This document shows positions 1 through 64,000 of a DNA stretch of 64,000 bases, piece by piece. The number at the start of each line of letters is the position of its first letter. Within the stretch, counting starts at the first letter, position 1. Below the pieces are notes generated by a model. It was not told the origin of the DNA and ran no database searches. It was given only the letters and a program-made list of their open reading frames with translations. Source of the DNA: a virus (taxonomy: Duplodnaviria > Heunggongvirae > Uroviricota > Caudoviricetes); the IMG/VR virus record IMGVR_UViG_2541047873_000001, one strand, 5' to 3'. Both the position numbers and the translations under genes were made by a program.

Positions 1-870
1 GGTAATCAGAGCACTACCGGCAATGCTGCAACCGCAACGAAACTTCAGACGGCAAGAACAATCGGCGGGGTGGCATTTGATGGCACTGCCAATATCAACC
101 TGCCGGGTGTGAACATTGCTGGTAACCAGAACACAACAGGTAATGCTGCAACCGCTACAAAACTGCAAACAGCCCGCACAATCAACGGTGTTAAGTTTGA
201 TGGTTCTGCGAACATTTCGATACCAACAATTACGTCCAGAGGGCGTGTTACTGCGCTCACCAGTACAACGCAAGGTGCTACTACTGGATTGCAGATGTAT
301 GAGGCGTACAACAACGGCTATCCTTCTGCTTACGGGAATGTGCTTCATCTTAAGGGCGCAGCTGCCGCTGGTGAAGGCGAGTTGTTCATAGGTTGGAGCG
401 GTACAAGTGGTGCTCATGCGCCTGTACATGTACGTTCGCGACGAGATGCTGATACAGCCAGTTGGTCTGAGTGGGCGCAGGTCTACACATCGAAAGATTC
501 CATCCCTGGTGTAAATACCACGGGCAACCAGAACACAACTGGGAACGCGGCGTCTGCAACGAAATTACAAACGGCAAGAACTATTGGTGGTGTTTCATTT
601 AATGGCACCGCAAATATCGACCTGCCGGGCGTGAATAAAACAGGTAATCAGAGCACTACCGGCAATGCTGCAACTGCAACGAAACTTCAGACGGCACGCA
701 CAATCGGCGGGGTTTCGTTTGATGGTACAGCAAACATCAATCTTCCGGGCGTTAATATTGCCGGAAATCAAAATACAAGTGGTAATGCAGCTACAGCGAC
801 AAAGTTAAAAACTGCCAGAAAAATAAGTGGAGTGGCTTTTGATGGTTCTGCAGACATCAGATTAACGGCA
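1..870 (+). repeat. In-frame tandem ~120-bp repeats inside the fibre gene
   Basis: Segments 1-110, 118-225, 523-640, 641-760 and 761-870 are near-identical at DNA level (ggtaa[ct]cag..actacc/acagg[ct]aatgc[tg]gcaac[ct]gc..aaactgcaaacggc). Confidence 0.8.
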
Positions 871-1464
871 AGTCATGTTGGTGCGTTACCAACAACAGGT
901 GGTACTGTTACCGGTGAAATTATATCCAGCAGCCAAAATGCTATACGCCTAACTTATAATAATAACTATGGATTCCTAATAACTAATACTGGATATAGTT
1001 TCCAGATATCAACCACTGGGCAAAATGTTAATGGTGATGTCGTTTACACTCCATTAAAGATAGATGGCGGTGATGGTCGCGTAGAATTAGGACGTGCTGA
1101 TGGTCATGTAAGGGTTATGGGGAATTTATCTGCCGCTGGTCAGATTACCCCTGGTAACTATAGTAATTTCAACACGAAATATCAGGCTAAAAACACAGCA
1201 TATGCCAACATTCATGGATGGCATAAGGATACATCAACTAAGGTGATGATGCAGTGGGGGTTTATAACAAATTTAACTCCAGGAAGCGTGGTTAAATTTC
1301 CGACTGCTTTTCCTGAGGCGTGTGCGGTAGTTGTGATTTCGCCTCACAGCGGGAATGCTGTCAATTCAATTCTTTATACATACAACCACTCAGCCACTGG
1401 TTTTACAGTGAAAAGTAGCTCCACTGATAAAATATATGCACAGTATGTTGCTTATGGGTATTAA
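1..1464 (+). CDS. Tail fibre protein, 5'-truncated by the window edge
   Basis: Frame is open from position 1 (the ORF-track start at 70 is an internal GTG). At least five ~40-aa repeats GNQxTTGNAATATKLQTARTIGGVxFDGxANI typical of phage tail-fibre repeats; a Tfa gene follows. Confidence 0.85.
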   Translation, partial: GNQSTTGNAATATKLQTARTIGGVAFDGTANINLPGVNIAGNQNTTGNAATATKLQTARTINGVKFDGSANISIPTITSRGRVTALTSTTQGATTGLQMYEAYNNGYPSAYGNVLHLKGAAAAGEGELFIGWSGTSGAHAPVHVRSRRDADTASWSEWAQVYTSKDSIPGVNTTGNQNTTGNAASATKLQTARTIGGVSFNGTANIDLPGVNKTGNQSTTGNAATATKLQTARTIGGVSFDGTANINLPGVNIAGNQNTSGNAATATKLKTARKISGVAFDGSADIRLTASHVGALPTTGGTVTGEIISSSQNAIRLTYNNNYGFLITNTGYSFQISTTGQNVNGDVVYTPLKIDGGDGRVELGRADGHVRVMGNLSAAGQITPGNYSNFNTKYQAKNTAYANIHGWHKDTSTKVMMQWGFITNLTPGSVVKFPTAFPEACAVVVISPHSGNAVNSILYTYNHSATGFTVKSSSTDKIYAQYVAYGY

Positions 1465-1495
1465 AAATATAGTTAATTAGAATGAAGGTGCTTAA

Positions 1496-1918
1496 ATGGC
1501 AAAGTATTACAGCAAAGAGACTGGTGGTTTCTACGACGACAGACTAAAAGAAGATTACGATAAAAACGGTTCATGGCCGTCCGATACTGTACATATACCT
1601 GATGACTTATATGATGAATTGTTATCAGGGTATGGCAATGGGAAAATAATAATTGCAAATGGCGATGGTTATCCAATGTTATCTGACCCACAACCTATGA
1701 GCTTAGAGGATAGAGTCAGCATTGCTGAAAACACCAAAAGTAGTCTTATGAATGATGTGAGCATAAAAATATCAACGCTTCAGGATGCTGTTGATATGGA
1801 TATTGCCACTGATGAGGAAATAGAAATGTTGACAAAGTTAAAGAGGTATAGAGTTCTTCTTAATAGAGTTGACACTTCTGTTGATGCAGATATCTCATGG
1901 CCTGAGATGCCTGTATAA
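1496..1918 (+). CDS. Tail fibre assembly protein (Tfa, P1 U-like)
   Basis: 140 aa, directly downstream of the fibre gene; N-terminus MAKYYSKETGGFYDD is characteristic of Tfa chaperones; good spacing for an RBS. Confidence 0.8.
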   Translation: MAKYYSKETGGFYDDRLKEDYDKNGSWPSDTVHIPDDLYDELLSGYGNGKIIIANGDGYPMLSDPQPMSLEDRVSIAENTKSSLMNDVSIKISTLQDAVDMDIATDEEIEMLTKLKRYRVLLNRVDTSVDADISWPEMPV

Positions 1919-1960
1919 ACAATCATAACAATCCAATCAGCACTGCTTTTTTGATATTTC

Positions 1961-1989
1961 AAGCCCTCTTTTGTTGAGGGCTTTATTAG
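1961..1989 (+). terminator. Hairpin after the fibre-Tfa operon
   Basis: aagccctc-ttttgtt-gagggctt stem-loop followed by a T-rich stretch. Confidence 0.4.
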
Positions 1990-2378
1990 TGAGTGCTTTT
2001 GTGACCTTTTTTAGTAATACAATCCTTTGGTACAAAAAAGCCGCCGTCCAGTCAATGACGGCGGGCAAAATGAACACTCAGTTAGTGGTATCTGAGAGGG
2101 GGGCATTATATTCACTGAATGACGCTTGTGAAGACTCACATGTCATCATTTTGTCCTCAAGAATCAGCTCACATCTTGCGCATTCAAGCGTATTTCTCTT
2201 TAAAGCCGTGTTTGGACCATTTTGTTGATACGCGAATTTGGCATCCTCCACGCTCTGAGTGACGAGGTTTACGGACCACCGGGCCATCATATGCATCCAT
2301 TTTGTGTGAATGGCATTTAGTCGGGAAATAACAAACTGGATAAGTTGAAGCCGCGTTAAACGTCATTTCTGGAGGGGT

Positions 2379-2705
2379 ATGTTTGCAGATTATGAAAATC
2401 TGGCTGTAGCAGTCATAACATCCCTGCTGAGTGGAACCGGCGTATTCCTTCTCGGAGTTAGAGACGGGCGCATTTCTGCGTCACTGCTCAACCTCGCGAG
2501 TGAATTGTTTACTGCAGTAACTGCCGGGCTTGCGGGGTTTTGGGTGGCTGATAGCTATGAATGGCCGGAAGGCATCATTTACTGCGTTGTTCTGATTGCC
2601 AGTAACAACGGAAGTGAAATTTTACAGGGCTTGAAGTCCAGAGCTAGTAACGTCTTGAATCTCTTAAGCGTAATAGCGAGTGGGGGAAAAGGTGGAGAGA
2701 AGTAA
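2379..2705 (+). CDS. Small membrane protein with three predicted TM segments; holin candidate (P1 LydA-like by size and position)
   Basis: 108 aa with three hydrophobic segments; GGAGGGG RBS; first gene of a block that ends in DarA/DdrB-like genes, as I recall for the P1 dar operon. Confidence 0.5.
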   Translation: MFADYENLAVAVITSLLSGTGVFLLGVRDGRISASLLNLASELFTAVTAGLAGFWVADSYEWPEGIIYCVVLIASNNGSEILQGLKSRASNVLNLLSVIASGGKGGEK

Positions 2706-3151
2706 TGGGTGACTTTGGAAATTATTTCATTTTTATCATGGCATTTGTTGCCGTTATTGACCGTTTCTTATTTCGTCGCAAGAGTGTTGATATTTTGAGC
2801 ATTGGCGAAGCTGTAGTGAAAGAGTCTGCTATAGCGTTTCCCGTGTCGCTTCGCGTTAAGCGAAGCTGGGTAAGCAATGCACAAATCGAATATTGGTTGC
2901 AGGACTTGAAAAATCCATCTGTGGTTATTTCGGGGAAAACAAGACCAGTTGACGCATCAAAACGCGGTGAGAGAGAAGAATATTTGCTCATCGACACGAA
3001 ATATCTTGAGCCAGCGAAGTGGGATCTAAAGGTCACATTGACTAACGGTAATTGCCGCCTGAATCCGCTTTATCGCATTTTCCCTATCAATGACTGCATA
3101 GAACGTCAGTTTATGATTGAAAAGTGTGAAGGAGACTGGAATGTCAAATAA
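2705..3151 (+). CDS. N-terminally membrane-anchored protein (P1 LydB-like by size and position)
   Basis: 148 aa; ATG overlaps the upstream stop (translational coupling); N-terminal hydrophobic helix. Confidence 0.4.
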   Translation: MGDFGNYFIFIMAFVAVIDRFLFRRKSVDILSIGEAVVKESAIAFPVSLRVKRSWVSNAQIEYWLQDLKNPSVVISGKTRPVDASKRGEREEYLLIDTKYLEPAKWDLKVTLTNGNCRLNPLYRIFPINDCIERQFMIEKCEGDWNVK

Positions 3152-3758
3152 ATCTAATTATGTTCTTCTTAATTATGATGAGTTAAACGAAAAGGGGCTG
3201 GCAAAACTCGTCAAAGAAATCGGTAAAGGAGGCTACAAGATAGCGAGGGTGATCCCCGCCAGTAATGGCAGGAAGAAAGACGGGATCATGACGCGCACGT
3301 TTACCCTTATCGGAATCGATGAGCAGACGATGGACGTTCAGGTTAATGATACTGGTGATATTTCTGGTGTAAAACTGAACGGAAAAATTGTTCCTTTCAA
3401 GCCAGTTAAAACGCTGATGGCTTTAGGGCAATCACTGGCTGCTTTATTTAATAAAGGCGCATCATCATTTCAGAAATCATTGGCGCGTAAGTTAGCTCGT
3501 GCGGCGAAAGATATTGATGATGGGAATAAGAAAATAAAAGGCGTTAAGTCCAATGCGCAGAAACTAGCAGAGGCAAAGGAATCTCGCGATGCGATCCGCG
3601 AGGATATTGAAAGGGCCAAAGAAAAATTAAATCAGGTGCAAGGTAATTCAGACCGCGCAACAAGAGAAACTGAAATCATTAGAACCGAGATGGCGCAGGA
3701 ACTGGCGAAAACTCGCGTATTGAAAGAAGAAATAGCGCGCCTGGAGGAAGATGCATGA
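3141..3758 (+). CDS. Coiled-coil protein, Hdf-like (homolog of DarA fragment)
   Basis: Start ATG at 3141 with an AGGAG RBS (the ORF-track start at 3117 is less likely); charged coiled-coil C-terminus resembles the central part of the next ORF. Confidence 0.4.
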   Translation: MSNKSNYVLLNYDELNEKGLAKLVKEIGKGGYKIARVIPASNGRKKDGIMTRTFTLIGIDEQTMDVQVNDTGDISGVKLNGKIVPFKPVKTLMALGQSLAALFNKGASSFQKSLARKLARAAKDIDDGNKKIKGVKSNAQKLAEAKESRDAIREDIERAKEKLNQVQGNSDRATRETEIIRTEMAQELAKTRVLKEEIARLEEDA

Positions 3759-5680
3759 TAAAGAAACCTATTCGAATAAATATCCAGTCCACTTTTGCAG
3801 ATACGCTCACTGGATATACGCCTAATCGTTGGGTGGCGGAAGATATCACCGAGGATGATTTACTTATCGAGCCTGCGACGCTGGAAGATATCGAGCTGGC
3901 CTATATGGGCAACGAAATTTTGGTAACTACCAATGAGGCAATGTTCGAAGCTTTAACCACAACAAAATTGCGGTTAGCGCAAACAATGCGAGCATTTGTC
4001 CGGGCGCTTAATCGCGGCCTGAATGGCACTGACATTGCTGCGGGTACGGATGAGGCAGGTGAATATGAAGACGGACGTAATAGTATCGGTGGGGCAATCA
4101 TTGGGCGCGTGCGCCGGGTTGCTAATATCCCTGTTGTAACAGCACAAATACCTCTAACCGATGGACAAACGACAAGCATAATTTTCCATTCTCCAACCGC
4201 AGACGGCACAAGAATTAAAGGGGATGACGAGCTGGTTGCGTTTCAGTTTCTTCTTAACAAAAGAAACGTTACGCATGTTGTTGCGCCAATCGGTGGGCGT
4301 GATGTATCTCTGAGCCAGGTGTGTCAGGCGCTTTCTAACCTCATTGAGCGTAACAGTGCAAAATTCAAAAAAGCAAAGGAGCGCCAGGACAAAATGAAGG
4401 CTGATATTGAGGGGTATCTCAATGAAGCCGACAAGCTGGCAGAAGAACGTTCTGTGCTGATTGAGCAGGTTGAAGACGCACAGCGGGGGCTGGCAGAGAA
4501 ACGCTCAACACTCAATGATATGCAGAATAAATTAGACGCACAAAAAGCCCTTAACGCGGAATTGCAGGCTAAGCGCGATAATTTATTGTCAGCTAAGAGC
4601 CAAGGAACTAAAGAGCGTGCCTTCAATGATCAACTGCGACACATAAAACATAATCTTGCTACAGAAGGCCAAACAACGCTGGATAATGGTGCTGTAGTTA
4701 AGTATGTCACGTCAGGCAGTGATAGCTTTGTCACGATTGAGGCACCAGAAGGCAATTTCAGTATTGATGTCAGTGCTGTTAAAGGTGGGAGTTCAGCGGA
4801 CGCTGCAACCAAATTACTTAAAGCCTATCGTGAACATAATGCTGATCAATACAAAGTGGATGTGTTGCCGGGCCAGCCTGAGCCAACTGATCAGCCGCAG
4901 CCTGAACAGGAGCCACAACCAGCATCACATCCTGATCCCCTGGAGGTTGGTAAATATCGCTATGCGCTACAATCTCGCCCGGCGGGTGTTGGTGCGGTTC
5001 CTGAAGGAAATAAAGCTGTACTTGACCGTCCTGATCAGGCTGATCCGTATTACGAATATGCTCGTCACGGAATCATTACGTATGACCGCAAACTGACAGA
5101 CGAAGAAGTCAGTCAGTACGAATTACGCTATCTGCCTGATGACGATGAACTGAGAGGGATGGCGAACGAGCTGGTTGCGTCCAGCATGGTAAAACATATT
5201 GATGGCTATGTAGATCTGTTTGGAAGTGACCTGAAAACATTCAAGGCGCAAGTTAAAATTCTTTTCCGCAAAGCGTTCCCGAACGTGGCATATCCACTTG
5301 GTGATGGGGAGAACCTTTTCATTATGGACGTGTATAACGCCCTTCAAAATCATTCAAGCGAAGTAAAAACAGATCCTGTAGTTGAGCCAGAATCGCAACC
5401 TGCACCAGCACCAGAACAGGAGCCGGAGCCAGAAGAAGCGGGTGAATCAGCAAGCGAAGCTGACCAGGAAGCAGATAAAGCGCTTGAGTACCTGAAATCC
5501 GTTCCGGAGCAGTTCACATCCCGCGATCTGACGGTCATAAGTGCTGAACTTGATCATGTGCAGGAAGCTGCAAACGCTCTTATCAGTGCTGGTCGATATG
5601 ACGAGAACGAAGCAACTGTAGGTGCAGCCGTTGACTACCTGATCAATATTCTGGCTGAAATTCAGCAGGGAGGTGCTTAA
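3755..5680 (+). CDS. darA: DarA-like internal head / antirestriction protein
   Basis: 641 aa, close to the ~639 aa I recall for P1 DarA; coiled-coil centre and PE/PQ-rich linkers; sits in a lydAB-hdf-darA-ddrA-ddrB-like order. Assignment is positional plus size, not motif-based. Confidence 0.5.
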   Translation: MIKKPIRINIQSTFADTLTGYTPNRWVAEDITEDDLLIEPATLEDIELAYMGNEILVTTNEAMFEALTTTKLRLAQTMRAFVRALNRGLNGTDIAAGTDEAGEYEDGRNSIGGAIIGRVRRVANIPVVTAQIPLTDGQTTSIIFHSPTADGTRIKGDDELVAFQFLLNKRNVTHVVAPIGGRDVSLSQVCQALSNLIERNSAKFKKAKERQDKMKADIEGYLNEADKLAEERSVLIEQVEDAQRGLAEKRSTLNDMQNKLDAQKALNAELQAKRDNLLSAKSQGTKERAFNDQLRHIKHNLATEGQTTLDNGAVVKYVTSGSDSFVTIEAPEGNFSIDVSAVKGGSSADAATKLLKAYREHNADQYKVDVLPGQPEPTDQPQPEQEPQPASHPDPLEVGKYRYALQSRPAGVGAVPEGNKAVLDRPDQADPYYEYARHGIITYDRKLTDEEVSQYELRYLPDDDELRGMANELVASSMVKHIDGYVDLFGSDLKTFKAQVKILFRKAFPNVAYPLGDGENLFIMDVYNALQNHSSEVKTDPVVEPESQPAPAPEQEPEPEEAGESASEADQEADKALEYLKSVPEQFTSRDLTVISAELDHVQEAANALISAGRYDENEATVGAAVDYLINILAEIQQGGA

Positions 5681-6048
5681 TGGCTATCTCTGTTTTAGAA
5701 CGCCTGAAATTAGGTAAAGAGCTATCAGATCTAATGCAGGCGCAGAAAACCGCGCCAGTATTGCAACGCGTCTCAATTGGTAAGCAGATTGTTGATGTGA
5801 TGCTTAAACTGGGGCTTGGGGCTGCGGCCCAATCAGTATCGGATCCGCAGGCGCAGCCAGATACTGTTGCAGGTGACATTCCTAAGATAGTGACAGACTT
5901 CCTTGGAGGTGCATTCACAAAGTCCACGCAAATGGAATTTATTGATGCGCTACGTGGGATCTCAAACTATGTAGGCGAGTTCCTTACGTTGGAACAGGCT
6001 AAAGAGCAGACCATAAGCTGGGTGAAAGCCAACGGTTATGCAGGGTAA
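5680..6048 (+). CDS. DdrA-like small protein
   Basis: 122 aa; start overlaps the darA-like stop; position matches ddrA in the dar operon. Confidence 0.4.
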   Translation: MAISVLERLKLGKELSDLMQAQKTAPVLQRVSIGKQIVDVMLKLGLGAAAQSVSDPQAQPDTVAGDIPKIVTDFLGGAFTKSTQMEFIDALRGISNYVGEFLTLEQAKEQTISWVKANGYAG

Positions 6049-6141
6049 TCAAAGGGGCTGAAATGCCCCTTTCACTTTCCTGTAAGTCCATAAATCACAC
6101 ACTTTTTACACTTCCTGCTTTCTATGTAAGGGGAGTGTATT

Positions 6142-9100
6142 TTGAACAAGTCAGTTACTTCCGCGCTATCCGAAGCAGCAGACATTAACAGTGTTATTGC
6201 GCTGGTTTCTTCATTAGAGAGGCGAGAAACACGCCAGGGGCGCAGTAGTTACGTAGTCACCAGTAAAGGGGCAGAGGTAAAGACGGCTTTTAAGGTCGTT
6301 GATGCCAGCAGTCTGATCATTTCGAACAACCTTGACGGTACGATTAATCCGGCCTTCCCGGAAGAACTCCAGCCACGTGACCGTACACGGCTATCCAGCA
6401 AACTCCAGGTTAACCGTATTGCCTCCAATTTACGCCCGGCACAATTAACGGATTCCGGCATGAGCAGCCACGGAGCGCCGATAGTTGGTCCGGACAACGT
6501 TGTTGAATCCGGCAACGGAAGGAGCATGGGTATCTGGCGTGCCTATGAGCAAGGGCAGGCGGATGAATATCGCCAGTACCTGATCGATCATGCAAAAGAG
6601 TTTGGTCTGAATCCTGACGACATTTCACAAATGTCTATGCCCGTATTGGTGCGCGAAAGACTCACTGATGTTGATCGTGCGCAGTTCGCCCGCGATTCAA
6701 ACATCAGCGATCTGCAAGAGATGGCTGCAAGTGAAAAAGCGTATGCGGATGCGCAATTTCTCACTGAGAGCGTCATGGCGCTATTTAATCCTTCAGATGA
6801 TGGGAATCTACTGGCGCGGTCCAATGATGCGTTTATTCGTGCGTTTTTGCGCGAAATAGGTGATACGGCGACGGCAGGTTTGCTTACAGCCGATGGGCGT
6901 CCAACGAAACAACTTATCGACCGCATCCAGAATGCAATTTTTGCCAAAGCGTACAAGGATGAAAGGCTTGTTCGGTTGGTGGCGGAAGAGCCAGATCCGG
7001 AAATGCGTAACATCCTTACCGCATTAAATACGGCAGCCAGCGATTTTGCGCAAATGCAGTCGCTTTCAGGTGATGTTCACCATGACACGGTAACCGGACT
7101 GGTAGACGGTATAGAGCAATTGAATGGTCTGGATAAACAGGCTATTGCCGCGCTACAGGAAGCAATTAACCTTGTTCGTGAAGCAAAAGATAACGGTCAG
7201 GCAGTAGAAGAGGTGATCGCACAGCGTGGATTGTTTGGAGATAGCACTCCGGAAGCAGAAGCGCTTGCTCTGTTTATTGTTGCCAACAACCGAAGCGCTA
7301 AGCGAATGGGGGCAGCTTTCAAGAAACTGGCGCAAAAAATTAACGATGAACTTATTCACCAGCAACAAGCGTTAGGCGATATGTTCGGCGGCGGAGATGT
7401 CGATCTGCGTAGCATTTTATCTGCCGTTTCTGATGAAATTGAGGCTGAGTATGGCGAAGGTAAAGGGCTTAATTTCGCCATGTTCGAATCGGTTTCGGGA
7501 GATGTCGAACCATACATTTCAAAGCTAATTGCTGATGCGACCAGCGTGGAGGACTTGATCCGAATCGTGAAGGCGTCAGAAAAAATTAAGGAGTCCGCAA
7601 AAAAAATAAAGCGCAATGTATTTTTGGAACTTGGTTTTTATATTCGCAATGTCACCGTTAATGAGATTAAGGCGTGGGCTAAACGTTATGGATACAGCAA
7701 CGCTGTGTTAACAACGATGTTATTGTCTTATCAACGCAGCAATTTTTATGCTAACGCACTGCGTGACGCGATTGAAAAAGGAGATGAAGCTCCTTCACTC
7801 GCAGATGAAAGAAATATTGATTGTGACATTGAAACGTTTTGCAATATGTCAGAAGAAGGCGTGCCCGCTGAACAATTTATACGTGTTTTACATAATGCAG
7901 CAAAACATATTCCTGATGACTTTAGCATTGATGAATTGCGCAATGGTTGTCTTGTTTGGTTAGGTAACTATTTAAAATCTCCAGCGTCTATTGCAGAGAA
8001 AACAGCTTTAAGATTTAGAAAGGAAATGAATAAAGCTGGAAGCGCAGAAGAGATGGTGCGCATAATCCAAAATACTTTGAAGTTATTCAAAAAGAGCTTG
8101 CATAATATCAACGATATTATGGCGGCTGGTAGGAAAATAACAGCCAGCGTCGGAGTTAGCTCCGAACTAACGGCAGAGGAGATCGCTGATGCGTATATTG
8201 AGACACTTGTCAGGCTTAAGGAGATAGTGGAATTAGCAGAGCATTCCTCATATTACGGAATCAAGGAGCGCGTTGACTTTACTATAGAACAAATCAATAA
8301 AGTTAGGTCAAATAAGGAAAAACTCACTGACTACCTTGCTGAGGTTTTGCACCAGAATGATCATGGGATTGGATATGATCTGAAAAAAATGCTTGTTTTT
8401 AATCTGGACATACCGGAAGACTTGCAAGCAGAATTATATGAAATAGCTTCATTAACACGTGGACAAAAAGCCTATCCTAATGCGCTTGAAAATGTAGTAC
8501 ATAAAAAAGTCAGAGCCGCATTTGACATGATTCTTGAATCGTCAAATGTGTCACATGACCAGTCTAAGGAATGGAGTCGTGGGATTGCTATTTCTGATGA
8601 AGCAGAGCAGTTAAGTGGTCACGATAATGAAACTTTCTCCCGTAAAGCATACAGTATTCGCGAGACAATTGAAAAAGCCTATATTATTTCAGGAGGGACT
8701 TTATCTACATTAAAAAATATTAACCACAAGAACAATGTTCGTGCTTTTGCAAGTCGAAATGGGAATATAACAATTGATGCTAATAGTGATCATGAGCGTG
8801 TATTATGGCATGAAATAGGTCACCATATAGAACATTCAAATCCCCATCTATTGGAGAGGGCCAAAGCCTTCATTAAATCAAAAACTAACGGTAAAGTTTC
8901 TTATCATAATATTGGTAGCCGTGGCAGTGCTGAGTATTTGGTGCGAACCGACCTAAGTCATGGATATATGTCTAAAATTTATATGGAAAATACGGTAAGT
9001 TCTGTCAGCGGCAGATTTATATCAAAGCCACCTGCATTAAGCAATTGCAGGGCGACTGAGATTTTTTCTATGGCCTTGCAGATGTATGCCGATCCTGAGC

Positions 9101-9183
9101 AGGCGACTAACTCTGTATTAAACAATGACGGCGTGCTGGAATTTTTCTTGGGATGTATGAAGGAGTTGCAAAATGAAGTATAG
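6142..9183 (+). CDS. Large DdrB-like protein
   Basis: 1013-aa ORF after a short hairpin (6051-6076); size and position fit P1 DdrB; no catalytic motif recognised. Confidence 0.45.
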   Translation: MNKSVTSALSEAADINSVIALVSSLERRETRQGRSSYVVTSKGAEVKTAFKVVDASSLIISNNLDGTINPAFPEELQPRDRTRLSSKLQVNRIASNLRPAQLTDSGMSSHGAPIVGPDNVVESGNGRSMGIWRAYEQGQADEYRQYLIDHAKEFGLNPDDISQMSMPVLVRERLTDVDRAQFARDSNISDLQEMAASEKAYADAQFLTESVMALFNPSDDGNLLARSNDAFIRAFLREIGDTATAGLLTADGRPTKQLIDRIQNAIFAKAYKDERLVRLVAEEPDPEMRNILTALNTAASDFAQMQSLSGDVHHDTVTGLVDGIEQLNGLDKQAIAALQEAINLVREAKDNGQAVEEVIAQRGLFGDSTPEAEALALFIVANNRSAKRMGAAFKKLAQKINDELIHQQQALGDMFGGGDVDLRSILSAVSDEIEAEYGEGKGLNFAMFESVSGDVEPYISKLIADATSVEDLIRIVKASEKIKESAKKIKRNVFLELGFYIRNVTVNEIKAWAKRYGYSNAVLTTMLLSYQRSNFYANALRDAIEKGDEAPSLADERNIDCDIETFCNMSEEGVPAEQFIRVLHNAAKHIPDDFSIDELRNGCLVWLGNYLKSPASIAEKTALRFRKEMNKAGSAEEMVRIIQNTLKLFKKSLHNINDIMAAGRKITASVGVSSELTAEEIADAYIETLVRLKEIVELAEHSSYYGIKERVDFTIEQINKVRSNKEKLTDYLAEVLHQNDHGIGYDLKKMLVFNLDIPEDLQAELYEIASLTRGQKAYPNALENVVHKKVRAAFDMILESSNVSHDQSKEWSRGIAISDEAEQLSGHDNETFSRKAYSIRETIEKAYIISGGTLSTLKNINHKNNVRAFASRNGNITIDANSDHERVLWHEIGHHIEHSNPHLLERAKAFIKSKTNGKVSYHNIGSRGSAEYLVRTDLSHGYMSKIYMENTVSSVSGRFISKPPALSNCRATEIFSMALQMYADPEQATNSVLNNDGVLEFFLGCMKELQNEV

Positions 9184-9466
9184 CATTGTGAGTCCCGCTG
9201 GGATTAGAGGGATTGTTGAATGCTCTGATGACGGCACATTGCGTATATTTGAAGGCGATATTTCGGAAGAAAATATTGCGCAAGATTTACGCTTTATCAA
9301 CACAAATTCCGCAATGGGGATCGTGAATACCATTCATGCCGATGGGGTGTTTGTTCTGCGGAGCCTGGAAACTGTTGGCTGGGAGGTTGAGTGGCCAGAG
9401 GTGGAAGGAGATCCTGACGACGAAGACGATACTGGCGAATCATATCAAGACATTGATGTGAATTGA
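9173..9466 (+). CDS. Hypothetical acidic protein
   Basis: 97 aa; AAGGAG RBS; overlaps the upstream stop; terminator follows. Confidence 0.4.
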   Translation: MKYSIVSPAGIRGIVECSDDGTLRIFEGDISEENIAQDLRFINTNSAMGIVNTIHADGVFVLRSLETVGWEVEWPEVEGDPDDEDDTGESYQDIDVN

Positions 9467-9479
9467 TATGATTGATAAT

Positions 9480-9502
9480 CCCGCCGTCAGGCGGGTTTTT
9501 TT
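9480..9502. terminator. Rho-independent terminator between convergent genes
   Basis: cccgccgtcaggcggg hairpin plus a T7 run. Confidence 0.65.
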
Positions 9503-9764
9503 AGCGTGGTGTAAGAATAAATTCAGGATGCTCTCCAGCAAGCAATAACAGGTACTCAAATTCACCAGCCATAAGGCGTCTCGGTTTATTTCTATCTTCT
9601 TTGAATTGCCAAGCCCGGAGTTGATACCCCATTTTGTGGGCTAACTCCGTTTGCGTTAGCCCCATTCGCTGGCGGATTTCAATTATGGTTTCCGGGGTGT
9701 TTGGTGGGAGTTGTTTCACAATATGCCCTTTGCCAATGCTGTGATTCGCAACGAAGTATATCAT
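9501..9764 (-). CDS. XRE-family HTH regulator (Hxr-like)
   Basis: 87 aa with MGLTQTELAHKMG helix-turn-helix signature. Confidence 0.55.
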   Translation of the reverse strand: MIYFVANHSIGKGHIVKQLPPNTPETIIEIRQRMGLTQTELAHKMGYQLRAWQFKEDRNKPRRLMAGEFEYLLLLAGEHPEFILTPR

Positions 9765-9776
9765 CGTTGAATCGAT

Positions 9777-10079
9777 TCACAGAGCTGCGCCGAACAGACC
9801 GCAGCATGGCATCCCTTCATCACAGTACCTGGCCCATTCTTTTTGGCATTCTTCTGTTTGCGCGTATTGGCTTAACGCGTCATCCAGCATATCCCAGGCC
9901 TTATAGGAATCCTCTGCAACGCTAAACAAAGTCCTGCCTTCCCGGCTTAGAATTTGCAGATTGTAAATGTTTTCATTGCTCAGACATGCGTGGCTGATAT
10001 GCATGTAAACCGACCATGCAGGAACTCGATTTTTGATAGCAAGTTGGTGTAATTTGGAGTTAATTAAAGAGCTTTTCAT
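9777..10079 (-). CDS. Hypothetical protein
   Basis: ATG at 10079 (MKSSLINSKL); the ORF-track start further upstream is less likely. Confidence 0.3.
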   Translation of the reverse strand: MKSSLINSKLHQLAIKNRVPAWSVYMHISHACLSNENIYNLQILSREGRTLFSVAEDSYKAWDMLDDALSQYAQTEECQKEWARYCDEGMPCCGLFGAAL

Positions 10080-10262
10080 GGAATTTCTCCGCAGCAAAGT
10101 GGTCAACTTTTTTAATCTTAATACGCACAATGTGCATATTCAAGTTTTATTCTTCACTTTGTTACGAGAGGGGCCAGCCAATATTTCTAGTTGAAAAGAT
10201 CCATCATCAAAAATCACATACTGACTATGCTGCCGCAAACTGAAAACATTTCGCGGTGACTC

Positions 10263-11948
10263 ATGGCAACGAAAGACAAAAACAAAGGCTTTCTGTCGGC
10301 ATTGAAGAAAGCCTTCAACAGTGGCGATGTCACGCCTGCTGATCCGGTCGTTTTTACAAGCGGTCATAGTGTCGTTGCGCGTTCTGGTCTGTCTGCTTTA
10401 CGTCCGGGTATCCTGGGTGGCAATAGCGATGGCATGACAAGCGCGGCAGATACAGTATCAATTTCGGCAGAACTGCCCGGCGACCGCCTGCAAAAATACA
10501 ACATACTGGAGACGATGGCGAAAAGTCCGACTATCTCCACAGCATTAAACATTCACATTGCGCATTCTCTGGCTCCATCAAAAAAAACAGGCCTCGCATT
10601 TATTCTCGCTCCGAAAAATGGGGCAGATAAGGAGGCTGTAAGTCGATGTGAGGAATTGACCGCTGATTTAAGCTCAATGATTAATGATGGCCTGCCATCG
10701 TGGGCCATGATCATGGCTATTTTCGGTGTGTCGTATATCCGTCCATATGCAGAGCAAGGGAAGGGGATAACTGGAATTGAGTCGAGCTATTACACGCTCC
10801 CTCATTTCGTTCAGGAGTTTTATCGCGGTAGCCAACTTGTCGGATTCAGCGGTGATTACATTCTGGATACGCATACTTTGCGCAGAGTTATAACCGAACC
10901 ATGGAATCTGGTTTCCATGAAAAACCCGTACTGGACGCCTCAGCATAATGTAATGCCAGTAACTTACGGCACTAAAGGCTATTCCTTGCTTAGTGAACAG
11001 CAGGACAAGCCGTTAATGGAGACGCAGAACTACGGTACGTCATTTCTTGAATACAGTTATGAACCCTACCTGAATTTATGTGCCGCGCTTGCTGCGCTGA
11101 AAGCAACGCGAAACAACGCTGCAAAAATTGATCGCCTGATTGCACTCACAACGAACACGATAGATCCGGTAAATGCGGCGAATTATACGCGCGGGGTCAG
11201 CCAGGCACTGAAGCGTCATAGCGACCTCGTAGCGCAACGGTCGATTAATTCTAATGCTCTCCCATCTGTACTTAACCATCTGATACCCGTCATGGGGGAT
11301 GGGAAGAACGGGATCACCATTGATACGCAATCTATACCCGCAGATATCAGTGGTATCGAAGACGTTATGTTTCATCTCCGACAGCTCGCGGCAAGCCTCG
11401 GTATTGACGCAACAATGCTTGGCTGGGCTGATCAGATGAGTGGTGGACTTGGAGAAGGCGGTTGGCAGCAAACAGCTATCCAGGCCGCCTTACGCGCGAA
11501 CTGGATCAGACAGGCCGCCCAGCGGACTATTTATCGGCTTCATGACATTCACCTCGCTTATAAATACGGGAAGGTTTACACCGAAAAAAACCGTCCTTAT
11601 GACGTGCAATTCAACTCAATGAACACAGCTATCCAGGAAGAGGAAAACCGAGAGCTGGATGCGCGCGCCAACTTCGTAGCTGTCATCTCGCAAATAATGG
11701 ACCAGATCCAGAACAACCCGAAACTGGCGGGTAGCGACGCGTTTATGCGTTATCTGTTCACCGAACAGCTTTGTATCGACGATGACACTCTCAACGTAAT
11801 GATCAAAGAGTTTAAAGCGAATGAATCAGAGCAAAACAACGAGCATGGTATGTACGAATCCGCGCCGTTGTCGTCCGGTGACGATCCGGAAAACTGGACG
11901 CAAGAACAATTAATCAACTTTGCAAAATTTGTGATGAGCAATAATTAA
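10263..11948 (+). CDS. Putative portal protein (Prt-like, positional)
   Basis: 561 aa, followed by a 332-aa gene, mirroring the P1 prt-pro pair; no Walker motifs, so not a terminase. Confidence 0.4.
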   Translation: MATKDKNKGFLSALKKAFNSGDVTPADPVVFTSGHSVVARSGLSALRPGILGGNSDGMTSAADTVSISAELPGDRLQKYNILETMAKSPTISTALNIHIAHSLAPSKKTGLAFILAPKNGADKEAVSRCEELTADLSSMINDGLPSWAMIMAIFGVSYIRPYAEQGKGITGIESSYYTLPHFVQEFYRGSQLVGFSGDYILDTHTLRRVITEPWNLVSMKNPYWTPQHNVMPVTYGTKGYSLLSEQQDKPLMETQNYGTSFLEYSYEPYLNLCAALAALKATRNNAAKIDRLIALTTNTIDPVNAANYTRGVSQALKRHSDLVAQRSINSNALPSVLNHLIPVMGDGKNGITIDTQSIPADISGIEDVMFHLRQLAASLGIDATMLGWADQMSGGLGEGGWQQTAIQAALRANWIRQAAQRTIYRLHDIHLAYKYGKVYTEKNRPYDVQFNSMNTAIQEEENRELDARANFVAVISQIMDQIQNNPKLAGSDAFMRYLFTEQLCIDDDTLNVMIKEFKANESEQNNEHGMYESAPLSSGDDPENWTQEQLINFAKFVMSNN

Positions 11949-11961
11949 CCGGAGGGAAATA

Positions 11962-12960
11962 ATGCAATCACTGAATACCGTTACGGATCGCTTCTCCCTG
12001 GTAGAGAAAATCCGCAAACACACACCTCAGAACAATCGCAATTACGTTATCCAGTCGGTACGAGACACATTCAACTCGCCAGAAACAAAAGAGCGTATCG
12101 CACTGGGTGAGATGTATGGTTATTACGGTCATGGTCGCCGGGCGATGCACTATAACAAAACGAAAAGCCTGGACTTGCCGGAAGTCTCTGTTGTGATGGT
12201 AGATGGGAAGCCTGTTGTATTGGAGAACGTGCCGTCAAACAGGACTATCGACATTTCAATTGACGACAACGGCATTGTTACCCATACACAGGAAATACTG
12301 GATACGGACACCGGACGTATTGTTCAGGGTATGATTAATTCTGGCGCAGGTGGTTGGTCATGGGCTACATCTGGTCCAGATTACTCTGTATCCCTGGTAA
12401 AGTCTTTTCACGGTTTTGATTACGTAACTGTGCCTAACTATATCAGCCTCGACAAGAAAAGCCTGATGCTTGAATCAGCAGAAGAACGCGACGCGGCGAT
12501 TCATGCGGCACTTATCGAACAAGGTTTTACCGATAATGCTGCTACGGATCTGGTTCACCACTTTTCAGCAATGAAGAGTCAGCAAGCCATATTCGAATCA
12601 GCACAACGTGAAGTTCTGGAGTCGGAACTGATACATCTTGAAGTGGAAAATATGCAGCTTCGCGACAAACTACGCGACCAGGCCGCGATGATGGAAAGCC
12701 AGGGGGAGAACGCGAAGAAATGCCGCCGTATTTTGCGTGATGCTATCCAGGAAATGCCTGTTTTTATCAGCGCAGAACAGCGCCGGGCGCTCTGCCGTAT
12801 GCAGTCAGAGGATGATGCACGCATTGTCGCAGCGATGCTTGAATCCCTGGGGGCTAATGCCACTTATGGTCTGCCAATATCAGCCAATAAACAACAAGAA
12901 ATACCGGTGAAAGAGAACAAGACGGTGACTCCGCTGATCTTTGTGTCTAAGAGGATGTGA
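11962..12960 (+). CDS. Putative head maturation protease or scaffold (Pro-like, positional)
   Basis: 332 aa directly after the portal-like gene; coiled-coil C-terminus. Confidence 0.35.
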   Translation: MQSLNTVTDRFSLVEKIRKHTPQNNRNYVIQSVRDTFNSPETKERIALGEMYGYYGHGRRAMHYNKTKSLDLPEVSVVMVDGKPVVLENVPSNRTIDISIDDNGIVTHTQEILDTDTGRIVQGMINSGAGGWSWATSGPDYSVSLVKSFHGFDYVTVPNYISLDKKSLMLESAEERDAAIHAALIEQGFTDNAATDLVHHFSAMKSQQAIFESAQREVLESELIHLEVENMQLRDKLRDQAAMMESQGENAKKCRRILRDAIQEMPVFISAEQRRALCRMQSEDDARIVAAMLESLGANATYGLPISANKQQEIPVKENKTVTPLIFVSKRM

Positions 12961-12973
12961 GCTAAAAGCTAGC

Positions 12974-12990
12974 TTAATTTTCTAACACAG
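12974..12990. promoter_or_regulatory. Operator-like site (TTAATTTTCTAACACAG)
   Basis: Copy of the dispersed AATTTTCTAACA motif, 14 bp after the stop of the upstream gene. Confidence 0.5.
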
Positions 12991-13159
12991 TGTGTTTTTA
13001 TACACTGTTGATCCGACGGCACGTGATCGAGTAGGATCGCGGTCACTGCTCCGGTAGCGACTGCCAAAAAAAGCAAAAGCCGCTGAGTAGCGGCTTTTGG
13101 GTGTATAAATCCACTGGCATAGATTTATACGGTAGATAGATTTTTCACGGAACTATCTG

Positions 13160-14122
13160 GTGAGTATTTTAAATTCAGTTTCAGTTACTTTCAACACTTC
13201 TGAGTATAAAAACAACACTGAATACCACAAAAAAATCAAAGGTCATCAGTTGAGTTTTTTTGCTCGTCATAGCGGTTTTCTTTCCCCTTCACATAGCGCC
13301 ATTATTGCCGAGTTCGCCAACCTGGCAGGAGCTACCGATGAATACATGATCCGTCGCTCATATGCGGATATGTCCGAGATTACAGGACGCAGTATTTCTA
13401 CTGTGCGCCGGGCATTTGCCGAAGCGACGAAGTGCGGAATGCTTGTTAAGCAGCATCAGGTAGCGAATAACAATGCTCAGGTGTGTAACGTGTACCGGTT
13501 TACAACACAATTTCTCCACTTCATTCATGTAGCAATGGAGATAGGGAGTAAGCAGGGCATCAAATTTGCCAACGCCACAAAACTGGTTAAGCAGTTGATT
13601 TCAAAGGTTCGTTATTTTTTTGAAACTGGGAACCCCCTGTTCAAATTGAACAAGTCCCCCCATGTTCAAAATGAACAGCCAATAGAAAATAAGAGTCACT
13701 CTATAGCCAAAAGAAGAGAAAGATCATGCGCGGTTCAGCCAAAGGCTTCACCAGCAGATAGTTCTCAAGCGGATAATGGGGGGCTGGATAAAAAACCAGT
13801 AATCAGGGAAGAACATACCAACCACTGCCTGGCGGCGGCAAAAGCGAGAGCTGCAAAGCGTCGTTCAGATGAGGGGCACGCAAAACGGCAGGCTCTGTAT
13901 CGTACCGCTGAAAAGCTGGCAAAAAAATTTGCATGGATACGTAGTGCCGCTACAGCAGTGAATAAGCCTAAACAATCCAGTGCCCTGGATTTCTCAATGG
14001 ATTATTCTGGCTCCCAGGGGTGTGCAAACATTGGTGAAGCCTTTGACCTGATGAAACAGCGTGGCTATCGGTCTGAATTTGACCGGGAAGACTGGTCAAT
14101 TCCGGAGGGCTTTCGGGGATGA
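13160..14122 (+). CDS. HTH DNA-binding protein, possibly from a replication or kil module
   Basis: 320 aa; winged-helix-like segment MSEITGRSISTVRRAFAEATKCGMLV; basic C-terminal half; operator sites on both sides. Confidence 0.4.
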   Translation: MSILNSVSVTFNTSEYKNNTEYHKKIKGHQLSFFARHSGFLSPSHSAIIAEFANLAGATDEYMIRRSYADMSEITGRSISTVRRAFAEATKCGMLVKQHQVANNNAQVCNVYRFTTQFLHFIHVAMEIGSKQGIKFANATKLVKQLISKVRYFFETGNPLFKLNKSPHVQNEQPIENKSHSIAKRRERSCAVQPKASPADSSQADNGGLDKKPVIREEHTNHCLAAAKARAAKRRSDEGHAKRQALYRTAEKLAKKFAWIRSAATAVNKPKQSSALDFSMDYSGSQGCANIGEAFDLMKQRGYRSEFDREDWSIPEGFRG

Positions 14123-14177
14123 TGTTGCGATTGACTGTACAATAACCGTGCGGCGGGAATTTCATCGCTCGAAAATG

Positions 14178-14210
14178 TATGTTAGAAAATTAAATTGATG
14201 TTTCTAATCA
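14178..14210. promoter_or_regulatory. Bipartite operator upstream of the icd-ant locus
   Basis: tatgttagaaaatt..N..tttctaatca inverted half-sites; a further weak half-site at 14269-14277. Confidence 0.55.
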
Positions 14211-14284
14211 AGAATGTATGATTTACATTGTCACTAAAAAACAGCATTTGATAAAAATTCTGTTGATCTTTCTAATGTTCAGGC

Positions 14285-14520
14285 TTATATTCATGCCGTC
14301 GTAGCAAATTCTGCGACCAGGTTTGACAGCCTGAATACTTACGCGGACAACCGCACATTTCCGATATTGCGGTATTTTTGTGTCCGTAAAACCACGTTAC
14401 GCCCGAATTATGGTGGGGCGTGATGGGGAGGCTTCGGCCTGCTGGTTTCGTAAGTGCCAGTCTGTCAACCCTGTCACGTCCTGCCACCTGTTTGACAGCG
14501 GGTCGCAGGTTGTTTATCAA
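14285..14520 (+). ncRNA. Candidate C4-like antisense RNA or immI leader (approximate bounds)
   Basis: ORF-free leader before icd with a UUCG-loop hairpin (gaggcttcggcctg) and repeated ttgacag / ctgtcaa complementary elements, resembling the P1 c4-icd-ant layout. Confidence 0.3.
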
Positions 14521-14537
14521 CTTACGAGGCCGTAACT

Positions 14538-14762
14538 ATGGTTAATGCCAATCATTGCTCACGTCCAGAATTCATCTGGCGTTTCCACTCCCTGCAAAAA
14601 CATTGTGATCACTTCGCAATTGCCGCAACTGAAAAAGAAGCCCGTTCTCTGATCCCTGATCAGTATGGCGTTCTCACTGGTCGTTTCTCTACTTCCCCAC
14701 AACCAAACACTAATCCCTGGTATCGCAATATTACCAATCCCGGCATTGCGGAGGCTCACTGA
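14538..14762 (+). CDS. icd: Icd-like cell division inhibitor
   Basis: 74 aa immediately upstream of and overlapping the Rha/Ant gene; paralog of 52369..52584 (EFIWRF..C..H..AATE.EAR motif). Confidence 0.55.
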   Translation: MVNANHCSRPEFIWRFHSLQKHCDHFAIAATEKEARSLIPDQYGVLTGRFSTSPQPNTNPWYRNITNPGIAEAH

Positions 14763-15469
14763 TGGATATCTGCATTCTCGAAAAACTATCAATGACCAGC
14801 ATTGAGATTGCGGAGCTGGTGGGAAGTCAACACTCTGACGTTAAACGTAGTATTGAGCGTATGGTTGCTCGAAGCATTATCCGAAAACCGCCAATGGCTG
14901 TTTTCGAAAAAATCAATAACTTAGGATTGCGTCGTGGCGTTGAGGCTTACGTCTTCGAAGGCGAGCAAGGCAAACGAGACAGCATTATTGTCGTTGCGCA
15001 GCTCTCTCCGGAATTCACCGCCCGGCTGGTGGACCGCTGGCGCGAACTGGAAGAACAAGTACGCCAGCCGTTGACCGAAATAGAGATGATCGCTGCAATG
15101 GCTGCGAATGCAGTTCAGCAGCAAAAGCGGCTTCATGCTGTTGAGTCAAAGGTTAGCCAGGTCGCTGAAACCGTCGAGCAGATCAAGAAAGGCAACATAC
15201 CAGAAGGCTACATTGGCTACCGCCAACTGGCGGCGAAATGCGGCCTGACTGAAGCCAAATGCCGTAACCTGGTCAACGCTTACCGGATCCCCACAGATAC
15301 GCATGAGTTTTTGACGCCAGAGGGGGTATTGTCGCGTCGTACTATTGTGGCCTTATCTCCCTTCATGAATGCCTTTACCCTGATGATGTCGGAGGCTGAA
15401 CACCGAGGAAAACGCTGGTATCACCCAAGGATGGGGCAATTCCAGGTAATCGGTTGGGGAGGCGAGTGA
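14762..15469 (+). CDS. ant: Antirepressor, Rha/Ant family
   Basis: N-terminal TSIEIAELVGSQHSDVKRSIER (Rha-type) and conserved central/C-terminal blocks shared with 52584..53525. Confidence 0.7.
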   Translation: MDICILEKLSMTSIEIAELVGSQHSDVKRSIERMVARSIIRKPPMAVFEKINNLGLRRGVEAYVFEGEQGKRDSIIVVAQLSPEFTARLVDRWRELEEQVRQPLTEIEMIAAMAANAVQQQKRLHAVESKVSQVAETVEQIKKGNIPEGYIGYRQLAAKCGLTEAKCRNLVNAYRIPTDTHEFLTPEGVLSRRTIVALSPFMNAFTLMMSEAEHRGKRWYHPRMGQFQVIGWGGE

Positions 15470-15666
15470 TGGACATCATGCAGGCGGTAAAAAAAATCAG
15501 GGAAGGACAGGCTGAAGTGTGCCGCCGTAAAGCATGGAGTGTTGGTGTATGGGTCTGGCCTGATAATAGCTCTACTACTGGATGGTTTTGTATTAATGGA
15601 TACCAGATCCGGGAAGTCGATTTATCGACGGCGGATGCAGTCGGTAATGATTGGATCGTAACTTGA
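15454..15666 (+). CDS. Small DUF2829-like (Tad2-like) protein
   Basis: 70 aa, AVKKIREGQAEVCRRKAW...DAVGNDWIVT; homologous to the C-terminal extension of the second Ant copy. Confidence 0.45.
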   Translation: MGRRVMDIMQAVKKIREGQAEVCRRKAWSVGVWVWPDNSSTTGWFCINGYQIREVDLSTADAVGNDWIVT

Positions 15667-15674
15667 AGTGTGAT

Positions 15675-15699
15675 GCCCCGGCTTGGCCGGGGCTTTTTT
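15675..15699 (+). terminator. Rho-independent terminator
   Basis: gccccggcttggccggggc hairpin plus a T6 run, between convergent genes. Confidence 0.65.
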
Positions 15700-16183
15700 A
15701 TGCCTCATTAGTTGAGGTTGCTGCGTCTCCGACTGGTAACAGAGCTGTATTGCGTGGTTCGCCAGCAGGCCAGCGATAGCCAGACACTCTTGATGTTGGG
15801 AATGCGCGAATATTAACAGCATCCCCCTGGTTCCCACCCAAGACAAGCAGATCGCCATTGGCGCGGTGTCCGACAACAAAGCCTACATGCCCACCGCCTG
15901 CGCGAGTAAATACAACGATACATCCGTATGCCGGTGTATCTAATTTCTCGCCCCAATCCAGATAGGATTTTGCCGACTCAAATCTTGTTGAGCGGATACC
16001 TACACGTTCCAGCATTGCACCAACAAATGCAGCGCACCACGGCGTTTCGTCGTCTTTAATTCCGCTGCGCTTAATATCCCGCCAGAACTGAACGATCTCA
16101 GGATTGTGTTTCGCTCCTTTTATTTCGGTGACTCCAATATTTTTACGGGCCTCAATAAGCCAGCGAGGTTCAATGTTTGCCAT
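15698..16183 (-). CDS. Cys/His cell-wall hydrolase candidate (NlpC/P60 or CHAP-like, TIGR02594-type)
   Basis: 161 aa with PWCAAFVGAMLE and GHVGFVVG motifs typical of papain-like peptidoglycan hydrolases. Confidence 0.45.
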   Translation of the reverse strand: MANIEPRWLIEARKNIGVTEIKGAKHNPEIVQFWRDIKRSGIKDDETPWCAAFVGAMLERVGIRSTRFESAKSYLDWGEKLDTPAYGCIVVFTRAGGGHVGFVVGHRANGDLLVLGGNQGDAVNIRAFPTSRVSGYRWPAGEPRNTALLPVGDAATSTNEA

Positions 16184-16320
16184 ATATTTCTCCCGCTCAT
16201 GGGTTAATAAGTAGGCAAACTATGGTGAGTATGTGATTTTGACGGTAGTGTCGTTCATCCCTGAAAATAACATTCTCCATACCCTCTCAAACCGAACCGC
16301 TTAAGGCGGATTTAACGGTT

Positions 16321-19300
16321 TTGAGGGGGCTTCCTTTGGACAAAATAATTGATTCAATTAGCCAGGCCACCAGCATTGGGGCGCTGATTGAAATTGTTAG
16401 TCGGTTGCATAAACCGCGAGCTGTAGTGACCTTTGGCGTTAAGAAAGTCGATGGCGTCAGTATTCAGAAAACACGCCGGACAGCAAACAACGCCGCAGTA
16501 GATCTTCTTAATTCCCTTCCGCCCGGCTTCGATGGAGCGAAATTAACTGACGAACAGCGTCAGATTCTTGCCGGGTATACCGGTGAAGGCGGCCTGACAG
16601 ATGGTGAGGGCAGCCAATACGAATACTATACGCCACAGTTTATGGCAGAAGGTATATGGGATCTCTTCGGCGACTACGGTATTGATAGCGGTCACGTACT
16701 GGAACCGTCAGCAGGCACAGGTATTTTCCAGGAGACAAAACGGCAGGGCATGATAATGACCAGCGCCGAACTGTCTCCGATCTCCGGTCGAATAAACCAG
16801 CTTTTGCACCCGGAAGATGATGTGAATATCGGGGCGTTTGAGGCGCTGGCGGCGAAAGATGCAATGTATGACCACGCAGTTGGTAACGTACCGTTTGGCG
16901 AAGGGCGTTCCGGCGTCGCCGGGCTTGATCCGGCATATGCAAACGAGAAGAACGTTGGCAATTATTTTGTGCTGCGCACGATCGACAAGGTTAAGCCTGG
17001 TGGGCTAATTGTATTGGTGGTGCCGAATGGCATGACCGATGGTACGAAATACAAAAAATTGCGCGATAAAGTCAGCCGTAAAGCGGAATTTTTGGGCGCG
17101 CATCGTATGCCTTCTGGTACGTTCAGCGAATCCGGTACAGATACCGTGGTGGACGTATGGGTATTGCGTAAACACCCGGAAACCTTCCTGGAGATGATCC
17201 CCGACACGGATGATGCAACGCTCAAATCGGCAAACGTCCTTTGGGATACCTTCCTCAAAGGGAAATGGTTTACAACCGAAGGGAAGCGATTTGTTTACGG
17301 CGACATGGAACGCACCAGCTTCCGCAATACCCTGGTGGTGAAAAAGGACGGTCGTGTATCCAATGAGTCGATGAAAACCGCGTTATCACGCCGCTTTGAA
17401 AGCCGTATTAATTGGGATTTGCTCGGAGTAACTACCCAGGCATGGCAGGGCGCAAAAGTAGGGGATAAGCGTCTTGTAGGCGGTATCTGGCATGAGTTTG
17501 ATGGCCTGAAATGGGTTAAGGACACGACAACCAAATCCTCCGCGCTTGATGTAAGTCGATATGGTGTTTCGACGTTTGGCGATCTGCAGATCGCGTTCCA
17601 GTCAACAAACGGGATTCTGGCTTTGTCATGGGACCAGATATCGGCGATCGCGTCCGACTATCCATCGGTTGTCAGTGATGAAGTGGCAGCAATGATTCGC
17701 TTTGCTGGCAAACAGCGAGAAAAAGACAGGGAGCGCGTTATGCGCGGTGCGTTGATAGGGCAGTTGATCAACAAGGCACTTGATTTGCGTAACCTGGGGG
17801 TGAACGTTGATGACAAACTGGCAGATGCATCCCGCCTGGCGGCAGCAGAAGTTGCGAAGTATGGACCACCGCACGCGATTAAGCTGAATGGGCTTGCTGA
17901 AGCTGGCGCTAAAAACTGGATGACGTTCACTGGCAATGTGAAACAGGATGGTTCCACTTCTGACCTTCTGGCAGGGCGACTTGATGTAACGGATGGTGCT
18001 GCCGGTATTGACTTTACACGTCCGGAACAAGTGATAGCACATCTTTTCAGTGATGTAGCCCTTAATCCTATAACGCTGGGCGACTTTCGTGAGGCGTTTG
18101 CTGGTGAACTGCCAGAGGACGACGACGCGGCCCTTGAATACCTGGCGAAATTTGATGATATCGCTATTGATGGGTATGGCTGCCTGCTGCCGATGGACCG
18201 CGCCACCAGCGGCGATATTGTAACCAAAACAGCATTGCTGGTGGGCTGGCGTGATGCATCAACAGGTGAGCAGAAAGCGAACTTTGAGCGTCAGTTGGCG
18301 AAAATCGAAGAGAAACGCATTTTCACGCCACTAAATAAAGTCACCGTTAATCTGAACGCCCGCTGGCTGGATCGCCGCTTGATAAAAGAGTTCCTGGCAG
18401 AGCAGGGCTATGACGAGTTTAAGTACACTGAACCTGATCTGAAGGTCGTCGATGGCATTCTGGTATCTCCGGACGATTACGAAGGTAAGGACGGGGTATT
18501 TACCGGCTATCAGCTACGAACCGTAAACGGCAAAAACGGGAATGAGTTCAAGAAGGCCAACAATAAAGACGGCTTCCTGAACCAGTTAGAAAACTACCTG
18601 AACGGTGTTAAACCGCGTGGGCAGAACGCTAACGAGTACCTGGATAAAATTGCTCAACTGGAAGTTAGCTTTAACGACTGGTTACGCACCCACCCGCAGG
18701 CGGATCAGATAGCCCGTGACTATAACGACGCATTCAATGGCTTCATTCCGTTCACGCACTCTAACGCACCGCTTGGCCTGGAAGGGATTAGTGGAAAGCG
18801 CATTCCTCTGACTTATCAGAATGAAGAAGTTCGTCGCTTATCAGAAGATGGGCGCGGCATCATGGGATTTGGCACCGGGCTGGGTAAAACCACGACCGCG
18901 CTTGCGCTTGAGGCGTATAACTTCGAAACAGGTCGTACTAAACGCACGTGTATTGTTGTTCCGAAGGCGGTTTATCAGAACTGGTATCACGAGGCACAGA
19001 GCTTCTACAGTGCTGATGCCTTCGCCAATATGATGTTTATCGGTCTGGATGAAGTTCGTGATGACAGCGGAAATATTCTGACCGCTCCGGTGCTTGATGA
19101 AAATGGCGAACCCCGCCTCGACAGTAACGGGCAGCCTCTTACCAGAAATGTTGTGAAAGAGTCCGCCAGCGCCGTTATCGTTCAGCGCATGAACATGATC
19201 CCGTCGTCAAATTGGCGAACGGTCATCATGACAAAAGAACAATTCGCGTCTATCCCGCTACGAGAAAAAACCATCGAGGAGAACTCACAGCAAGCTGTCT

Positions 19301-22300
19301 TTAATGCTGTGGAAATGGGGCGTCTTGACCTGGCGTCTGGTAAACACCGTGATGCGCAGAAGAAGAACAAGATTAAGGATCAGGCCGCGAATACCGGTAC
19401 AACGAAGAAGCAGAATATCCCGTACTTTGAGGATATGAACTTCGATAGCGTGATAGCCGACGAGGGGCATAACTACCGCAACTCCTTTAATGCCGGGCGT
19501 GAAGCGGGACAACTGGCATATTTGCCTAACCCGGCAGTATCCAAGATGGCCCGCGACATGGCTGTAAAAGCTGCGTACATGATGAAACGCAACAACGGGC
19601 GTGGTGTAGTCATGCTGACGGCAACACCGCTGGTGAACAGTCCGATTGATGCCTTCAACATGCTGTCTACTGTCATTCCGCAGGAAGAGTGGATGCGCAT
19701 GGGCATCATTACGCCTGATGATTTCGTTCGTGTGTTTGGTAAAACAGCCACAGTTCAGGTCCAGAAAATTTCCGGGGAAGTGGAAGAGAAGCAGGGGCTG
19801 GTTGGCTTCCAGAACCTTGATGGCCTGCGTGGCATTTTCCATCGCTGGACTACTCTGAAGACTGCTGCGGACGTCGGGGCGACGGTTAAAATCCCTGATA
19901 TTGTCGAGAATACCTTGCAGATCCCGATGACAGGGGAGCAGGAGGCTGCTTATGAAGAGCTTCGTAAGCGTGCACAGGAGTTAAGTAGTAAAGATGCGCT
20001 GACGGTTGATGAAAACGGGCATATCACAAACGAAAAACCGGATGATTTCATCTTCTCCATCATCCGCGACATGGATAAGGTTGCTATAGATCCGGATCTG
20101 TATGCCAGTGCGATTACATTCCAGTTCCCCGTTGAGCTTGCAGACAAGGTAAAAGCTATTGCTGATGCCCTGCCAAAAGTAGCTGGCGGTAAAGTGGCAG
20201 ATGATGCAGACGAGGCCGAAGAAGACGGCGCTGGTGGGCTGGTTAGTACGCGCACCAGTAAGGTAGTGAAGACCACCTTTAGTGAACATCCGGCGCATGT
20301 TGAAATACGTGCCAGCATTGAACTGGAAGCTGAAATACTGAAGGCCATTGCTGCCGCCGGGATTGATATGCAGCAGGTATCACACCCAATCCCGCCGAAG
20401 TATGCCGCGCTGATCGAAAACCTTCGTGAAGGTCTGAAGAACGGTAAACAAATTGTCTTCATTGATGAAAAAGCCCAGCACCAGAAGCTGCGCCGTATTA
20501 TCGCCAGTGCACTGCAAATGCCGGAGCAGGAGATAGGCATTATCAATGCGACGACCGTTAGCCAGGCTGGCGGCATCAAGCTGAAGAAGGTGAATAAGCC
20601 GACTGAACCTACTCCGAATAAAAACGGTGAATACAAAGAAGGGGCATGGGAAACCTACTACAGCAAACTTGCCCAATATGAGGATTATCTCTCAGCTAAA
20701 AATGATGCTGGCCTTGAGGGTATGGAAGGCATTGCCGCCGACTATAACGAAGGGCGCACGCGCATAATTATCTGTAACAAGAAGGCTGAAGTAGGTATTA
20801 ACCTGCATATCGGGACAACCGATATCCACCACCTGACACTACCCTGGACACCAGCCAGTATCGACCAACGAAATGGGCGCGGTGCGCGCGTAGGTTCACC
20901 GCAAGAGAAGGTCAATGTTCACTACTATTGTGGCAAAGGCACATTCGACGACTTCCGTCTGGATACGCTGAAACGTAAGAAAGACTGGATCAAGATGGTG
21001 ATGACCTCCGACATGTCAGAGATCGCCAATGGTGATGCGGATGATGCTGATGAACGCGCCATTATGCTGGCGGCAAACCCGGAAGAACGCCGCGCAATCA
21101 TGGCTCGCCAGGCGCAAGAGCGTGAAGAACGTCTGAAACTGAAAGCACAGCGCGAGGCCAACAATGCTCTCGATATCTACCTGAAAGCGGCAAACGCCGC
21201 TGGAAAAGATATCGGCATGATGGAGACAGAACTGAAAAGCGCGATGGAACAGATAGAGTATTACCAGCGAAATCTTGACGACCTGATAAAAGCGGGTACG
21301 AACAGGAATGGGCAAAAATTCGCGCTTGAGCAGTTGAGTAGCTACAGAAAACGTGCGCGGGTGCTGCGGTTTGCGATCACCAGGGCAAAAGACGCGGATA
21401 CCATAATGAAACGCTCTCGTGGTGATGTGGAGCGCGCTATTAAGTCTGGTGTGCTGGATATCAGTATCGATGTTATTCAGAACCCACAGGAATATATGCG
21501 CACTGACAAGAATATCCTGTTGCATAAAGGTAGTTATTACCGTGCAGTCATTGATGATCGCGAAACAACAGCGATTGTCCGGGTGGAAAAAATTGACGGT
21601 GAAAAAGCACAATACCTCTGCCGTATCGCCTGGCTGGATAGAGCAAGTCGTTACGCTCGATCACCGGGGTCAATCGTTACATTGCCGTTTGACTCTGTGA
21701 TTGAAGCGGTAACTTTTGAAGAGGGGGTAGCTGAATCGCGCGCAACGGCTGCGCGTGGTGTTCAGTGCCACCAGCTATCAACAATACTTACTCGCGATCA
21801 GTTCTATGATGCTATTCGCAATGGGGTAATGAATGTTATTGCTGGTAAACCTGGTAATGCATGGGGCGGTGGGTCAGCTATTAAATACTGGGCATATCGT
21901 ACAGATGATGGTCAGATCGCGCTGTCATCGGCCTATGATGGCGTGATAGGCCAAAAAATCGGGCGAGCATCGGATATAGCACCTGAACGATGGATATATC
22001 CAGATGGCAACGATGAGGCGCTGAAGCGTGAAGTGGCAAAAATACAAGCCAGTGATAACCCGCTGAATATCGTGGACGGCGAGGGATTCCTCCAGGCATT
22101 GTATGGGTATGATTACATCCAGGGAATGCAGGCATGGGGCGCACAGGCAACGATGGATGATGTTGTCCAGGAGTTCGAAAACTGGATGGCTGGGCGTGGT
22201 CTGTCAGGTCGTTCGCTTAATAAAGTCACTTCTGAAGATATTCTTAGCTTGTTCCGCAAACCGTCCGGAGAAGGTCTGGAATCATTCTGGAGGACCGTGC

Positions 22301-23172
22301 TGGCATACCGTTTATTCAAGGGCAGAATGAAAGCCTTTAGCAATATCGATGATATTGAACGGATGTTTAATCAGGTCAAGATCGCCAAAATTAAGACGAA
22401 GATCGAAAAAACACGTTCTGCGCTGGTGGCCTGGCGCGATGCATTGTTTGAGCAATATAAATCACTCAGTGATGCAGATGGATGGGCGGCATTGGAACAG
22501 TTGGCGAATAATGGGGTAGATGGAGCGAAACTCGCCATAGTCCAGGCTGATAACCCCCTGGAATCACCGGCAGCACAGTGGATTAAGGTGGGGGCTGTCA
22601 TCAATGCATTTGATGAAAAACACATTAGTAAGGACGATTTTGCTGATGCTGTTTCTGTTAATCGCCTGGTAGAAATGGCTACCCGCCGCGCCCGTGAGTT
22701 GAAAGACGGTGACTATGTGAATGAGTTGCCGGATGCGCTCAAATCAGCAACGTGGCAAGACTATGTATCGCTGAAAAACGGCGGGGCAACCGAATCAGAG
22801 ATCGCGGAAAGGCTTGAACAGGCTGAAAGCAAAAGAGAAGAGCAGGCGGCAGTGGCTGAAGCCAGAGCTGATGAAGCGGCGAATGATGACTATATCATTG
22901 TGGTTAATGATAAGCCGATTCGCGCTAAGGCGCGTGTTCGCGGGCGCTGGTGGAGTGTCAGCGAGGACGTCGGTGCGGTTTATCTCATTGCCGACCAACC
23001 TGGTTCCTCGACAATACGGAACGCCAAAGACGCGATTAAGAAGATTGGCGGGCGTTTCTGGAATTTTGAAGCAAACCCGGTTGCTGATGTGAACTTTGAC
23101 CGTCCTGCATGGATGGTATCTACGCGTTACTCGGTAGATGAACTGCGTAAAATAATCGCCGATGCGGCCTAA
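16321..23172 (+). CDS. darB: DarB-type antirestriction protein (N6-adenine methyltransferase plus DExH helicase)
   Basis: 2283 aa; SAM motif EPSAGTGIF and NPPF-like GNVPFG; Walker A GFGTGLGKTTTA and DEGHNYRN box. Start is uncertain (TTG at 16321 or 16336). Confidence 0.8.
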   Translation: MRGLPLDKIIDSISQATSIGALIEIVSRLHKPRAVVTFGVKKVDGVSIQKTRRTANNAAVDLLNSLPPGFDGAKLTDEQRQILAGYTGEGGLTDGEGSQYEYYTPQFMAEGIWDLFGDYGIDSGHVLEPSAGTGIFQETKRQGMIMTSAELSPISGRINQLLHPEDDVNIGAFEALAAKDAMYDHAVGNVPFGEGRSGVAGLDPAYANEKNVGNYFVLRTIDKVKPGGLIVLVVPNGMTDGTKYKKLRDKVSRKAEFLGAHRMPSGTFSESGTDTVVDVWVLRKHPETFLEMIPDTDDATLKSANVLWDTFLKGKWFTTEGKRFVYGDMERTSFRNTLVVKKDGRVSNESMKTALSRRFESRINWDLLGVTTQAWQGAKVGDKRLVGGIWHEFDGLKWVKDTTTKSSALDVSRYGVSTFGDLQIAFQSTNGILALSWDQISAIASDYPSVVSDEVAAMIRFAGKQREKDRERVMRGALIGQLINKALDLRNLGVNVDDKLADASRLAAAEVAKYGPPHAIKLNGLAEAGAKNWMTFTGNVKQDGSTSDLLAGRLDVTDGAAGIDFTRPEQVIAHLFSDVALNPITLGDFREAFAGELPEDDDAALEYLAKFDDIAIDGYGCLLPMDRATSGDIVTKTALLVGWRDASTGEQKANFERQLAKIEEKRIFTPLNKVTVNLNARWLDRRLIKEFLAEQGYDEFKYTEPDLKVVDGILVSPDDYEGKDGVFTGYQLRTVNGKNGNEFKKANNKDGFLNQLENYLNGVKPRGQNANEYLDKIAQLEVSFNDWLRTHPQADQIARDYNDAFNGFIPFTHSNAPLGLEGISGKRIPLTYQNEEVRRLSEDGRGIMGFGTGLGKTTTALALEAYNFETGRTKRTCIVVPKAVYQNWYHEAQSFYSADAFANMMFIGLDEVRDDSGNILTAPVLDENGEPRLDSNGQPLTRNVVKESASAVIVQRMNMIPSSNWRTVIMTKEQFASIPLREKTIEENSQQAVFNAVEMGRLDLASGKHRDAQKKNKIKDQAANTGTTKKQNIPYFEDMNFDSVIADEGHNYRNSFNAGREAGQLAYLPNPAVSKMARDMAVKAAYMMKRNNGRGVVMLTATPLVNSPIDAFNMLSTVIPQEEWMRMGIITPDDFVRVFGKTATVQVQKISGEVEEKQGLVGFQNLDGLRGIFHRWTTLKTAADVGATVKIPDIVENTLQIPMTGEQEAAYEELRKRAQELSSKDALTVDENGHITNEKPDDFIFSIIRDMDKVAIDPDLYASAITFQFPVELADKVKAIADALPKVAGGKVADDADEAEEDGAGGLVSTRTSKVVKTTFSEHPAHVEIRASIELEAEILKAIAAAGIDMQQVSHPIPPKYAALIENLREGLKNGKQIVFIDEKAQHQKLRRIIASALQMPEQEIGIINATTVSQAGGIKLKKVNKPTEPTPNKNGEYKEGAWETYYSKLAQYEDYLSAKNDAGLEGMEGIAADYNEGRTRIIICNKKAEVGINLHIGTTDIHHLTLPWTPASIDQRNGRGARVGSPQEKVNVHYYCGKGTFDDFRLDTLKRKKDWIKMVMTSDMSEIANGDADDADERAIMLAANPEERRAIMARQAQEREERLKLKAQREANNALDIYLKAANAAGKDIGMMETELKSAMEQIEYYQRNLDDLIKAGTNRNGQKFALEQLSSYRKRARVLRFAITRAKDADTIMKRSRGDVERAIKSGVLDISIDVIQNPQEYMRTDKNILLHKGSYYRAVIDDRETTAIVRVEKIDGEKAQYLCRIAWLDRASRYARSPGSIVTLPFDSVIEAVTFEEGVAESRATAARGVQCHQLSTILTRDQFYDAIRNGVMNVIAGKPGNAWGGGSAIKYWAYRTDDGQIALSSAYDGVIGQKIGRASDIAPERWIYPDGNDEALKREVAKIQASDNPLNIVDGEGFLQALYGYDYIQGMQAWGAQATMDDVVQEFENWMAGRGLSGRSLNKVTSEDILSLFRKPSGEGLESFWRTVLAYRLFKGRMKAFSNIDDIERMFNQVKIAKIKTKIEKTRSALVAWRDALFEQYKSLSDADGWAALEQLANNGVDGAKLAIVQADNPLESPAAQWIKVGAVINAFDEKHISKDDFADAVSVNRLVEMATRRARELKDGDYVNELPDALKSATWQDYVSLKNGGATESEIAERLEQAESKREEQAAVAEARADEAANDDYIIVVNDKPIRAKARVRGRWWSVSEDVGAVYLIADQPGSSTIRNAKDAIKKIGGRFWNFEANPVADVNFDRPAWMVSTRYSVDELRKIIADAA

Positions 23173-23208
23173 CAGATAAGGAGCGGCCCCAACCGGGGCC
23201 GAATTTGA

Positions 23209-23643
23209 ATGACGACATTAATTGACACTGTAAAACCGACGGAATCCTACCTTGAGGACATTTTGCCGCAGGCGCTCAATGGCAGGAGTGAAGAGGCGTT
23301 TCTGGATGCATATCTGGATGGCATGGCGGAAAGGCTGAAAAGAGATCCACAGCTTTATCATCTTTATGGGCCGTGGTGGCCTGCGCTTAAAACGTTATTG
23401 CTGGAGCGTGGCGACATATCATTTGGACAAGTTGTAGATAGTGATGTGGCAGAAATCTACAAAATGAGTCGCCCGGCGCTTACGGTTTTAGCCGGGCATC
23501 TGTATTCGAGCGATCGCCTGGAAAATGACGCGGTATACAATCCCGTTCATGCTCTGGAAGTCGCGCCTTATGCTGATGATACAGAGCCATACGTATACAC
23601 AAGTTACGACGAGTCTATAGAGAAATATCGAATCGTGGGGTAG
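23209..23643 (+). CDS. Hypothetical protein
   Basis: 144 aa with RBS, directly after darB. Confidence 0.4.
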   Translation: MTTLIDTVKPTESYLEDILPQALNGRSEEAFLDAYLDGMAERLKRDPQLYHLYGPWWPALKTLLLERGDISFGQVVDSDVAEIYKMSRPALTVLAGHLYSSDRLENDAVYNPVHALEVAPYADDTEPYVYTSYDESIEKYRIVG

Positions 23644-23645
23644 CC

Positions 23646-23906
23646 ATGCGGAAGAATCGTAGGTTTACGATCGACGACTTAAAAGCGTACTCACAAGGGA
23701 AGGGATACGCCCTTGAATACCACCGTTATAAGCGGGTATTTACCCTGCGGCATATAGAAAACCCTTCGAAATGGGGATGGATTTATTTTCCGCACACTGA
23801 CGATAAGCTGGTGGGACTTGTTGATGATTTATCCTATGAAGGATGGATGATTGCTATCGACAAGGCGGTTACGGAAATTAACGAACCTGATAAAATAAAC
23901 CATTAA
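23646..23906 (+). CDS. Hypothetical protein
   Basis: 86 aa, tightly coupled to the upstream ORF. Confidence 0.4.
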   Translation: MRKNRRFTIDDLKAYSQGKGYALEYHRYKRVFTLRHIENPSKWGWIYFPHTDDKLVGLVDDLSYEGWMIAIDKAVTEINEPDKINH

Positions 23907-24080
23907 AAATAACAAGTTGGGTAAATGACATACAATTTACCCGGCTTGTTGACCCGCATCACCATTTACTCTAAAAACAAGTCCGACCTGTTGCATCCGC
24001 CTATCTCTTCAGTAGTATTCCCCTCGGTTTTGATAAAACTAACGCTCTTGTTATTATCGTGTTCATGATTTCAGGAAGTT

Positions 24081-24094
24081 TGTGTTAGAAATTT
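24081..24094. promoter_or_regulatory. Operator-like site (TGTGTTAGAAATTT)
   Basis: Reverse-orientation copy of the dispersed motif, overlapping the start region of the VRR-NUC gene. Confidence 0.5.
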
Positions 24095-24095
24095 G

Positions 24096-24539
24096 ATGCG
24101 AAGACGCAGGCATCATAGTGCGTATTCTGAAATATCCCCGCACGCTGCTGCACTGAGAGAGTTAGAAAGAAATCCTGACTTATTAAAACGGAATTACGAA
24201 CATTACGAACAGGTTCGCGTTCTGGATTGGCTGTATCGCAACATGCGATACGTGTATGAGCACACACACTCAACACCGAACGGCGGCCTGAGAGGCAAAA
24301 GGACAGCCATTAAGATGGTGGCAGAAGGTCAGAAGAAGGGCTATCCGGACCTTTCTATTGACCTTGCTCGTGGTGGGTATCACGGAATGCGCATTGAGAT
24401 GAAGCACGGGAGAAACCGTCTGACTCCCGAACAGCTCGTCTGGATGACTCGCCTCACGGAAGCAGGCTATTACTGCTTTGAGGCGCGCAGTGCCGATGAA
24501 GCCATAAAAGCTATCACGGAATATGTAAATCTTGATTAA
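24096..24539 (+). CDS. VRR-NUC domain nuclease
   Basis: GYPDLSI...GMRIEMKHGRNRLTPEQLVWM matches the VRR-NUC PD-(D/E)xK signature. Confidence 0.6.
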   Translation: MRRRRHHSAYSEISPHAAALRELERNPDLLKRNYEHYEQVRVLDWLYRNMRYVYEHTHSTPNGGLRGKRTAIKMVAEGQKKGYPDLSIDLARGGYHGMRIEMKHGRNRLTPEQLVWMTRLTEAGYYCFEARSADEAIKAITEYVNLD

Positions 24540-24553
24540 ACGGAGAAATCGTT

Positions 24554-24754
24554 TTGCGTTTACTTAACGTGGCTGAACTTATCCCTGCCGGTGCTAACGT
24601 TGTTGCTCGTCGCTGCTCATGGCCTCATTCTTTCTGTATAGAGCTTAAAAAGATGGATGATGGGGCATTAGAAGCCCGAAACATAGTTACCGGCGACAAG
24701 GTATGCATTACCCCGGAAAGCGCGAAAGCCAATGATTGGGAGTTTGTTCATTGA
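24554..24754 (+). CDS. Small DUF2829-like (Tad2-like) protein
   Basis: 66 aa, AELIPAGANVVARRCSW...AKANDWEFV; TTG start with GGAG RBS (GTG at 24569 is an alternative). Confidence 0.4.
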   Translation: MRLLNVAELIPAGANVVARRCSWPHSFCIELKKMDDGALEARNIVTGDKVCITPESAKANDWEFVH

Positions 24755-25062
24755 GCAGAAAACACCACGTAAATCTGACGTTTGCTGATGACGCCGGAAG
24801 AACCAGAAGCATAACCATGAAAGTTGCTTCCAGGAAAGTAACCGCGCCACTTATACGAGAGGCCGTAAGTGAACTTGATATGAGTGAGAATGCAGCTCTG
24901 TTATCGGTAAGCTGGCTGGGGAAAATGACGGATCAGGAATACTCGGATGGTATACCCCACGGTGAGCGGCAGATAGTAAAGCGCGCGTTTAGAATTTCAG
25001 AGGTAGTTGTCGTACTGATAGCTTTGATTTATATGGCATACATGCTACTCCAACACGTCTAA
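24736..25062 (+). CDS. Hypothetical protein with C-terminal TM anchor
   Basis: 108 aa; C-terminal VVVLIALIYMAYMLL hydrophobic helix. Confidence 0.35.
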   Translation: MGVCSLSRKHHVNLTFADDAGRTRSITMKVASRKVTAPLIREAVSELDMSENAALLSVSWLGKMTDQEYSDGIPHGERQIVKRAFRISEVVVVLIALIYMAYMLLQHV

Positions 25063-25073
25063 ACGGTCATAAA

Positions 25074-25097
25074 CCCGCCAGTTGGCGGGTTTTTTTG
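25074..25097 (+). terminator. Rho-independent terminator
   Basis: cccgccagttggcggg hairpin plus a T8 run. Confidence 0.7.
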
Positions 25098-25135
25098 TTG
25101 CCTGAGTCTTTTTATTGAAATTGCATACTAATAAA

Positions 25136-25153
25136 ATATGTTAGAAAACTAAT
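25136..25153. promoter_or_regulatory. Operator-like site (ATGTTAGAAAACT)
   Basis: Motif copy ~20 bp upstream of the 402-aa gene. Confidence 0.45.
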
Positions 25154-25172
25154 TTCAAGAAAGGGAACAAAC

Positions 25173-26381
25173 ATGAGTCAGCAAGTAGAATCATCAAGCC
25201 TGGAGATCATCTCAACCGCAATTGAAACGCTGCGGACACAAATCGCGCTTATACAGAAACGAAATCCGGGCGATGACCTGTCAAAGCGACTGCATGAGAG
25301 CGTCATTGCCACTACAGATAACCTGGTGGCGGAAATCAACCAGCTCCTTGATGATGGGGCAGTTGATTACAATAAGCTGGTGGATCAGTTTGAGGAATAT
25401 CAGCAAGCCGTTAATGATGGCTTGATCCGTTTTTCTCAAGTCACTGGTGTATCAGCGACAGTTGAAAGCCTGGGGGATGCAGTTAATCAATTTGCCGCGA
25501 ATATGCGTAATGAGATCGGCAATCTGGAGGCGCGTCTTGAGCAGGCAAATACACTGCGCAAATCTGCTGAAGTCGATTTGAGTCGTTACAAAAAAGACTA
25601 TCCGCCAAGCCTGACAAAACGACTGGATGTTGCGGAGAAAGATAACCGCACGCTGAAAAGAGAGCGTCGGGAACTAAAAGAGCGTTTAACCAAGCTAAAT
25701 CAGCAATGCGTTGAGTATCAAGGCGAACTCGTCACACTGCGTAAAAAGTTAGCAGCGGCGCAGAGCATTATTGAAACATTGAAACGAGAGTGCTCAGAGC
25801 TTGGTCATGATCTGAATCGCGCCTGTGGCATGGGGCAAAGGCCAGAGACATTCCCGCTAATGTATGACGGAAGAGAAGCTATTGCCTATATCCATGAGTT
25901 TCCGCATGGTCTGGTCGCGGAGACTGGGCAACGTGGCGAAGCGTTGCTGACGGCAAATTACCATCAGCAAATCAGAACCAGCCGCCTGCTGACGATGGAT
26001 GTGATCCCGTCAGTATGGGGAACGCCGCTTTACTACCGAATTCCTGGCTTCGAAACTGACTGGAATACCGACATAGACGAATGTCTGGCAGATAAAATTA
26101 TGGCGTACCTTGAAACGGATTTTCCACGCTTGCATCGCCGGATTATGGACTCTAAGGATGCACCGATCGACGAATTGAAAATGCGTCCAGAGACGTTGGA
26201 GGCAATCAAGCAGACTGAGTTTGATACAGTGTTCAGTGTGGCCTGCATTCCAAGCAGCTTTCATGAAAGCATTCCGTTCATGCAGGGCGATCGCCGTCAG
26301 GAAATAATTGATGCTTGCCGGGTATGGGCGAACGAGTGGGATAAGAAGAACGGTGGAGTTGAAAATCTTTACGGGAAATAA
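25173..26381 (+). CDS. Coiled-coil protein of unknown function, bracketed by operator sites
   Basis: 402 aa; long coiled coil (residues ~100-210) and a globular C-terminus; good RBS. Confidence 0.5.
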   Translation: MSQQVESSSLEIISTAIETLRTQIALIQKRNPGDDLSKRLHESVIATTDNLVAEINQLLDDGAVDYNKLVDQFEEYQQAVNDGLIRFSQVTGVSATVESLGDAVNQFAANMRNEIGNLEARLEQANTLRKSAEVDLSRYKKDYPPSLTKRLDVAEKDNRTLKRERRELKERLTKLNQQCVEYQGELVTLRKKLAAAQSIIETLKRECSELGHDLNRACGMGQRPETFPLMYDGREAIAYIHEFPHGLVAETGQRGEALLTANYHQQIRTSRLLTMDVIPSVWGTPLYYRIPGFETDWNTDIDECLADKIMAYLETDFPRLHRRIMDSKDAPIDELKMRPETLEAIKQTEFDTVFSVACIPSSFHESIPFMQGDRRQEIIDACRVWANEWDKKNGGVENLYGK

Positions 26382-26415
26382 TGTGTTAGAAAATTAAAAT
26401 TGTTTTTCTAACATA
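26382..26415. promoter_or_regulatory. Palindromic operator pair
   Basis: tgtgttagaaaattaaaattgtttttctaacata: perfect inverted half-sites gttagaaaa / ttttctaac. Confidence 0.6.
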
Positions 26416-26532
26416 TTGATTATGTAGTTAACTTAACATAGAATTTTTCGTGCTGGTGGGGAGCTTCCCATGTCGCTTGCGGGTTTGATAGTCACTTCAT
26501 TGTCTTTCCCCACCAGCATCAAACAATTTTAA

Positions 26533-26546
26533 GTGTTAGAAAGTAA
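26533..26546. promoter_or_regulatory. Operator-like half-site (GTGTTAGAAAGT)
   Basis: Motif copy 120 bp downstream of the palindromic pair. Confidence 0.4.
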
Positions 26547-27726
26547 ATTTTAAGGTAAGGGAAAGCTCCGGCACCGTGCAAATACATGCCCGGCAGGTTT
26601 AGTGCGTAAAGTGGTTTCAGCGAGAGCATTTTACGGAGTAAACGACAGTGACTTGAGCCACGGAAGGTCTTTTTATGGTGTTCATTGATGATGATCTGGC
26701 AGTGAGTATGTTAAGTGGGCCAGGCTGCATCGGGTCATCATCAGTGCACATCCTCAACGTTAAGGAGGCGCAGAGTTGGGTTTTCCTCTTATTTTGCTGA
26801 CTCTGAGTCTCCTTAACGTTGCGGTAATGCACCTATGCGGATGTGGCCTTGCATTGTGTCTTGAAAGAATGGGGTAAGGCCGGGGATATTCCCAGGGGGA
26901 GGCACCCCCGCTGCAACGAACAGCCATAGACGGCAGTCGAGTGATGAAAACGTGAAAAGACTTTAAACCTCGTTACGGCTGGCGTGGCAAACGCGACAAC
27001 CGGGATAGGACGGTGACGGGCGGAGAGAGAGCCGCTTCAAGATAAAAGCCGACTATGGATTCCTTTCTGCGGGCCTTTGAAAGTGAATCTTGCTCAGGCA
27101 GTCGGCTTTTATGTTGATACGTAGCGATAACCGCGACAGGCGCGGCGGTAAGTATGGCGGGGTTATTCCTTCCCCGTTGAGGACACCGAGTTGCCAGGTT
27201 GACCATACGCCTAAGTGGCAATACCGCGAGTGGGATATTTGCCCACCTTCGGGTGGGTGTTTTTTCAGTGTTTTCGTCATGGTTAGCGACTTTGCGGCGG
27301 TTTAGAACCCGACCATTAAAGTAAATGCAAACGATGATCTGATGATGGTAGCGGCCTAAGAAGCCTGACGCCACGGGGTATGAGTCGTCCCCCGTCAAAA
27401 AATCGACCGCAGAGTGTCCCCGTCTGTGTATTAGGGAACGGGGAGGCATAACAGGCAAGGGCGCTGGTGTGATTAACCAGATGAATGAGAAGGGTCAGGT
27501 CTTTCTGGTCAGCGCCCTTACCTGTTACGTCCCTCCCGCGTAACAGCCATTGGTTAATGGCTTTCTGGGATAATGTCTTGTAACGGGTATATCCCGTCAT
27601 GCTGAAGGCGCTAATCACGCTGGAAGCCAGGGTTATGCATCCCCTGTTACCGAATTGCAGCCAGGGCGCGGTGCGCCGAAAAGCATACGGAGGTGGAAGC
27701 CCTCGCCGGAGACGTACCCGGCAAGT

Positions 27727-27803
27727 GATGGTGTAGCTCAGTAGGATAGAGCAGCAGCCTTCTAAGCTGTCGGTCGGTGGTTCGAATCCACCCACCATCG
27801 CCA
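27727..27803 (+). tRNA. tRNA-Arg (anticodon UCU)
   Basis: Hand-folded cloverleaf: acceptor gatggtg/caccatc, D arm gctc/gagc, anticodon loop cuUCUaa, T loop ggtgg-ttcgaat-ccacc, encoded CCA. Confidence 0.8.
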
Positions 27804-27808
27804 ATTTA

Positions 27809-27895
27809 GGGGAGTTAGTCCGTAGGGGTAGCGGGGTAGACTGTAAATCTACTGTCATTGCGACTCGGATGGTTCGACTCCATCACTCCCCACCA
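27809..27895 (+). tRNA. tRNA-Tyr (anticodon GUA), long variable arm
   Basis: Acceptor ggggagt/actcccc, anticodon arm gtaga-cuGUAaa-tctac, long variable arm, T arm gatgg-ttcgact-ccatc, CCA; resembles E. coli tRNA-Tyr. Confidence 0.7.
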
Positions 27896-27899
27896 AATT

Positions 27900-27975
27900 G
27901 CCGGTTTAGCTCAGTTGGTAGAGCGCCTGCCTTGTAAGCAGGATGTCAGCGGTTCGAGTCCGTTAACCGGCACCA
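27900..27975 (+). tRNA. tRNA-Thr (anticodon UGU)
   Basis: Acceptor gccggtt/aaccggc, D loop agctcagttggtagagc, anticodon arm cctgc-cuUGUaa-gcagg, T loop ttcgagt, CCA. Confidence 0.85.
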
Positions 27976-27983
27976 ACACAACA

Positions 27984-28056
27984 GGTAAGGGTATTTTGCG
28001 ACGTCGGAGATCGCCGAGCTTGGCAGAGGGTTCGAATCCCTACGAAGTACCCTTAC
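27984..28056 (+). other. tRNA-like element or pseudo-tRNA (T arm plus 10-bp terminal stem; no anticodon arm, no CCA)
   Basis: ggtaagggta...tacccttacc terminal helix encloses a gggttcgaatccc T-arm-like hairpin; too short for a complete tRNA. Confidence 0.25.
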
Positions 28057-28163
28057 CGTTGTGATGAATGCACAGGCTGATGTGCCGCAACTACAGTAGT
28101 GCGCGCTTTGCGGGGCTTGCTACAACCCTGTGTCGGAGTTCAGCACCGACCATCACAATCACT

Positions 28164-28250
28164 GGAGAGTAGGGAGCATGGTGCTCAAGCGGTCTTGAAA
28201 ACCGTCCCATTGCGCAAGCGATGATGGTTCGATTCCATTACTCTCCGCCA
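28164..28250 (+). tRNA. tRNA-Ser (anticodon UGA), type II
   Basis: Acceptor ggagagt/actctcc, anticodon arm gcggt-cuUGAaa-accgt as in E. coli tRNA-Ser(UGA), long variable arm, T loop ttcgatt, CCA. Confidence 0.7.
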
Positions 28251-28679
28251 GCGCAACGTTAAGAGTATTTGGCTAATTAAGCGAATGCCGGAAGCAGAAC
28301 CGGATCACCAAATGCGTACAGGCGTCATCGCCGCCCAGTCAGCCAAATGCTCTTACCATTGCGGTGAATGCGGCTAAGCGCACGCGGAACAGTTAAAACA
28401 GTAAAGGTGGTCTTTTTACTGGCGTAACGAGAATCCATAAGTGATCCGGCGTTAATTGTTAACTGGTTAACGTCACCGGGAGGCACCCGGCACCGCAACC
28501 TAACAGCAATGGCGTTTTGTCTTAAAAGGTGGCTGCAAGTGATGGATTTTTGGGCGTTTGCCGATAAAAACCCGGAGTGGACATTATTGTTTCTGCTGGT
28601 GGTTGCATACGGGGTAGAGCAAGCGGCAAAAGCCTTACGCGGTTCTGGCAAAAAGCGTAAGCGTAATTAACAGTAATCT

Positions 28680-28755
28680 GGCCCTTTAGCTCAGTGGTTA
28701 GAGCGGGCGACTCATAATCGCACGGTCACCGGTTCAAGTCCGGTAGGGGCCACCA
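28680..28755 (+). tRNA. tRNA with CAU anticodon, most like tRNA-Ile2 (AUA-decoding); elongator Met not excluded
   Basis: Near-complete resemblance to E. coli ileX-type tRNA as I recall it (GGCCCUUUAGCUCAGUGGUUAGAGC...CUCAUAAUCGC...GGUUCAAGUCC...GGGGCCACCA). Confidence 0.8.
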
Positions 28756-29207
28756 CATTTGGTTGTAACACGGCGTATGGCACATGCGTCGTTAGCGGTC
28801 TGGTGTAGCTGTTAGGTACCTTTTACTAACACTGCATGGGCACACCAGGTAGCCGGAATGTGCAAGCCCCGTTCATAGCGTCGGACTGCGGATTCACCAT
28901 CCTGGCGATTCGGTGTGACAGCCGGAAGAGCACGGCGTACAACAGGAAAAGGCGTTTAATTAGCGTGAGCGCCGTTTCCGTTGTGGTAATTGCGGCTATG
29001 CGCTCGTGACGAAGCCATTTTCATTCACTACGTTCTGATAAGTGTCGTCGCCGGGCGTGGCTAACCTGGCAGGTGGAGGCACCACCGCCACAACTCCTTT
29101 CAATTCATCATATAGCCGCTCAGGCTGTAACCCTTAATTAATACGAAGTTACGACGTCACTACCGGTTCAGCCGGGGGATAGTCGCGCGTGTAAAAAAGG
29201 AGACGTT

Positions 29208-29783
29208 ATGTTAACGGCGAACGATAACGCGTATTTAGAAGATGATCTCGTTTTGAGTGACTTTATAGGGCGACGAGAATGCTGGACGCAAAAGCGCGAG
29301 GAGCTTTATGCAGCGTTAGTTCGTAAAGGCGTCAACATCGAAACCGCACAGAACGGTGATATGACAGTGGTAAGTGTTGGACTGCACGGCGTAAGTGTGT
29401 CAGCAATCAATCATGAGCCGTACATTGCGTTATCCGAGTCGATGGTAAGGTTAGTTAAGTTCCTGAAGTACACAGAAGCGAATAACGTGCTCATCGCCAA
29501 AAAGAACATCCCGTTCTCATCGGCCTTTTACTGGATGATGAAGGGGCTTGATGCCCGGCGAACATCATGGCCTAAAGGGAGCTATATATCGATGCTCCGT
29601 GGCAGTGTTGGTAGCAAAGAAAAGCTCGTCGAATTCCTGCCGGAAGAGGCATTCGATATTGTTGAAGGTTGTGATGTGATGGTTATGCCTCGCCTGGTAA
29701 TGATGAATGGGGATTTACAGGCGCAGACAGACTGGTTTGCAACTGGAGTTGATATTATCGCTACTGACTGGGAGGTTTTTTGA
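29208..29783 (+). CDS. Hypothetical protein with C-terminal DUF2829-like module
   Basis: 191 aa; AAGGAG RBS; C-terminus FYWMMKGLDARRTSW...DIIATDWEVF. Confidence 0.45.
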   Translation: MLTANDNAYLEDDLVLSDFIGRRECWTQKREELYAALVRKGVNIETAQNGDMTVVSVGLHGVSVSAINHEPYIALSESMVRLVKFLKYTEANNVLIAKKNIPFSSAFYWMMKGLDARRTSWPKGSYISMLRGSVGSKEKLVEFLPEEAFDIVEGCDVMVMPRLVMMNGDLQAQTDWFATGVDIIATDWEVF

Positions 29784-30163
29784 TGTACGAGGCTACTAAA
29801 TTACGCACTGAGGATGCGATGCACATTGGTTGGGACATCATCACCTGCAAGATAACATCATGCAAGGCTACACGCACAGACGCCGGACACAAGAGCACAA
29901 TATCAGGTTATGTCGTGATGTCAGTCAGGAGTGTGCGCATACGCTTCAGATGGAAAGCCAGCCAGGTTACATCATCAATGCCGCTTACCGTCGAGCAGGA
30001 TTATTTATGCTTACCCGAAATAGACGGAGCGTTGCTGGTGGGCAATAGTGGTCGAAAAGCCGATTTTGAAGCCAGTCTGAAGATGGCGCAGGCGGTGATC
30101 AACAAACATAAAGGGAAGTGGGAGGCAAAAGTTAAGCATGTTGTTCGTTTATCCCGCTGGTAG
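29780..30163 (+). CDS. Hypothetical protein
   Basis: 127 aa, start overlaps the upstream stop. Confidence 0.35.
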   Translation: MMYEATKLRTEDAMHIGWDIITCKITSCKATRTDAGHKSTISGYVVMSVRSVRIRFRWKASQVTSSMPLTVEQDYLCLPEIDGALLVGNSGRKADFEASLKMAQAVINKHKGKWEAKVKHVVRLSRW

Positions 30164-30194
30164 TGTTAGCAAATTGATATTAATTTTCTAATAC
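30163..30194. promoter_or_regulatory. Bipartite operator upstream of the lpa-like/pac operon
   Basis: gtgttagcaaattgatattaattttctaata inverted half-sites. Confidence 0.5.
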
Positions 30195-30270
30195 ATCATG
30201 TTTTTGACAGTCTTCTCAGTATTAACAAGCTGATTATCATCCCCTCGGTCTTTTTCTATCCGGGGGATAA

Positions 30271-30663
30271 ATGGAGCAAATCAGTAGCGCCGAAATAGCG
30301 GATATCATGATCAGGGCTAACTGCTATCTGACGGTCACCGAAATCACCAGCCGTGCAAAAGCACAATATCCTCACCTTCATGTGTCGCGCGTAAACGTAA
30401 ATAACATCATACGTTTTTTTGTTCGTTCCAGTCGTGCCATTTGCGAAATAGACGACCGCGTATACCCCCGGAAATATTGGTTACATGGCCTGAATGGATA
30501 CCAGTTCAAGGTGCGCGGGCGCACTCCTGAATTCGGTCGGCTGTTGGTGAAAAACACCAACCGAAAGATAGAAGCTCAATTACGAAAGGAGCAGCGTCAG
30601 TTGGTGGCGATGACTAACCAGCTATGGAACGCCGCTGTGAAAAAACGTGAGGCTTCCCTATGA
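30271..30663 (+). CDS. Putative late-gene activator (Lpa-like, positional)
   Basis: 130-aa gene between an operator and pacA, as lpa sits in P1 (from memory); no motif support. Confidence 0.35.
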   Translation: MEQISSAEIADIMIRANCYLTVTEITSRAKAQYPHLHVSRVNVNNIIRFFVRSSRAICEIDDRVYPRKYWLHGLNGYQFKVRGRTPEFGRLLVKNTNRKIEAQLRKEQRQLVAMTNQLWNAAVKKREASL

Positions 30664-32024
30664 CGTTAATTAACTGGGAAGCGCATCGAGCTAAGTTCCT
30701 GGAGTTAAGAGAAGAAACCGGGATCACCATAAAAGAATATTGCGAGCAGCATGACCTCAGCTTTAACACCGCCAGAAAGCATCTCAATATGAAAAAAAAT
30801 GAGGTTAAGGCGAAAGCTAAGGCTGCCGGGAAAAGTACAAAACAGCGCGCAAAAAGCAGCGCCACCGGCTCAAAAAAAGAGCAAAAAAAGGCTGATAAAA
30901 GCACAGAATTTACAAAAACTGACAAATCGTTAGCTGGTGGACGGTTCCGCGCCATGCCGCAAAAACAAAATGCGGATCACAAAGAAAAGCCAAGTAATAA
31001 CAACAAGATACACAAGGATGTGAAGGGATCATTTTGTGATGAAATGGGAGAAATGATCCCTAAAAGCAGCGAAAAAGCCCAACGAAACAAGGGATCATTG
31101 CAAATGATCCCTGACTCATCAGCTCAAAGCGCCACTTTGCCTGCCACCAACGTCGCCCGTGAGATGATGAAGAACGGCGCGACTGAACATTTACGACTTG
31201 CGATACAGATGGCGCAGGAACGAGCAATTCAGTATCAGGCCATCGTTGACCAGGAAGCGGAGCGACTACAGGAAGAGATTGACGCCCTCGGCGATACACA
31301 GCCAGAGGGGATGCACCCAGGGCAGCGTCTTCTCGGCCTAATAAGCGATGCGGCCTACTACATGAATGACTTTATCAGTAGGTTGGCAGCCATCTACCAG
31401 ACCGAGCAGAAGCTACGCCAGGGGGATGAAAAACTTGCGCAGGGCGCGCGTCAGCAGGCATTCAGGGAGGCTGAGGCCAGAGAAAAACTGGCGATTGCCC
31501 GCCTGCAAGCCGAGCAGCGTGGCAAAGAGATTGAGTATCGCATTGGCGCTGACGCACGCGCCGCCAGGGTTATCGCCGCCGCTATACGTATGCGTGAGCG
31601 CGAGGAGCTGGACGATATAGGCGTAGCTGAATATATCGAGCGGCAGGGCGTCAGTGTCCCGGCTATCCTGGCGGCACGAGCGGCAAAAGCGATCTCACTT
31701 CTGGAGCCTCCGGTTTCTGACGTTAACGATGTTGATGATGAGCAACTGGATAAAGAGGCGAAGCAGTTTGCCGAGCAACAAGCTGGACTCCCACAATGGC
31801 TTGCACAACGCCGGGCTGAAGTAGCGAAAATCGTTGATAGGCTTGGGATGGGGGATTACGACCGGAACGGAGAACGTAAAGCCGGTGAATTTGAGGCCAA
31901 TGATGAAGACCTGAATATAGACCCTTCCGCCACGGCTGATATCTACGGTGATTATGACGCGGGGGATACCGGTTTTGATGCTGTAGATGACGAGATTGCG
32001 ATAGACCAGCCGGAGGATGACTAA
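30660..32024 (+). CDS. pacA: Pacase small subunit PacA
   Basis: 454 aa with N-terminal HTH-like region, lysine-rich linker, acidic C-terminus; directly upstream of the large terminase; contains the GATC-hexamer cluster. Confidence 0.6.
   Translation: MTLINWEAHRAKFLELREETGITIKEYCEQHDLSFNTARKHLNMKKNEVKAKAKAAGKSTKQRAKSSATGSKKEQKKADKSTEFTKTDKSLAGGRFRAMPQKQNADHKEKPSNNNKIHKDVKGSFCDEMGEMIPKSSEKAQRNKGSLQMIPDSSAQSATLPATNVAREMMKNGATEHLRLAIQMAQERAIQYQAIVDQEAERLQEEIDALGDTQPEGMHPGQRLLGLISDAAYYMNDFISRLAAIYQTEQKLRQGDEKLAQGARQQAFREAEAREKLAIARLQAEQRGKEIEYRIGADARAARVIAAAIRMREREELDDIGVAEYIERQGVSVPAILAARAAKAISLLEPPVSDVNDVDDEQLDKEAKQFAEQQAGLPQWLAQRRAEVAKIVDRLGMGDYDRNGERKAGEFEANDEDLNIDPSATADIYGDYDAGDTGFDAVDDEIAIDQPEDD
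30970..31112. other. Candidate pac site: cluster of five Dam (GATC) hexamers inside pacA
   Basis: GATC at 30975, 31027, 31055, 31093 and 31106, arranged as GGGATCATT / AATGATCCC inverted units; P1 pac is a hexamer cluster of this kind inside pacA. Confidence 0.5.
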
Positions 32025-33532
32025 TGGCTGGTGGTCGTAAGATTAAGTGCGTCACCAGTGATCCACGTTGGCGCGATATGGTTATCAGGTATCGATACAA
32101 CTTTACCCAGGCGGTTGTCGATATTTTTGGGATGTTACCCTCCCACCAGCAGCAGCAGATCATTCAGTCAGTGCAGGAGACGGGGAGCAGGACGACCGTT
32201 ACGTCCGGACACGGAACGGGTAAGTCGTCCCTTACCGCGATGTTGCTACTAATTTTCATGATCCTGTTCCCCGACGCCCGCGTCATTATTGTTGCGAACA
32301 AAATAGGCCAGGTAAAAACAGGCGTATTCAAATACGTGAAACAGTTTTGGGCGAATGCTGTTAAGCGTCACGGCTGGTTACAGACCTATTTTGTCCTGTC
32401 TGACACCATGTTTTATGAGCGTTCCCGTAAAGGGATATGGGAAGTGCTCTGTAAAGGTTATCGACTCGGTAACGAAGAGGCACTGGCGGGGGAGCACGCT
32501 GAGCATTTACTGCTAATCCTTGATGAAGCATCGGGCATATCCGATAAGGCGATTAACGTCATGACGGGGGCGTTAACGCAGAAAGATAACCGTATGCTCA
32601 TGCTTTCCCAGCCTACGCGTCCAAGCGGTTACTTTTATGAATCTCACCATTCAAGGGCAAAGGCAGAAGGCAATCCGGAAGGTGTCTGGACGGCAATAGT
32701 CCTTAACTCTGAAGAATCACCATTCGTTGAACCGAGCTTTATTCGTGAGAAATTGCTGGAGTACGGCGGCAGGGATTCGCTGGAGTACATGGTTAAGGTG
32801 CTGGGCCAGTTCCCGCGTGCAATTAACGGGTATTTGCTTGGTCGTGATGAGTGCGACCGCGCCGCACGGCGTAAAGTGTTGCTGGAGAAAGATTGGGGCT
32901 GGGTAGCGACCGCTGACGTCGGTAATGGTCGCGACAAATCGGTGCTCAATATATGCAAAGTATCCGGTTATCGTGAGAAACGACGCGTTGTGAACTTTAA
33001 GATACTGGAGATGCCAGGCACTATGGACCCGTTGGCTTTTGCCGACTTTATCTATAACGAATGCACTCCTGATAAATACCCGAACATCACCATTGCTGTG
33101 GATGCTGATGGCTTTGGTTCAGATACGTGTGCGCAGCTTGTCCGCCGTGGTGCTAATCCCGTTCGCATCCGTTGGGGTAAGCCTATGTTTGCGCTAAGAG
33201 ACAGAGAACGCTTTGTCAATCAGCGTGCTTACGCCAATATTATGGCAGGGGATGCCATTAAATCAGGGCGTATGCGTATCGATAGTGACCCCAAAACCGC
33301 AGATCAGGCATCAAAAATCCCGTATATGCTTAACGAAGAAGGGAAGGTAGCGATGATGCGCAAGGAGCACATGCGGCAGAAGTTAAACATCAAGTCGCCG
33401 GACAGATGGGATACCTACTGCTTCACTATGCTGGTGGATTACGTGCCTGCTAATGAAGACATTGGCGCAGAACTCGCAACATTCCGCGATCAGGTGTTGG
33501 CAGAAGTGGATATTCCTGATATTGACATTTAA
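32024..33532 (+). CDS. pacB: Terminase large subunit PacB
   Basis: Walker A GHGTGKS and Walker B LLILDEASG; 502 aa; start overlaps the pacA stop. Confidence 0.85.
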   Translation: MAGGRKIKCVTSDPRWRDMVIRYRYNFTQAVVDIFGMLPSHQQQQIIQSVQETGSRTTVTSGHGTGKSSLTAMLLLIFMILFPDARVIIVANKIGQVKTGVFKYVKQFWANAVKRHGWLQTYFVLSDTMFYERSRKGIWEVLCKGYRLGNEEALAGEHAEHLLLILDEASGISDKAINVMTGALTQKDNRMLMLSQPTRPSGYFYESHHSRAKAEGNPEGVWTAIVLNSEESPFVEPSFIREKLLEYGGRDSLEYMVKVLGQFPRAINGYLLGRDECDRAARRKVLLEKDWGWVATADVGNGRDKSVLNICKVSGYREKRRVVNFKILEMPGTMDPLAFADFIYNECTPDKYPNITIAVDADGFGSDTCAQLVRRGANPVRIRWGKPMFALRDRERFVNQRAYANIMAGDAIKSGRMRIDSDPKTADQASKIPYMLNEEGKVAMMRKEHMRQKLNIKSPDRWDTYCFTMLVDYVPANEDIGAELATFRDQVLAEVDIPDIDI

Positions 33533-33556
33533 AAGCCCCGGCGATTCGGGGCTTGT
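33532..33556 (-). terminator. Hairpin terminator for the leftward gene
   Basis: agccccggcgattcggggct hairpin; the T-run is on the minus strand. Confidence 0.45.
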
Positions 33557-33569
33557 GGGTGGCTTGCGA

Positions 33570-34607
33570 TTACCAGAGTTTTGCCGCGTACATCGTTTGT
33601 GTGAATGTGTACCCATAGCGTTCTTCAACGCTTTTACCGTATTTTTTCCTGGCTTCAGTAAGGCGGATGCCTGTCAGGTCATCGCCGGAGGCAATCATAA
33701 CTTCCAGTAGTTCCAGGTCCATTTTATCCAGCCTTGCCATTGCATCTTTAGCCTCTTGAATTTTCCGGCTAACGATCTGGTGTATGGCTGGATCGGCTTC
33801 GGCCAGCATTTTATCTGATTTGTTTTTTAAACTCTGATTGCGGATATCAATGTTTCTCAGGATATATGACTTCACGACATAGCTTGGCTGCTGCTTTTCC
33901 AGATCACGAACCCGATAAAGGTCAAATTCGCCGAGAAGTCCGCACGGAAGCGGTTTAATGCCAGTGTAAATGGTAAGGGTGCGGCGCTCACCAACGTTGT
34001 TAACAACGGGAATCTCTGTGTTTGCTTTTTTTGCAAAGATCAGCGCACCGTGCGTACCCACTCTGAAGCGTGAAAGTCCATTGTTGCCCTCGATATTGGT
34101 GGTAATCACCACATCGGTATAACCTTCTTTTCTTGCGCGGTATACCTCGCCCTCACGTTCAGCGGCGAAGAATCTGCGTTCTTCTTCAAGCGCACCGACA
34201 ACCTGTGAAAATATCCTGTTTTTCATGCTTTTCTTTATAGTTTTATCGTATTTTTTCAACAGGTCTTCGCGCGTAAATGTTCTCGTTGTGGTTGCGCTTT
34301 GCATAACGATATGCGTACTCTGATTAGTATCCTCAACAATGAATGGGATCGGTAAATAAACCGACTCAACAATGTTTGAGGCTTTGTCATCATCCTTGCG
34401 ACACAGATCAACAAAGGCTTTCCATTCGGCTACGCATTTTTCAGCTTCTTCTAATACAGCCGGATCATGTGTTAATGCAACATGGCGAAATTCCTCGCCA
34501 ACATAACTGGTATCATGGAAAACAGAGTTTGCGACCACCAGCTCTTTCCACCGTTCAGCGGTTTGCAGGAACCGTTTGTACTCATTCTCGATCGACTTCT
34601 TACTCAT
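33570..34607 (-). CDS. Candidate C1-type immunity repressor (positional inference only)
   Basis: 345 aa (ATG at 34607, MSKKSIENEY; the ORF-track N-terminal extension crosses operator sites). Divergent from the recombinase gene, with operator copies in its 5' region; sits between pacB and the lox-like site where c1 lies in P1. Confidence 0.35.
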   Translation of the reverse strand: MSKKSIENEYKRFLQTAERWKELVVANSVFHDTSYVGEEFRHVALTHDPAVLEEAEKCVAEWKAFVDLCRKDDDKASNIVESVYLPIPFIVEDTNQSTHIVMQSATTTRTFTREDLLKKYDKTIKKSMKNRIFSQVVGALEEERRFFAAEREGEVYRARKEGYTDVVITTNIEGNNGLSRFRVGTHGALIFAKKANTEIPVVNNVGERRTLTIYTGIKPLPCGLLGEFDLYRVRDLEKQQPSYVVKSYILRNIDIRNQSLKNKSDKMLAEADPAIHQIVSRKIQEAKDAMARLDKMDLELLEVMIASGDDLTGIRLTEARKKYGKSVEERYGYTFTQTMYAAKLW

Positions 34608-34623
34608 TATTCCTACTCGATTT

Positions 34624-34637
34624 AGTTTTCTAACATA
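34624..34637. promoter_or_regulatory. Operator-like site (AGTTTTCTAACATA)
   Basis: Motif copy 17 bp upstream of the candidate repressor start. Confidence 0.5.
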
Positions 34638-34710
34638 AAAGTCCTGTGACAAATTTATGCCGAATAACAAGGTGAGTAAAGGATAAAACCGCTTTTTTTT
34701 GATTGTTCCT

Positions 34711-34722
34711 ATTAGAAAATGT
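34711..34722. promoter_or_regulatory. Weak operator-like half-site (ATTAGAAAATGT)
   Basis: One-mismatch variant of the motif in the repressor/recombinase intergenic region. Confidence 0.3.
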
Positions 34723-34802
34723 AACCAGGAGCGGCTACCGCATGGCTGACGGATTTGCGAAGTGATCTGGTCGGTGTTTTTTTGGGAAAAAGTCCCGATT
34801 TC

Positions 34803-34834
34803 TAACTTTAAATAATTGGCATTATTTAAAGTTA
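34803..34834. other. rox-type recombination site (14-bp inverted arms, 4-bp spacer)
   Basis: taactttaaataat-tggc-attatttaaagtta is the reverse complement of the rox sequence TAACTTTAAATAATGCCAATTATTTAAAGTTA as I recall it; 150 bp upstream of the Cre-like gene. Confidence 0.85.
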
Positions 34835-34986
34835 GGCTATAATCTCCAGTAAACAGGCAGTATTGACAAGGATGAAAAATCATGCCTCGAATCAAAGGCT
34901 TGAATTTTGAAAATTAACTTATAACTACCCTGTCAGTTTTCTATTTTTCACGTAGCGTTATCTGTATATAGAGGTTTAATAGTTTC

Positions 34987-36015
34987 ATGGGTGAACTAGT
35001 TATCTCCGGCGGTTCTGGTGGTTTTCTGCGCGATATTGGCACCGAATACCAGGAAGCTGCAAAAAACTTTATGCAGTTCATGAACGACCAGGGAGCTTAT
35101 GCCCCAAATACACTTCGTGATCTCCGTCTGGTGTTTCATTCCTGGGCGCGGTGGTGTAACTCGCGCCAGCGCCCCTGGTTCCCGATTACGCCGGAAATGG
35201 CCCGCGAGTATCTTCTCCAGTTGCATGAGGCCGATCTGGCTTCGACCACCATTGATAAGCACTATGCCATGCTTAACATGCTGCTTTCGCAATGTGGCCT
35301 CCCGCCGCTGTCGGACGATAAAAGTGTGTCTCTGGCCATGCGGCGCATCCGGCGCGAAGCGGCAACGGAAAAAGGCGAGCGAACAGGCCAGGCTATACCG
35401 TTGCGGTGGGATGATCTGAAATTGCTCGACGTGTTGCTGTCCCGTTCCGAGCGGCTGGTGGACCTGCGCAATCGGGCGTTTCTCTTCGTGGCATACAATA
35501 CCCTGATGCGTATGTCAGAAATCTCGCGCATCCGCGTCGGAGATCTGGACCAAACAGGTGACACTGTAACGCTGCATATTTCACACACGAAGACCATCAC
35601 GACCGCCGCAGGACTTGATAAGGTGCTTTCTCGTTACACTACCGCCGTACTGAACGACTGGCTGGAGGTGTCCGGACTTCGAGAACATCCGGACGCGGTG
35701 CTATTCCCGCCAATACACCGCAGTAATAAGGCCAGAATCACGACAACGCCCCTTACTGCACCTGCAATGGAGAAAATATTCAGCGATGCCTGGGGGTTGC
35801 TGAACAAACGAGATGCCACGCCGAACAAGGGAAGATACCGGACGTGGACAGGCCATAGTGCGCGTGTTGGTGCGGCAATTGATATGGCTGAGAAACAGGT
35901 GTCAATGGTCGAGATCATGCAGGAAGGCACATGGAAAAAGCCCGAAACACTTATGCGATATTTGCGCCGTAGCGGGGCATCCGTTGGTGCAAATAGTCGC
36001 CTGATGGATTCATAA
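34987..36015 (+). CDS. dre: Dre-type tyrosine recombinase (Cre homolog)
   Basis: 342 aa, colinear with P1 Cre from memory (HSWARWC, SVSLAMRRIRRE, AYNTLMRMSEISRIRVGD, WTGHSARVGAAIDMA); cognate rox site upstream. Confidence 0.9.
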   Translation: MGELVISGGSGGFLRDIGTEYQEAAKNFMQFMNDQGAYAPNTLRDLRLVFHSWARWCNSRQRPWFPITPEMAREYLLQLHEADLASTTIDKHYAMLNMLLSQCGLPPLSDDKSVSLAMRRIRREAATEKGERTGQAIPLRWDDLKLLDVLLSRSERLVDLRNRAFLFVAYNTLMRMSEISRIRVGDLDQTGDTVTLHISHTKTITTAAGLDKVLSRYTTAVLNDWLEVSGLREHPDAVLFPPIHRSNKARITTTPLTAPAMEKIFSDAWGLLNKRDATPNKGRYRTWTGHSARVGAAIDMAEKQVSMVEIMQEGTWKKPETLMRYLRRSGASVGANSRLMDS

Positions 36016-36016
36016 A

Positions 36017-36030
36017 TTAATTTTCTAACA
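36017..36030. promoter_or_regulatory. Operator-like site (AATTAATTTTCTAACA)
   Basis: Motif copy immediately after the recombinase stop. Confidence 0.45.
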
Positions 36031-36087
36031 ATCTTTTTAGACAGTGCATTTTAATGTAAAGTACCCTCGCCTATTGCGGAGGGTACT

Positions 36088-36432
36088 TTGCACAATCGTA
36101 TTACGGAATCAAAACGCTTCACTGTTGACGGTTACACCATAACCTTCACTGCGGGCGTTAAGCGCGACCAGGCGGTCGTGGTGTTCGGTGTTATGACCGG
36201 GCTTGATGCCGTTCCCGTGTTTAACCTCGAAAAAAACTGGCGAAATCTGGAGGAAGCTGAACGCTACGTCCGGAAAGTAACCGTCATTGCTGCTGAAAAA
36301 CTCCTGGCCCACTATCAGGAAAATTATCGCGCTATGACCGAGAAAATTAACCATGTTTTCACTCGCCCCACCAGCGGCTTCATTGCCCCTGATGCAAATG
36401 CCGGGCGCTATCCGGCAAGGGGGCGCAAATGA
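36088..36432 (+). CDS. Hypothetical protein
   Basis: 114 aa; TTG start with GGAGGG RBS embedded in a hairpin. Confidence 0.35.
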   Translation: MHNRITESKRFTVDGYTITFTAGVKRDQAVVVFGVMTGLDAVPVFNLEKNWRNLEEAERYVRKVTVIAAEKLLAHYQENYRAMTEKINHVFTRPTSGFIAPDANAGRYPARGRK

Positions 36433-36917
36433 AAACTTACTACCCATCCCTGAACTGCTATCCAACCACTAATCCTGAGCTGTCAGGGAAACTTCTGTCC
36501 CTCCTGGCTGATAGTCCTGATGAATGGCATAAGCCTGGTGATATCAACACACAGTTCCCTGAGTACGGGTGTATCCGCACCAGAAATGAGCTGAAGAACC
36601 TCATTGCTCACGGTTTTGTCCGTCACCGTAGCGGGAAAGGCTATCAGTTGGCCATCCCACAAGGAGAGGCAAGAGAACTCTTTGGCTATCGAGAAAGCCA
36701 GACGCAAGCGCGGGTGATCGCAGAAATTATCCGTAATGGCAGCGTCTATGCCCGCAAATTCTGGCTGTCTGGCGGTGGTGATGCATCACAGTTCTTGCGT
36801 GCTGTGCGATCGCTGGAGGAACAAGGTGTTATCGAGAATACCTGCGTCTCCGTTCCGACCGCTCCGCATATCAAACGCCGGATTTATACATTTACCCGGA
36901 GAGCTAAAAAGCAATGA
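36429..36917 (+). CDS. Hypothetical protein
   Basis: 162 aa, overlapping start/stop with neighbours. Confidence 0.4.
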   Translation: MKTYYPSLNCYPTTNPELSGKLLSLLADSPDEWHKPGDINTQFPEYGCIRTRNELKNLIAHGFVRHRSGKGYQLAIPQGEARELFGYRESQTQARVIAEIIRNGSVYARKFWLSGGGDASQFLRAVRSLEEQGVIENTCVSVPTAPHIKRRIYTFTRRAKKQ

Positions 36918-37408
36918 TTAACGTGAAAGTGAAACGCCTTCATCCGGCGGCAAAACTCCCCGTTTACGCCACCGCCGGATCGGCGGCGATGGATTTTGTT
37001 GCTGTTGAAATAACGCCGGGTATCGATAGCAACGGCGCTATTTCCTCAAGCTGGTGGGTGCATACCGGCCTCGCTATGGCGATCCCTCCTGGCTGGTGTC
37101 TGAAACTTTATCCTCGTTCCGGATTGGGCTGCAAAAAGCATACGCGCCTGGCTAACTGCGTAGGAATTATCGACTCCGATTATCGCGGTGAAATCAAAGC
37201 AAAACTGATTACAGATCCCGGTGGTGAAGGCGTTTGCCTCAAGCCAGGAATGGCGGTCATGCAAGGCATTTTTGAGCGTGTTGAACCGGTATCGCTGGTA
37301 GAAGTTGATGAACTCGATGAAACAGAGCGAGGTGCTGGTGGCTTTGGTAGCACATCGGAAGACCGCATTGAAATCAAGCGTACACCGCTTCAGTACGCAA
37401 AGTTTTAA
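36914..37408 (+). CDS. dut: dUTP diphosphatase
   Basis: Conserved dUTPase motifs ATAGSAAMDF, GIIDSDYRGEI and RGAGGFGSTS. Confidence 0.9.
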   Translation: MINVKVKRLHPAAKLPVYATAGSAAMDFVAVEITPGIDSNGAISSSWWVHTGLAMAIPPGWCLKLYPRSGLGCKKHTRLANCVGIIDSDYRGEIKAKLITDPGGEGVCLKPGMAVMQGIFERVEPVSLVEVDELDETERGAGGFGSTSEDRIEIKRTPLQYAKF

Positions 37409-37422
37409 GTAGAGGAAAGGCT

Positions 37423-38073
37423 ATGAATAACATGCCAACGAAAGAGCTTTTTAAGTTCCTTCCCAAATACAAAGCTCACAAAAACGTTAGTGCATCGAAA
37501 ATCAAAAATGTTGTTATTTTCGGCGTAACTGATGCCCCACTTTGGGGCTGCATCGAACTCGTTGAACCAAAAGGGGCAACAGTTTGTGTTGACGCAATGT
37601 TTTTACAAAAACACCGACCAAAAACTGGCGGGTATCTGATCGTTTATGAAAACGGTTATCTGTTCTATGCCCCGGAGAAACCATTTGAGGAATGCTATGG
37701 CCTGGTTAACGACGCCTCCAAAAATGGAACCACGGTCATCATTACGGATGACAACGGCGTGATGATTAATCTTACTGGGAGCGTAACTATTTCTGCTGGT
37801 GGCATCACCACCCAGCAAGAAGAAATCGACCTTGAAGCAGCCGACTTCTCTGATGCGCTAATGTGGTTGAAGGAAGGCAAGAAAGTTGCCCGACGCGAGT
37901 GGAAAGGCGAAAAGCAATTCTGCTGGTTAGTTCTCGCTGGAAGCGTCAATTTACACGGCATTCACGTTCCTTATGGTGACCATTTTGTATTGAAAGATGC
38001 ACAAAATATGGACAGCGTTTGGTTGCCGTCTGTGGATGATTTACTGGCCTGTGACTGGTTTGTTGTGGAGTGA
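37423..38073 (+). CDS. Two-domain protein with C-terminal DUF2829-like (Tad2-like) module
   Basis: C-terminus FSDALMWLKEGKKVARREWKG...DDLLACDWFVVE. Confidence 0.5.
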   Translation: MNNMPTKELFKFLPKYKAHKNVSASKIKNVVIFGVTDAPLWGCIELVEPKGATVCVDAMFLQKHRPKTGGYLIVYENGYLFYAPEKPFEECYGLVNDASKNGTTVIITDDNGVMINLTGSVTISAGGITTQQEEIDLEAADFSDALMWLKEGKKVARREWKGEKQFCWLVLAGSVNLHGIHVPYGDHFVLKDAQNMDSVWLPSVDDLLACDWFVVE

Positions 38074-38079
38074 TTTAAC

Positions 38080-38877
38080 GTGGAAAATACCAAGAACATT
38101 CAATATCGCCTGCGTAACGGCCTGCTGGTGGATGTAAACGATGATATGTCCCTGCCCTTTGCCACCATTGAGCGAACCATCCTTACATACCTGGGTTTAG
38201 ACGAAGAGTTAGATAGTGAGAATGGCATTGCTATCTGGCGTGACGGAAAAACGGGAGTCAGACGTTTTATTACGGCAAGAGGCATTCAGTGCACACAGGA
38301 AGAATTGTTTGAACTGGCGCAGTCTTATGGATGCATCGCGTTAGATCCCCTGCATGACCCAGCCATAGCGCAACAACTCATTCGAGAGCTGTCGCTTTCG
38401 GTCACGCCAATAATCTTCCGCCAGGGAACCTTAACCGGCACATGGCGTGTAGAACGCATCTCTAAATATCAGCCATATAATATCCATTTGAACGGCACTA
38501 TTACTGGTGTGGATCAACCAGTAGCAGGTGAAAACAAAGACCTGGAACTTGCAGTAATGATGGCTGCTTGTCGCGTGCTTGGCCTGGGCAAGCAGATGTT
38601 TATCCATTTCCCAAACGGCGCGGAAGGCGAAGTAGAGCTGATTTCCTGCGACTTTTCCTTAACCTGGATGCTTGATGAATTCCTGGACAAAACAGTATTC
38701 CGTGCTGAAGAACTGGATATGTATGTCACCTCAAGTATTCCTAATGACGTGAAAGTTGAGGCCATCGCTACAGCCAGGGCGAAATGCCGTGCGGCGATTG
38801 CAGAACAGGCCAAAGAAGAACAGTCCGATGAAGTCGCGGCAGATGTGGAAGCAGAGGATGCTGATGCTGACGCCTAA
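38080..38877 (+). CDS. Hypothetical protein with acidic C-terminal tail
   Basis: 265 aa; GTG start; terminator downstream. Confidence 0.4.
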   Translation: MENTKNIQYRLRNGLLVDVNDDMSLPFATIERTILTYLGLDEELDSENGIAIWRDGKTGVRRFITARGIQCTQEELFELAQSYGCIALDPLHDPAIAQQLIRELSLSVTPIIFRQGTLTGTWRVERISKYQPYNIHLNGTITGVDQPVAGENKDLELAVMMAACRVLGLGKQMFIHFPNGAEGEVELISCDFSLTWMLDEFLDKTVFRAEELDMYVTSSIPNDVKVEAIATARAKCRAAIAEQAKEEQSDEVAADVEAEDADADA

Positions 38878-38928
38878 AAGCAAGAAATTAGCTGGCTGAC
38901 AGCAGAAAAAATCATTGAGTGATAGTAG

Positions 38929-38958
38929 GAAGCCCGCTTGGTTGAGCGGGCTTCTTTT
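38929..38958 (+). terminator. Rho-independent terminator
   Basis: gaagcccgcttggttgagcgggcttc hairpin plus a T run. Confidence 0.55.
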
Positions 38959-39338
38959 CAAATATTGGAACCATATAGTTCACGTAGTTTTTCCGCTACT
39001 GAAGATACGGGGATTTCACCAGTTGCAGCCCCCACCGCAAGTTCCACCAGCACGGGAGAATCATATACCTGTATACCGTTACGGCGTAGAAATAGCAGCG
39101 CACTGTTTAGCGCGGTACGCTTATTGGCATCATTGAATATATGCCCTCTCGCTGTAGCCACCAGGTAGGTGGCGGAGACTTCGAAAAGGTCGGTGATCTC
39201 TTCGTAGGCAACTCTGGCCTGAACTCTCCCGATAATGGCCTCTGCCCTACCCGGATCTGACATTCCCGGCAGGCCGCCGTAGCGGTTTATATTCGCATCA
39301 TGAAGCGCAATAAGTTCTTCCGGTGATATATGCCTCAT
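38958..39338 (-). CDS. doc: Doc toxin (Fic/Doc family)
   Basis: 126 aa, near-identical to P1 Doc as remembered ([17 protein letters not shown]...[15 protein letters not shown]). Confidence 0.9.
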
Positions 39339-39559
39339 TATCGGTTAACCAGTTCCTTGTTGGTGGAGTCCAGGGTGTCAAACAGGGATGCAAATTCAGC
39401 ATCCAGCGCCGCTTTTTTGTAGGCTTCGAAAGTAGCCTTGCTGACAATTACTGCTGGCTCACGGCCTCTGCGGGTGATTTCAACCTCTTCCCCTGCTTCA
39501 ACATTATTGAGCACTTCGCTAAGGTTGCCGCGTGCGGTACGGAAGTTAATGGATTGCAT
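39338..39559 (-). CDS. phd: Phd antitoxin
   Basis: [39 protein letters not shown]; ATG at 39559 (the ORF-track start is an upstream GTG); stop overlaps the doc start. Confidence 0.9.
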
Positions 39560-39565
39560 AAACAC

Positions 39566-39592
39566 CTCGTGTACTCGTTATGTGTACGCAAT
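39566..39592. promoter_or_regulatory. Putative Phd/Doc operator (repeated GTGTAC half-sites)
   Basis: cgtgtactcgttatgtgtacgca directly upstream of phd. Confidence 0.4.
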
Positions 39593-39667
39593 TATAGGTT
39601 TTAATGATGCTGAATACCACTTCTTGGTGCCTTAAATCCTCGAGATGCAGTCTTGCAATTGCTGGGA

Positions 39668-40090
39668 TTAAGCAGAATAAGTGGTTGGAATTCTGAGCAG
39701 TAATCCAATCTTGGCTATGTGCTCATATGGCAGCTCTCCGGTTTTACCATCATGTATCGAGGCTATCAGATTCAATTCATGCGCCGCTTTACGAATTTCA
39801 GTTTCTGATGGAACAAGGCGAAAACCGATGGGTAACATTTTGATATAGAAAGGTAATAGTTCGTACTTCACCCGTAACTGTGCTGCCGCATCTTTCAAAT
39901 CATGGATGATTTCTTGTTTTAAGTCAGAGCGGGGATTCGATAGCTTTGCTTGGTTAGACAATAACAGATGCGATATTTCCCCCAACTGTTCCTTGAATGA
40001 AATGTAAGACTCAACCCCCTTGATGATGAGTCGACCTAGGACAAAAACGCTTACTCCAGTGACAACAGTGACAAAAGCAGACGAACTCAT
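39668..40090 (-). CDS. Small membrane-anchored protein of unknown function
   Basis: 140 aa, N-terminal TM helix, somewhat AT-rich; inserted between phd-doc and humD. Confidence 0.4.
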   Translation of the reverse strand: MSSSAFVTVVTGVSVFVLGRLIIKGVESYISFKEQLGEISHLLLSNQAKLSNPRSDLKQEIIHDLKDAAAQLRVKYELLPFYIKMLPIGFRLVPSETEIRKAAHELNLIASIHDGKTGELPYEHIAKIGLLLRIPTTYSA

Positions 40091-40224
40091 TCGCGTACCT
40101 AAAAAGAGAATTATAACCTCATCTTATCTTCAAGTGAGTAACCGCGTCTAATGGGAGGAATCATTTAAATGGCCAGGGCGATATAGGTCCAGTCATGCCT
40201 CTCTATGGTTTCTCTGAAAACAAA

Positions 40225-40614
40225 TCATATAGCAGGACTATCATCAAATTCACCGCCCCTGGCGTCATTGATAATGTGGGTGATCACACCAAAAACAGCA
40301 TTACTGCCCGTGTATCCATCGTCATCCACTGGTAACGCCTCTTTCTTCCCGGTGCTTAAATCCTCCAGGTGCTGGCGCGGATACTTCCTGTATCTCTTTA
40401 TGCGATATTCACCCTCCATAGCGCATATAAGCAGTGAACCATCAACCGGAGTAAGTGAGGAATCAACCACCAGCAAAGCACCTTGCAATATTCCCTCACG
40501 GTGATGGCTGTCTGCCGCCCGCATGAAGTAGGTCGCAGAAGGATGTCTGATTAGTTGCTGATCAAGAGAAATTCGGCTTTCAACATAATCCGCCGCAGGA
40601 GAAGGGAAGCCCAT
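40225..40614 (-). CDS. humD: HumD (UmuD homolog, S24 peptidase-like)
   Basis: 129 aa as in P1 HumD; UmuD-type C-terminal core; LexA box in its promoter. Confidence 0.75.
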   Translation of the reverse strand: MGFPSPAADYVESRISLDQQLIRHPSATYFMRAADSHHREGILQGALLVVDSSLTPVDGSLLICAMEGEYRIKRYRKYPRQHLEDLSTGKKEALPVDDDGYTGSNAVFGVITHIINDARGGEFDDSPAI

Positions 40615-40633
40615 AGCGTTTTACCTCAATAAT

Positions 40634-40653
40634 ACTGTTTATTCATACAGTAT
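40634..40653. promoter_or_regulatory. LexA (SOS) box
   Basis: TACTGTTTATTCATACAGTA fits CTGT-N8-ACAG, 20 bp upstream of the humD start. Confidence 0.65.
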
Positions 40654-40737
40654 ACATTGAAAAGGCATAGTTTGTGAAAGCGGGGTTTGTAGGCGCGCCA
40701 CGCTGGGGGCTAATCACATTTCTCCCCCAGCTTGCCG

Positions 40738-40989
40738 TTATTTTTTTGGTGCATCCTCGTTCTGATACACCGGATCGCTCCCTTTTGGCAACTGGAGGCT
40801 TAACTGCCGGTAGTGCCGTAGCCGTTCCATGAAATAGGCGCGCAGGTTTTCCGGTTGCTCACGGGCCACCTGCTCTGCAATCACAGGTATATTCAGCCGT
40901 TCTTTGTAAGCAACGCCGCTGGCGGCAAGGTCTACGTTCACCTTGTCTCGCTCTTCCTGGCTTTTAGCTGCTATATTTCGATCTGACAC
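40738..40989 (-). CDS. Hypothetical protein
   Basis: 83 aa, upstream of humD on the same strand. Confidence 0.4.
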
Positions 40990-41021
40990 AAGAAACCTCC
41001 AGGAGTTAGTGGATCAGGCAC

Positions 41022-41372
41022 ATGCACAATAACGTTCTCAATGTTAGCCGTTCAATTCAGACAATCAGGGACTGCACCAGTGTGGTGGCATCAATCCCAT
41101 TGCGAAACAGCATAGACGAACTGCAAATTCGTGTATTGAATCCGAATCAGGCTAATAAGCAATTGCGCTTTATTTTGACGCTGAAAAGTGAAACAGAGGG
41201 GATAAAGCACAGCGTAAAAGTGTTTTCTGAGGCCATTCTGCTTAATGGGAAGCTCCGGCATCTGATAAGGCCAGAACGTCAATATCCTGACGTCCTGGCG
41301 CGAGAAAAAGACCTTCTTTCTGAAGTTCAGGATAGGGTGATCGATTTCGTCAAATGCTATCCCCTGCATTGA
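41022..41372 (+). CDS. Hypothetical protein
   Basis: 116 aa; lone rightward ORF with a competing antisense ORF. Confidence 0.3.
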   Translation: MHNNVLNVSRSIQTIRDCTSVVASIPLRNSIDELQIRVLNPNQANKQLRFILTLKSETEGIKHSVKVFSEAILLNGKLRHLIRPERQYPDVLAREKDLLSEVQDRVIDFVKCYPLH

Positions 41373-41624
41373 GGGCAGATGTTCCCTTCCGCAAAGTAGG
41401 GAAAACTGCTATCAAGTTCATCACACCATCTGCGATGGTCGTAGCACCAAAACGCCTCCCACGGTGCACGGAAATACTTCATCCATCAGGACACGCGATC
41501 AGGTATATCTGCTGGTGGCAGTTCTTCTGGCAATAATTTGCCTGATAATTCCCTTTCCGCCCGCGACAGCATTTTTTTGAGGCTCGCGTTCTCTTTTTCA
41601 AGCTCATCTACGCGCACCTGTAAT

Positions 41625-42077
41625 TCAGCTTTCGTTGGCATGGTCCGCCTCATGCTTTTCAGCCACCAGCGGCAATAAAGCCCTGGCCATCTTATGAACC
41701 AACAGAGCATCGATAATGCCAAGCGTATGCCCCGGCTTAATGTTTAATGCCGCCTCAAGGTGACACCTTTCCAGGTCACTTTTCTCGGCTTGTTTATGAT
41801 GATCTGGCGTAATAACGTCGCCCAAAACACGGCTAATTCTTTCTCGTAATTGCTGGGTGCCAGCACACTTGATCGCTGTATCGTGGAGACGGTTAACCAG
41901 TTCGCGATAAACATGCGGCTTAATTCGGATACGTTCACCGGTGACGCCCTTTCCTGGTGCTGGCACCGAACTATCCGGAATATCCGGATAGTTGCCAGCC
42001 AGTCTGCGCAAAACAGCCTTAACACCCTCAATACGGTCATCATCGCAATTTTCCAGCGTATCTATGCGGTCGTGCAT
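41625..42077 (-). CDS. Hypothetical protein sharing a domain with the C-terminus of the DUF4406 protein
   Basis: HVYRELVNRLHDTAIKCAGTQQLRERISRVL parallels HIYRELVNALRDIAAVYHGTEQLRERLAHTI in 50097..50708. Confidence 0.4.
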   Translation of the reverse strand: MHDRIDTLENCDDDRIEGVKAVLRRLAGNYPDIPDSSVPAPGKGVTGERIRIKPHVYRELVNRLHDTAIKCAGTQQLRERISRVLGDVITPDHHKQAEKSDLERCHLEAALNIKPGHTLGIIDALLVHKMARALLPLVAEKHEADHANES

Positions 42078-42131
42078 GATGATTGCGTTATCAATATCAG
42101 GATTGCCGGTCCACTCATTACCGCGATTGGA

Positions 42132-42707
42132 TTAGGCAGCCTGGTTGCCGCGTACTGGTTGATTCTCGGCTTTACCCTGTCTGTCGTCGCTGCATGAATG
42201 CCCTTCCAGCCAGACCAGTGCTTGTCGCATGAAATACGCAATATGCTTGCCGTGGTAATCGTCTTCATCGATGTGAAAAGCGATACTGCGGATATATTCA
42301 ATTGCGTTTTCAATGGCCTCCGGCGTTACCGGTGCTGACATATTTTGATTTTGGAGTGCCAAGACGCGGCTGGCATCCTCTACGCCTTTAACTGCATCTG
42401 CGCAGTAGTTATAGCGATTGCATTCCACTAACTTCTGCTTGAGATTTTCAATTGCTTGTGCGACATCAGCCTGCAATTCCGGAACTGGCGGAGTGGCATA
42501 TAACGGCACCCACTTTGGTGCTTTATCCCCGACCGAACGCTGATACCAGTCACCCGGTTTGTATTCATAAAACTCACCAACAGGCTCTGCTTCCAGCGAT
42601 GCCAGCGCAATTTCATAAGCACGGCGCTCAATATTGTCTCGCACGTCCAGACTGCCTATGCGCTCTTTGATTTCTTTAATCAGTTCTTTGTCGGTTAAAG
42701 TGGTCAT
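42132..42707 (-). CDS. Hypothetical protein
   Basis: 191 aa within the long leftward operon. Confidence 0.4.
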   Translation of the reverse strand: MTTLTDKELIKEIKERIGSLDVRDNIERRAYEIALASLEAEPVGEFYEYKPGDWYQRSVGDKAPKWVPLYATPPVPELQADVAQAIENLKQKLVECNRYNYCADAVKGVEDASRVLALQNQNMSAPVTPEAIENAIEYIRSIAFHIDEDDYHGKHIAYFMRQALVWLEGHSCSDDRQGKAENQPVRGNQAA

Positions 42708-42717
42708 AAATTATGCC

Positions 42718-43251
42718 TCAGTTGTATCCGATTGGATTAACCGCAACAATAACGCCATCCGCGAACAAATCTTTAATGAGGTGTTCGCTCGGCTCGCCTT
42801 TTTCGTACTCTTCAATAAGGTAAGTGTCTCCATCCTCATTGATATAAACTGGAAGAATGGAACCGTTGATGAAGTAGGTTCCGTTGTTATCGAGGATTTT
42901 TGCCTCGGCGATTTGTTTTTTGGTAAAAAGATCTTCTTTTTTCAAAGTTGCCATATCTGTTTCCTTATGTGGGTTAATTTTATTGTGTAGCTTCCTGAAT
43001 GGGGTCCACACTATATCGATATACAGTTCAACTAACGGTTCAAATACTTTCCCCATTAGAACAGTCACTAATATTGAGGCTATTGGTATCAGCAACACGA
43101 AAAACAGAATGATAAACAGCAATTCTATTGCTCTACTCTTTCGCGGATATTCTTTTCTGAATAAAGTGGGCATTTCCTCCCCATTAAATGCCTCAATGAT
43201 TTCTCCAGTGTTTTGCGCTGCACCTGAATTATCTTTAAATCCTTCTTTCAT
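42718..43251 (-). CDS. Membrane protein, AT-rich gene
   Basis: 177 aa with a central TM helix; an internal ATG at 42954 with RBS could give a separate 78-aa product. Confidence 0.35.
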   Translation of the reverse strand: MKEGFKDNSGAAQNTGEIIEAFNGEEMPTLFRKEYPRKSRAIELLFIILFFVLLIPIASILVTVLMGKVFEPLVELYIDIVWTPFRKLHNKINPHKETDMATLKKEDLFTKKQIAEAKILDNNGTYFINGSILPVYINEDGDTYLIEEYEKGEPSEHLIKDLFADGVIVAVNPIGYN

Positions 43252-43979
43252 CGTTTGCTATCTTCCTCACACCCAAGATATGAAAGAGATGTAATTGCTT
43301 TTGCACGGAAACCACCAACCTTGCTAAGTGCGCTTTTAAGTGCGTCAAGGTCAGATTGTGATTTGATCATGAAAGTTAACCGCGCAATTCCAGACATAGA
43401 GTCAGAACCATTCACTGCGTTGTAGTGATATATGTATCGGGTGACTGATTGAGTCACGCCCTCCTGCTGGTGGTTTATATTGGCGTCCTGTCTTGTGTTG
43501 GCCTGCTCCAACTCTTCGATACGTTCAGCCATCGCAGCACACTCTTCAAAGTTGCTTAATGCTTTTCGCTCCGATTCAGCGCATTGTTTTTCCAGTTCTG
43601 CTATGCGCTTACCTCCATCCGCGATTACTCCCTCGTAATGCTCGCGCTGCTCGTTGAGTTTTGATTTTGCCGACTCCAGTTGTTTTGTTAGTTCCGCAAT
43701 ACGGCAAACATCGTTGATACGCGTTTCCTCTAATGCGTTGATCTCATCCAGTAGTGCCAGCGCAACTTTTGGTGGGATAGCCGCGATATAACGGGCATTA
43801 GCACCAGCATTCCTTTGCCCATCAATGCCAGGCCAGTCAATAAAGTATCCGCAATGCCTACCCTCAGACGTGCGCGAAGGATAAATGCCGTTATGACCCG
43901 GCAAAATATATGCTACCCATTCATCTTGCGTTGCCTGTTCCGCCGCCTCGCGCAGTTCTTGATAGTTAATTTTGCTCAC
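43248..43979 (-). CDS. Ea22-like coiled-coil protein
   Basis: N-terminus MSKINYQELREAAEQATQDEW, shared with 48436..49122; typical of ead/Ea22-like prophage proteins. Confidence 0.5.
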   Translation of the reverse strand: MSKINYQELREAAEQATQDEWVAYILPGHNGIYPSRTSEGRHCGYFIDWPGIDGQRNAGANARYIAAIPPKVALALLDEINALEETRINDVCRIAELTKQLESAKSKLNEQREHYEGVIADGGKRIAELEKQCAESERKALSNFEECAAMAERIEELEQANTRQDANINHQQEGVTQSVTRYIYHYNAVNGSDSMSGIARLTFMIKSQSDLDALKSALSKVGGFRAKAITSLSYLGCEEDSKR

Positions 43980-44232
43980 TGGTTGCCTCCGCTTCCCACG
44001 TTTTCAGACTTTCACCACAGAACGGGCAAAATGAAATTCGAATCGGCGATTTAGAAAACTCGCCTGACCGCAGCATGATCAGGTCTTGTGAATGAATTAA
44101 TGCATGGTTATAGATTTTGTATTTCAGCAGACCTTTTCGCGTCGTGTATTCAGCGTCATGTTCCAGGGATTGCGTCAACGCCGCGCACGGTTCTATCTTG
44201 TTGCCATTAATTTGGCATTTTGACTCACTCAC
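43966..44232 (-). CDS. Hypothetical Cys-containing small protein
   Basis: 88 aa, in-operon. Confidence 0.3.
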   Translation of the reverse strand: MSESKCQINGNKIEPCAALTQSLEHDAEYTTRKGLLKYKIYNHALIHSQDLIMLRSGEFSKSPIRISFCPFCGESLKTWEAEATSEQN

Positions 44233-44815
44233 TGGTTGCCCCCTGAATACGCTTAAACTCGATTACCCATACCCACGGGTTAGATAGCCAGTTATCCTGC
44301 CCGTAAATACTGCGCCAGATATCACCAAAACCAACGCGATAAACAGCTTCAGGTGGCGTAATCTTGTACGTCGCCGGAGTTGCGCCTTCTGCTTTAGCAT
44401 CTGCCTCGCTCATGTCATGCAGCCGTTCCACACGCACGTCGGTAATTTCCAGAAGAATGCGCGATGCCCAGCGCGGCATGTGAATTGATGGCGTCCACTT
44501 TTCTGATACTGGTTTATTACAAACATCGACCGGAACCCGGTGCGTTTGTTCTGTCCAGGAGTTACGCACGCTTGCGCGATAAACCAGCGTTGCGACGTCC
44601 GTCGCTTTGCCATGTACCCGGTAGGTTTCGCGAACCCAAATACGATCGCCCGGTTGACCATATGGACAATGCTTGGCAAGCAACTCTGCGGCAACTGCTC
44701 GTCCATAGAATTTTTCTTCAACAATCCTGCGAGTCTGTGTTTTATTCCCGCCAAGAATTGCCCGGACCATCTCATCGTTAAAAATCATCCCGCGTTCTTT
44801 CATTTTTTGATCCAC
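44225..44815 (-). CDS. Conserved phage protein of unknown function
   Basis: 196 aa; N-terminus MIFNDEMVRAILGGNKTQTRR recurs in prophage proteins. Confidence 0.4.
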   Translation of the reverse strand: MDQKMKERGMIFNDEMVRAILGGNKTQTRRIVEEKFYGRAVAAELLAKHCPYGQPGDRIWVRETYRVHGKATDVATLVYRASVRNSWTEQTHRVPVDVCNKPVSEKWTPSIHMPRWASRILLEITDVRVERLHDMSEADAKAEGATPATYKITPPEAVYRVGFGDIWRSIYGQDNWLSNPWVWVIEFKRIQGATSE

Positions 44816-44819
44816 TCCA

Positions 44820-45815
44820 TCAGTTATTGAACGTGATCACTCCGCGCTCGATGGCGAAGTCGAAAAGCTGGTTGGCGGCTACGTAAAGGCGTATGCCATG
44901 TGCTTTTTCCCATGCCCGGACATCGTTTTCTGCGCTTCTGGCGCATTCATCGCAAAGAGGAACGGCCCAGCGATCGTGTTCGTTTAACGAGCGGGCGCGG
45001 TACATGAACGGGTGATTAACTTTGCCTCCGCATCCGATGCACGGACGAGAAATCACAAACCGGAGATAAGCCGGGCTTTTACCGAGAACCGCTTTTGGTC
45101 GGCGCATATACAGCAGGCCGGAATCCTCATCTACAGACAGGTTGACGATCTGCTCTGCGGTTATGTCCACCAGCTCACGGGTGCTGTGCTCCCAGGTGAT
45201 ATCCGATTCTTTCAGTGTGCCGGTAGGGATTTCCTGTTTTGGCTGACAAAATGCAATGCGACCGGCTTCATCTGGCAGCTCGTCTTTCAGATTCCGGCGA
45301 ATGGCCCAAAAAGTGAGTTCAACCATGCTCAGATCGCGTTCTGGCGGTAGTTTTAACTCGCTCGCAGCCCAGTTCATAACCCAGTTGGCACGATTCAGGG
45401 ATAACTGGTCATCCAGCTTGCCGTACCCCTTCATCATGTATTCCGCATCATGCTTCCAGCACAGGCGAACGGCAGAGCCGTTATAGAAATGAGTGGTTAG
45501 CTGGTGGCTGCAATCGCGCTTATCGTGCGCCTGGCAATCGTGGATATTGGAACTTACCCAATGAACAAGCGAATCTTCACCGCCTAATGCGTTAAATACG
45601 CGCTCGCTTTGAAAAAATGCTTTCAGAGACTGGTTGGCAACCAGCGAATAGTTCAGATCCACTACGCCATCTGGCGTGTTTTCAGCCTGTTCGCGCGGAA
45701 GTGGAGAGATAATGAAACGGCGACCTGCGCCAATGTAGTTGCTGGTGGGCTTGTCTACCGGAAAGACAGCCACACCAGCTCCGTTTACGAAATGAGGTGT
45801 GATTATTGCACTCAT
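44820..45815 (-). CDS. DUF968-like protein with C-terminal Cys cluster
   Basis: 331 aa; CIGCGG...PLCDEC motif. Confidence 0.35.
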   Translation of the reverse strand: MSAIITPHFVNGAGVAVFPVDKPTSNYIGAGRRFIISPLPREQAENTPDGVVDLNYSLVANQSLKAFFQSERVFNALGGEDSLVHWVSSNIHDCQAHDKRDCSHQLTTHFYNGSAVRLCWKHDAEYMMKGYGKLDDQLSLNRANWVMNWAASELKLPPERDLSMVELTFWAIRRNLKDELPDEAGRIAFCQPKQEIPTGTLKESDITWEHSTRELVDITAEQIVNLSVDEDSGLLYMRRPKAVLGKSPAYLRFVISRPCIGCGGKVNHPFMYRARSLNEHDRWAVPLCDECARSAENDVRAWEKAHGIRLYVAANQLFDFAIERGVITFNN

Positions 45816-45856
45816 AATGTATACCGACTCTGTTTTGTTCCGAGCGGTAAAATAAT

Positions 45857-45888
45857 ATGTTAGAAAATTAAAATCAATATTCTAACAC
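45857..45888. promoter_or_regulatory. Bipartite operator
   Basis: atgttagaaaattaaaatcaatattctaaca inverted half-sites, intergenic. Confidence 0.55.
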
Positions 45889-45919
45889 GGTTATGAGTGC
45901 ATAAACGATGTGTTCAGGA

Positions 45920-46606
45920 TTACGGCTGTCCTCCCTTCACCTGCTTTAGCGTCAGATTTCCGCAAAAAACCGCGCCAGTGTCTATGTAGTGCTGGTTCCA
46001 GAAAGATTTCGGGCTGTTTACTGGCGTATGCCCGAAAATAAAGCTATCTGCACCAGTGATCATTCCACCAACACCATCAACCGCGTCATAAAATCGCTCA
46101 CGCCGCCAGGTAACATTGAGATCGCTAACAGGTTTACCAAACTGGTATTCGTTATCAGGATAGTCGGCATGGGCTATAACGATAGTTTTATGCCCGGTGT
46201 TCAACTCAATGATATAGGGTAAACGTCTTACCAGCTCCACCAGCGCCCTGGCTAATATTTCCCGATCAGCGTCCAGCATGAAGAACCATTGGCCGCCATT
46301 CATTAGCCAGTTATTCACGTTGCCTGCGGGGCTTAACGCATCGATCATTAATCGCTCGTGGTTTCCCATAACCGACCGAAACCAGGGCATCTGCAATAGC
46401 TCCAGGCATTCAACATTTTCGGTGCCGCGATCGATAAGGTCGCCAACCGATATCAGTAAATCCTGTGTCGGGTCAAAGTCCACACGATGAAGTTCAGACA
46501 TCAATCTGGTGTAGCAACCATGCAGATCACCAACAACCCATATGTTTCTGTAGCCTGAACCATCAATACGGCTATATAAATTCACTTCATGCAGCGCCTG
46601 GGTCAT
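45920..46606 (-). CDS. ppp: Ser/Thr protein phosphatase (lambda PPase / P1 Ppp-like)
   Basis: GDLHGC, GDLIDRG and GNHE metallophosphatase motifs; ATG at 46606 overlaps the upstream stop. Confidence 0.8.
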
Positions 46607-46914
46607 GCGGCAACCTTCTCCCGCAGCCAGATACAAACCGGGCCATCTTCAGTGTCATGAATAGAGCCAACAAACCATCCTTCGCCCTCTGGTCGCTCTG
46701 GTTCCCAGGCGGCAATATCGGGACCATCTGCGTCCAGATTAAAATGATCTTCATCCATACTGCGAATAGTCCACTGAAGATTATTTTCCTTCATCCAGGC
46801 GTCAAATTCCTCAGTGGATATATATTCACGATCTGCGCAAAACTTTTCATACTCCGGATGTGTCCAGCAGCCATATTCATCACGTTCTACCGGCATTTCT
46901 TTAATGATGCTCAC
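46603..46914 (-). CDS. Hypothetical protein
   Basis: 103 aa, coupled to ppp. Confidence 0.4.
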
Positions 46915-47135
46915 TCTTCATCCTCCAAGTCGGCAACGGCCTCCATCACATCAGAACCGCGAATAACCTCAAAAGCACGGCAGGCCATTTCAAACACCTG
47001 TTGTTCTTGCGGATGCGGTGACTCCCAATACTTAAAACCAGGTCGATGCTCGTAACCCAACATGGAATAAAAATCGCCAGCAAGTTCAATCGCGGCATCA
47101 ACAAGTTCGCGATTTGTCATCGTCTGTTCTGTCAT
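46911..47135 (-). CDS. Hypothetical protein
   Basis: 74 aa, coupled. Confidence 0.35.
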   Translation of the reverse strand: MTEQTMTNRELVDAAIELAGDFYSMLGYEHRPGFKYWESPHPQEQQVFEMACRAFEVIRGSDVMEAVADLEDEE

Positions 47136-47407
47136 TTTGTTTTCTCCTGTCTGAACATCACTATCATCAGGTCGCCTTTTGTCGCTATCCTGGCTGTTGT
47201 ACCTGGTTCAATGCGGCTAAGCTCAAATGCGTCATAGAACGCTTCTAATGCCTTCTGGCGTAGTTCCTGTTTGCGCCGTTTTTTCCACTGTTTTAGGAAA
47301 ATGGAACCCAGCCATCGCCATGTACGGGACATGATGTAAAGCCAACCGAGAAGTGCCAGACCGGTATTTAGGAGCGTATCGATCGTTATTGTCGTGTCGA
47401 TATTCAC
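47132..47407 (-). CDS. Small membrane protein
   Basis: 91 aa with TM helix LLNTGLALLGWLYIM. Confidence 0.35.
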   Translation of the reverse strand: MNIDTTITIDTLLNTGLALLGWLYIMSRTWRWLGSIFLKQWKKRRKQELRQKALEAFYDAFELSRIEPGTTARIATKGDLMIVMFRQEKTK

Positions 47408-48114
47408 TGGCTGCCTCCTTTGCGAAGCTGTTCAGCAATACTTACGCATATCTCTGCGCCTCTAATCAGCCCCGGAACGTTCTTGTTTGGCCCAACTTCA
47501 CCATCGACAAAATCAATCATCGCGTTACGAGCCATATCCACGCCCTGCGCACGTACTTCAGCCAGGAAAGCATCGGTGGCTGGGGTGTCAACACGGATAC
47601 TGTCGCGCAAGATGAAAAATGCATTGAGCATTCCAGTCTCTGGCACTTCATCCTGATGCTTCTCATACGCATCAAGAGCCTTCATCATCTCAGCTCCGAA
47701 TGGTTGAGGGTGCACAGACTTCAGCTCCGCATTCTCCGCCGCCAGCACCACGCGTTCGCTCTCCAGTTCTGTAATGCGCCGTCTTGCAGCATCCAGTTCA
47801 ATCGACAATTTTCCCAACTGCTCTTTATGCTTCTTGTATTCCTGATATGCGTGCCAAGACTGACCTTTGCGCACACTATCCGTGATATCAGTAATCTGTT
47901 CTGGTGTTAGCGTGGTCAGTGGCTGTGCTGGGAAAATCAGCACTTTCCCGGCATCCCAATCAAAACCCACCTGAATTGACTGAACCTCAACTGATGGTGT
48001 TGAACCGATGCGACCAGGCGAATGAACAACGATCGTTACATTCATATCGCGACGATGGCTGTGGTTGTTGGACAAAATACGATTCACCAACTCCGAGAAT
48101 TTGGAAAATTTCAT
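47404..48114 (-). CDS. Ea22-like family protein
   Basis: ATG at 48114 ([10 protein letters not shown]) overlapping the upstream stop; C-terminus related to 49119..49793. Confidence 0.4.
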
Positions 48115-48434
48115 GCTGATTCCCTTTGCTCTTCCTGGATAATGTTGTTGCAATCTTTCACGCACTCGTTGCAGATGAAAACGTTGTCCCCGGCAATTAA
48201 CTTTTTAACGGTGTGCTGGGATTTGTTGCAGAAGCTGCAATAAAGCGTTGGACTGGCTGATACGGATGGTGCGCCAGATGTCAGCCGCGCGATGTCGTTC
48301 TTGCGACGCAATATCACACGGCTGCACTCGACCAGCATCTCCGGGGATATATCCTCCTCCGTGGCGAGCGCCTCCAGACGTTCGAGCAAGCGAAATACTT
48401 TTTCCTGGGTGATTGCAGAATGCGATGTGGTCAT
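48111..48434 (-). CDS. Stand-alone ClpX-type C4 zinc-finger (ZBD-like) protein
   Basis: [39 protein letters not shown] closely parallels the ClpX N-terminal zinc-binding domain; AAGGAGAG RBS; no AAA+ module. Confidence 0.55.
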
Positions 48435-48435
48435 C

Positions 48436-49122
48436 TCACTCTCCTTTGAGGCGAATGCCAGCGGCACGGGAATCATTCCATCGCTTTACTTCTTCACGAA
48501 TTACGTCAATGCATTCTTTCGAATCCATTAGGTAATCTTCATCAAAAAGCCTTTCCTGTTCGTTTTCTATCGCAACAATGATTGCTTCAACTAACTTTTG
48601 TGCCTGAGAACCACTTTCTAACTCTGCAATGCGCTTCTCTGCGGCTTCCAGCTTCTCGCGCATATCGTCAACGTACTCGACCAGAGATCCGCCAGCAGGA
48701 ATTTCGCACTCCTCGACCAGTTGGAAGTAGATATCAGCTGCGGCCCGTGTGTTGCTATGCCTAGCGTCGCCCATCTCACCTTCACGAAGAGCATCGCGTT
48801 CGGCGGTAAGATTGGCTATTTTGCTGTCTTTGCCTTCAAGCTCAACGCGCAGCTTCCCTACCGTTAGCGCAATATCCTCGTTCTCCTGGTCGCGGCGTTT
48901 GATGTATTGCTGGTTTCTTTCCCGTTCACCCAGTAGTGCCAGCACGGTTTCTGGTCCGGCCAGAAATTTGAAGGCGTTGAGCGCATCAATATCCACACCG
49001 TAATCTTTAAGTTCCTGTTCACTTAACAAATCATCATCAGCTGGCAACATTAACAGGCGTTCCATTGCTGGAATTGCACGTTCCGCCGCCTCACGCAGTG
49101 CCTGGTAATTAATTTCGCTCAT
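48436..49122 (-). CDS. Ea22-like coiled-coil protein
   Basis: N-terminus [16 protein letters not shown], paralogous to 43248..43979. Confidence 0.5.
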
Positions 49123-49793
49123 TGGTTGCCTCCTTTGCGAAGCTGGGCAGCGAACCTATCAGCTGCATCCGCGCAAGCAGAAGCAACGGAATCAAAAAAT
49201 GGATCATCTCCTGTATCGCGCATCGTCAAAGCGAATGCCTCCACCCCTTGTGCCTGTATTTCTACAAGGGATGCCTTAGATGTACTGCTTTTCGCCTCGC
49301 CTAATTCGTTATGAGCGATGTTCGCTATACATGCGATGTCTATATCTGGATGATTAATTGGGCAATGGCTAAGAATTGCCTCAAGTGCTGCTTTTTTGCT
49401 TTGGCATTCCGCCACCAGCGCCCCGCAATTGCTTTCCAGCTCTGCAATACACTTTTTAGCGGCCTCCAGCTCAACACGCAGATTCTCAAGCGTTAGAGCC
49501 TTCTCCACGTTCTCGTCCAGCAGTTCAATCACATCAGGATCGCTACCATCAACTACTGATATGCGCGAATTTTTGTAATGCTCGTCAGCATAAGTTCGTC
49601 CAGTTTTGAAGCATCCGTCATCCTCCATGCCGGAACAGGCATAAACAACATGTGATCCAGATATGCGCTGCATTGACATTTCCTCGCCACAAACAGGGCA
49701 TTTAGGCGCTGGTTTCGGTGAATAACGTTCACGTAACGGATAGTAAAGCTCGATCTCCGCCAGTTGCTCTGGCGTTAAACCTTCAGACTTCAT
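49119..49793 (-). CDS. Ea22-like protein with Cys-rich N-terminal region
   Basis: C-terminus matches 47404..48114; CPVCGEE...C..C motif. Confidence 0.45.
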   Translation of the reverse strand: MKSEGLTPEQLAEIELYYPLRERYSPKPAPKCPVCGEEMSMQRISGSHVVYACSGMEDDGCFKTGRTYADEHYKNSRISVVDGSDPDVIELLDENVEKALTLENLRVELEAAKKCIAELESNCGALVAECQSKKAALEAILSHCPINHPDIDIACIANIAHNELGEAKSSTSKASLVEIQAQGVEAFALTMRDTGDDPFFDSVASACADAADRFAAQLRKGGNQ

Positions 49794-50100
49794 GTACTCT
49801 CCTTTCGAAATAAACGTACTGATTAATCATTCCCAGGGGCATTTCGAGTTTTTCTGCGATCTCACGGCGGGGAACACCACACTGATGAAGCTGCCGCGCC
49901 AGTTCTATATCGCTCTGCCGGTATTTGGCTGACTGGTGAAAGTCTCCTTTCAGAATCATGCTGATCCGCAGTTGCCGCGCTTTAGTCCTGACAGCACCAC
50001 CGGTACGCCCGATCAGTCTCCCAATACCCTCGACTGTCATAGTCCCGGCGCACTGGCGGAGTATCATGATTTCTGCCCTTCCCCATCCCCGCCAGCTCAC
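49783..50100 (-). CDS. Hypothetical protein, possible HTH
   Basis: 105 aa; ARQLHQCGVPRREIAEKLEMP resembles a helix-turn-helix. Confidence 0.35.
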   Translation of the reverse strand: MSWRGWGRAEIMILRQCAGTMTVEGIGRLIGRTGGAVRTKARQLRISMILKGDFHQSAKYRQSDIELARQLHQCGVPRREIAEKLEMPLGMINQYVYFERRVHEV

Positions 50101-50708
50101 GCAGAACTCCTTCTAACCAAAAGAACGCCATCTTCAGAAACAACGTTGCAGGACTTCAGGTAATTCATTGCCTCTTTCGGTAATGGATTCTTTGGATCGG
50201 CGCTTGCCAGGGATTTCGATAACCTCATGATAAATTTGATCATTACCTTCTGACGGAGCTTGTGCTCATGAGATGCAGACAGGTAATAGGAAATGGTATG
50301 GGCTAAACGCTCACGAAGCTGTTCTGTGCCGTGATATACAGCAGCGATATCACGCAGTGCATTGACCAGTTCCCGGTAAATATGCGGAGCAACCTGGCAT
50401 TCAATGTTGGTTGGTGACTCATAAATTACATTCAGCCCCAGCTTTTGAGCCAGCTCGTGCTCTGCACGAGCGCCAACTGATTCCTCCCACCCCTTGAGCA
50501 AATAGACCGCATTAGCCGAACGCACCATTGCAAGGCAAATATCCATGTATTCGCTCTGGCAGAGGCCAGCAGGTAACAGCGCCGGATTCAGAACAATATG
50601 CCCTACCTCCATCAGCTCTTTTGCTTTCGAAAAAAACGCTGTGCGGTTGTAGTCGGGATAACCAGTCATCGGACCCGCGATGTAAATTTTCATAATGCGT
50701 TTTGACAT
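50097..50708 (-). CDS. DUF4406 (nucleoside 2-deoxyribosyltransferase-like) protein with extra C-terminal domain
   Basis: MKIYIAGPMTGYPDYNRTAFF...GHIVLNPA signature; ATG at 50706-50708 overlaps the stop of the small ORF upstream (TGATG). Confidence 0.5.
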   Translation of the reverse strand: MSKRIMKIYIAGPMTGYPDYNRTAFFSKAKELMEVGHIVLNPALLPAGLCQSEYMDICLAMVRSANAVYLLKGWEESVGARAEHELAQKLGLNVIYESPTNIECQVAPHIYRELVNALRDIAAVYHGTEQLRERLAHTISYYLSASHEHKLRQKVMIKFIMRLSKSLASADPKNPLPKEAMNYLKSCNVVSEDGVLLVRRSSA

Positions 50709-50860
50709 CAAAGTTTCCCCAGGAACGTTACGCAAAAGTTGATGAGAGCAAAGAGTTCAATGCCCAGCTCAAACAACGCCAGGACAGTGAAAAACAGGGC
50801 ATATAGCAACCCAATTTCTGTACCGGATTGCTGGTGGATTGCACTTATTGCGACAAGCAT
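50708..50860 (-). CDS. Small hydrophobic peptide (~50 aa), first gene of the leftward operon
   Basis: GGAGG RBS, then MLVAISAIHQQSGTEIGLLYALFFTVLALFELGIELFALINFCVTFLGKL; not in the ORF track (under 60 aa). Confidence 0.3.
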   Translation of the reverse strand: MLVAISAIHQQSGTEIGLLYALFFTVLALFELGIELFALINFCVTFLGKL

Positions 50861-50904
50861 CATGACCTCCTGATATAGCGTCTGAAAAAAAGTATCTTCA
50901 TTTT

Positions 50905-50938
50905 GTGTTAGAAAATCAATTTTGATTTTCTAACACAT
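50905..50938. promoter_or_regulatory. 34-bp palindromic operator between divergent operons
   Basis: tgtgttagaaaatcaa-tt-ttgattttctaacaca: perfect 16-bp inverted repeat. Confidence 0.65.
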
Positions 50939-50980
50939 TTGATCAACCATAGCGGCGATGTAGACAAACCGGGTATTTCT

Positions 50981-51556
50981 ATGAAGCAAAGCTATTGGGA
51001 GAAACAGACACAAAAAGCCCTGCAAAAACTGGCTGATCCGAAATGGCGGGAGGAACAAAGGGCAAAGCGTCTTCAGCAAGCTCAACGCCAGCAGCAGCGT
51101 GCGCGAGAAAAAGCCGCATCGCCTGAATATCGGCAAAAGAAAATTGAAAAAGCGAAGCAATATGAACAGCGAAGAAAAGAGAAGGCCGCTTCTGCTCCTG
51201 TCAAAAAAACTCGCGCGTCACGCGGCCTGAAAGGCAGAACACTCACAGCAGATGAGCGCCGGATACAAACTGCCATCGGTGCTCTCCCCTGCATTGCCTG
51301 CCATATGCACGGACAGCATAGCCCTGTGGTATCCCTGCACCACATCTTCGGAAGAACAGCAGAGAACGCGCATAAATACGTCCTCCCTTTGTGTAAATGG
51401 CACCATCAACACGCAGCGCCAGCAGAGATCCGCGAGCAATACCCCTGGTTGGTTCCTGTTCATGCTGATGGAAAAATAGGCGGCAAAGCAGATTTCAGGC
51501 GGCACAATGCTGATGAAATGACGTTGTATCAGATGGTGACTGAATTAATAAATTAA
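50981..51556 (+). CDS. Ref-like HNH-type nuclease (recombination enhancement function-like)
   Basis: Basic N-terminus, then His/Cys cluster CIACHMHGQHSPVVSLHHIFG...PLCKWHH; sits next to an operator as ref does in P1. Start is uncertain (50939 or 50981). Confidence 0.45.
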   Translation: MKQSYWEKQTQKALQKLADPKWREEQRAKRLQQAQRQQQRAREKAASPEYRQKKIEKAKQYEQRRKEKAASAPVKKTRASRGLKGRTLTADERRIQTAIGALPCIACHMHGQHSPVVSLHHIFGRTAENAHKYVLPLCKWHHQHAAPAEIREQYPWLVPVHADGKIGGKADFRRHNADEMTLYQMVTELIN

Positions 51557-51568
51557 TTTTCTAACATT
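51551..51568. promoter_or_regulatory. Operator-like site (AATTAATTTTCTAACATT)
   Basis: Motif copy immediately after the ref-like stop. Confidence 0.45.
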
Positions 51569-51887
51569 TTAAGTTGAATTATGAGATCCACCGTTGTACA
51601 TTCACAACCGATTGGTACACCGGTCAACTTTTTGAGACAAACCGTTTGGTTTTTCGTATGATTGCCGCCGCCATACCAATGGCGGTGCAATATAGGTGGC
51701 TGAAAAGCCCCCGTTGACTCACGGTGTTCCAGCCTTTATTGCGCCGCCACCAGACCGTGGAACAGTCGATGGCGGCTCCGAAAGCAAGGAGTCACTACAC
51801 TATGAACAGCTACTGTCTTTTCCCATCACTCGTTGTCCGCCACTCACGCGATAATCTGCATTCTTTACTCGCGCTGGGGGTGTCAAA

Positions 51888-52055
51888 ATGACCGTTCGCT
51901 ACCTCAACTTTCAAATCCAGAACATCACTGGCGGTTGCTATGACTGGTTTGTCACTCTCGGAAAAGAAGTGATCACCGGGAAGCTGGATGAAGTGAAAGC
52001 TAAAGCAATGGCCTACGCCTGCAAGCAAGCCCAAAAGAAGAAAAGAAAAGCATAA
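51888..52055 (+). CDS. Small basic protein (55 aa), tentative
   Basis: GGGGG RBS then MTVRYLNFQIQNITGGCYDWFVTLGKEV...KKKRKA; terminator follows. Confidence 0.25.
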   Translation: MTVRYLNFQIQNITGGCYDWFVTLGKEVITGKLDEVKAKAMAYACKQAQKKKRKA

Positions 52056-52160
52056 GAAAACACACAGTTGCGCCCTGGCATTATCGTGGGGTATATTTCT
52101 ACGGCACCTTAGAAAAACGGGTGCCGGGATTGGAACCCCGGATAATGCAAAAGGCGACAC

Positions 52161-52184
52161 AGACGCCGAAAGCGTCTTTTTTTG
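52161..52184 (+). terminator. Rho-independent terminator
   Basis: agacgccgaaagcgtct hairpin plus a T7 run. Confidence 0.6.
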
Positions 52185-52199
52185 TGTCATGCCATCGCA

Positions 52200-52345
52200 C
52201 AGCCATGCGTAGCGTTTAGCTCAGAGATCAATGGTAGTGCTGGCTGGGCTGCCGAAAGGCAGGCCGGTTCCCTTTTGCGCCGGTAGTTCCAACCCAGTCA
52301 GTGCTACCGCCATTGAGATTGGAACCTCACGCGGTAGCTCCTTAA
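52200..52345 (+). ncRNA. Candidate C4-like antisense RNA or immI leader, second copy (approximate bounds)
   Basis: GAAA-loop hairpin ggctgccgaaaggcagcc-like and elements complementary to the icd RBS region (ggaggctgcc); same architecture as 14285..14520. Confidence 0.3.
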
Positions 52346-52368
52346 ATTAGCAAAAGGAGGCTGCCAAT

Positions 52369-52584
52369 ATGGCTACTATCCCTACCCCAACTCATTCTGA
52401 ATTTATCTGGCGTTTCTATTCCTGCCAAAAACACCTCTATATCTGCGTAATGGCTGCTACCGAAGCAGAGGCGCGCTCATACCTTCCCGAAGAACCCTGT
52501 ATTTTTGCTGCTCGCTTCACTCTTGATGCGATGGAGATCCTCAATTACTGGAATCTGCCGATGAACTGCGTGGAGGTGCACTGA
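52369..52584 (+). CDS. icd: Icd-like cell division inhibitor, second copy
   Basis: 71 aa, paralog of 14538..14762; overlaps the start of the second Ant gene. Confidence 0.55.
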   Translation: MATIPTPTHSEFIWRFYSCQKHLYICVMAATEAEARSYLPEEPCIFAARFTLDAMEILNYWNLPMNCVEVH

Positions 52585-53525
52585 TGAATCTGTCCATCTC
52601 TCAAAAAGCGACAATGACCAGCATTGAGATCGCGGAACTGGTGGGAAGTCGTCACTCTGATGTTAAACGCAGCATCGAAAGACTTGTTGCTAAAGGAGTT
52701 ATCCAACATACGCCATTGGCTACAGTTGAGAATAATCAATCACTTAGCCCTAATAAATACACAAAAGCCTATTTCTTCGAAGGCGAACAAGGCAAGCGCG
52801 ATAGTATTATCGTCGTCGCGCAGCTCTCTCCGGAATTCACCGCCCGGCTGGTGGACCGCTGGCGCGAACTGGAGAATGTCAGGGGACCGTTAAAATCAAA
52901 AGCCGAAATCCTGGCTGAAATGGCGCAAATGCATCTTGAGCATGAACGCAGGATCAACGCCGTAAATGCCCAGGTAGCCGAGGTATCGGCACAAGTGTCC
53001 AGGGTCACCGAAACACTTGAGCAGATCAAGAAAGGCAATATTCCAGAAGGCTACATTGGCTATCGCCAGTTGGCGGCAAAATGCGGCCTGACTGAAGCCA
53101 AATGCCGCAACCTGGTCAACGCTTACCGGATACCCACTGATACGCATGAGTTTTTAACTCCCGACGGTTTGCTTGCGCGACGCTCCATTGTGGCCCTGGC
53201 CCCCTTCCGGAAAGCCTTTAAGCAGGTTATGTCGGAGGCAGAACCACGTAACAAACGCTGGTATCATCCCAGGATGGGGCTATTTCAGGCCATTCACCAT
53301 CCTGTGCCTGAAAGTCCAAAGGCAAACCTGTCGTTGCATACCGCCAGAGAGAAGATTAAAACAGGGTATGCAACCGTATGCCGTCGAGCATCCTGGCCTG
53401 AAAGTGTCTGGGTATGGCCCGAAAGAGGCTCACGGAAAAACTGGCGCACCATTCGCGACGGCAAGATCTGTGCGATTGATTTACAGCCAGAAGATGTAGC
53501 AGCGACCGACTGGATTGTTAGTTAA
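52584..53525 (+). CDS. ant: Antirepressor (Rha/Ant family) fused to a C-terminal DUF2829-like module
   Basis: Rha-type N-terminus; 56-bp block identical to the first ant; C-terminus TVCRRASWPESVWVWP...AATDWIVS. Confidence 0.7.
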   Translation: MNLSISQKATMTSIEIAELVGSRHSDVKRSIERLVAKGVIQHTPLATVENNQSLSPNKYTKAYFFEGEQGKRDSIIVVAQLSPEFTARLVDRWRELENVRGPLKSKAEILAEMAQMHLEHERRINAVNAQVAEVSAQVSRVTETLEQIKKGNIPEGYIGYRQLAAKCGLTEAKCRNLVNAYRIPTDTHEFLTPDGLLARRSIVALAPFRKAFKQVMSEAEPRNKRWYHPRMGLFQAIHHPVPESPKANLSLHTAREKIKTGYATVCRRASWPESVWVWPERGSRKNWRTIRDGKICAIDLQPEDVAATDWIVS

Positions 53526-53532
53526 TAGATTT

Positions 53533-53555
53533 GCCCCGGTCATGCCGGGGCTTTA
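53533..53555 (+). terminator. Hairpin terminator
   Basis: gccccggtcatgccggggc hairpin plus a short T run. Confidence 0.5.
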
Positions 53556-53563
53556 ACTACTAA

Positions 53564-53902
53564 GTGACCGGACACAGCAAAATGTATGCCACGAAAAAAA
53601 TTGATTTCACTTATTCTTCCGCCACAATTGAGCGGCGCTTCACCCTCATTAGAGAGTTGGAACTGTCAAAAGTCTGGTATCAAATTCTACTGGATGAAGA
53701 GTTCTCACTGATGATAATGGCTAAAAAAGAAGCAATGCCGAATGACCGGCATAAAGTCATTGCCAGCCTTGACCTGGTGACAAACAGATACTGGGAGACA
53801 GAGGAACTGCGTGAAGCGGGAGTAATTCGTGACCTGATGGAGAGTTCCGTTCCCCGCCGCTATCGTGCGGGAAACGAAATCTCCGTGATTAAAGGGGCTT
53901 AA
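53564..53902 (+). CDS. Hypothetical protein
   Basis: 112 aa; start ambiguous (53564 or 53582). Confidence 0.35.
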   Translation: MTGHSKMYATKKIDFTYSSATIERRFTLIRELELSKVWYQILLDEEFSLMIMAKKEAMPNDRHKVIASLDLVTNRYWETEELREAGVIRDLMESSVPRRYRAGNEISVIKGA

Positions 53903-54342
53903 AGCTCACCAGCACGCTGTTTTTCAAGCGTAGATTTAACATTGGGCGCTTTCCCTTTAAAAGAATGGAAAGTGCCACATTTTTCTGTTTTAACCTCGCG
54001 CAGAGCTTCGCCATCGGCGTTCTGCCATTGATGAGATAACGTCATATCACCGCGAGAAGGAACATCCAGCGAGTACAACGTGTAAGTTCCCCCCATCTCG
54101 GCATACTCCTGGAACACATAGCTCATTACGTCAGATTCAGTTTTCCGGTGCGCGTTATCAACCTTATTCCCATTCAGAAATATGGCGTTCGGATAGATTT
54201 TTATATCAAACCTACCGCACTTTACCTGCAAATTCCCAGCATTAGCAATCAAAGGAAAAAACATTAATGCCGCTATAGCCAGCTTATTCAAGTTTGATGT
54301 CTTTGTTGAAGAAAATGGTTTCTCTTTTTTTATGCGTATCAT
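53899..54342 (-). CDS. Exported protein with signal peptide
   Basis: ATG at 54342 with GGAG RBS; N-terminus MIRIKKEK...LAIAALMFFPLIANA is signal-peptide-like. Confidence 0.4.
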   Translation of the reverse strand: MIRIKKEKPFSSTKTSNLNKLAIAALMFFPLIANAGNLQVKCGRFDIKIYPNAIFLNGNKVDNAHRKTESDVMSYVFQEYAEMGGTYTLYSLDVPSRGDMTLSHQWQNADGEALREVKTEKCGTFHSFKGKAPNVKSTLEKQRAGEL

Positions 54343-54385
54343 TTCATTAACTCCAGACATTGTTGTCTTTTCATCCAATTTGAGG

Positions 54386-55015
54386 TTAATTAGTACAATT
54401 CATTTTTGCAGCGACTTCGGCTACCCCACGATCAATGTAAGGCTGCTCACTTAATATCTTTTGGATCTCACTACGAATGCATTCCGCTGTAGGTTGCTTA
54501 GGTGCTTGTTTTTGCTTCGCGGATCGTTCAAGTTCCATCATGTTATTGAATCCTGCCACATCACTTTGCCGAAGCATCCCTTTCCGGATAAGAAACTGCT
54601 GCCCTTCAGGCACCCAAGCCAGCATATACAAAGGCTGCAATAGATCTCCCATTCCTTGCTGACGATAAAGCTCAAACTGCAACACGCCGTTACTTAACAC
54701 CGACATTGTGTCTTTGGTGGAATACCCTGTCTTTTGTATGGCTTTGCCTGTTTCATCTGCTGCATATGCAAATACACAGAACTCAATGTTGCTTTTAAAG
54801 AATGGCTCTACAGGTTTCAGCGGGATATTTTCTTTCTGGCAATAGTTTGAAACTTCATCAGGCGTATAGTTTGTTTTGGCGTTTCGCAACACCTTCAGCC
54901 CAGCCTCATACTTTGCAGGTAACGCGCCTGCATAGGCAGCATTAAGAGAAACTCCCCCCAATATAACCGCGAGCACTGCTCCCAAAACCCTTAACTTCAC
55001 AAAACCATCCTTCAT
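54386..55015 (-). CDS. Exported protein with signal peptide
   Basis: ATG at 55015; N-terminus MKDGFVKLRVLGAVLAVILGGVSLNAAYA is signal-peptide-like. Confidence 0.4.
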   Translation of the reverse strand: MKDGFVKLRVLGAVLAVILGGVSLNAAYAGALPAKYEAGLKVLRNAKTNYTPDEVSNYCQKENIPLKPVEPFFKSNIEFCVFAYAADETGKAIQKTGYSTKDTMSVLSNGVLQFELYRQQGMGDLLQPLYMLAWVPEGQQFLIRKGMLRQSDVAGFNNMMELERSAKQKQAPKQPTAECIRSEIQKILSEQPYIDRGVAEVAAKMNCTN

Positions 55016-55280
55016 GTAAACAAACTGAAGTTTTATGTTACAAAAACAAACATCTACGCCAAAATGACTTAGGCCAAATTCAGCGCGAATAAAAAAATCA
55101 AAAAAATTGTTGACACTATTCTGGAAATCACAATCTGGACAAAATCCATTGCGCAAACGGCTCCCGTTGAAGGTTCTTTTGACGACTAACTTTCAGCCGA
55201 TGCGCGGTAGGGAGTCATAACGCCAAAGCAGGCCGCCATGTGCGGCCTTTTTTTGTGCCTGCTATCGTGGAGTAAAAGCC

Positions 55281-55934
55281 ATGCAAAAGATCGCAATATT
55301 CAGTCTTTCTACTAACAAGCCGCTGATGGCTACGGCAGTCCTGAAAGACGGCGCGCTTGTAATTGACAAAGTAAAGCCGCTCCCTGCATCTGCTATTGAA
55401 CAAAAACGAAAAATTCCACCAGCAATTGCCGAGCTGCGTAAAAGTGAATTTAAGGTGCTGGTTGACGAAATCACGCCAACCATTTCAGCCGGTACAGGTG
55501 CCAGCCAGGTAACATTAAAAACACGGCACGCCGACGGCAGAGCAGCGATCATTGTCGGCATGGAGAGATACCGGGAGCTGAAACTACAAAGGCTGCTATC
55601 CCTGCCTGACAAGAACAAAGGGGCATTTGAGATCCCCGACTCTATCGTCGATACCGAATACAACGGCAACGGTGAAGAGGTTTATCGAGTTAACTGGCAA
55701 GATATCCGACCAGAGCACATCCTGATGATTCTGTGCTGCTATGCAACGGTATACCACAATGTTGCCAGCGCGGATTACCTGAAACAAATGACAGGAGCGG
55801 TAGAGAAAGAAAACAAAGCAGGGATAATGGCCTCGTTCCTGTCCATTATCAGCGATCAAAAAGCTAAAGCAGGAAATACCCAACCAAAATCGCTGGCCGG
55901 GCAAGTAATTGATGAAGATACGGTGATACTTTAA
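55281..55934 (+). CDS. Hypothetical protein
   Basis: 217 aa; preceded by a hairpin plus T-run at 55230-55255. Confidence 0.4.
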   Translation: MQKIAIFSLSTNKPLMATAVLKDGALVIDKVKPLPASAIEQKRKIPPAIAELRKSEFKVLVDEITPTISAGTGASQVTLKTRHADGRAAIIVGMERYRELKLQRLLSLPDKNKGAFEIPDSIVDTEYNGNGEEVYRVNWQDIRPEHILMILCCYATVYHNVASADYLKQMTGAVEKENKAGIMASFLSIISDQKAKAGNTQPKSLAGQVIDEDTVIL

Positions 55935-56265
55935 TCAACTCAGTAGCTTTGTTAACTCCCTTAATACCAGGTAGAAGAGTAACAAAAATACTAACGCCAG
56001 TATTTGCGTGGTCAACGAGGCGTTCATAAACAGAACAATTAGCTTTAACAATTCGAGAATAACGTCCATGTCATTCACACTATTTAATTTTTAATCTACA
56101 GCCAGCAAACAATGAAGCTGGCCCCCGCATAAAGATTAATGAAAGTCACTTGTCACCAGTGAGGGGATTTATGAACCACATCCCCCTGAACTGGTGGACT
56201 GTCTATTTCTCGCATTTCACACCCTGCATACAGTTCCCCCCAGGTTATGACTGTGAGGAACTGTT

Positions 56266-56595
56266 ATGAGTTACAGCAGGCTCGACGATCGATGCATTGA
56301 AGACGATGTGCTGCGCGCACTATTCCATCAGGAGATGATCAAGCGGGTATCGGAGTACCACTCCGATAATTTCCAGTACACGATAAAAATTGATGAGGTT
56401 TATCGCTCAGACCTGGCGGCCTATCGCGCCTATGGCAACGCTGATTTGCGCTGGGTATTTCGCGTGCTGGTGGGCCATGAGTCAGAAATGGAAGAAATGC
56501 CGGTAGGGACAACGTTAACTCTTCCTGACGCAGCATGGCTAAGAAACAAGATTCGCGATTACGCTGGCTCGGCACCGGAGATAGAAAATGCCTGA
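56266..56595 (+). CDS. Hypothetical protein
   Basis: 109 aa, coupled to the next gene. Confidence 0.4.
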   Translation: MSYSRLDDRCIEDDVLRALFHQEMIKRVSEYHSDNFQYTIKIDEVYRSDLAAYRAYGNADLRWVFRVLVGHESEMEEMPVGTTLTLPDAAWLRNKIRDYAGSAPEIENA

Positions 56596-57784
56596 CTTCC
56601 TGAAAAATCAGGACGGGCGATATATCACTGACGGCCTGTCCTCTAAGGATTTCACACGCGTATTTGAACTCATCAGGAAAGAGCAAAACCGCAAACGCCG
56701 CCAGGCGCACAGGACACTCACGCCGGGCAGGCTTAGGAATAAATCAGCCGAAGACATTCTTAAGCTGGGGAAAAAGAAAGGCGGCACGTTCTTTACGCGT
56801 GACGATCTGAAAGGCTTCGAAAAGCTGCGAAGCAAAGCACGCGAAAAATACGACAGCAAGACGGCTGGCATTACATACGCACAACTGGTAGCGTCCAGCC
56901 AGGCTATCGATATTAAGCGAGCAAATAACGCCGTAGACGACGGTTCTGGTATCAAAAGAGCTACGCCCGTATCTCTTCGTCACAATGTGATTAATATCCG
57001 CGTGGAAGCGTCCGATATATCCGTTCACCAGCACCACATTGTCCGGGTACGTTTTGAAGAATGGGATCAGATGGTCGATGACATCGCAGAAGACGATAAA
57101 TCAGCCCTGAAAGTCACAAAATCACTGTGTGCCGGGCGAGTGTCTTTCGATTGTGACTGCGGTCGCCATCAATACTGGTATCGCTACATCGCCACTGCGG
57201 GTAACTTTGCCCTGGCCCCGCCAAAAGAATACGCCTATCCAAAAGTTCGCAACCCTAAGCTGCAAGGCGTCGCCTGTAAACATGTGATCCACTCAATGAC
57301 ACGACTACAGTCTGCCAGTTGGCAGATGAGTATTGCTCGCGCCCTGCAAAAAGCTGCAACGCAAGTTGCCTTTGGTGACGATCGCCGCCGCACGACAAAA
57401 CACTTCACAAAAGAAGACGAGAAGGCGTTCAATCGAAACCGTAGCAGCAAAACGAATGTTGAGGCAGCTAAACGTGAATGGAAGCTCTATCAGAAACGCC
57501 AGGCCGCTTTAAGCACAAAACTGGCAAAGGACAACGGCAAGATTGACAAGCTACGTGACCAGCTGACCAGGGCCAGAAAGTTGTCCGATGCACAGAAAAA
57601 ACGGGCAGCAGCAAAAGAAGCAGCCTTGCAACGTGAGAAACAGAAAAACAAGGAGCTTCAGCAACGCCTTGCCGATCAATTCGCACTGAAGAAGCAAGCG
57701 TTCATTGATGCGCTGGTCATGACAGGAACGTCACCTGAGCAAGCTGAAAAAATGTTTATGGAGTATGTGAAGAAAGGTTCTTAA
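56588..57784 (+). CDS. Hypothetical protein with SWIM-type zinc finger and basic coiled-coil C-terminus
   Basis: CDCGRHQYWYRY...CKH fits CxCxnCxH. Confidence 0.4.
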   Translation: MPDFLKNQDGRYITDGLSSKDFTRVFELIRKEQNRKRRQAHRTLTPGRLRNKSAEDILKLGKKKGGTFFTRDDLKGFEKLRSKAREKYDSKTAGITYAQLVASSQAIDIKRANNAVDDGSGIKRATPVSLRHNVINIRVEASDISVHQHHIVRVRFEEWDQMVDDIAEDDKSALKVTKSLCAGRVSFDCDCGRHQYWYRYIATAGNFALAPPKEYAYPKVRNPKLQGVACKHVIHSMTRLQSASWQMSIARALQKAATQVAFGDDRRRTTKHFTKEDEKAFNRNRSSKTNVEAAKREWKLYQKRQAALSTKLAKDNGKIDKLRDQLTRARKLSDAQKKRAAAKEAALQREKQKNKELQQRLADQFALKKQAFIDALVMTGTSPEQAEKMFMEYVKKGS

Positions 57785-57792
57785 TTTACAAC

Positions 57793-57816
57793 AAAGGCGG
57801 TTATCCCGCCTTTTAT
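57793..57816. terminator. Bidirectional terminator
   Basis: aaaggcggttatcccgcctttt hairpin between convergent genes. Confidence 0.6.
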
Positions 57817-57817
57817 A

Positions 57818-58555
57818 TTACTTGTCCTTTGATGTCGATTGAGACTCATATATTGTCTCTACGTCATCTATTAGTTTATTAATACCCCACAATCCAGTGT
57901 CTTTATAAAAATCGCTTTCTTCAATTGCTTTTAATAAATCGGCAAAATCTTCTTGGGTGGAAATTCTTTTCTTTTTTGCTTTATATACATCGACAATTAC
58001 TTTTATGCCGTGATACAGAGCCAATCTGGCACTCTCAGTCTCTCTCTTCTTCTCTTCAATTGCAGACAATAATTTATATTGATCTTCTGTTTGCTTTTCT
58101 AGACTTAAAAGCTTGCTCTCTTTTTGCTTCAAGTTGATCTGCAACTCTTTTATTCTTGCCCTCTCTTCTAAATCAAACTCATAGTCAATGTATCTAATTC
58201 TTGCATAGTTCCTGCCTGTTGCTTTTGATATATACATTGTTATATAAGGCATTACCACTGACGCAGTGGTTCCATATATAAATGGCATAACAAAATGAGC
58301 CACAAACGGAGATACAATGATGGGGCCAACATAAGGAAAGTGATATTTCTCACCAACCCATACTATAGACAATGTTGTATATATATCGTACTTTGATTTA
58401 AATAATATAATAATATCCTGCCAGTTAACGACAAAGAAAGAAACCACAACATATGCAAACAACTTATTGAATAACTTGTCTCTTATGGCTTCTTCTATTG
58501 TGTTCCTGACTGTGACATTTTCATCTTTATTTTCTAATGATGAATCTTTGCTCAT
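57818..58555 (-). CDS. AT-rich gene for a multi-TM membrane protein with cytoplasmic coiled coil; exclusion or abortive-infection candidate
   Basis: ATG at 58555 (MSKDSSLENK); ~33% GC by eye against ~50% in flanks; three hydrophobic helices then a KE-rich coiled coil; downstream of higA on the same strand. Confidence 0.45.
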   Translation of the reverse strand: MSKDSSLENKDENVTVRNTIEEAIRDKLFNKLFAYVVVSFFVVNWQDIIILFKSKYDIYTTLSIVWVGEKYHFPYVGPIIVSPFVAHFVMPFIYGTTASVVMPYITMYISKATGRNYARIRYIDYEFDLEERARIKELQINLKQKESKLLSLEKQTEDQYKLLSAIEEKKRETESARLALYHGIKVIVDVYKAKKKRISTQEDFADLLKAIEESDFYKDTGLWGINKLIDDVETIYESQSTSKDK

Positions 58556-58616
58556 ATAAAAATTCAAACCTTCTTATCTTTATTTTTGGTGAAGGCGGTC
58601 TTCCAGACCGCCAAAC

Positions 58617-58976
58617 TCAAACACCAACCAGGCTTTCAAGAGGAATGCCAAACTGGGAATGTAAACGACGAATCATAGGTAACGTCAAATTTCGCGTGCC
58701 ATTAAGCACTTCGTAAACACGGTTTGACTTACCAATTGCCGGTTCCAGATCCTTCACTGTCAGCCCTTGCTGTTCCATACGAAACTTAATGGCTTCAATA
58801 GGTGATGGTGGCTCAATTGGGTAATGCTTTTTCTCGTACTCTTCGATGAGCAGGCACATTACTTCAAAGAAATCGCCTTCCGGTGTGTTCATTTCCGGTT
58901 CGTTATCGAACATCGGTTCGACCGCACGCAGTGCGGCCTCATAATCTTGTTCTGTACGGATAGGTTTAATGTTCAT
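58617..58976 (-). CDS. higA: HigA antitoxin (HTH)
   Basis: MNIKPIRTEQDYEAALRAVEPMFDNEPEMNTPEGD...MIRRLHSQFGIP matches the HigA family. Confidence 0.85.
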   Translation of the reverse strand: MNIKPIRTEQDYEAALRAVEPMFDNEPEMNTPEGDFFEVMCLLIEEYEKKHYPIEPPSPIEAIKFRMEQQGLTVKDLEPAIGKSNRVYEVLNGTRNLTLPMIRRLHSQFGIPLESLVGV

Positions 58977-58979
58977 GAT

Positions 58980-59282
58980 TTACTCCAGTTCTATTGTATC
59001 CGCTTCAATGGCATCATATTCCTTATGTGTTCCAATAAACTTAACGAACATCCATCCTCGCTGATAAGCAATTGCGACAATTAACCTGTAATCATTTCCC
59101 TTAATATTAAACACCACGCGCCTGTTTTTAAGGATGCTGGCTGTCCGGTACTGTTCTTTGATCTCAGCCGGATTTTTCCAGTCAGCCTTTGTTGCTTCAT
59201 CAACCCATGCCTTTAATGGCTGTTCTGCATCGGGATTCTTCGCCCAGAAATCCCTTAGTGTTTTTACCGAAATTATTTTCAT
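58980..59282 (-). CDS. higB: HigB toxin (RelE/ParE superfamily mRNA interferase)
   Basis: ATG at 59282 (MKIISVKTLRDFW...GNDYRL...THKEYD); toxin-first order. Confidence 0.85.
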   Translation of the reverse strand: MKIISVKTLRDFWAKNPDAEQPLKAWVDEATKADWKNPAEIKEQYRTASILKNRRVVFNIKGNDYRLIVAIAYQRGWMFVKFIGTHKEYDAIEADTIELE

Positions 59283-59312
59283 CACAGATTCCTTCTCTCT
59301 GAAAGTATAGTA

Positions 59313-59357
59313 GTCCCAATATGGGACAATGTAAAGCACTTTAGTCCCATGCTGGGA
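59313..59357. promoter_or_regulatory. higBA operator palindromes
   Basis: gtcccaatatgggac and tcccatgctggga palindromes overlapping the higB promoter. Confidence 0.5.
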
Positions 59358-59426
59358 TATGAATTGAAATCACAATCTCCAGACAATGCCCCTCGATACC
59401 AGATAAATCGACCTTTGAGGACGCTT

Positions 59427-60218
59427 ATGGGCCGTTTTGATGAATGGCTTGCTGATGATGCAAGCCTGATGAGAAAGGGAACAGAACATGACAGCACGCA
59501 GAGAGAAGAGACAACGACGGTTGAAGCGAATGAAGGAAGCACAACGGAAAATGGGAATGTCAGTGCAGGGCCATTCAGTATTCTGGAAGAGCACGCCGCC
59601 ACCCAATCTAATAGCCATGATAATTGGCCTGATAATGCTGGTGACTCTGTTACGGAAGTGATTGAACCTGACATCGCTCCCCTACCGGCATCGCTCGCTA
59701 ACAGAGAACCAAACCAGCAGCTTAAAACCCGATATAACGGACACAAAGCGTTCAACGACCAGATCCGCGCCGATTGGATGCTCATTATTGAATCAAGCCC
59801 TGACGCATTCGAGGCGCTTTTATATCGCCCGGCTGATGGCACCTATGGCGTCGTAAACGATGAAACAGGTGAAGAGTCATTCACGCAACTGGACAACAAC
59901 CAGCGTGAGCTTACCTATCTGGAACCGGAAATCGTATACGTCCTGGACAACCCGGACGGAAGGGATTCGTTTCATGCCATTGATGCCGATGGAGAACAGG
60001 ATGGTCTTGCTGATGAAGTGCTAATCCTGCGTATTGCTGCAAACAACGTACCTGTTGGTTCAATCCTGGAATGGAACGAAGAAATGGCGAATGGCCTCGC
60101 CCGCCGCTGGTGGTACGTGCACCGAATCTTCAGCTACGGAACACAACACGTCGGCTCCCTTTATTACTGCATCCCGGCTAGGAACTTTGATACCACTCAA
60201 AACGGAGTGATCGAATGA
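59427..60218 (+). CDS. Hypothetical acidic protein (start uncertain)
   Basis: ORF 59349..60218; an internal ATG at 59427 avoids overlap with the higB promoter. Confidence 0.35.
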   Translation: MGRFDEWLADDASLMRKGTEHDSTQREETTTVEANEGSTTENGNVSAGPFSILEEHAATQSNSHDNWPDNAGDSVTEVIEPDIAPLPASLANREPNQQLKTRYNGHKAFNDQIRADWMLIIESSPDAFEALLYRPADGTYGVVNDETGEESFTQLDNNQRELTYLEPEIVYVLDNPDGRDSFHAIDADGEQDGLADEVLILRIAANNVPVGSILEWNEEMANGLARRWWYVHRIFSYGTQHVGSLYYCIPARNFDTTQNGVIE

Positions 60219-60982
60219 CATCCAACAAAACTCTCCTGTCCCGCATTGGCGAGTGGCAGACAACGCGTACTGGAAAATTCCAGACAACTGGTCTGGAAAG
60301 AGTGGATAACGCTTTTGCTACGCTAATCAGCGACATTTTTTCTGACGTAACGCTGGTGGAACCAGCAAAAGAAGAAAGGCGCTTTGCATCATTCCTGAGT
60401 CGCCCACCAGCGGAGCGTGTTTATGTTGCCCGTTTTGATAACGCGGTCGAGTTCCTTAAAGCGGTTCGCCGTGCTAATGCCGGGCAAGGGAGAAAGCCAG
60501 AGAATCCGAACATTAATCGCGATGCGCTCCCTCTGATTAATATCTCGCGCTCAATGGATATCAGCTATATCAACAATGACCAGCAGATAGACCGCAAAAG
60601 CTGTGATCACTTCTGCGAACCTGACAGCGGTATGCCTTTAGTAGCCCTGGAATACACCCAGGCAAATCTGACGTATGACGTTACGTTAATGGCGACGGAT
60701 AAGGCGACCATGAGTCTGATGTGTAATTCGCTAGGAGCACGTCTTCGCTTGATGGCAGGAACGCAGTTTGAAGCAACAACCCCGCTGGTACGAGTACCCG
60801 TCCCGCTAATTTGCGCGGTTCAGGATGCTAAAGACATCAGTTTTACTGATGTTTCAGCCCCAATTGGGGAAGAGCGTATTTATGCTGCACAAACGGCAAT
60901 TAGTGTTATAGCAGACGTGATCACCGCCTGGGAGCTGGACGCGAAACGAATTATTACTGAAACCTCTCTGAGAATGGGGTAA
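60215..60982 (+). CDS. Hypothetical protein, possibly part of a baseplate module
   Basis: 255 aa, coupled to neighbours. Confidence 0.35.
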   Translation: MTSNKTLLSRIGEWQTTRTGKFQTTGLERVDNAFATLISDIFSDVTLVEPAKEERRFASFLSRPPAERVYVARFDNAVEFLKAVRRANAGQGRKPENPNINRDALPLINISRSMDISYINNDQQIDRKSCDHFCEPDSGMPLVALEYTQANLTYDVTLMATDKATMSLMCNSLGARLRLMAGTQFEATTPLVRVPVPLICAVQDAKDISFTDVSAPIGEERIYAAQTAISVIADVITAWELDAKRIITETSLRMG

Positions 60983-60985
60983 GCC

Positions 60986-61966
60986 ATGTCCCAGGAGCTA
61001 CAGCAATACTTTCTACAGTCCATTACCATCAACGGAAACAAAGTGCCCAGGGAGTGGATATTCACTGCCGTATATGTGGAAAAGGCAAACCTGCGAGCAC
61101 CATTGCTGAAACTGGAAATTCACGACATTACCGGCACCATAATTGATGACTGGAAAACAAAATACGGCGCAGCACTGGTTGCAGAGATGGGAGATCCACA
61201 AGGCAATTCAGGCACGTTTAAAACAACTTTTTTCGTAACATCTGCGGTGCTGGCTGGTGATGTCATCACGGTCATTGCAGTCAGTGAAGACGTTCGGATA
61301 TTTAAGATCCCCGCTATACGGGCTAACCTGCATACAAATAAAACGCCTGATACCATTTTCAAGACGTATACCGGTACACTGAAAATCGCCTCCAGCGCAT
61401 TGAAACGAAGCTGTACGTACCATCTTTCCGCCGGGGAAAAACCCTCCAAAATGCTATCTGAAATGGCCCGCGATAAAGGCGCTTTATGCTGGGCCTGCCG
61501 TGGTCAGTTTAACTTTTATACATTAGCTGACCTTATGAAAGCCAAACCATCATTCACCTATGAAGGGAACAACCCCAGGGCGGAATACACGATTTCAAAA
61601 ATGAGGCTTATACAGCAAGAGTATGCCGTTACGGCAAATACTCAGTATCGATTTACCGGCTATTCAATGACTGAAGGCTATGTCGAATATGGCGATAGCT
61701 CACTTCCAATACGCTATATATCCGATCCGGATATGGAAACTCTGCGCAATATGCAATTGTCGCTCGTACCCAAAATGGATATTGAGGTCGCGGGTAATCC
61801 CGACATCACGCCGGGAATGGTTATTGAGATCCTCGTGTATCGTTACGACCAGGAAAATAAGCTGGACGAATCGTTGCCTCGTAAGCTGTTGGTGAAAAAC
61901 GTAGCCCATTTTGAGGACCGGATCGGCTATACAACACGAATGATATTAGGAGTACCCAACCAGTGA
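60986..61966 (+). CDS. Putative baseplate or tail protein
   Basis: 326 aa directly upstream of the gpV-like spike gene. Confidence 0.35.
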   Translation: MSQELQQYFLQSITINGNKVPREWIFTAVYVEKANLRAPLLKLEIHDITGTIIDDWKTKYGAALVAEMGDPQGNSGTFKTTFFVTSAVLAGDVITVIAVSEDVRIFKIPAIRANLHTNKTPDTIFKTYTGTLKIASSALKRSCTYHLSAGEKPSKMLSEMARDKGALCWACRGQFNFYTLADLMKAKPSFTYEGNNPRAEYTISKMRLIQQEYAVTANTQYRFTGYSMTEGYVEYGDSSLPIRYISDPDMETLRNMQLSLVPKMDIEVAGNPDITPGMVIEILVYRYDQENKLDESLPRKLLVKNVAHFEDRIGYTTRMILGVPNQ

Positions 61967-62640
61967 AACGCAGAGCGCAAATCGTAGGGACCAAACACCC
62001 TGCCGGACTTATGCGAGCGCAGGTCCGCATACTGCCTGACTGGAACGGTGTACCGGATGAAGACCTCCCATGGGCAGAGTATCAAATGCCTATCGGTAAC
62101 GCCTTTACACCTACAGTCAGCGGCGATTTAGTCTGGGTCGAATTTCCTTATCTGGATGCTAAAGGCAGGATAGACACGCGCCGACCTTTAATCGTTGGTG
62201 CGGCGCAGGATGCCCCAGGAGGCGTACCAAATGTGCCTCCGGAAGCCTCCGGACAAGGAAGTGGATGGTCGCCAGAAGAAGTTGATGGTGCCCCTGCCCG
62301 CCCCCAGTTTTCGGCGACTGAAGATTTTGTTATTCACCGAAACAATATCCTTGAGGTCAGAACGGCTGGCGGTGGCTATGAAATAGCAAACACCGCCGCA
62401 GGATCAAGGATAGGGATGAACGAATCCGGCCAGATTTACATAATCGGCCCGGCGAATATAGTGCTTAATGCTGGAGGTGAGGTTAACGTCAAATCAAGCA
62501 GCAAAACCAATGTATCCTCAGATGGAGACGTTAATGTAAAAGGCAGCAATGTAACCGTCGCAGCTGATGGTGATATAGCCCTGAAAGCTGGTGGCGCGCT
62601 AAAAGCAACAGCGAGCAATTTCTCCTTTGTGAAGGGATAG
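61963..62640 (+). CDS. Baseplate hub/spike protein (gpV / gp5-like)
   Basis: N-terminal OB-fold-like RILPDWNGVP...GDLVWVEF...RPLIVG and Gly-rich beta-helical C-terminus. Confidence 0.5.
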   Translation: MKRRAQIVGTKHPAGLMRAQVRILPDWNGVPDEDLPWAEYQMPIGNAFTPTVSGDLVWVEFPYLDAKGRIDTRRPLIVGAAQDAPGGVPNVPPEASGQGSGWSPEEVDGAPARPQFSATEDFVIHRNNILEVRTAGGGYEIANTAAGSRIGMNESGQIYIIGPANIVLNAGGEVNVKSSSKTNVSSDGDVNVKGSNVTVAADGDIALKAGGALKATASNFSFVKG

Positions 62641-62654
62641 CAAAATGCAAAACT

Positions 62655-62688
62655 GTATTAGATAATTGAGTTTTATTTTCTAACACAG
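62655..62688. promoter_or_regulatory. Bipartite operator upstream of rdgC
   Basis: gtattagataattgagttttattttctaacacag, with a degenerate left half-site. Confidence 0.5.
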
Positions 62689-62690
62689 TT

Positions 62691-63605
62691 TTGCTAAACA
62701 TGAGATTAGTCGCCTTTAAAAACATATACGTCTATCGCCTTGCCCGCGAAATAAAACTGGACTCAACCACCGTTAGTGATGCCTTAAGCCAATTCACATT
62801 CACTCCATGCGCATCACAAGAAATGGCAAAAGTCGGATGGGTGCCGGTTCTGGCTGACAACCTGATCCATGAATACCACGGTTTTCTACTTCTCCAGCAA
62901 CAGCGAGAAATTAAGCTCCTGCCCTCTCATGTCATTAAGGAGGAAGTGCAGAAAAAAGTGGAAAAGCTCGAAAATGAGCAATCTCGTAAGCTGAAGAAGT
63001 CGGAAAAAAACACCCTGAAGGATGAAGTTCTCCACTCTTTGTTGCCTCGTGCATTCACTCGCAAATCATTGTCGCGAATCCTTATTGATCGCGACAACTA
63101 TCTGGTCTTCGTAGAAGCTTCCAGCGCCAGAAAAGCTGAAGAAATGCTGGCGCTCTTACGTAAATCACTTGGCAGCCTGCCAGTGATTCCATTCACGCCG
63201 ATAGAACCGCTCGAAATGACTATGACCGAATGGTTCAAGTCAACATTTCCTCAAGGCTTTAAAGCAGGCGAAGAAGCCATATTGAAATCTCTGTTCGATG
63301 ACGGCGGCGCAGTTCGTTGCAAGAAAGTAGACCTACAGTCAGAGGAAATAATGACTCATATTGAAGCCGGAAAAGTTGCAACAACAGTTGCAATCAACTG
63401 GCAGGACCGCGCGACCTTCAGGTTAAACGATGACATGAGCATCAAAGCACTGACGTTTTGCGATGATCTCTATGACCAGAACGATGACATCGACCGTGAA
63501 GATGTTGCCCAGCGATTTGATGCTGACTTCATTCTGTTCACAAGCGAATTATCCGCGATGTTTAGCTCGCTGGTGGAGGCCATTGGCGGTGAAGCAGAGC
63601 ATTAA
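62691..63605 (+). CDS. rdgC: Recombination-associated protein RdgC
   Basis: Colinear with E. coli RdgC from memory (FTPC.SQ.MAK.GWVP, LKDEVLHSLLPRAF, ALLRKSLGSLPV, EDIDREDVAQRFDADFIL). Confidence 0.9.
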   Translation: MLNMRLVAFKNIYVYRLAREIKLDSTTVSDALSQFTFTPCASQEMAKVGWVPVLADNLIHEYHGFLLLQQQREIKLLPSHVIKEEVQKKVEKLENEQSRKLKKSEKNTLKDEVLHSLLPRAFTRKSLSRILIDRDNYLVFVEASSARKAEEMLALLRKSLGSLPVIPFTPIEPLEMTMTEWFKSTFPQGFKAGEEAILKSLFDDGGAVRCKKVDLQSEEIMTHIEAGKVATTVAINWQDRATFRLNDDMSIKALTFCDDLYDQNDDIDREDVAQRFDADFILFTSELSAMFSSLVEAIGGEAEH

Positions 63606-63621
63606 TAACCGACCGCTGGCG

Positions 63622-64000
63622 GTGAGTCTTTGTGATTATACAGGGAATATGGTTTCCCCCTGGCTGGAACACGGCATTGATGCAGTCATTGTCGATCCGC
63701 AACACCAGGAGTCCGGCAGCCAATTGATGGAGTCAGGTGCTGTACTCACACGTATCAGCGCAATTATTGACAGTGATGAGGTCTACAATTTCCTTCGGAA
63801 AAATTTGCACAGAGTTGTATTTTTAGCCGGTTTCCCTCCGTGTACTGACCTGGCTGTATCTGGCGCACGCTGGTTCGCAGATAAAGCGAAAAAAGATCCG
63901 GTTTTCCAGTTCAAAGCAATGCAGGTTGTCTGGCAGTGTTACGACATTGCAAAGATGATTGGTTGCCCGTACATGATTGAAAACCCGGTCAGCCAAATAT
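63622..64000 (+). CDS. Partial ORF (3'-truncated by window edge), possible Cys-dependent pyrimidine-modifying or C5-methyltransferase-like enzyme
   Basis: VVFLAGFPPCTDLAVSG resembles motif IV (GFPCQ.FS) of C5-cytosine methyltransferases, but no clear motif I; GTG 63622 or ATG 63649 start. Confidence 0.3.
   Translation, partial: MSLCDYTGNMVSPWLEHGIDAVIVDPQHQESGSQLMESGAVLTRISAIIDSDEVYNFLRKNLHRVVFLAGFPPCTDLAVSGARWFADKAKKDPVFQFKAMQVVWQCYDIAKMIGCPYMIENPVSQI

Follow-up and report, generated by a model that had tools for sequence, protein, structure and literature searches.

Background

In phage P1, darB is separated from the darA operon by prt, pro, lydE, lydD, lyz, ssb, isaA, IS1, isaB and hxr. 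The functions of the P1 Dar proteins have been described (PMC9024508, PMC12810830); DarA and Hdf have a role in determining head size, and the first 30 residues of DarB are its capsid-targeting sequence (PMC9024508). The P1 lysin, Lyz, is a T4-lysozyme-type signal-anchor-release (SAR) glycosidase, recognized by PF00959 at 80 bits. P1 late (Lpa-dependent) promoters, which lie upstream of late operons and are present for R, pmgB/sit, gene 23 and mat, consist of a AAGTGACTT-type -22 box followed, after 4 nt, by TANNNT.

D6-like elements form the P1-g2 subgroup, which has already been published (PMC7969092). In phage D6 (MF356679 / NC_050154, annotated 2017-18) the order is lydA, lydB, hdf, darA, ddrA, ddrB, prt, pro, repL, icd, a Roi-type antirepressor gene, orf17, a peptidoglycan hydrolase gene on the opposite strand, darB and ulx. 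The D6-like plasmid pYU39_89 has been described as carrying the peptidoglycan hydrolase gene beside an ImmI-like region and a second c4-icd copy (PMC6799933). No literature was found on experiments with D6 Dar proteins or with the element analysed here.

A D6-like late-gene block

The window, a stretch of 64,000 nucleotides from IMG/VR virus record IMGVR_UViG_2541047873_000001, is very probably a D6-like (P1-g2) phage-plasmid in which positions 2379-23643 form the standard late-gene block, with the Dar, lysis and transcription scheme proposed below (Table 1). The region shows 91.7% DNA identity to phage D6 over 87% of its length, with the same gene order (orf30 to orf14), and Lpa, PacA, PacB and C1 of the window are 74 to 92% identical to their D6 counterparts. 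At least 80% of the region is present in 95 PLSDB plasmids and in 87 records from 86 complete E. coli genomes, the closest of which is 99.3% identical across 100% of the region. An identical block order was found in about 90 complete plasmids, whose hosts are E. coli and Salmonella. The arrangement is already known from the published D6 annotation; the first-pass annotation mentioned neither the match to D6 nor the description of pYU39_89.

Table 1. Features of the late-gene block and the lpa homologue (window coordinates)
Feature	Position	Strand	Evidence or remark
Candidate box AAATAACAAACTGGATAAGTT before lydA, at P1 LPdar position	2326-2346	+	Same place in D6
lydA, holin	2379-2705	+	41% identity to P1 LydA, E 3.5e-23 (BLASTP); weak PF16083 match
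lydB, holin antagonist	2705-3151	+	PF16084 LydB 86.9 bits; 34% identity to P1 LydB, E 1e-28
hdf, DarA_N-domain head protein	ORF 3117-3758, likely 3141-3758	+	DarA_N 65 bits; 40% identity to P1 Hdf, E 2e-29
darA	3755-5680	+	40.6% identity to P1 DarA over 623 aa, E 1e-144
ddrA	5680-6048	+	phrog_1855 DdrA-like, E 1.8e-47; 34% identity to P1 DdrA, E 1e-20
Candidate internal box before ddrB	6092-6112	+	Also in D6; one mismatch in Raoultella relative
ddrB, full length	6142-9183	+	ddrB-ParB 142 bits; 44% identity to P1 DdrB, 1036 aligned positions, E 0
hxr-like gene, last of dar operon	9173-9466	+	41% identity to P1 Hxr, E 2.5e-14
Terminator-like hairpin and T run, closing dar operon	9480-9495	+	
Small XRE-type HTH gene, weak match	9501-9764	-	HTH_3 E 0.005, below cut-off; phrog_7950 repressor E 4e-6
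Candidate box before prt, at P1 LPpro position	10211-10231	+	Also in D6 and Raoultella relative
prt, portal	10263-11948	+	51% identity to P1 Prt, E 0
pro, head-processing protease	11962-12960	+	41% identity to P1 Pro, E 7e-84
repL homologue, lytic replication initiator	13160-14122	+	28% identity to P1 RepL, E 1e-27; D6 orf20 annotation
c4 a1/b1 target element; C4 antisense RNA	14285-14337; 14406-14491	+	Rfam RF03163 55.2 bits; RF01695 69.6 bits
icd	14538-14762	+	59% identity to P1 Icd
Rha/Roi-type antirepressor	14762-15469	+	PF09669 31 bits; phrog_63 anti-repressor E 1e-45
Strong GC hairpin and T run, between convergent ant unit and lysin	15675-15693	+	
Soluble CHAP/NlpC-P60 peptidoglycan hydrolase, probable endolysin	15698-16183	-	PF05257 CHAP 32.9 bits (cut-off 26); TIGR02594 145.3 bits (cut-off 70.55)
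Candidate box before lysin, at P1 LPlyz position	16219-16239	-	Also in D6 and Raoultella relative
Candidate box before darB	16265-16285	+	Also in D6 and Raoultella relative
darB	ORF 16321-23172, likely 16336-23172	+	43% identity to P1 DarB over aa 1-1935, E 0
ulx	23209-23643	+	46% identity to P1 Ulx, E 5e-43; phrog_1629 Ulx-like
lpa homologue, late-promoter activator, outside block	30271-30660	+	81.5% identity to D6 Lpa; 33.6% to P1 Lpa

The dar genes

The first-pass annotation had assigned a lydA-lydB-hdf-darA-ddrA-ddrB operon and a distant darB from gene size and order, and these assignments hold. All of the ORFs are intact and encode homologues of the P1 proteins (34 to 46% identity, E 1e-20 to 0, including Ulx), and the BLASTP matches are backed by family models (DarA_N/DarA_C, anti_RE_DarA, ddrB-ParB and LydB). 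Similarity of 3755-5680 and 6142-9183 to P1 DarA and DdrB, on which that annotation had made the module depend, was found at E 1e-144 and E 0.

LydA has a single clear hydrophobic segment (residues 9 to 27). DarA_N is common to the products of the neighbouring genes hdf and darA; DarA also contains DarA_C and matches NCBIfam NF052326 (anti_RE_DarA) at 1155 bits (cut-off 350). At its N-terminus DdrB (1013 aa) has a ParB-like domain, and in its C-terminal part a metallopeptidase motif of the HExxH type (HEIGH, residues 890 to 894) that aligns with HELGH of P1, while its middle part is weakly conserved relative to P1. DarB (2278 aa) combines an N6-methylase-like N-terminal part with a SNF2-type helicase (Pfam SNF2-rel_dom, ResIII, Helicase_C and, weakly, N6_Mtase) and shares the motifs EPSAGTG and DEGH with P1 DarB. 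Simple pattern searches found neither a methylase motif IV of the NPPY type nor a Walker A of the form GxGKT in window DarB or in P1 DarB, and so do not discriminate between them. Identity to P1 falls to 15 to 26% past about residue 1600, and only about five of the first 30 residues are identical (approximately 17%); the partner head proteins have diverged too.

Comparison with the D6 annotation by alignment, together with the position of the Shine-Dalgarno sequence, makes TTG 16336 the most likely start of darB and ATG 3141, rather than TTG 3117, that of hdf (aligned with D6 orf28). A homologue of P1 iddB, which is antisense to ddrB, was sought and a 60% match obtained at 7112-6717 (minus strand). 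It was rejected as a by-product rather than a gene, because it contains an in-frame stop and falls where ddrB is most conserved (56 to 84% identity).

In the interval between the two dar loci, the antirepressor gene product has no match to P1 Ant1 and is not P1 Ant1/2. The repL homologue had not been named in the first-pass annotation. PGAP annotates a 54-aa version of the small XRE-type gene in close relatives.

The lysin

The lysin had been noted from the sequence as a Cys/His papain-like hydrolase, convergent with ant and not of the T4-lysozyme type. Profile searches bear this out: CHAP and TIGR02594 both score above their cut-offs, whereas the protein has no match to PF00959 and BLASTP to P1 Lyz gives E 3. 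Cys50 and His99 are invariant across 25 homologues, and a structure model (pLDDT 85) places the Cys at the start of a helix (residues 49 to 60) and the His on a strand (residues 99 to 106). Searching the PDB by sequence was uninformative, giving an unrelated protein at E 0.11. When the model was compared with the PDB by Foldseek, every one of the top 28 matches was a wall hydrolase of the NlpC/P60 type (best E 4.6e-5, probability 1.00, TM approximately 0.53). No hydrophobic or membrane segment was found in the lysin; as it has no N-terminal membrane segment, its release should depend on holin holes. No spanin genes were recognized near the lysin gene; neither orf17 nor any of the small ORFs between 9.7 and 10.4 kb encodes a membrane segment.

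Candidate late promoters

By pattern search, a conserved box, AAATMACA-N7-YANNNT, precedes lydA, ddrB, prt, the lysin gene, darB and mat. It occurs six times in the window against 0.28 expected, an enrichment that is partly circular because the box was derived from five of these six sites; the independent checks are D6 and the Raoultella relative only. In the other 50 kb of D6 it occurs four times against 0.16 expected, in each case just upstream of R, pmgB/sit, gene 23 or mat, and in the Raoultella relative it is kept before darB, the lysin gene, prt and ddrB. The box is probably the late promoter of the D6 group, and the Lpa homologue is likely to be its regulator. It is the single addition made here, although it may already be described in Gilcrease and Casjens 2018.

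The P1 late-promoter pattern AAGTKACT-N5-TANNNT has three matches in the window, not in excess of chance and none at the expected places, and the P1 C1 operator core has no match in the window even with two mismatches. Judged by these searches, P1 regulatory sites are not conserved in the block.

Proposed scheme

By homology with P1, Hdf and DarA would bind the procapsid interior, after which DdrA, DdrB, Ulx and, last, the 250-kDa methylase/helicase-like DarB would be loaded stepwise. On leaving the head with the DNA, the Dar proteins would shield it in cis from type I restriction. For lysis, LydA, restrained by LydB, would permeabilise the inner membrane, and the soluble CHAP/NlpC-P60 cysteine peptidase would then cleave peptidoglycan in place of the signal-anchor-release Lyz of P1. 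The conserved box stands ahead of each unit, namely lydA-hxr (where ddrB has a further one), prt-pro, the lysin gene and darB-ulx, and would be read by the element's diverged Lpa. With a box per unit, units could be inverted or interrupted relative to P1 and still keep late control.

That the D6 group has its own late box, read by an Lpa only 34% identical to P1 Lpa, with a private copy for each dar, head and lysis unit, and that LydA/LydB serve either lysin type, is a generalization whose chances appear evenly balanced. If true, private boxes would explain how inversion, interruption and exchange of the endolysin were tolerated with no loss of late control, and the same holin pair would serve a membrane-tethered lysozyme in P1 and a soluble CHAP peptidase in the D6 group.

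For the region itself, the outcome is a confident label, a D6-type Dar, head and lysis block, with little import beyond annotation. D6-like phage-plasmids are common among clinical E. coli and Salmonella. They are predicted to encode the full P1-style set of proteins against type I restriction, and their predicted endolysin is a small soluble CHAP peptidase, not a lysozyme. The conserved late-type box offers a simple handle with which to map late operons in the D6 group.

Alternative explanations

The dar genes might be kept mainly as head-assembly factors, with antirestriction reduced or altered and DdrB or the C-terminal region of DarB dispensable or retargeted. Truncation of ddrB at 454 aa in D6 (where the metallopeptidase part is missing) and a ddrB of 498 aa in the Raoultella relative are in keeping with this, as are the poor conservation relative to P1 of the C-terminal third of DarB and the middle of DdrB, and the part that P1 DarA and Hdf play in head-size determination (PMC9024508). 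However, all eight genes are intact in the window, catalytic-type motifs are retained (HExxH in DdrB; EPSAGTG and DEGH in DarB), and window DarB is 98% identical to that of D6 across 2278 aa, which argues for purifying selection. This explanation is improbable, and a Dar system predicted to act against restriction is preferred. Slightly less probable again is that another enzyme lyses the cell and that the CHAP/TIGR02594 protein is a moron or a wall hydrolase with an accessory or virion-associated role. The PHROGs family that it matches best is a long profile named "baseplate hub subunit and tail lysozyme", of which it hits the C-terminal domain. TIGR02594 domains have been found in type VI secretion effectors as well (PMC13055248), and the lysin gene lies apart from lydA/lydB, but P1 lyz is likewise unlinked to lydAB. 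Moreover, the lysin is a stand-alone protein (161 aa, 17.6 kDa) whose gene is preceded by a late-type box of its own, in the way that LPlyz precedes P1 lyz. An E. coli homologue (67 to 68% identical) occupies the endolysin slot of a lambdoid prophage, directly after two holin genes and a Q antiterminator gene, and in Pseudomonas phage ZC01 the putative endolysin is a TIGR02594 protein (PMC5418858). No lyz-like sequence or other lysin was found within the whole window, nor is another lysin annotated in the complete genome of the plaque-forming D6 except the tail protein Sit.

The first-pass annotation implied a rearrangement of the P1 genome that is new and specific to this element, and order and orientation are indeed unlike those of P1. 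Yet the same order is present in D6, whose record dates from 2017, and in the E. coli and Salmonella plasmids; the complete E. coli genomes also carry the block, features of it were described for pYU39_89 (PMC6799933), and the pro-repL-lysin-darB core is kept even in the Raoultella plasmid, where the lysin is 81% identical. These comparisons refute a new rearrangement, which retains practically no probability, and the block is best read as the standard one of D6-like elements.

Comparison with P1, D6 and lambdoid systems

Eight homologues of the P1 Dar system are present with the same lengths, within-operon order and domains, but with only 34 to 46% protein identity. The claim that the module is rearranged relative to P1 stands in part. 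In both P1 and the window the two dar loci are separated by portal, protease and lysin genes, so the portal and protease genes between them are no novelty. What does differ is that the prt-pro...lysin block of the window is inverted relative to both dar units (by tblastn strands), that repL and a c4-icd-ant module are inserted between pro and the lysin gene, and that P1 genes are absent: ssb, isaA, IS1 and isaB are missing from the interval (though isaA has a homologue in another part of the window, near 38 kb), as are lydC, lydD and lydE from the block.

Compared with D6, gene order and orientation are the same. The differences are a full-length P1-like ddrB in place of the D6 gene, which is cut short and followed by the unrelated orf24 and orf23, together with an hxr-like gene and the small XRE gene, all as in plasmids NZ_CP117014 and NZ_JBTZPF010000006. 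In addition, of the cin gene and the invertible fibre segment of D6, the window keeps only a cin remnant.

The window lysin resembles P1 Lyz in being convergent with pro, in having its own late-type box and in its presumed role in lysis, but it is a cysteine peptidase of unrelated sequence and fold and has no lydD/lydE downstream. It is also much like the stand-alone TIGR02594/CHAP hydrolases of enterobacterial prophages, which are of about 160 aa, 67 to 75% identical and have the same invariant Cys and His. In lambdoid prophages and phage ZC01 such hydrolases are encoded behind holin genes in a lysis cassette (PMC5418858), whereas the window lysin gene lies 13 kb from its holin genes, back to back with darB.

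Dar, head and lysis genes

Each gene named in the first-pass annotation is an intact ORF just where it had been placed, and the names were right, as shown by family models and by BLASTP comparison with the translated proteins of P1 (NC_005856). Assignment of the dar genes had rested on size and order; it is now backed by domain and motif matches, and the condition set for rejecting it, a lack of similarity of 3755-5680 and 6142-9183 to P1 DarA and DdrB, is decisively contradicted. DarA matched the NCBIfam equivalog anti_RE_DarA at 1155 bits (cut-off 350) as well as DarA_N and DarA_C, Hdf matched DarA_N, LydB PF16084, DdrB ddrB-ParB (142 bits), and DdrA and Ulx their own PHROGs families. DdrB retains HExxH (HEIGH, aligned to HELGH of P1), and DarB shares EPSAGTG and DEGH with P1 DarB. 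The HExxH metallopeptidase of P1 has been proposed to process DdrB (PMC5512222).

Features of the region and its surroundings
Feature	Position in window	Strand	P1 counterpart or context	Identity	E value
LydA			P1 LydA	41%	3.5e-23
LydB			P1 LydB	34%	1e-28
Hdf			P1 Hdf	40%	2e-29
DarA	3755-5680		P1 DarA	40.6% over 623 aa	1e-144
DdrA			P1 DdrA	34%	1e-20
DdrB	6142-9183		P1 DdrB	44%, 1036 aligned positions	0
Hxr-like			P1 Hxr	41%	2.5e-14
Prt			P1 Prt	51%	0
Pro			P1 Pro	41%	7e-84
Icd			P1 Icd	59%	3.6e-23
DarB			P1 DarB	43% over aa 1-1935	0
Ulx			P1 Ulx	46%	5e-43
Candidate late box	2326		upstream of lydA
Candidate late box	6092		upstream of ddrB
Candidate late box	10211		upstream of prt
Candidate late box	16239-16219	-	upstream of lysin
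Candidate late box	16265		upstream of darB
Candidate late box	55125		upstream of mat
Strong terminator-like hairpin	9480-9495		after hxr
Strong terminator-like hairpin	13074-13099		after pro
Strong terminator-like hairpin	15675-15693		after orf17/lysin
a1b1 element	14285-14337		first c4 module
C4 RNA (Rfam)	14406-14491		first c4 module
isrK-like element	52104-52182		before second C4 RNA
Second C4 RNA	52227-52314		76.7 bits
Second icd	52390-52566		after second C4 RNA
Tail-fibre gene	70-1464	+	toward lydA
Fibre assembly gene	1496-1918	+	toward lydA
cin remnant, ~87 bp	2151-2237
Four tRNA genes	27727-28752	+
Lpa homologue	30271-30660		P1 Lpa	33.6%

Conservation with P1 is poor across the 30 N-terminal residues of DarB, and past residue ~1600 identity to P1 is 15-26%, compared with 98% to D6. 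Alignment to D6 and Shine-Dalgarno positions suggest that hdf starts at ATG 3141 and darB at TTG 16336. An IddB-like frame antisense to ddrB (6588-7112, minus strand) has 60% identity to P1 IddB but contains an in-frame stop; as this stretch is where ddrB is best conserved, the frame is probably not a gene.

In P1, Hdf and DarA line the capsid inner surface as 55 pairs (PMC12810830). Both are required for loading of the remaining Dar proteins, DarB enters last via an N-terminal targeting signal, and Dar proteins protect injected DNA against type I systems (PMC9024508). P1-like loading dependent on Hdf and DarA, with DarB last, and protection against type I systems would be expected in this D6-like element.

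Gene order relative to P1

When P1 is oriented with the dar operon as top strand, its order is lydC-lydA-lydB-hdf-darA-ddrA-ddrB-hxr rightward, isaB-IS1-isaA-ssb leftward, lyz-lydD-lydE rightward, pro-prt leftward and darB-ulx rightward. The window reads lydA-lydB-hdf-darA-ddrA-ddrB-hxr-like rightward, xre and two ORFs leftward, prt-pro, repL and c4-icd-ant-orf17 rightward, the CHAP lysin leftward and darB-ulx rightward. The claim that the module is rearranged therefore holds in part: compared with P1, the prt-pro...lysin block lies in the opposite orientation with respect to the dar units, and genes are missing or inserted, but portal, protease and lysin genes separate the dar loci in P1 too. 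In the search against P1, dar genes matched its minus strand and prt/pro its plus strand. Searches with P1 genes gave no match anywhere in the window for ssb, isaB, lydC, lydD, lydE, lxc or lyz, and the isaA homologue is shifted from its P1 place to ~38 kb.

Between pro and the lysin lie a RepL homologue (28% identity, E 1e-27) and a c4-icd-antirepressor module. In a more distantly related Raoultella plasmid (CP196041.1; lysin 81% identical), prt-pro-repL-lysin stands back to back with darB-ulx without c4-icd-ant; the block therefore gained or lost its immunity module more recently. The same plasmid carries an SSB gene (15816-16301) between ddrA and a 498-aa ddrB. In the closest relative, plasmid NZ_JBTZPF010000006.1, the lysin-darB gap holds an extra 498-bp gene for a carboxypeptidase-like regulatory domain protein (16500-16997), absent from the window (equivalent ~16184-16335); the divergent lysin/darB promoter region thus accepts insertions.

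The first c4 module (14285-14537; P1 48240-48475) is ~87% identical to P1 and has the same a site (TTGACAG). Its b recognition sites co-vary relative to P1 at all three places (GTTAGTG in b1 and b2 with CACTAAC in C4 in P1; ACTTACG with CGTAAGT here), which suggests that immI specificity differs. A second, very divergent C4 RNA lies within 52104-52566, and c4-icd duplication is known in D6-like plasmids (PMC6799933).

Of the cin invertase only a remnant was found, with P1 Cin residues 11-34 matching at 2221..2150 (minus strand). From this and the orientation of the fibre and assembly genes, the fibre module seems fixed, whereas it is invertible in P1 and D6. NZ_JBTZPF010000006.1 likewise has no invertase at its fibre module. 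Where the window has its tRNA cluster, D6 is annotated with tRNA-Ser, tRNA-Thr and tRNA-Asn.

A papain-like lysin

The lysin (15698-16183, minus strand; 161 aa) is, as had been proposed, a Cys/His papain-like hydrolase rather than a T4-lysozyme-type enzyme: it exceeds the curated cut-offs for CHAP (32.9 bits, cut-off 26) and TIGR02594 (145 bits, cut-off 70.55), and no similarity to P1 Lyz (PF00959) was found. It has more than 5,500 homologues, and Cys50 and His99 are invariant in 25 diverse ones. The AlphaFold model (pLDDT 85, pTM 0.85) resembles NlpC/P60 wall endopeptidases, which make up all of the top 28 PDB matches (best E 4.6e-5, TM ~0.53).

The protein is most likely the endolysin. In a lambdoid prophage of E. 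coli, a homologue (67-68% identical) occupies the endolysin slot, directly after a Q antiterminator and a pair of holin genes. The complete D6 annotation contains no second lysin besides tail protein Sit, and TIGR02594 is a putative endolysin in Pseudomonas phage ZC01 (PMC5418858). A small doubt about this role arises because the top-scoring PHROGs profile, matched in its C-terminal part, is a "baseplate hub and tail lysozyme" family.

P1 Lyz is reportedly a signal-anchor-release protein, its export behaviour being known from the 2004-2005 work of Xu et al. No hydrophobic segment was found in the window lysin, which, as a predicted soluble enzyme, should therefore depend on LydA holes, unlike P1 Lyz.

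A candidate late promoter

P1-type late boxes and C1 operators were not found at the places corresponding to P1. Comparison of upstream regions instead yielded a shared box, AAATMACA-N7-YANNNT, with six matches in the window (0.28 expected); as five of these six sites defined the pattern, it was tested elsewhere. All five are kept in the D6 locus, and the remaining 50 kb of D6 has four matches (0.16 expected), which immediately precede R, pmgB/sit, gene 23 and mat. Three of these four sites correspond to annotated late promoters in the compared P1 stretch (R, sit operon, mat); P1 presumably also has one before gene 23. In the Raoultella relative, which has five matches (0.91 expected), the box precedes darB, the lysin, prt and ddrB. 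The window Lpa homologue has 81.5% identity to D6 Lpa, far more than to P1 Lpa. From this distribution and the diverged activator, the box is probably the D6-group late promoter. With hairpins closing them, the transcription units each look self-contained, in keeping with a tolerated inversion.

Comparison with D6 and its relatives

By megablast, 2379-23172 is 91.7% identical to Escherichia phage D6 (MF356679/NC_050154) over 87% of the query. D6 homology stops inside ddrB and restarts at the prt late box (7475-10211; D6 8114-9238). In this interval the window carries ddrB at full length, HExxH included, together with the hxr-like gene, two small ORFs and an XRE gene; the ddrB of D6 is cut at 454 aa and accompanied by orf24 (weak DUF4145) and orf23. 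Both ddrB types are common in plasmids, forming classes of 100% and 87% coverage.

The region matched 616 PLSDB plasmids; in 95, mainly E. coli and Salmonella ones, 80% or more of it is found in one place. Among 5,426 complete E. coli genomes, 86 (87 records) have at least 80%, and NZ_JBTZPF010000006.1 is 99.3% identical across 100%.

The candidate late box is the sole new item here, a minor one that the D6 paper may already describe. The lysin swap is already known, D6 being annotated with a "putative peptidoglycan hydrolase", and in D6-like plasmid pYU39_89 both a second c4-icd copy and a peptidoglycan hydrolase next to an ImmI-like region have been described (PMC6799933). Among P1-like phage-plasmids, D6-like elements have been published as subgroup P1-g2 (PMC7969092). 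Gene order and orientation in annotated D6 agree with those of the window: lydA, lydB, hdf, darA, ddrA, ddrB, prt, pro, repL, icd, a Roi-like antirepressor, orf17, the hydrolase on the opposite strand, darB and ulx. The "rearrangement" is thus the standard published D6-type layout and nothing new.

Follow-up and report, generated by a model that had tools for sequence, protein, structure and literature searches.

In the ImmC immunity system of phages P1 and P7, the C1 repressor is paired with about 20 dispersed, asymmetric operators of 17 bp with the consensus ATTGCTCTAATAAATTT, a few of which are bivalent and inverted (PMC8546580). A similar arrangement is apparent in the 64,000-nucleotide stretch of viral DNA analysed here (the window), which belongs to a D6-like phage-plasmid of the P1 family. 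The window shows about 89.5% nucleotide identity to phage D6 (MF356679; 89.5% over 88% of a 24.9-kb query) and about 99% identity to several sequenced E. coli plasmids. Its gene order is that of Escherichia phage D6 (MF356679), with full synteny, and the Dre/rox recombinase, two icd-ant modules and the tRNA cluster (tRNA genes at 27727-28755 in the window) are common to both. Judged by nucleotide similarity, synteny, Dre and the two icd-ant modules, the window is a plasmid prophage of the D6-like type. It carries two C4 RNAs, with C4-type modules in the 14285-14491 and 52104-52314 regions, whereas P1 has one C4 antirepressor module.

The motif considered here has the core (A)ATTTTCTAACA(Y)A with an AT-rich, AAATTA-like 5' flank. 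Every site listed in an earlier note on this DNA is present, 1-5 bp from where it was placed, and the scan against shuffled sequence which that note proposed has now been run. Exact copies of ATTTTCTAACA number 9 in the window against 0.06 expected, and copies with at most one mismatch number 18 against 1.8 expected, a count reached in 0 of 100 shuffles. The possibility that AT-rich intergenic composition alone would yield such a frequency was addressed with a first-order Markov model for which only the non-coding sequence (8.8 kb) served as training set: 17 sites were observed there against 0.33 expected, with a maximum of 3 in 300 simulations, and the motif is thus in clear excess. All 18 sites with at most one mismatch lie in non-coding DNA, in line with their earlier description as nearly all intergenic, although non-coding DNA makes up 13.7% of the window (P ~3e-16); this count assumes that c1 starts at 34607, the c1 frame staying open upstream of that point. 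In total there are 14 loci with about 20 half-sites, comprising eight single asymmetric sites and six inverted pairs (Table 1). A weak extra match at 58529 falls within a gene and probably arose by chance. Promoter-like hexamers overlap or abut several sites, but these predictions are weak and such matches are no commoner around the sites than in shuffled sequence.

Table 1. The c1 gene and candidate operator loci of the window, with their surroundings and counterparts in D6, L007 and P1
Feature	Position	Strand	Sequence and setting	Nearby predicted features	Counterparts
c1, predicted master repressor, 345 aa	33570..34607	-			Homology to D6 and P1 C1
Single	12977..12987	+	Exact 11-mer; between pro (stop 12960) and repL (start 13160)		Kept in D6 at 22467; P1 OrepL/Op53
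Pair, right half degenerate	14180..14209	.	After repL, upstream of first c4-icd-ant module	c4-a1b1 (14285-14337); C4 RNA (14406-14491); overlapping promoter-like TTGATG-16-TATGAT (14195-14222)	20/22 core bases same in D6; P1 Orlf/Oc4
Single	24083..24093	-	1 mismatch; abuts pmgM-like gene start	Promoter-like site upstream (24030-24057)	Kept in D6 and L007; P1 O26/Oppp, around pmgL-pmgM
Single	25139..25149	-	24 bp upstream of pmgS; overlaps predicted -10	Promoter-like TTGAAA-16-TATGTT (25115-25142); terminator-like hairpin before it (25071-25092)	11/11 same in D6; P1 OpmgRa/b
Pair	26384..26413	.	Just after pmgS	Abutting promoter-like TTGATT-17-TAGAAT (26416-26444) facing tRNA/tciA operon	Right half (26403) lost in D6, other half kept; position resembles P1 bivalent Obanab ahead of tRNA-tci-ban operon
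Single	26534..26544	-	1 mismatch; ~90 bp downstream of 26384 pair		11/11 same in D6
Pair	30164..30193	.	Upstream of lpa (start 30271), whose product matches the PHROG of Lpa-like activators	TTGACA at 30203	P1 Olpa/Op94
Single	34625..34635	+	18 bp upstream of c1 start codon		11/11 same in D6; cf. P1 Oc1a-e upstream of c1
Weak operator-like	34710..34720	-	ATTTTCTAATA, 12.4 bits; further upstream of c1		9/11 same in D6
Single	36020..36030	+	Exact; 5 bp after dre (Cre analogue), before orf117-dut-isaA operon		Kept in D6 at 89948 and in L007; cf. P1 Ossb (ssb-isaA operon)
Pair	45858..45887	.	Between ppp and pdcB-like gene, both - strand	Overlapping - strand promoter-like TTGATT-17-TATTTT	Paired in D6 (80709/80728) and L007 (12602/12621)
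Near-perfect pair	50906..50935	.	Between ref and divergent early operon		P1 Oref, upstream of ref
Single	51556..51566	+	Exact; starts at ref stop codon, upstream of second isrK/C4-icd-ant module	isrK (52104-52182); C4 (52227-52314); TTGAAT-17-TACATT (51574-51602)	P1 Omat, also overlapping ref stop codon
Pair, left half degenerate	62656..62685	.	Upstream of hrdC and methylase genes; 20-nt arms, 90% complementary		Paired in D6 (64116/64135) and L007 (3513/3532); P1 Odmt/Op68

All six pairs (14180/14199, 26384/26403, 30164/30183, 45858/45877, 50906/50925 and 62656/62675) follow one plan, which extends the earlier remark that several sites are inverted pairs: the (-) copy precedes the (+) copy and their starts lie exactly 19 bp apart, giving the form TGTTAGAAAAT-N8-ATTTTCTAACA with cores 21 bp apart, or about two helical turns. 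Two half-sites have degenerate sequences, namely the right one at 14199 (TGTTTCTAATC) and the left one at 62656 (ATTATCTAATA). Two pairs had been called perfect. The one described as a perfect 34-bp palindrome does have two perfect 16-nt arms (50904-50937), but its central TT is non-palindromic, and the one at 26382-26415 does not deserve the term, its 14-nt arms being only 93% complementary; on the other hand, the site near 34711 had rightly been called weak (Table 1).

The proposed repressor, encoded by c1 next to pacAB as in P1, turns out to be genuinely, if distantly, homologous to P1 C1. It shares 80% amino acid identity with D6 C1 and 21% with P1 C1 over 241 aa (BLASTP, E 1e-7, collinear from the N-terminus), and the window and P1 proteins both match PHROG 1678 (phrog_1678; 6e-159 and 3e-140, respectively). 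In addition, the Pfam family PF27008 (Phage_P7_repressor_C1) is recorded on close homologues of the window C1. The protein is not a P1-C1 equivalog (24 bits for NCBIfam NF041318, against a cut-off of 500) and is 62 aa longer than P1 C1, with an extra helical C-terminal region. Only six of the 152 plasmids with a C1 match carry the window allele at ≥99% identity. Since three C1 alleles that are 66-80% identical have one motif in common, operator specificity does not account for how strongly the C1 alleles diverge.

The motif is conserved among the close relatives of the window. D6, whose GenBank record (MF356679) has no annotated operators, contains 15 strong sites (≥19 bits) at homologous loci, whereas P1 contains none. 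Motif cores are also better kept than their flanks, both in D6 (189/220 versus 1305/1728 identical positions, p 2e-4) and in L007 (162/187 versus 981/1398, p 5e-7). Several loci that are bivalent in the window (26403, 50925 and 30164) are monovalent or degenerate in D6. As D6 has the same motif in the same places, the window should share its C1 operator specificity with D6 rather than have a new one.

Across more distant elements the word changes with the class of C1. Elements whose C1 is 43-80% identical to that of the window keep TTTTCTAACA, whereas Leclercia and Pantoea elements, with C1 about 30% identical, show RATTCTAAGG or AAATCTAAG in the corresponding intergenic positions; TCTAA is common to these motifs, the window motif and that of P1 (ATTGCTCTAAT, C1 21% identical). 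In the P1-like plasmids pZ96-1_2 of Leclercia and pEuc3 of Pantoea, the c1-dre-pacAB region is syntenic with the window, and the dispersed TCTAA-containing motif, here RATTCTAAGG or AAATCTAAG(A/G) and thus unlike the window's, is found ahead of c1, behind dre, close to ref, and ahead of rdgC or lpa. Unlike the window pairs, the Pantoea palindromes have the P1-type spacing TCTAA-N8-TTAGA. In the elements with C1 about 30% identical, all other proteins have diverged as well, and the change of motif is in that sense not specific to C1.

The locus-by-locus match to the operator annotation of the P1 record, a comparison that the earlier note had suggested, gives window counterparts for OrepL, Oc4, Orlf, Olpa, Oc1, Oref, Omat, Odmt, OpmgR, O26 and Obanab. 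Gene context for the match came from the D6 and P1 annotations, Rfam and ORFs. This positional homology, together with the enrichment, the intergenic placement, the conservation and the change of the motif with C1 class, makes it very probable that the motif serves as operator for the C1 repressor which the element itself encodes.

One may argue instead that the motif is recognised by the late activator Lpa, as a D6-type version of the -22 box of P1 late promoters. Several P1 late promoters do have a partly symmetrical -22 box, the window has one clear late promoter of the P1 type (56151), which leaves a D6-type late word otherwise unaccounted for, and the morphogenetic genes pmgS and pmgM carry the motif. 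However, pmgR/S and pmgL/M of P1 also have C1 operators, and in the window the motif fronts lpa itself, c1, repL, both antirepressor modules, ref and hrdC/dmt, all early or lysogenic functions, while none of the large late operons examined (lydA-darA, prt-pro, 26-25 and 7-24-6-5) has it upstream. Moreover, TCTAA is common with the P1 C1 operators and not with the P1 late box AAGTGACTT, and we regard a role as Lpa site as very unlikely. A further proposal, that the pairs are RNA hairpins that terminate or stabilise transcripts after stop codons, or copies of a small mobile repeat, fits the four pairs that start 1-16 bp past a stop codon and the folding of the pairs as RNA (-10 to -20 kcal/mol, z-scores -2.6 to -6.3). 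Yet eight loci are single-copy and unable to form hairpins, the stems are AU-rich with no U tract after them, and the conserved unit is the 11-mer, as illustrated by D6, which lost the half at 26403 and kept the other; nor do the pairs show the target duplications or extended shared flanks of a mobile repeat. We regard both versions as very unlikely.

Binding by another protein of the element or host, such as a second repressor or a nucleoid, partition or replication protein, has in its favour that the sites are AT-rich and that the change of motif among elements does not single out C1 when all proteins diverge together. Nevertheless, the sites match the C1 operators of the P1 record locus by locus and share their TCTAA core, and they are scattered and do not cluster as iterons or centromeres do. 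Were a host protein the binder, its site should not differ from E. coli to Leclercia to Pantoea elements while keeping to the same phage loci, and P1, which lacks the site, should have it as well. We therefore consider this alternative improbable.

If the motif is the C1 operator, C1 in the plasmid-prophage state would occupy about 14 loci in the window, overlapping or abutting promoters of early and lytic functions: repL, lpa, ref, pmgS, hrdC/dmt, the two c4-icd-ant modules, the dut-isaA and tRNA/tci operons, and c1, where the site at 34625 would provide for autoregulation. C1 is predicted both to bind these sites and, once bound, to block RNA polymerase, which would silence lytic replication and the late genes that depend on Lpa and would make the cell immune to phages with the same operator word. 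Since this word differs from the P1 operator ATTGCTCTAATAAATTT, the element would have its C1-level immunity in common with D6-type elements but not with P1 or P7.

The AlphaFold model of C1 matches only the replication-terminator protein Tus, with low TM-scores (0.28-0.31); no sequence similarity to Tus (PF05472-type) was found. It is conceivable, though we hold it to be rather doubtful, that the C1 proteins of P1-like phage-plasmids are Tus-fold clamps on TCTAA sites, with immunity classes set by the flanks and everted pairs in the D6 lineage. Each C1 monomer would then clamp one long asymmetric site around the invariant TCTAA, and the class-setting flanks would be ATTT-TCTAA-CA in D6-type elements, TTGC-TCTAA-TA in P1 and AAAA/TAAT-TCTAA-GR in Pantoea and Leclercia. 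The bivalent operators of the D6 lineage would have been rebuilt in an everted, two-turn form (TTAGA-N16-TCTAA), in contrast to the overlapping arrangement of P1. If true, phage repressors would include a structural class of which we found no description in the searchable literature, its specificity code would be readable, and its fold would link it to a replication-fork barrier. The Tus-Ter system of E. coli arrests replication forks, whereas the predicted function of C1 is to repress transcription.

Compared with P1, the window differs in its operator word, ATTTTCTAACA as against ATTGCTCTAAT, with the TCTAA core in both. With the P1 operator matrix, no site in the window scores above 13 bits, as opposed to 24 matches at ≥12 bits in P1 itself, and with the window matrix none in the P1 genome exceeds 12.6 bits. 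The P1 consensus given in the earlier note, ATTGCTCTAATAAATTT, proved correct. The lack of good cross-matches points to a non-P1 specificity, from which it is reasonable to infer heteroimmunity to P1 at the level of C1; the C1-like regulon with non-P1 specificity envisaged earlier is thus supported by the positional homology, the C1 homologue and the matrices. The pairs differ as well, numbering six in the 64 kb of the window and two in P1. If TCTAA is the homologous core, they read TTAGA-N16-TCTAA in the window but TCTAA-N8-TTAGA in Obanab and Oc1ab of P1, and the paired operators may be oriented opposite to the P1 bivalent operators, which hinges on the correct alignment of the two motifs. 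This possible reversal and the match of the C1 model to Tus are the two points that go further than expected for such a system. The circuit also appears to differ from that of P1 in that neither an Lxc nor a Coi homologue was found: the ORF at the lxc position (23646-23906) has no similarity to P1 Lxc, which is likewise reported to be missing from D6-like plasmids (PMC6799933), and no coi-like ORF lies between c1 and dre, although small, fast-evolving analogues of either could escape such searches. Like the operators of P1, the candidate operators of the window are many single asymmetric sites dispersed in intergenic DNA, with a few bivalent ones, and the functions that they would control are the same as in P1, namely repL, c4-icd-ant, lpa, ref, dmt, pmgR/S and the autoregulation of c1. 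The motif almost certainly belongs to the expected, ordinary immunity circuit of a D6-type relative of P1, which uses an operator word other than that of P1.

By its sequence, the window belongs to the P1 family of phage-plasmids and is D6-like. It is syntenic with Escherichia phage D6, to which 88% of a 25-kb query aligns at 89.5% identity, and E. coli plasmids such as NZ_LR890273.1 and NZ_CP104667.1 match it at about 99%. Plasmid pK91 was left out of the comparisons as a mere phage fragment within a resistance plasmid. Throughout the window recurs the 11-mer ATTTTCTAACA (reverse complement TGTTAGAAAAT), with nine exact copies against 0.06 expected and, when one mismatch is allowed, 18 copies where 1.8 would be expected, a count that no shuffled sequence reached. 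The dispersed motif family that the earlier note had read from the sequence is therefore real, and the coordinates it gave are correct to a few bases. Chance in AT-rich intergenic DNA is ruled out as its source, since a Markov model trained on the same 8.8 kb of non-coding sequence predicts 0.33 sites where 17 are found. All 18 sites are non-coding, in a window of which 13.7% is non-coding (P ~3e-16). At six loci they form inverted pairs of the formula TGTTAGAAAAT-N8-ATTTTCTAACA, always with the minus copy first and with the 11-mer starts exactly 19 bp apart; at single sites the motif continues 5' into an AAATTA-like stretch. Degenerate copies are the single site at 34710 and, within pairs, the half-sites at 14199 and 62656. 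One pair had been called a perfect 34-bp palindrome; it lies at 50904-50937 and has perfect 16-nt arms around TT. The closest relatives carry one more strong operator beyond the limits of the window, in the gap that separates two small genes from the gene for the major capsid protein (10845 in the locus from NZ_LR890273.1, at about 78844 of that record; 54207 in D6). Counting this extra site of the closest sequenced relative, the whole element would have about 15 loci with roughly 21 half-sites, a total near the 22 C1 operators reported for P1 (PMC8546580).

Predicted operator sites with P1 counterparts and genes of the window in map order, with the P1 operators annotated in the P1 record; gene map from D6 and P1 annotation, Rfam and ARAGORN
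Feature	Position	Strand	Setting or content	P1 operator
prt-pro	10263-12960
Operator	12977		before repL	OrepL
repL	13160-14122
Operators	14180/14199		after repL, ~75 bp before c4-a1b1	Orlf, Oc4
First c4-a1b1/C4 RNA and icd-ant	14285-15469		RNAs 14285-14491
darB			between first icd-ant and pmgM
Operator	24083		before pmgM	O26/Oppp
pmgM and pmgS	24093-26381
Operator	25139		before pmgS	OpmgRa/b
Operators	26384/26403		before tRNA/tci operon	compare bivalent Obanab, before tRNA-tciABC-ban
Five tRNAs	27727-28755		Arg-TCT, Tyr-GTA, Thr-TGT, Ser-TGA, Met-CAT
Operators	30164/30183		before lpa	Olpa
lpa-pacA-pacB	30271-33532
c1	33570-34607	-
Operators	34625, 34710		before c1	Oc1a-e
dre	34987-36015
Operator	36020		before isaA-containing operon	compare Ossb, before ssb-isaA
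Early operon including ppp and pdcB			between dre and ref
Operators	50906/50925		before ref	Oref
ref	50939-51556
Operator	51556		on ref stop codon	Omat, likewise overlapping ref stop
Second isrK/C4 and icd-ant module	52104-53525		RNAs 52104-52314
mat, then tail genes			after second icd-ant module
Operators	62656/62675		before hrdC and methylases	Odmt
hrdC	from 62691

Two further features of the map may be recorded here. The operator pair at 26384-26413 is followed downstream by the five-tRNA cluster, at a place where the D6 annotation has three tRNAs (Ser, Thr, Asn). In addition, the window has 45 copies of the Chi sequence GCTGGTGG where 1.5 are expected, all at 14815-63576 (30 copies on the plus and 15 on the minus strand), its first 14.8 kb being free of them; the related loci L007, a more distant relative, and L008 are likewise Chi-rich.

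Five lines of evidence, namely the repressor, the position of the sites, their sequence, their conservation and the change of the motif with the class of C1, point to the predicted master repressor C1 as the cognate protein. The c1 product is 80% identical to D6 C1 and distantly homologous to P1 C1, with which it aligns collinearly (21% identity over 241 aa, E 1e-7); both it and P1 C1 belong to PHROG 1678, and its close homologues carry PF27008 (Phage_P7_repressor_C1). The window sites match the P1 operators locus by locus when their positions are compared, as the earlier note had proposed to do. With a C1 homologue encoded and the sites at the equivalents of P1 operators, the interpretation of the family as a C1-like regulon was sound. 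The P1 operators, ATTGCTCTAATAAATTT (PMC8546580), have a TCTAA core in common with the window motif. At the homologous loci, 15 strong sites of this motif are present in D6, and P1 has none. Moreover, the core is better conserved than the surrounding 60 bp, both between the window and D6 (189/220 versus 1305/1728 positions, Fisher p 2e-4) and between the window and the more distant L007 (162/187 versus 981/1398, p 5e-7).

Other readings of the motif are less likely. As a late-promoter element bound by Lpa it fails, because it stands before lpa itself and before early and lysogeny genes, is missing from the big late operons examined, and is unlike the P1 late box AAGTGACTT, of which the window has one copy, at 56151. 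A scan with the P1-type late-promoter pattern gave one convincing site, AAGTGACTTTCATTAATCT at 56133-56151 on the minus strand, conserved in D6 at 71096, and no D6-type late box could be defined from the regions upstream of late operons; since the remaining late operons are without an obvious P1-type -22 box, the D6-type Lpa may read a word other than that of P1. An RNA hairpin or terminator would explain only the pairs, which do fold at -10 to -20 kcal/mol but are without a U tract, and it leaves eight single sites unexplained. That a DNA-binding protein other than C1 recognises the motif is unlikely, given the locus-by-locus correspondence with P1 and the common TCTAA core.

The operator word follows the class of C1. 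Elements whose C1 is 66%, 50%, 48% or 43% identical, among plasmids and metagenomic contigs, keep TTTTCTAACA; P1-like plasmids of Leclercia and Pantoea (pZ96-1_2 and pEuc3), with C1 about 30% identical, have zero TTTTCTAACA sites and carry RATTCTAAGG (10 copies versus 2.6 expected) or AAATCTAAG(A/G) at equivalent spots, located before c1 and before rdgC or lpa, behind the recombinase gene, and at ref. Aligned on TCTAA, the core is preceded by ATTT and followed by CA in the D6-type class, with AAAA and GA in the Pantoea class, TAAT and GG in the Leclercia class, and TTGC and TA in the P1 class. This alignment suggests a compact hypothesis of a specificity code, made up of an invariant TCTAA core with class-specific flanking bases. 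Among D6-like plasmids, sharply different C1 alleles occur in otherwise similar backbones (window type, at least 99% identical, n=6; D6 type, about 80%, n=96; 66% type, n=26), and the operator core is identical for all. Since all of these alleles use one operator word, their divergence is probably driven by some factor besides DNA specificity; escape from antirepressors is a speculative candidate.

P1-type C1 is not known to contain a DNA-binding motif. The C1 family is small, with 89 clusters at 50% identity in a set of 1.84 billion proteins, and comprises short P1-like (~250-290 aa) and long D6-like (~345-380 aa) classes, with residues ~5-245 common to both. Single-sequence and profile searches gave no PDB sequence relatives of the window C1, and neither the local Pfam library nor BFVD gave a match. 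An AlphaFold2 model built on a 9-sequence alignment (pLDDT 83, pTM 0.52) predicts an alpha/beta body (residues ~1-240) followed by long C-terminal helices, and in a Foldseek search its only four matches at E <=1e-3 were all Tus (best E 7e-7, probability 1.0, TM ~0.3). No similarity to Tus was found by sequence or profile, with hhalign giving E. coli Tus a probability of 0.2%. Tus acts as a monomer, clamped on a long asymmetric site, and P1 C1 has been described as behaving likewise. A Tus-like fold for C1 is plausible from a model of medium confidence, and would be a structural lead for this classic repressor, which has no solved structure.

The working we infer is modelled on P1 (PMC8546580). 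C1 made by the prophage would occupy the operators in P1 fashion and block the promoters that they overlap or abut; predicted overlaps are with the -10 of a pmgS promoter (25137-25142), a c4 promoter (14195-14222), the -35 of the tRNA-operon promoter (26416) and a minus-strand promoter (45877-45849), and are suggestive, sigma-70 scan matches being as frequent in shuffled sequence. Repression of repL, lpa and both antirepressor modules would keep lytic replication and late transcription off, and the sites before c1 would provide autoregulation. Upstream of the accepted ATG, the c1 frame runs on without a stop for about 92 codons (34607-34895, minus strand), across both c1-proximal operators, and this extension is probably untranslated because the alignment with P1 and D6 C1 begins at 34607. 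Between c1 and dre, where D6 has a rox recombination site, lies the strongest sigma-70-like promoter of the 24-36 kb region (TTGGCA-16-TATAAT, 11/12; 34816-34843, plus strand, upstream of dre). Heteroimmunity of P1 and D6 is familiar from older literature. Reciprocal matrix scans of the window and P1 found zero cross-matching operators, which upholds the claim of an operator word differing from that of P1, and C1-level immunity should thus be D6-type rather than P1-type.

Clinical E. coli and Salmonella commonly harbour P1-like phage-plasmids, which carry resistance genes, and mutual exclusion among them depends on C1-operator specificity together with C4/Ant modules. A defined D6-type operator word, common to C1 homologues 43%-100% identical, makes immunity groups predictable from sequence, allows the repressed regulon to be annotated, and permits orthogonal C1-operator pairs to be designed for P1-based tools. 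The operators are unmarked in the D6 GenBank record and in the related plasmid annotations examined. As a kind of system, this is textbook P1 biology in an element from a known phage group, as expected for a P1 relative, and what is possibly new is the explicit operator word, the regulon map and the cross-class comparison. Searches for D6 or C1 operators in the searchable literature, outside which the D6 genome paper falls, yielded no description of the D6 operator, so that its earlier publication is possible; a full-text search for the motif string gave unrelated papers only, among the matches listed.

Several features set this system beside or apart from P1. An 86-aa ORF (23646-23906) occupies the lxc position of P1, directly after ulx, with no detectable similarity to Lxc; it belongs to phrog_6844, a PHROG of unknown function, and D6-like plasmids are described as having no Lxc (PMC6799933). 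Likewise, no Coi-like ORF was found between c1 and dre. Unlike P1, the window has two C4/icd/ant modules, and an operator lies upstream of each. Both are of the ImmI antisense type: c4-a1b1 and C4 RNA precede icd-ant in the first, and isrK-like and C4 RNA precede a second icd and a Rha/KilA-type antirepressor in the second. Bivalent operators are much commoner here, with six in 64 kb versus Obanab and Oc1ab in P1. If TCTAA is the homologous core, pair polarity would be opposite to that of P1: the window pairs read TTAGA-N16-TCTAA, which sets the cores 21 bp from each other on one face of the helix, and those of P1 and the Pantoea element read TCTAA-N8-TTAGA, at a core distance of 13 bp. Alternatively, if the specific 11-mer and the shared AT-rich centre are matched to P1 ATTGCTCTAAT+AAATTT, the two systems would agree in polarity and form composite sites of 28 and 30 bp. 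As a cause of the everted pairs, the additional C-terminal helices in the long C1 were considered and rejected as unsupported, since the Pantoea C1 is also long and yet its pairs have P1-type spacing.

Follow-up and report, generated by a model that had tools for sequence, protein, structure and literature searches.

Two apparently functional immI-type switches in a D6-like phage-plasmid, with shared antirepressor gene blocks as probable recombination joints

The loci considered here resemble those of phage-plasmids of the P1 family. The annotation of P1 shows one immI locus, as the preliminary description of this DNA had stated, and in P1 the operator Oc4 overlaps the -35 element of P2c4. In phage D6, two pairs of icd and antirepressor genes are already annotated in the GenBank record, and the second locus was remarked on in a 2019 paper. 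A related type of control is known from Gifsy-1, in which a short IsrK-type RNA activates antirepressor translation in trans; IsrK given in trans raises translation of anrP about 140-fold and requires coupling to an upstream reading frame, and the authors name an ORF (orf45), not a C4 RNA, as the target (PMC4825925).

The window, by which we mean the whole 64,000-nucleotide stretch analyzed here, is part of a D6-like phage-plasmid of the P1 family. The two paralogous loci noted earlier in direct orientation are both c4-icd-ant modules, 37.8 kb apart, and they have 92.6% and 89.3% nucleotide identity to phage D6, where the neighboring genes are the same. The pair is also found in about 100 independently closed plasmids, including NZ_CP104667 (99.8% and 97.8% identity), NZ_CP085065, and NZ_LR890273, in which order and orientation are also the same, and punavirus RCS47 has a second unit as well. 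Paired C4-icd-ant loci are a family-wide feature and not new. Judged from sequence, there are indeed two loci, and both seem to be functional. Overall, it is probable that this D6-like phage-plasmid has two complete, apparently functional immI-type switches and that the blocks shared by their ant genes are family-wide recombination joints; what the sequences show directly is the anatomy, covariation, purifying selection, family conservation, and mosaicism of the loci. The first locus and its upstream control region contain the following features.

14179..14193, + strand: C1-operator-like site ATGTTAGAAAATTAA, abutting the -35 element of the first locus-1 promoter, in the position of P1 Op51/Oc4
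14195-14222, + strand: sigma-70-like promoter, P51a-like, TTGATG-16-TATGAT (consensus scan)
14263-14291, + strand: sigma-70-like promoter, P51b-like, TTGATC-17-TATATT (consensus scan)
14285..14385, + strand: a1b1 leader, with a1 TTGACAG at 14323-14329 and b1 ACTTACG at 14337-14343, then a hairpin and T-run
14406..14491, + strand: C4 antisense RNA 1 (Rfam RF01695, 69.6 bits; gathering 45)
14492..14537, + strand: targets a2 TTGACAG (14492-14498) and b2 ACTTACG (14520-14526)
14538..14762, + strand: icd-1, 74 aa (NCBIfam NF033153, Icd-like, 40 bits, cut-off 25; phrog_1426)
14762..15469, + strand: ant-1, Rha-type, 235 aa (Pfam Phage_pRha, 31 bits; cut-off 29.9)
15469..15666, + strand: 65-aa ORF coupled to ant-1 by a TGATG overlap (phrog_7385, E 3.7e-47)
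15675..15699, + strand: intrinsic terminator, an 8-bp all-GC stem followed by TTTTTT

The operator-like motif occurs at 19 sites in the window versus 2.6 expected, a number reached by none of 100 shuffles. Its locus-1 site is placed much as Oc4 is in P1, and the same motif is found at this position in D6. The second promoter aligns with the annotated P1c4/P51b of P1. The leader matches the Rfam c4-a1b1 model (RF03163) at 14285-14337 with 55.2 bits (gathering 46.7) and has a fold z of -2.6. C4 RNA 1, with 87.5% identity to the c4 region of P1, exposes b' CGTAAGT (14449-14455) in the hairpin-2 loop, with a' CTGTCAA next (14462-14468), and its predicted fold has an MFE of -43.3 kcal/mol (z = -4.5). 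The layout of a2 and b2 is that of the annotated P1 sites, and b2 overlaps the icd-1 Shine-Dalgarno element GAGG (14526-14529, read from the sequence). The icd-1 stop codon overlaps the ant-1 start (TGATG), an arrangement annotated for P1 too. The product of ant-1 falls in PHROG 63, “anti-repressor Ant” (E 1.4e-45), and a hypervariable cassette lies within the gene at about 14825-14950.

The second locus and the nearest operator-like sites upstream of it are as follows.

50905-50919 and 50922-50936, no strand assigned: C1-operator-like inverted pair upstream of ref (motif search)
51553-51567, - strand: single C1-operator-like site, about 500 bp upstream of locus 2
52068..52097, + strand: inferred promoter TTGCGC-18-TATATT (read from the sequence)
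52104..52184, + strand: IsrK-family a1b1 leader (Rfam isrK RF01394, 62.5 bits; gathering 50)
52227..52314, + strand: C4 antisense RNA 2 (Rfam RF01695, 76.7 bits; gathering 45)
52319..52368, + strand: targets a2 TTGGAAC (52319-52325) and b2 GCAAAAGG (52350-52357)
52369..52584, + strand: icd-2, 71 aa (NF033153, 49.4 bits; cut-off 25)
52584..53525, + strand: ant-2, Rha-type, 313 aa, with the C-terminal module fused (Pfam Phage_pRha, 33.6 bits; cut-off 29.9)

Locus 2 had been described as starting at 52200, but the inferred promoter and the IsrK-type leader lie upstream of that point. The promoter falls below the threshold of the promoter scan; the window and D6 are nearly identical from 52067 on, such that conservation starts at its -35 element. 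The c4-a1b1 model gives the locus-2 leader just 22.4 bits. In this leader, a1 TTGGAAC (52130-52136) sits in a hairpin loop, followed by b1 GCAAAAGG (52147-52154) and, in the terminator scan, by an intrinsic terminator (52161-52177) and T-run. C4 RNA 2 carries b' CCTTTTGC (52271-52278) and a' GTTCCAA (52286-52292) and has an MFE of -46.4 kcal/mol (z = -5.5). Thus, the structured leaders proposed for both loci do include C4 RNAs scoring above the gathering threshold. The isrK and C4 matches form a fixed unit in 29/29 cases. The b2 element overlaps the icd-2 Shine-Dalgarno element AGGAGG (read from the sequence), icd-2 and ant-2 overlap by TGATG, and Ant-2 matches PHROG 63 along the whole protein (E 1.1e-57). 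The gene upstream, ref, was identified by Pfam RecA_dep_nuc (E 6e-36). The motif search of the window found no operator-like site at the locus-2 promoter itself; both leaders had been called operator proximal, which holds for locus 1 but not for locus 2.

Each operon has the order promoter, a1b1 leader, C4 antisense RNA, a2/b2 targets, icd, and Rha-type ant. By analogy with P1 and P7, C4 would be cut out of the operon transcript, and its a' and b' elements would pair with a2 and b2, the latter covering the icd ribosome-binding site. Translation of icd, and with it that of the translationally coupled ant, would then be blocked, and lysogeny would be kept. If C4 were outrun or titrated, Icd and Ant would be made, and Ant would counteract the prophage repressor, presumed by the same analogy to be C1.

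The a/b codes of the two loci (TTGACAG and ACTTACG versus TTGGAAC and GCAAAAGG) are unrelated and predicted to be orthogonal, so each C4 should act on its own operon only. Among 34 related loci, there are five allele combinations of type 1 and three of type 2, and in all of them a1 equals a2 and the reverse complement of a', and b1 equals b2 and the reverse complement of b'; the alleles vary inside otherwise near-invariant leaders. At locus 2, the window differs from D6 by a GA/AG change at a1, a', and a2 together. The heteroimmune pair P1 and P7 differ at exactly these elements. The pN/pS ratio is 0.04 for both icd-1 (11 copies) and icd-2 (17 copies) and 0.08 to 0.15 for the ant core, which points to strong purifying selection on icd-2 and the core of ant-2. 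Because the C4 codes appear orthogonal and the promoter and leader layouts differ, separate induction inputs for the two loci are plausible.

Ant-1 and Ant-2 are 68% identical, and Icd-1 and Icd-2 are 45% identical. Both Ants fall in PHROG 63 together with P1 Ant1, although pairwise BLAST against P1 Ant1 was not significant (E 0.039). Thus, for these Rha/Roi-type proteins, the antirepressor function is putative and is assigned from the position of the genes and from PHROG 63. The 65-aa ORF of locus 1 is homologous to residues 249 to 313 of Ant-2 (BLASTP, 40% identity; E 5e-17), and the module is therefore a separate ORF in locus 1 but a part of Ant-2 in locus 2. It also has a subthreshold Tad2-like match, and the C-terminal Ant module is possibly Tad2-like.

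It is rather unlikely, but deserves weighing, that C1 is not the target of locus 2, or perhaps of either Rha-type protein. Locus 2 would then be a moron, a lambdoid-type IsrK-C4-Rha cassette whose product acts on the repressors of other resident prophages or serves as a DNA-binding regulator. IsrK-family leaders, such as that of locus 2, are characteristic of lambdoid and Stx prophages, the nearest nonplasmid relatives of the Ants are lambdoid Roi/Rha proteins (62 to 64% identity over aa 1 to 237), and the locus-2 promoter has no operator. The proteins have wHTH signatures, and the variable cassette lies in the HTH region, which fits changing DNA or partner specificity. Furthermore, ant-2 is truncated in some plasmids, with the reading frame shortened to 636 nt in L021, L022, and L024, so Ant-2 may be dispensable; three closed plasmids have the full-length protein of 313 aa. 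However, locus 2 is kept at a fixed site between ref and pmgF in about 90 D6-like plasmids, the selection on icd-2 and the ant-2 core is strong, the same protein type occurs in the P1-like locus 1, and PHROG 63 unites both Ants with P1 Ant1.

Two switches with recombination joints remain our preferred reading, and the blocks bear on its second part. The first block reported earlier (14996-15051 = 52818-52873) is exactly 56 bp and is a maximal exact match. The second exists and is nearly identical as described, with 124 of 133 positions matching (93.2%) between 15178-15310 and 53021-53153 at an offset of 37,843, but its locus-2 coordinates had been given 1 to 2 nt off; its longest exact runs are 29, 23, 20, and 20 bp. 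Both are peaks in a longer homology (14750-15446 versus 52572-53289; 74% nucleotide identity), the ant genes are homologous along their whole length, and the window has no long-range direct repeats other than these of ant. The Rha domains, earlier described as diverged, are so inside a cassette of about 125 nt (aa ~22 to 63) and not throughout. Synonymous differences affect 0/16 conserved codons in the 56-bp block versus 55/138 outside (P = 6e-4) and 9/44 in the 133-bp block versus 46/94 outside (P = 0.0015). Such low synonymous divergence could also reflect an unrecognized cis-acting function.

Block identity is 98 to 99% among all copies, orthologous or paralogous, and paralogs are as similar within genomes as between them; the blocks thus do not appear to be remnants of a recent duplication. 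They flank the hypervariable wHTH cassette, and this cassette appears to have moved between loci and between genomes: that of one locus 1 (L023) is nearest to the locus-2 allele of the window (84%, versus ≤64% to type-1 alleles), and that of one locus 2 (L020) is 91% identical to a locus-1 allele. We interpret the blocks as old recombination joints or as stretches kept uniform by recombination.

A function at the nucleotide level (Chi, a promoter within the gene, or a site for Rho, RNase, or a binding protein) is an unlikely cause of the block identity. It would account for the significantly reduced synonymous divergence in both blocks and for their conservation in all copies and genomes, and a Chi site does lie in the first block of both genes (15025 and 52847). 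However, Chi covers just 8 of the 56 bp and is unremarkable among the 45 sites in the window (about 1 per 1.4 kb), the folds predicted for both strands of the two blocks are no more stable than those of shuffled sequences (z, +1.4 to -1.7), and scanning of the + strand found no promoter- or terminator-like site in the blocks. Moreover, the mosaics change parent at the blocks, as expected of crossover sites.

The suggestion that RecA could delete the ~38-kb interval holds only formally, and it is very unlikely that the blocks matter mainly as substrates for such a deletion, yielding an unstable plasmid or functional deletion derivatives. The minimal processing segment for RecA recombination in Escherichia coli is about 25 bp, a length exceeded by these direct repeats with their 56-bp perfect match and additional exact runs, and Chi lies within both copies of the 56-bp block. 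In one IMG/VR contig of 10.7 kb (L015), the only one with the junction, a hybrid ant is preceded by locus-1 DNA and followed by locus-2 DNA, with switch points at the conserved blocks. However, L015 is a metagenome assembly with three parent switches and may be a chimera or an older mosaic. The junction was found in 0/72,556 PLSDB plasmids and 0/5,426 complete E. coli genomes, and no reciprocal junction was found among 31 D6-type loci. With the annotation of D6 as the guide, c1, pacA/pacB, lpa, cre/rox, phd-doc, darB, and the tRNAs lie inside the interval, and repA and the par genes lie outside it, on the opposite arc. A replicating product would thus lose repressor and antitoxin, and the excised circle would be without a plasmid replicon; we infer that the deletion product is nonviable. 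The blocks are no sign of instability.

That the second locus is an artefact of a duplicated or collapsed contig, a possibility raised in the preliminary description, is ruled out for practical purposes by D6 and independently closed plasmids, which have the two loci in matching order and orientation, and the loci are too unlike for it, being just 74% identical with different flanking genes.

Compared with known systems, the two proposed switches differ in their control regions: locus 1 has the operator and promoter layout of P1, whereas locus 2 has an IsrK-type leader without an adjacent operator. In a reinterpretation of the Gifsy-1 case, the IsrK-type RNA may act as a decoy that titrates a C4-like RNA. 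Where P1 has one annotated immI, the D6-like window has two immI-type loci.

Sequence similarity places the window among the D6-like phage-plasmids of the P1 family. Its nucleotide identity with phage D6 is 92.6% across 4 kb around locus 1 and 89.3% across 2.8 kb around locus 2, and both loci have the neighbors that they have in D6 (pro-repL and lysozyme-darB for locus 1; ref and pmgF for locus 2). Features of D6 and P1 are used here as given in GenBank annotations and PMC6799933. In the D6 record (NC_050154), both gene pairs carry the labels “inhibition of cell division” and “putative anti-repressor,” and the second c4/icd region of D6-like prophages has already been remarked upon (PMC6799933). 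PLSDB holds 108 records with at least 80% of locus 1 covered and 91 with at least 80% of locus 2 covered. Both loci, with intact Ant-1 (235 aa) and Ant-2 (313 aa), are present in all three closed plasmids that were checked in full, and the P1-like punavirus RCS47 has an extra isrK-C4-icd-ant unit between pacB and c1. Thus, the second locus is neither an assembly artefact, as the preliminary description had allowed it might be, nor a new observation; the window has the typical D6-like dual immI architecture, and dual loci were already known for D6. The paired loci of that description are confirmed and its interpretation holds in part; the idea of instability through deletion found no support. 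The two loci and the features within them that are discussed below are as follows.

14285-15666 (area), + strand: locus 1, with an a1b1 leader, C4 RNA, icd-1 (74 aa), ant-1 (235 aa), and a 65-aa ORF
15469-15666, + strand: small module (phrog_7385) of locus 1
About 52068-53525, + strand: locus 2, with an IsrK-type a1b1 leader, C4 RNA, icd-2 (71 aa), and ant-2 (313 aa)
52161-52177, + strand: Rho-independent terminator of the locus-2 leader, from a terminator scan
53316-53525, + strand: small module (phrog_7385) of locus 2

Four tRNA genes found with Rfam also lie between the loci (27727-27800, 27809-27892, 27900-27972, and 28680-28752) and match the D6 tRNA cluster. The first ORF of the window (1-857), which by its position relative to D6 is probably a tail-fibre gene, contains a direct repeat of ~215 nt in three copies that are 77 to 80% identical.

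Both loci contain a C4 RNA upstream of icd and on the same strand. The structured leaders remarked on previously do match the Rfam C4 model (RF01695), at 69.6 bits for locus 1 and 76.7 bits for locus 2 (gathering threshold, 45), and the C4 folds are far more stable than those of shuffled controls (z = -4.5 and -5.5, respectively). In each fold, the b' element is inside a hairpin loop and the a' element is in the neighboring single strand. The region upstream of C4 matches the c4-a1b1 model in locus 1 (55.2 bits; gathering threshold, 46.7) and the isrK model (RF01394) in locus 2 (62.5 bits; threshold, 50). The C4 RNA of locus 1 carries a' (CTGTCAA) and b' (CGTAAGT), whose complements TTGACAG and ACTTACG occur both upstream (a1/b1) and downstream (a2/b2); that of locus 2 carries GTTCCAA as a' and CCTTTTGC as b', and their complements TTGGAAC and GCAAAAGG stand at the same two places. 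The complementarity is exact in both loci, and in both, b2 overlaps the Shine-Dalgarno sequence of icd. The icd/ant junction is a TGATG overlap in each case, from which translational coupling is predicted. The icd products match the Icd-like family NF033153 (40 bits for icd-1 and 49.4 bits for icd-2; cutoff, 25) and are 45% identical to each other. The pN/pS ratio is 0.04 for each icd and 0.08 to 0.15 for the ant cores, indicating purifying selection.

At locus 2, PGAP calls a 39-codon “ash family protein” ORF over the C4 RNA (52182-52300 in the window; also in plasmids L087 to L089), a call that is probably spurious, and the ash/CI region of phage P4 matches the C4 part by blastn. The intact 313-aa ant-2 is missing from the PLSDB gene tables.

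The strongest support for our interpretation that both RNA switches are functional is comparative. Across 34 related loci, comprising IMG/VR contigs, D6, P1, and the window, the leaders are near-invariant except for the a and b elements, which come as discrete alleles. All three copies of each element change together in every case, and there are eight allele combinations. The alleles, divided into those of the locus-1 kind (type 1) and those of the locus-2 kind (type 2), are as follows.

Type-1 a element: TTGACAG or TTAGCAG
Type-1 b element: GTTAGTG, ACTTACG, GATTGTG, or ACGAATG
Type-2 a element: TTGGAAC or TTGAGAC
Type-2 b element: GCAAAAGG or GTCAAAGG

P1 and P7 are the classical heteroimmune pair. 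P1 has TTGACAG/GTTAGTG and P7 has TTAGCAG/GATTGTG, and the differences between the two phages fall exactly on the a and b elements. The D6-like plasmids carry reassorted P1 and P7 alleles along with additional ones. Locus 2 of the window differs from that of D6 by a GA/AG swap that occurs at a1, a', and a2 simultaneously. Within the window, the codes of the two loci agree at just 4 of 7 positions and 3 of 8 positions, which makes cross-regulation between them appear unlikely.

The two loci also differ in the control elements around them. The P1 C1 operator consensus ATTGCTCTAATAAATTT has no match in the window, with up to three mismatches allowed, and it was replaced by a motif derived from over-represented k-mers. 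This 15-bp motif, [AG]TGTTAGAAAATTAA, occurs 19 times in the window versus 2.6 times expected, often as intergenic inverted pairs 17 bp apart, ahead of the repL, c1, lpa, and ref homologues. Its enrichment and positions suggest that it is probably the D6-type C1 operator.

Sites of [AG]TGTTAGAAAATTAA in the window: 12974, 14179, 25138, 26383/26400, 30163/30180, 34622, 36017, 45857/45874, 50905/50922, 51553, and 62672

Locus 1 has two promoters, and the copy at 14179-14193 adjoins the -35 element of the first, in the manner of Op51 in P1. Locus 2 has no copy within 500 bp of its promoter, the closest one being 500 bp upstream and immediately past ref. The only two LexA boxes (CTGT-N8-ACAG) in the window, at 40635 and 56261, are not near either locus, and direct control by the SOS response was accordingly dropped.

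The locus-2 leader, of the IsrK family, presents a1 in a hairpin loop, leaves b1 single stranded, and has an intrinsic terminator at its end. At 20 lambdoid prophage loci (in contigs L036 to L083; for example, L037, 4171-5380), a C4 match follows the isrK match by ~24 nt in 29 of 29 cases, with up to three tandem units. IsrK of Gifsy-1 acts in trans: by pairing with the “orf45” region downstream, from which a stable small RNA is processed, it raises translation of the antirepressor ~140-fold (PMC4825925). Only for this Gifsy-1 IsrK have Hfq binding and such trans-activation been shown (PMC4825925). The constancy of the isrK-C4 unit, together with those published results, suggests by analogy that IsrK-type RNAs may be a1b1 decoys for C4 and that Gifsy-1 orf45/STnc1160 may be a C4 homologue. 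Gifsy-1 was absent among the blastn matches in the phage collection.

The direct repeats that first drew attention to the two ant genes are real. The 56-bp repeat is exact over its whole length (14996-15051 and 52818-52873), the second block (15178-15310 and 53021-53153) is identical at 124 of 133 positions with exact runs of no more than 29 bp, and the copies lie 37.8 kb from each other, both on the + strand. No other long-range direct repeats occur in the window. The blocks are peaks in a homology that extends over the full length of ant (74% nucleotide identity over ~700 bp; 68% amino acid identity), and the N-terminal part of each product matches Phage_pRha (PF09669) slightly above the gathering threshold of 29.9 (31.0 bits for Ant-1 and 33.6 bits for Ant-2). 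A sequence search of solved structures with Ant-2 returned nothing significant. Comparison of 32 ant copies reveals a modular gene, with the following segments in order.

5' end: locus specific
Hypervariable cassette of ~125 nt (approximately aa 22 to 63), inside the winged helix-turn-helix (wHTH): pS of ~0.47 and pN/pS of ~0.6
Conserved block that includes the 56 bp: 98 to 99% identical among all copies
Locus-specific segment: 44% identical between the two types
Second conserved block: 90% identical
3' part: locus specific

Synonymous differences are depleted in both the 56-bp block (0/16 versus 55/138; P = 6e-4) and the 133-bp block (9/44 versus 46/94; P = 0.0015); constraint on the protein does not by itself account for this depletion. 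RNA structure within the blocks is no better than in shuffled sequence on either strand. Recent gene conversion between the two loci was rejected in favor of family-wide conservation and exchange, because, in every segment, two paralogs are equally similar whether they come from one genome or from two. The cassette itself moves between the loci: in L023, a related sequence represented by its locus 1, the cassette is nearest to the locus-2 allele of the window, and in L020, represented by its locus 2, the cassette is locus-1-like. No closed plasmid with the L023 combination of cassettes was found. There is a Chi site inside each 56-bp block (15025 and 52847), but Chi (GCTGGTGG) is highly abundant across the whole window, at 45 sites (30 on the + strand and 15 on the - strand) versus ~0.85 per strand expected from base composition. 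A second Chi site in ant-1, at 14815, lies on the opposite side of the variable cassette. The simplest reading of the conservation and the cassette exchange is that the blocks would be family-wide crossover joints flanking an exchangeable cassette.

Lengths of ant-2 vary among the D6-like contigs; the ORF is 636 nt in L021, L022, and L024 and 897 nt in L020, and in each, homology runs on to the end of the gene. These short ORFs are frameshifted or split variants, and therefore ant-2 may be dispensable in some lineages.

The preliminary description had further proposed that the repeats would support deletion of the DNA between them. According to the D6 annotation, the interval holds c1, pacA/pacB, lpa, cre/rox, phd-doc, darB, and tRNA genes, and the other arc holds repA, the par genes, repL, and most of the structural genes. 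The C1 homologue of the window has 345 aa (33570-34607, - strand). A crossover would yield a replicon without the repressor and antitoxin and a circle without a plasmid replicon, and the deletion is therefore expected to be lethal or rapidly lost. The deletion junction was found in 0 of 72,556 plasmids and 0 of 5,426 complete Escherichia coli genomes. Its one appearance is in L015, a 10.7-kb metagenomic contig (IMGVR_UViG_3300013958_000038) with DNA of locus 1 on the upstream side of a hybrid ant and DNA of locus 2 on the downstream side. Positions 1-5939 of this contig run from repL, c4-1, and icd-1 through the hybrid ant, which switches parent three times, at the conserved blocks, to the pmgF side. 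No closed plasmid or complete E. coli genome carried the L015 junction, and the contig may represent either a rare recombination product or a chimeric assembly. Instability by this route is unsupported.

The last 65 residues of Ant-2 (313 aa) correspond to the 65-aa ORF that follows ant-1; a single module is thus encoded apart from ant in locus 1 and within it in locus 2. The module family has six representatives among 1.84 billion proteins. Pfam alignments to Tad2-like/DUF2829 (PF11195) span its full length and score 16.7 and 10.6 bits, below the cutoff of 25, and a distant relative, P0009, reaches 23.9 bits against the same cutoff. All 12 of the best Foldseek PDB matches of an AF2 model of the module (pLDDT of 71) are Tad2 proteins, with E values of 0.3 to 1.8 and TM scores of ~0.5. 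The probability from hhalign for the module against the window's own Tad2-like protein is 2%. Homology to Tad2 was therefore set aside, every test (Pfam, hhalign, and Foldseek) being below threshold: the module reaches neither the Pfam gathering score nor a significant fold match, either of which would define it as Tad2-like. Three weak but concordant signals, none of them significant, make a Tad2-like fold a lead only. A bona fide Tad2-like protein (PF11195; E = 2.8e-18) is encoded at 37423-38073, beside dut and between the loci, as is orf114 in D6.

These elements could be combined into a dual-input decision circuit. Locus 1 would report the state of the C1 repressor, and an IsrK-type decoy RNA would open locus 2. 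The Ant proteins would carry a divergent, Tad2-like module for binding small molecules, joined to Ant-2 itself and made from its own coupled ORF in locus 1; this module would either sequester the nucleotides of host immune signaling or link their presence to prophage derepression. The a and b codes and the swappable wHTH cassette would together form a combinatorial immunity code, reassorted by recombination at the conserved blocks, which contain Chi. We consider it quite improbable that all of these parts hold jointly.

The presence of two loci is in itself of little import: D6-like plasmid prophages, common in both E. coli and Salmonella, have it as an annotated hallmark. The present analysis adds two antisense-RNA codes within one genome that are apparently orthogonal, a small set of reassorting a and b alleles comprising those of P1 and P7 plus new ones, a connection of IsrK, an RNA already studied experimentally, with the a1b1 leader of C4 modules, and evidence of exchange of the antirepressor wHTH cassette between the two loci. 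The a and b alleles should predict heteroimmunity groups among phage-plasmids, and these findings are relevant to predicting their superinfection immunity and induction behavior.

Among known systems, one of the closest is the immI operon of P1 and P7. Between the promoter region and the middle of icd, locus 1 and P1 are 87.5% identical. Their parts follow one another in the same order (an operator-like site in locus 1 and the operator in P1, two promoters, a1b1, C4, a2b2 across the ribosome-binding site of icd, and icd overlapping ant), the a allele is common to locus 1 and P1, and specificity varies at the very elements that separate P1 from P7. However, the window has two such operons whereas P1 and P7 have one, and the locus-1 b allele, ACTTACG, belongs to neither phage. 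The antirepressors of the window are Rha/Roi type proteins of 235 or 313 aa that are tied to P1 Ant1 only at the PHROG level (PHROG 63; E = 1e-45 for Ant-1, 1e-57 for Ant-2, and 3e-103 for P1 Ant1); pairwise BLASTP against P1 Ant1 gives an E value of 0.039 over 67 aa, and the C-terminal parts differ. Unlike in P1, kilA-repL does not follow ant, and repL is upstream of locus 1.

The 65-aa module is shorter than Tad2 and differs from it in being fused or coupled to a Rha-type protein. For locus 2, the closest studied counterpart is the IsrK-orf45-anrP locus of Gifsy-1 in Salmonella. The locus-2 leader passes the isrK model with the same shape of three hairpins and a terminator, and it likewise lies upstream of a small ORF and an antirepressor-type gene that are predicted to be coupled. 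The window differs in having a recognizable C4 RNA and a 71-aa icd between leader and ant, where the published model has a 45-codon ORF and C4 is unmentioned (PMC4825925). By analogy, we infer that the two loci may be equivalent. The second unit of RCS47 (L090; NC_042128, 103405-105004), of which the leader and the icd portion are unannotated in the record, is 87.5% identical to 52103-52517 of the window (leader, C4, and the 5' part of icd) and is additional to a canonical immI. It differs in its location between pacB and c1 and in the ant gene that follows, which is a different one encoding 371 aa. D6 and pYU39_89 have the same gene order and both loci (orf19/18/17 and orf83/82 in D6), and the locus-1 C4 code is identical to that of D6. 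Nevertheless, the window is 7 to 11% diverged from D6, its locus-2 a element is TTGGAAC rather than TTGAGAC, changed jointly at a1, a', and a2, and the wHTH cassettes of both of its ant genes are unlike those of D6.
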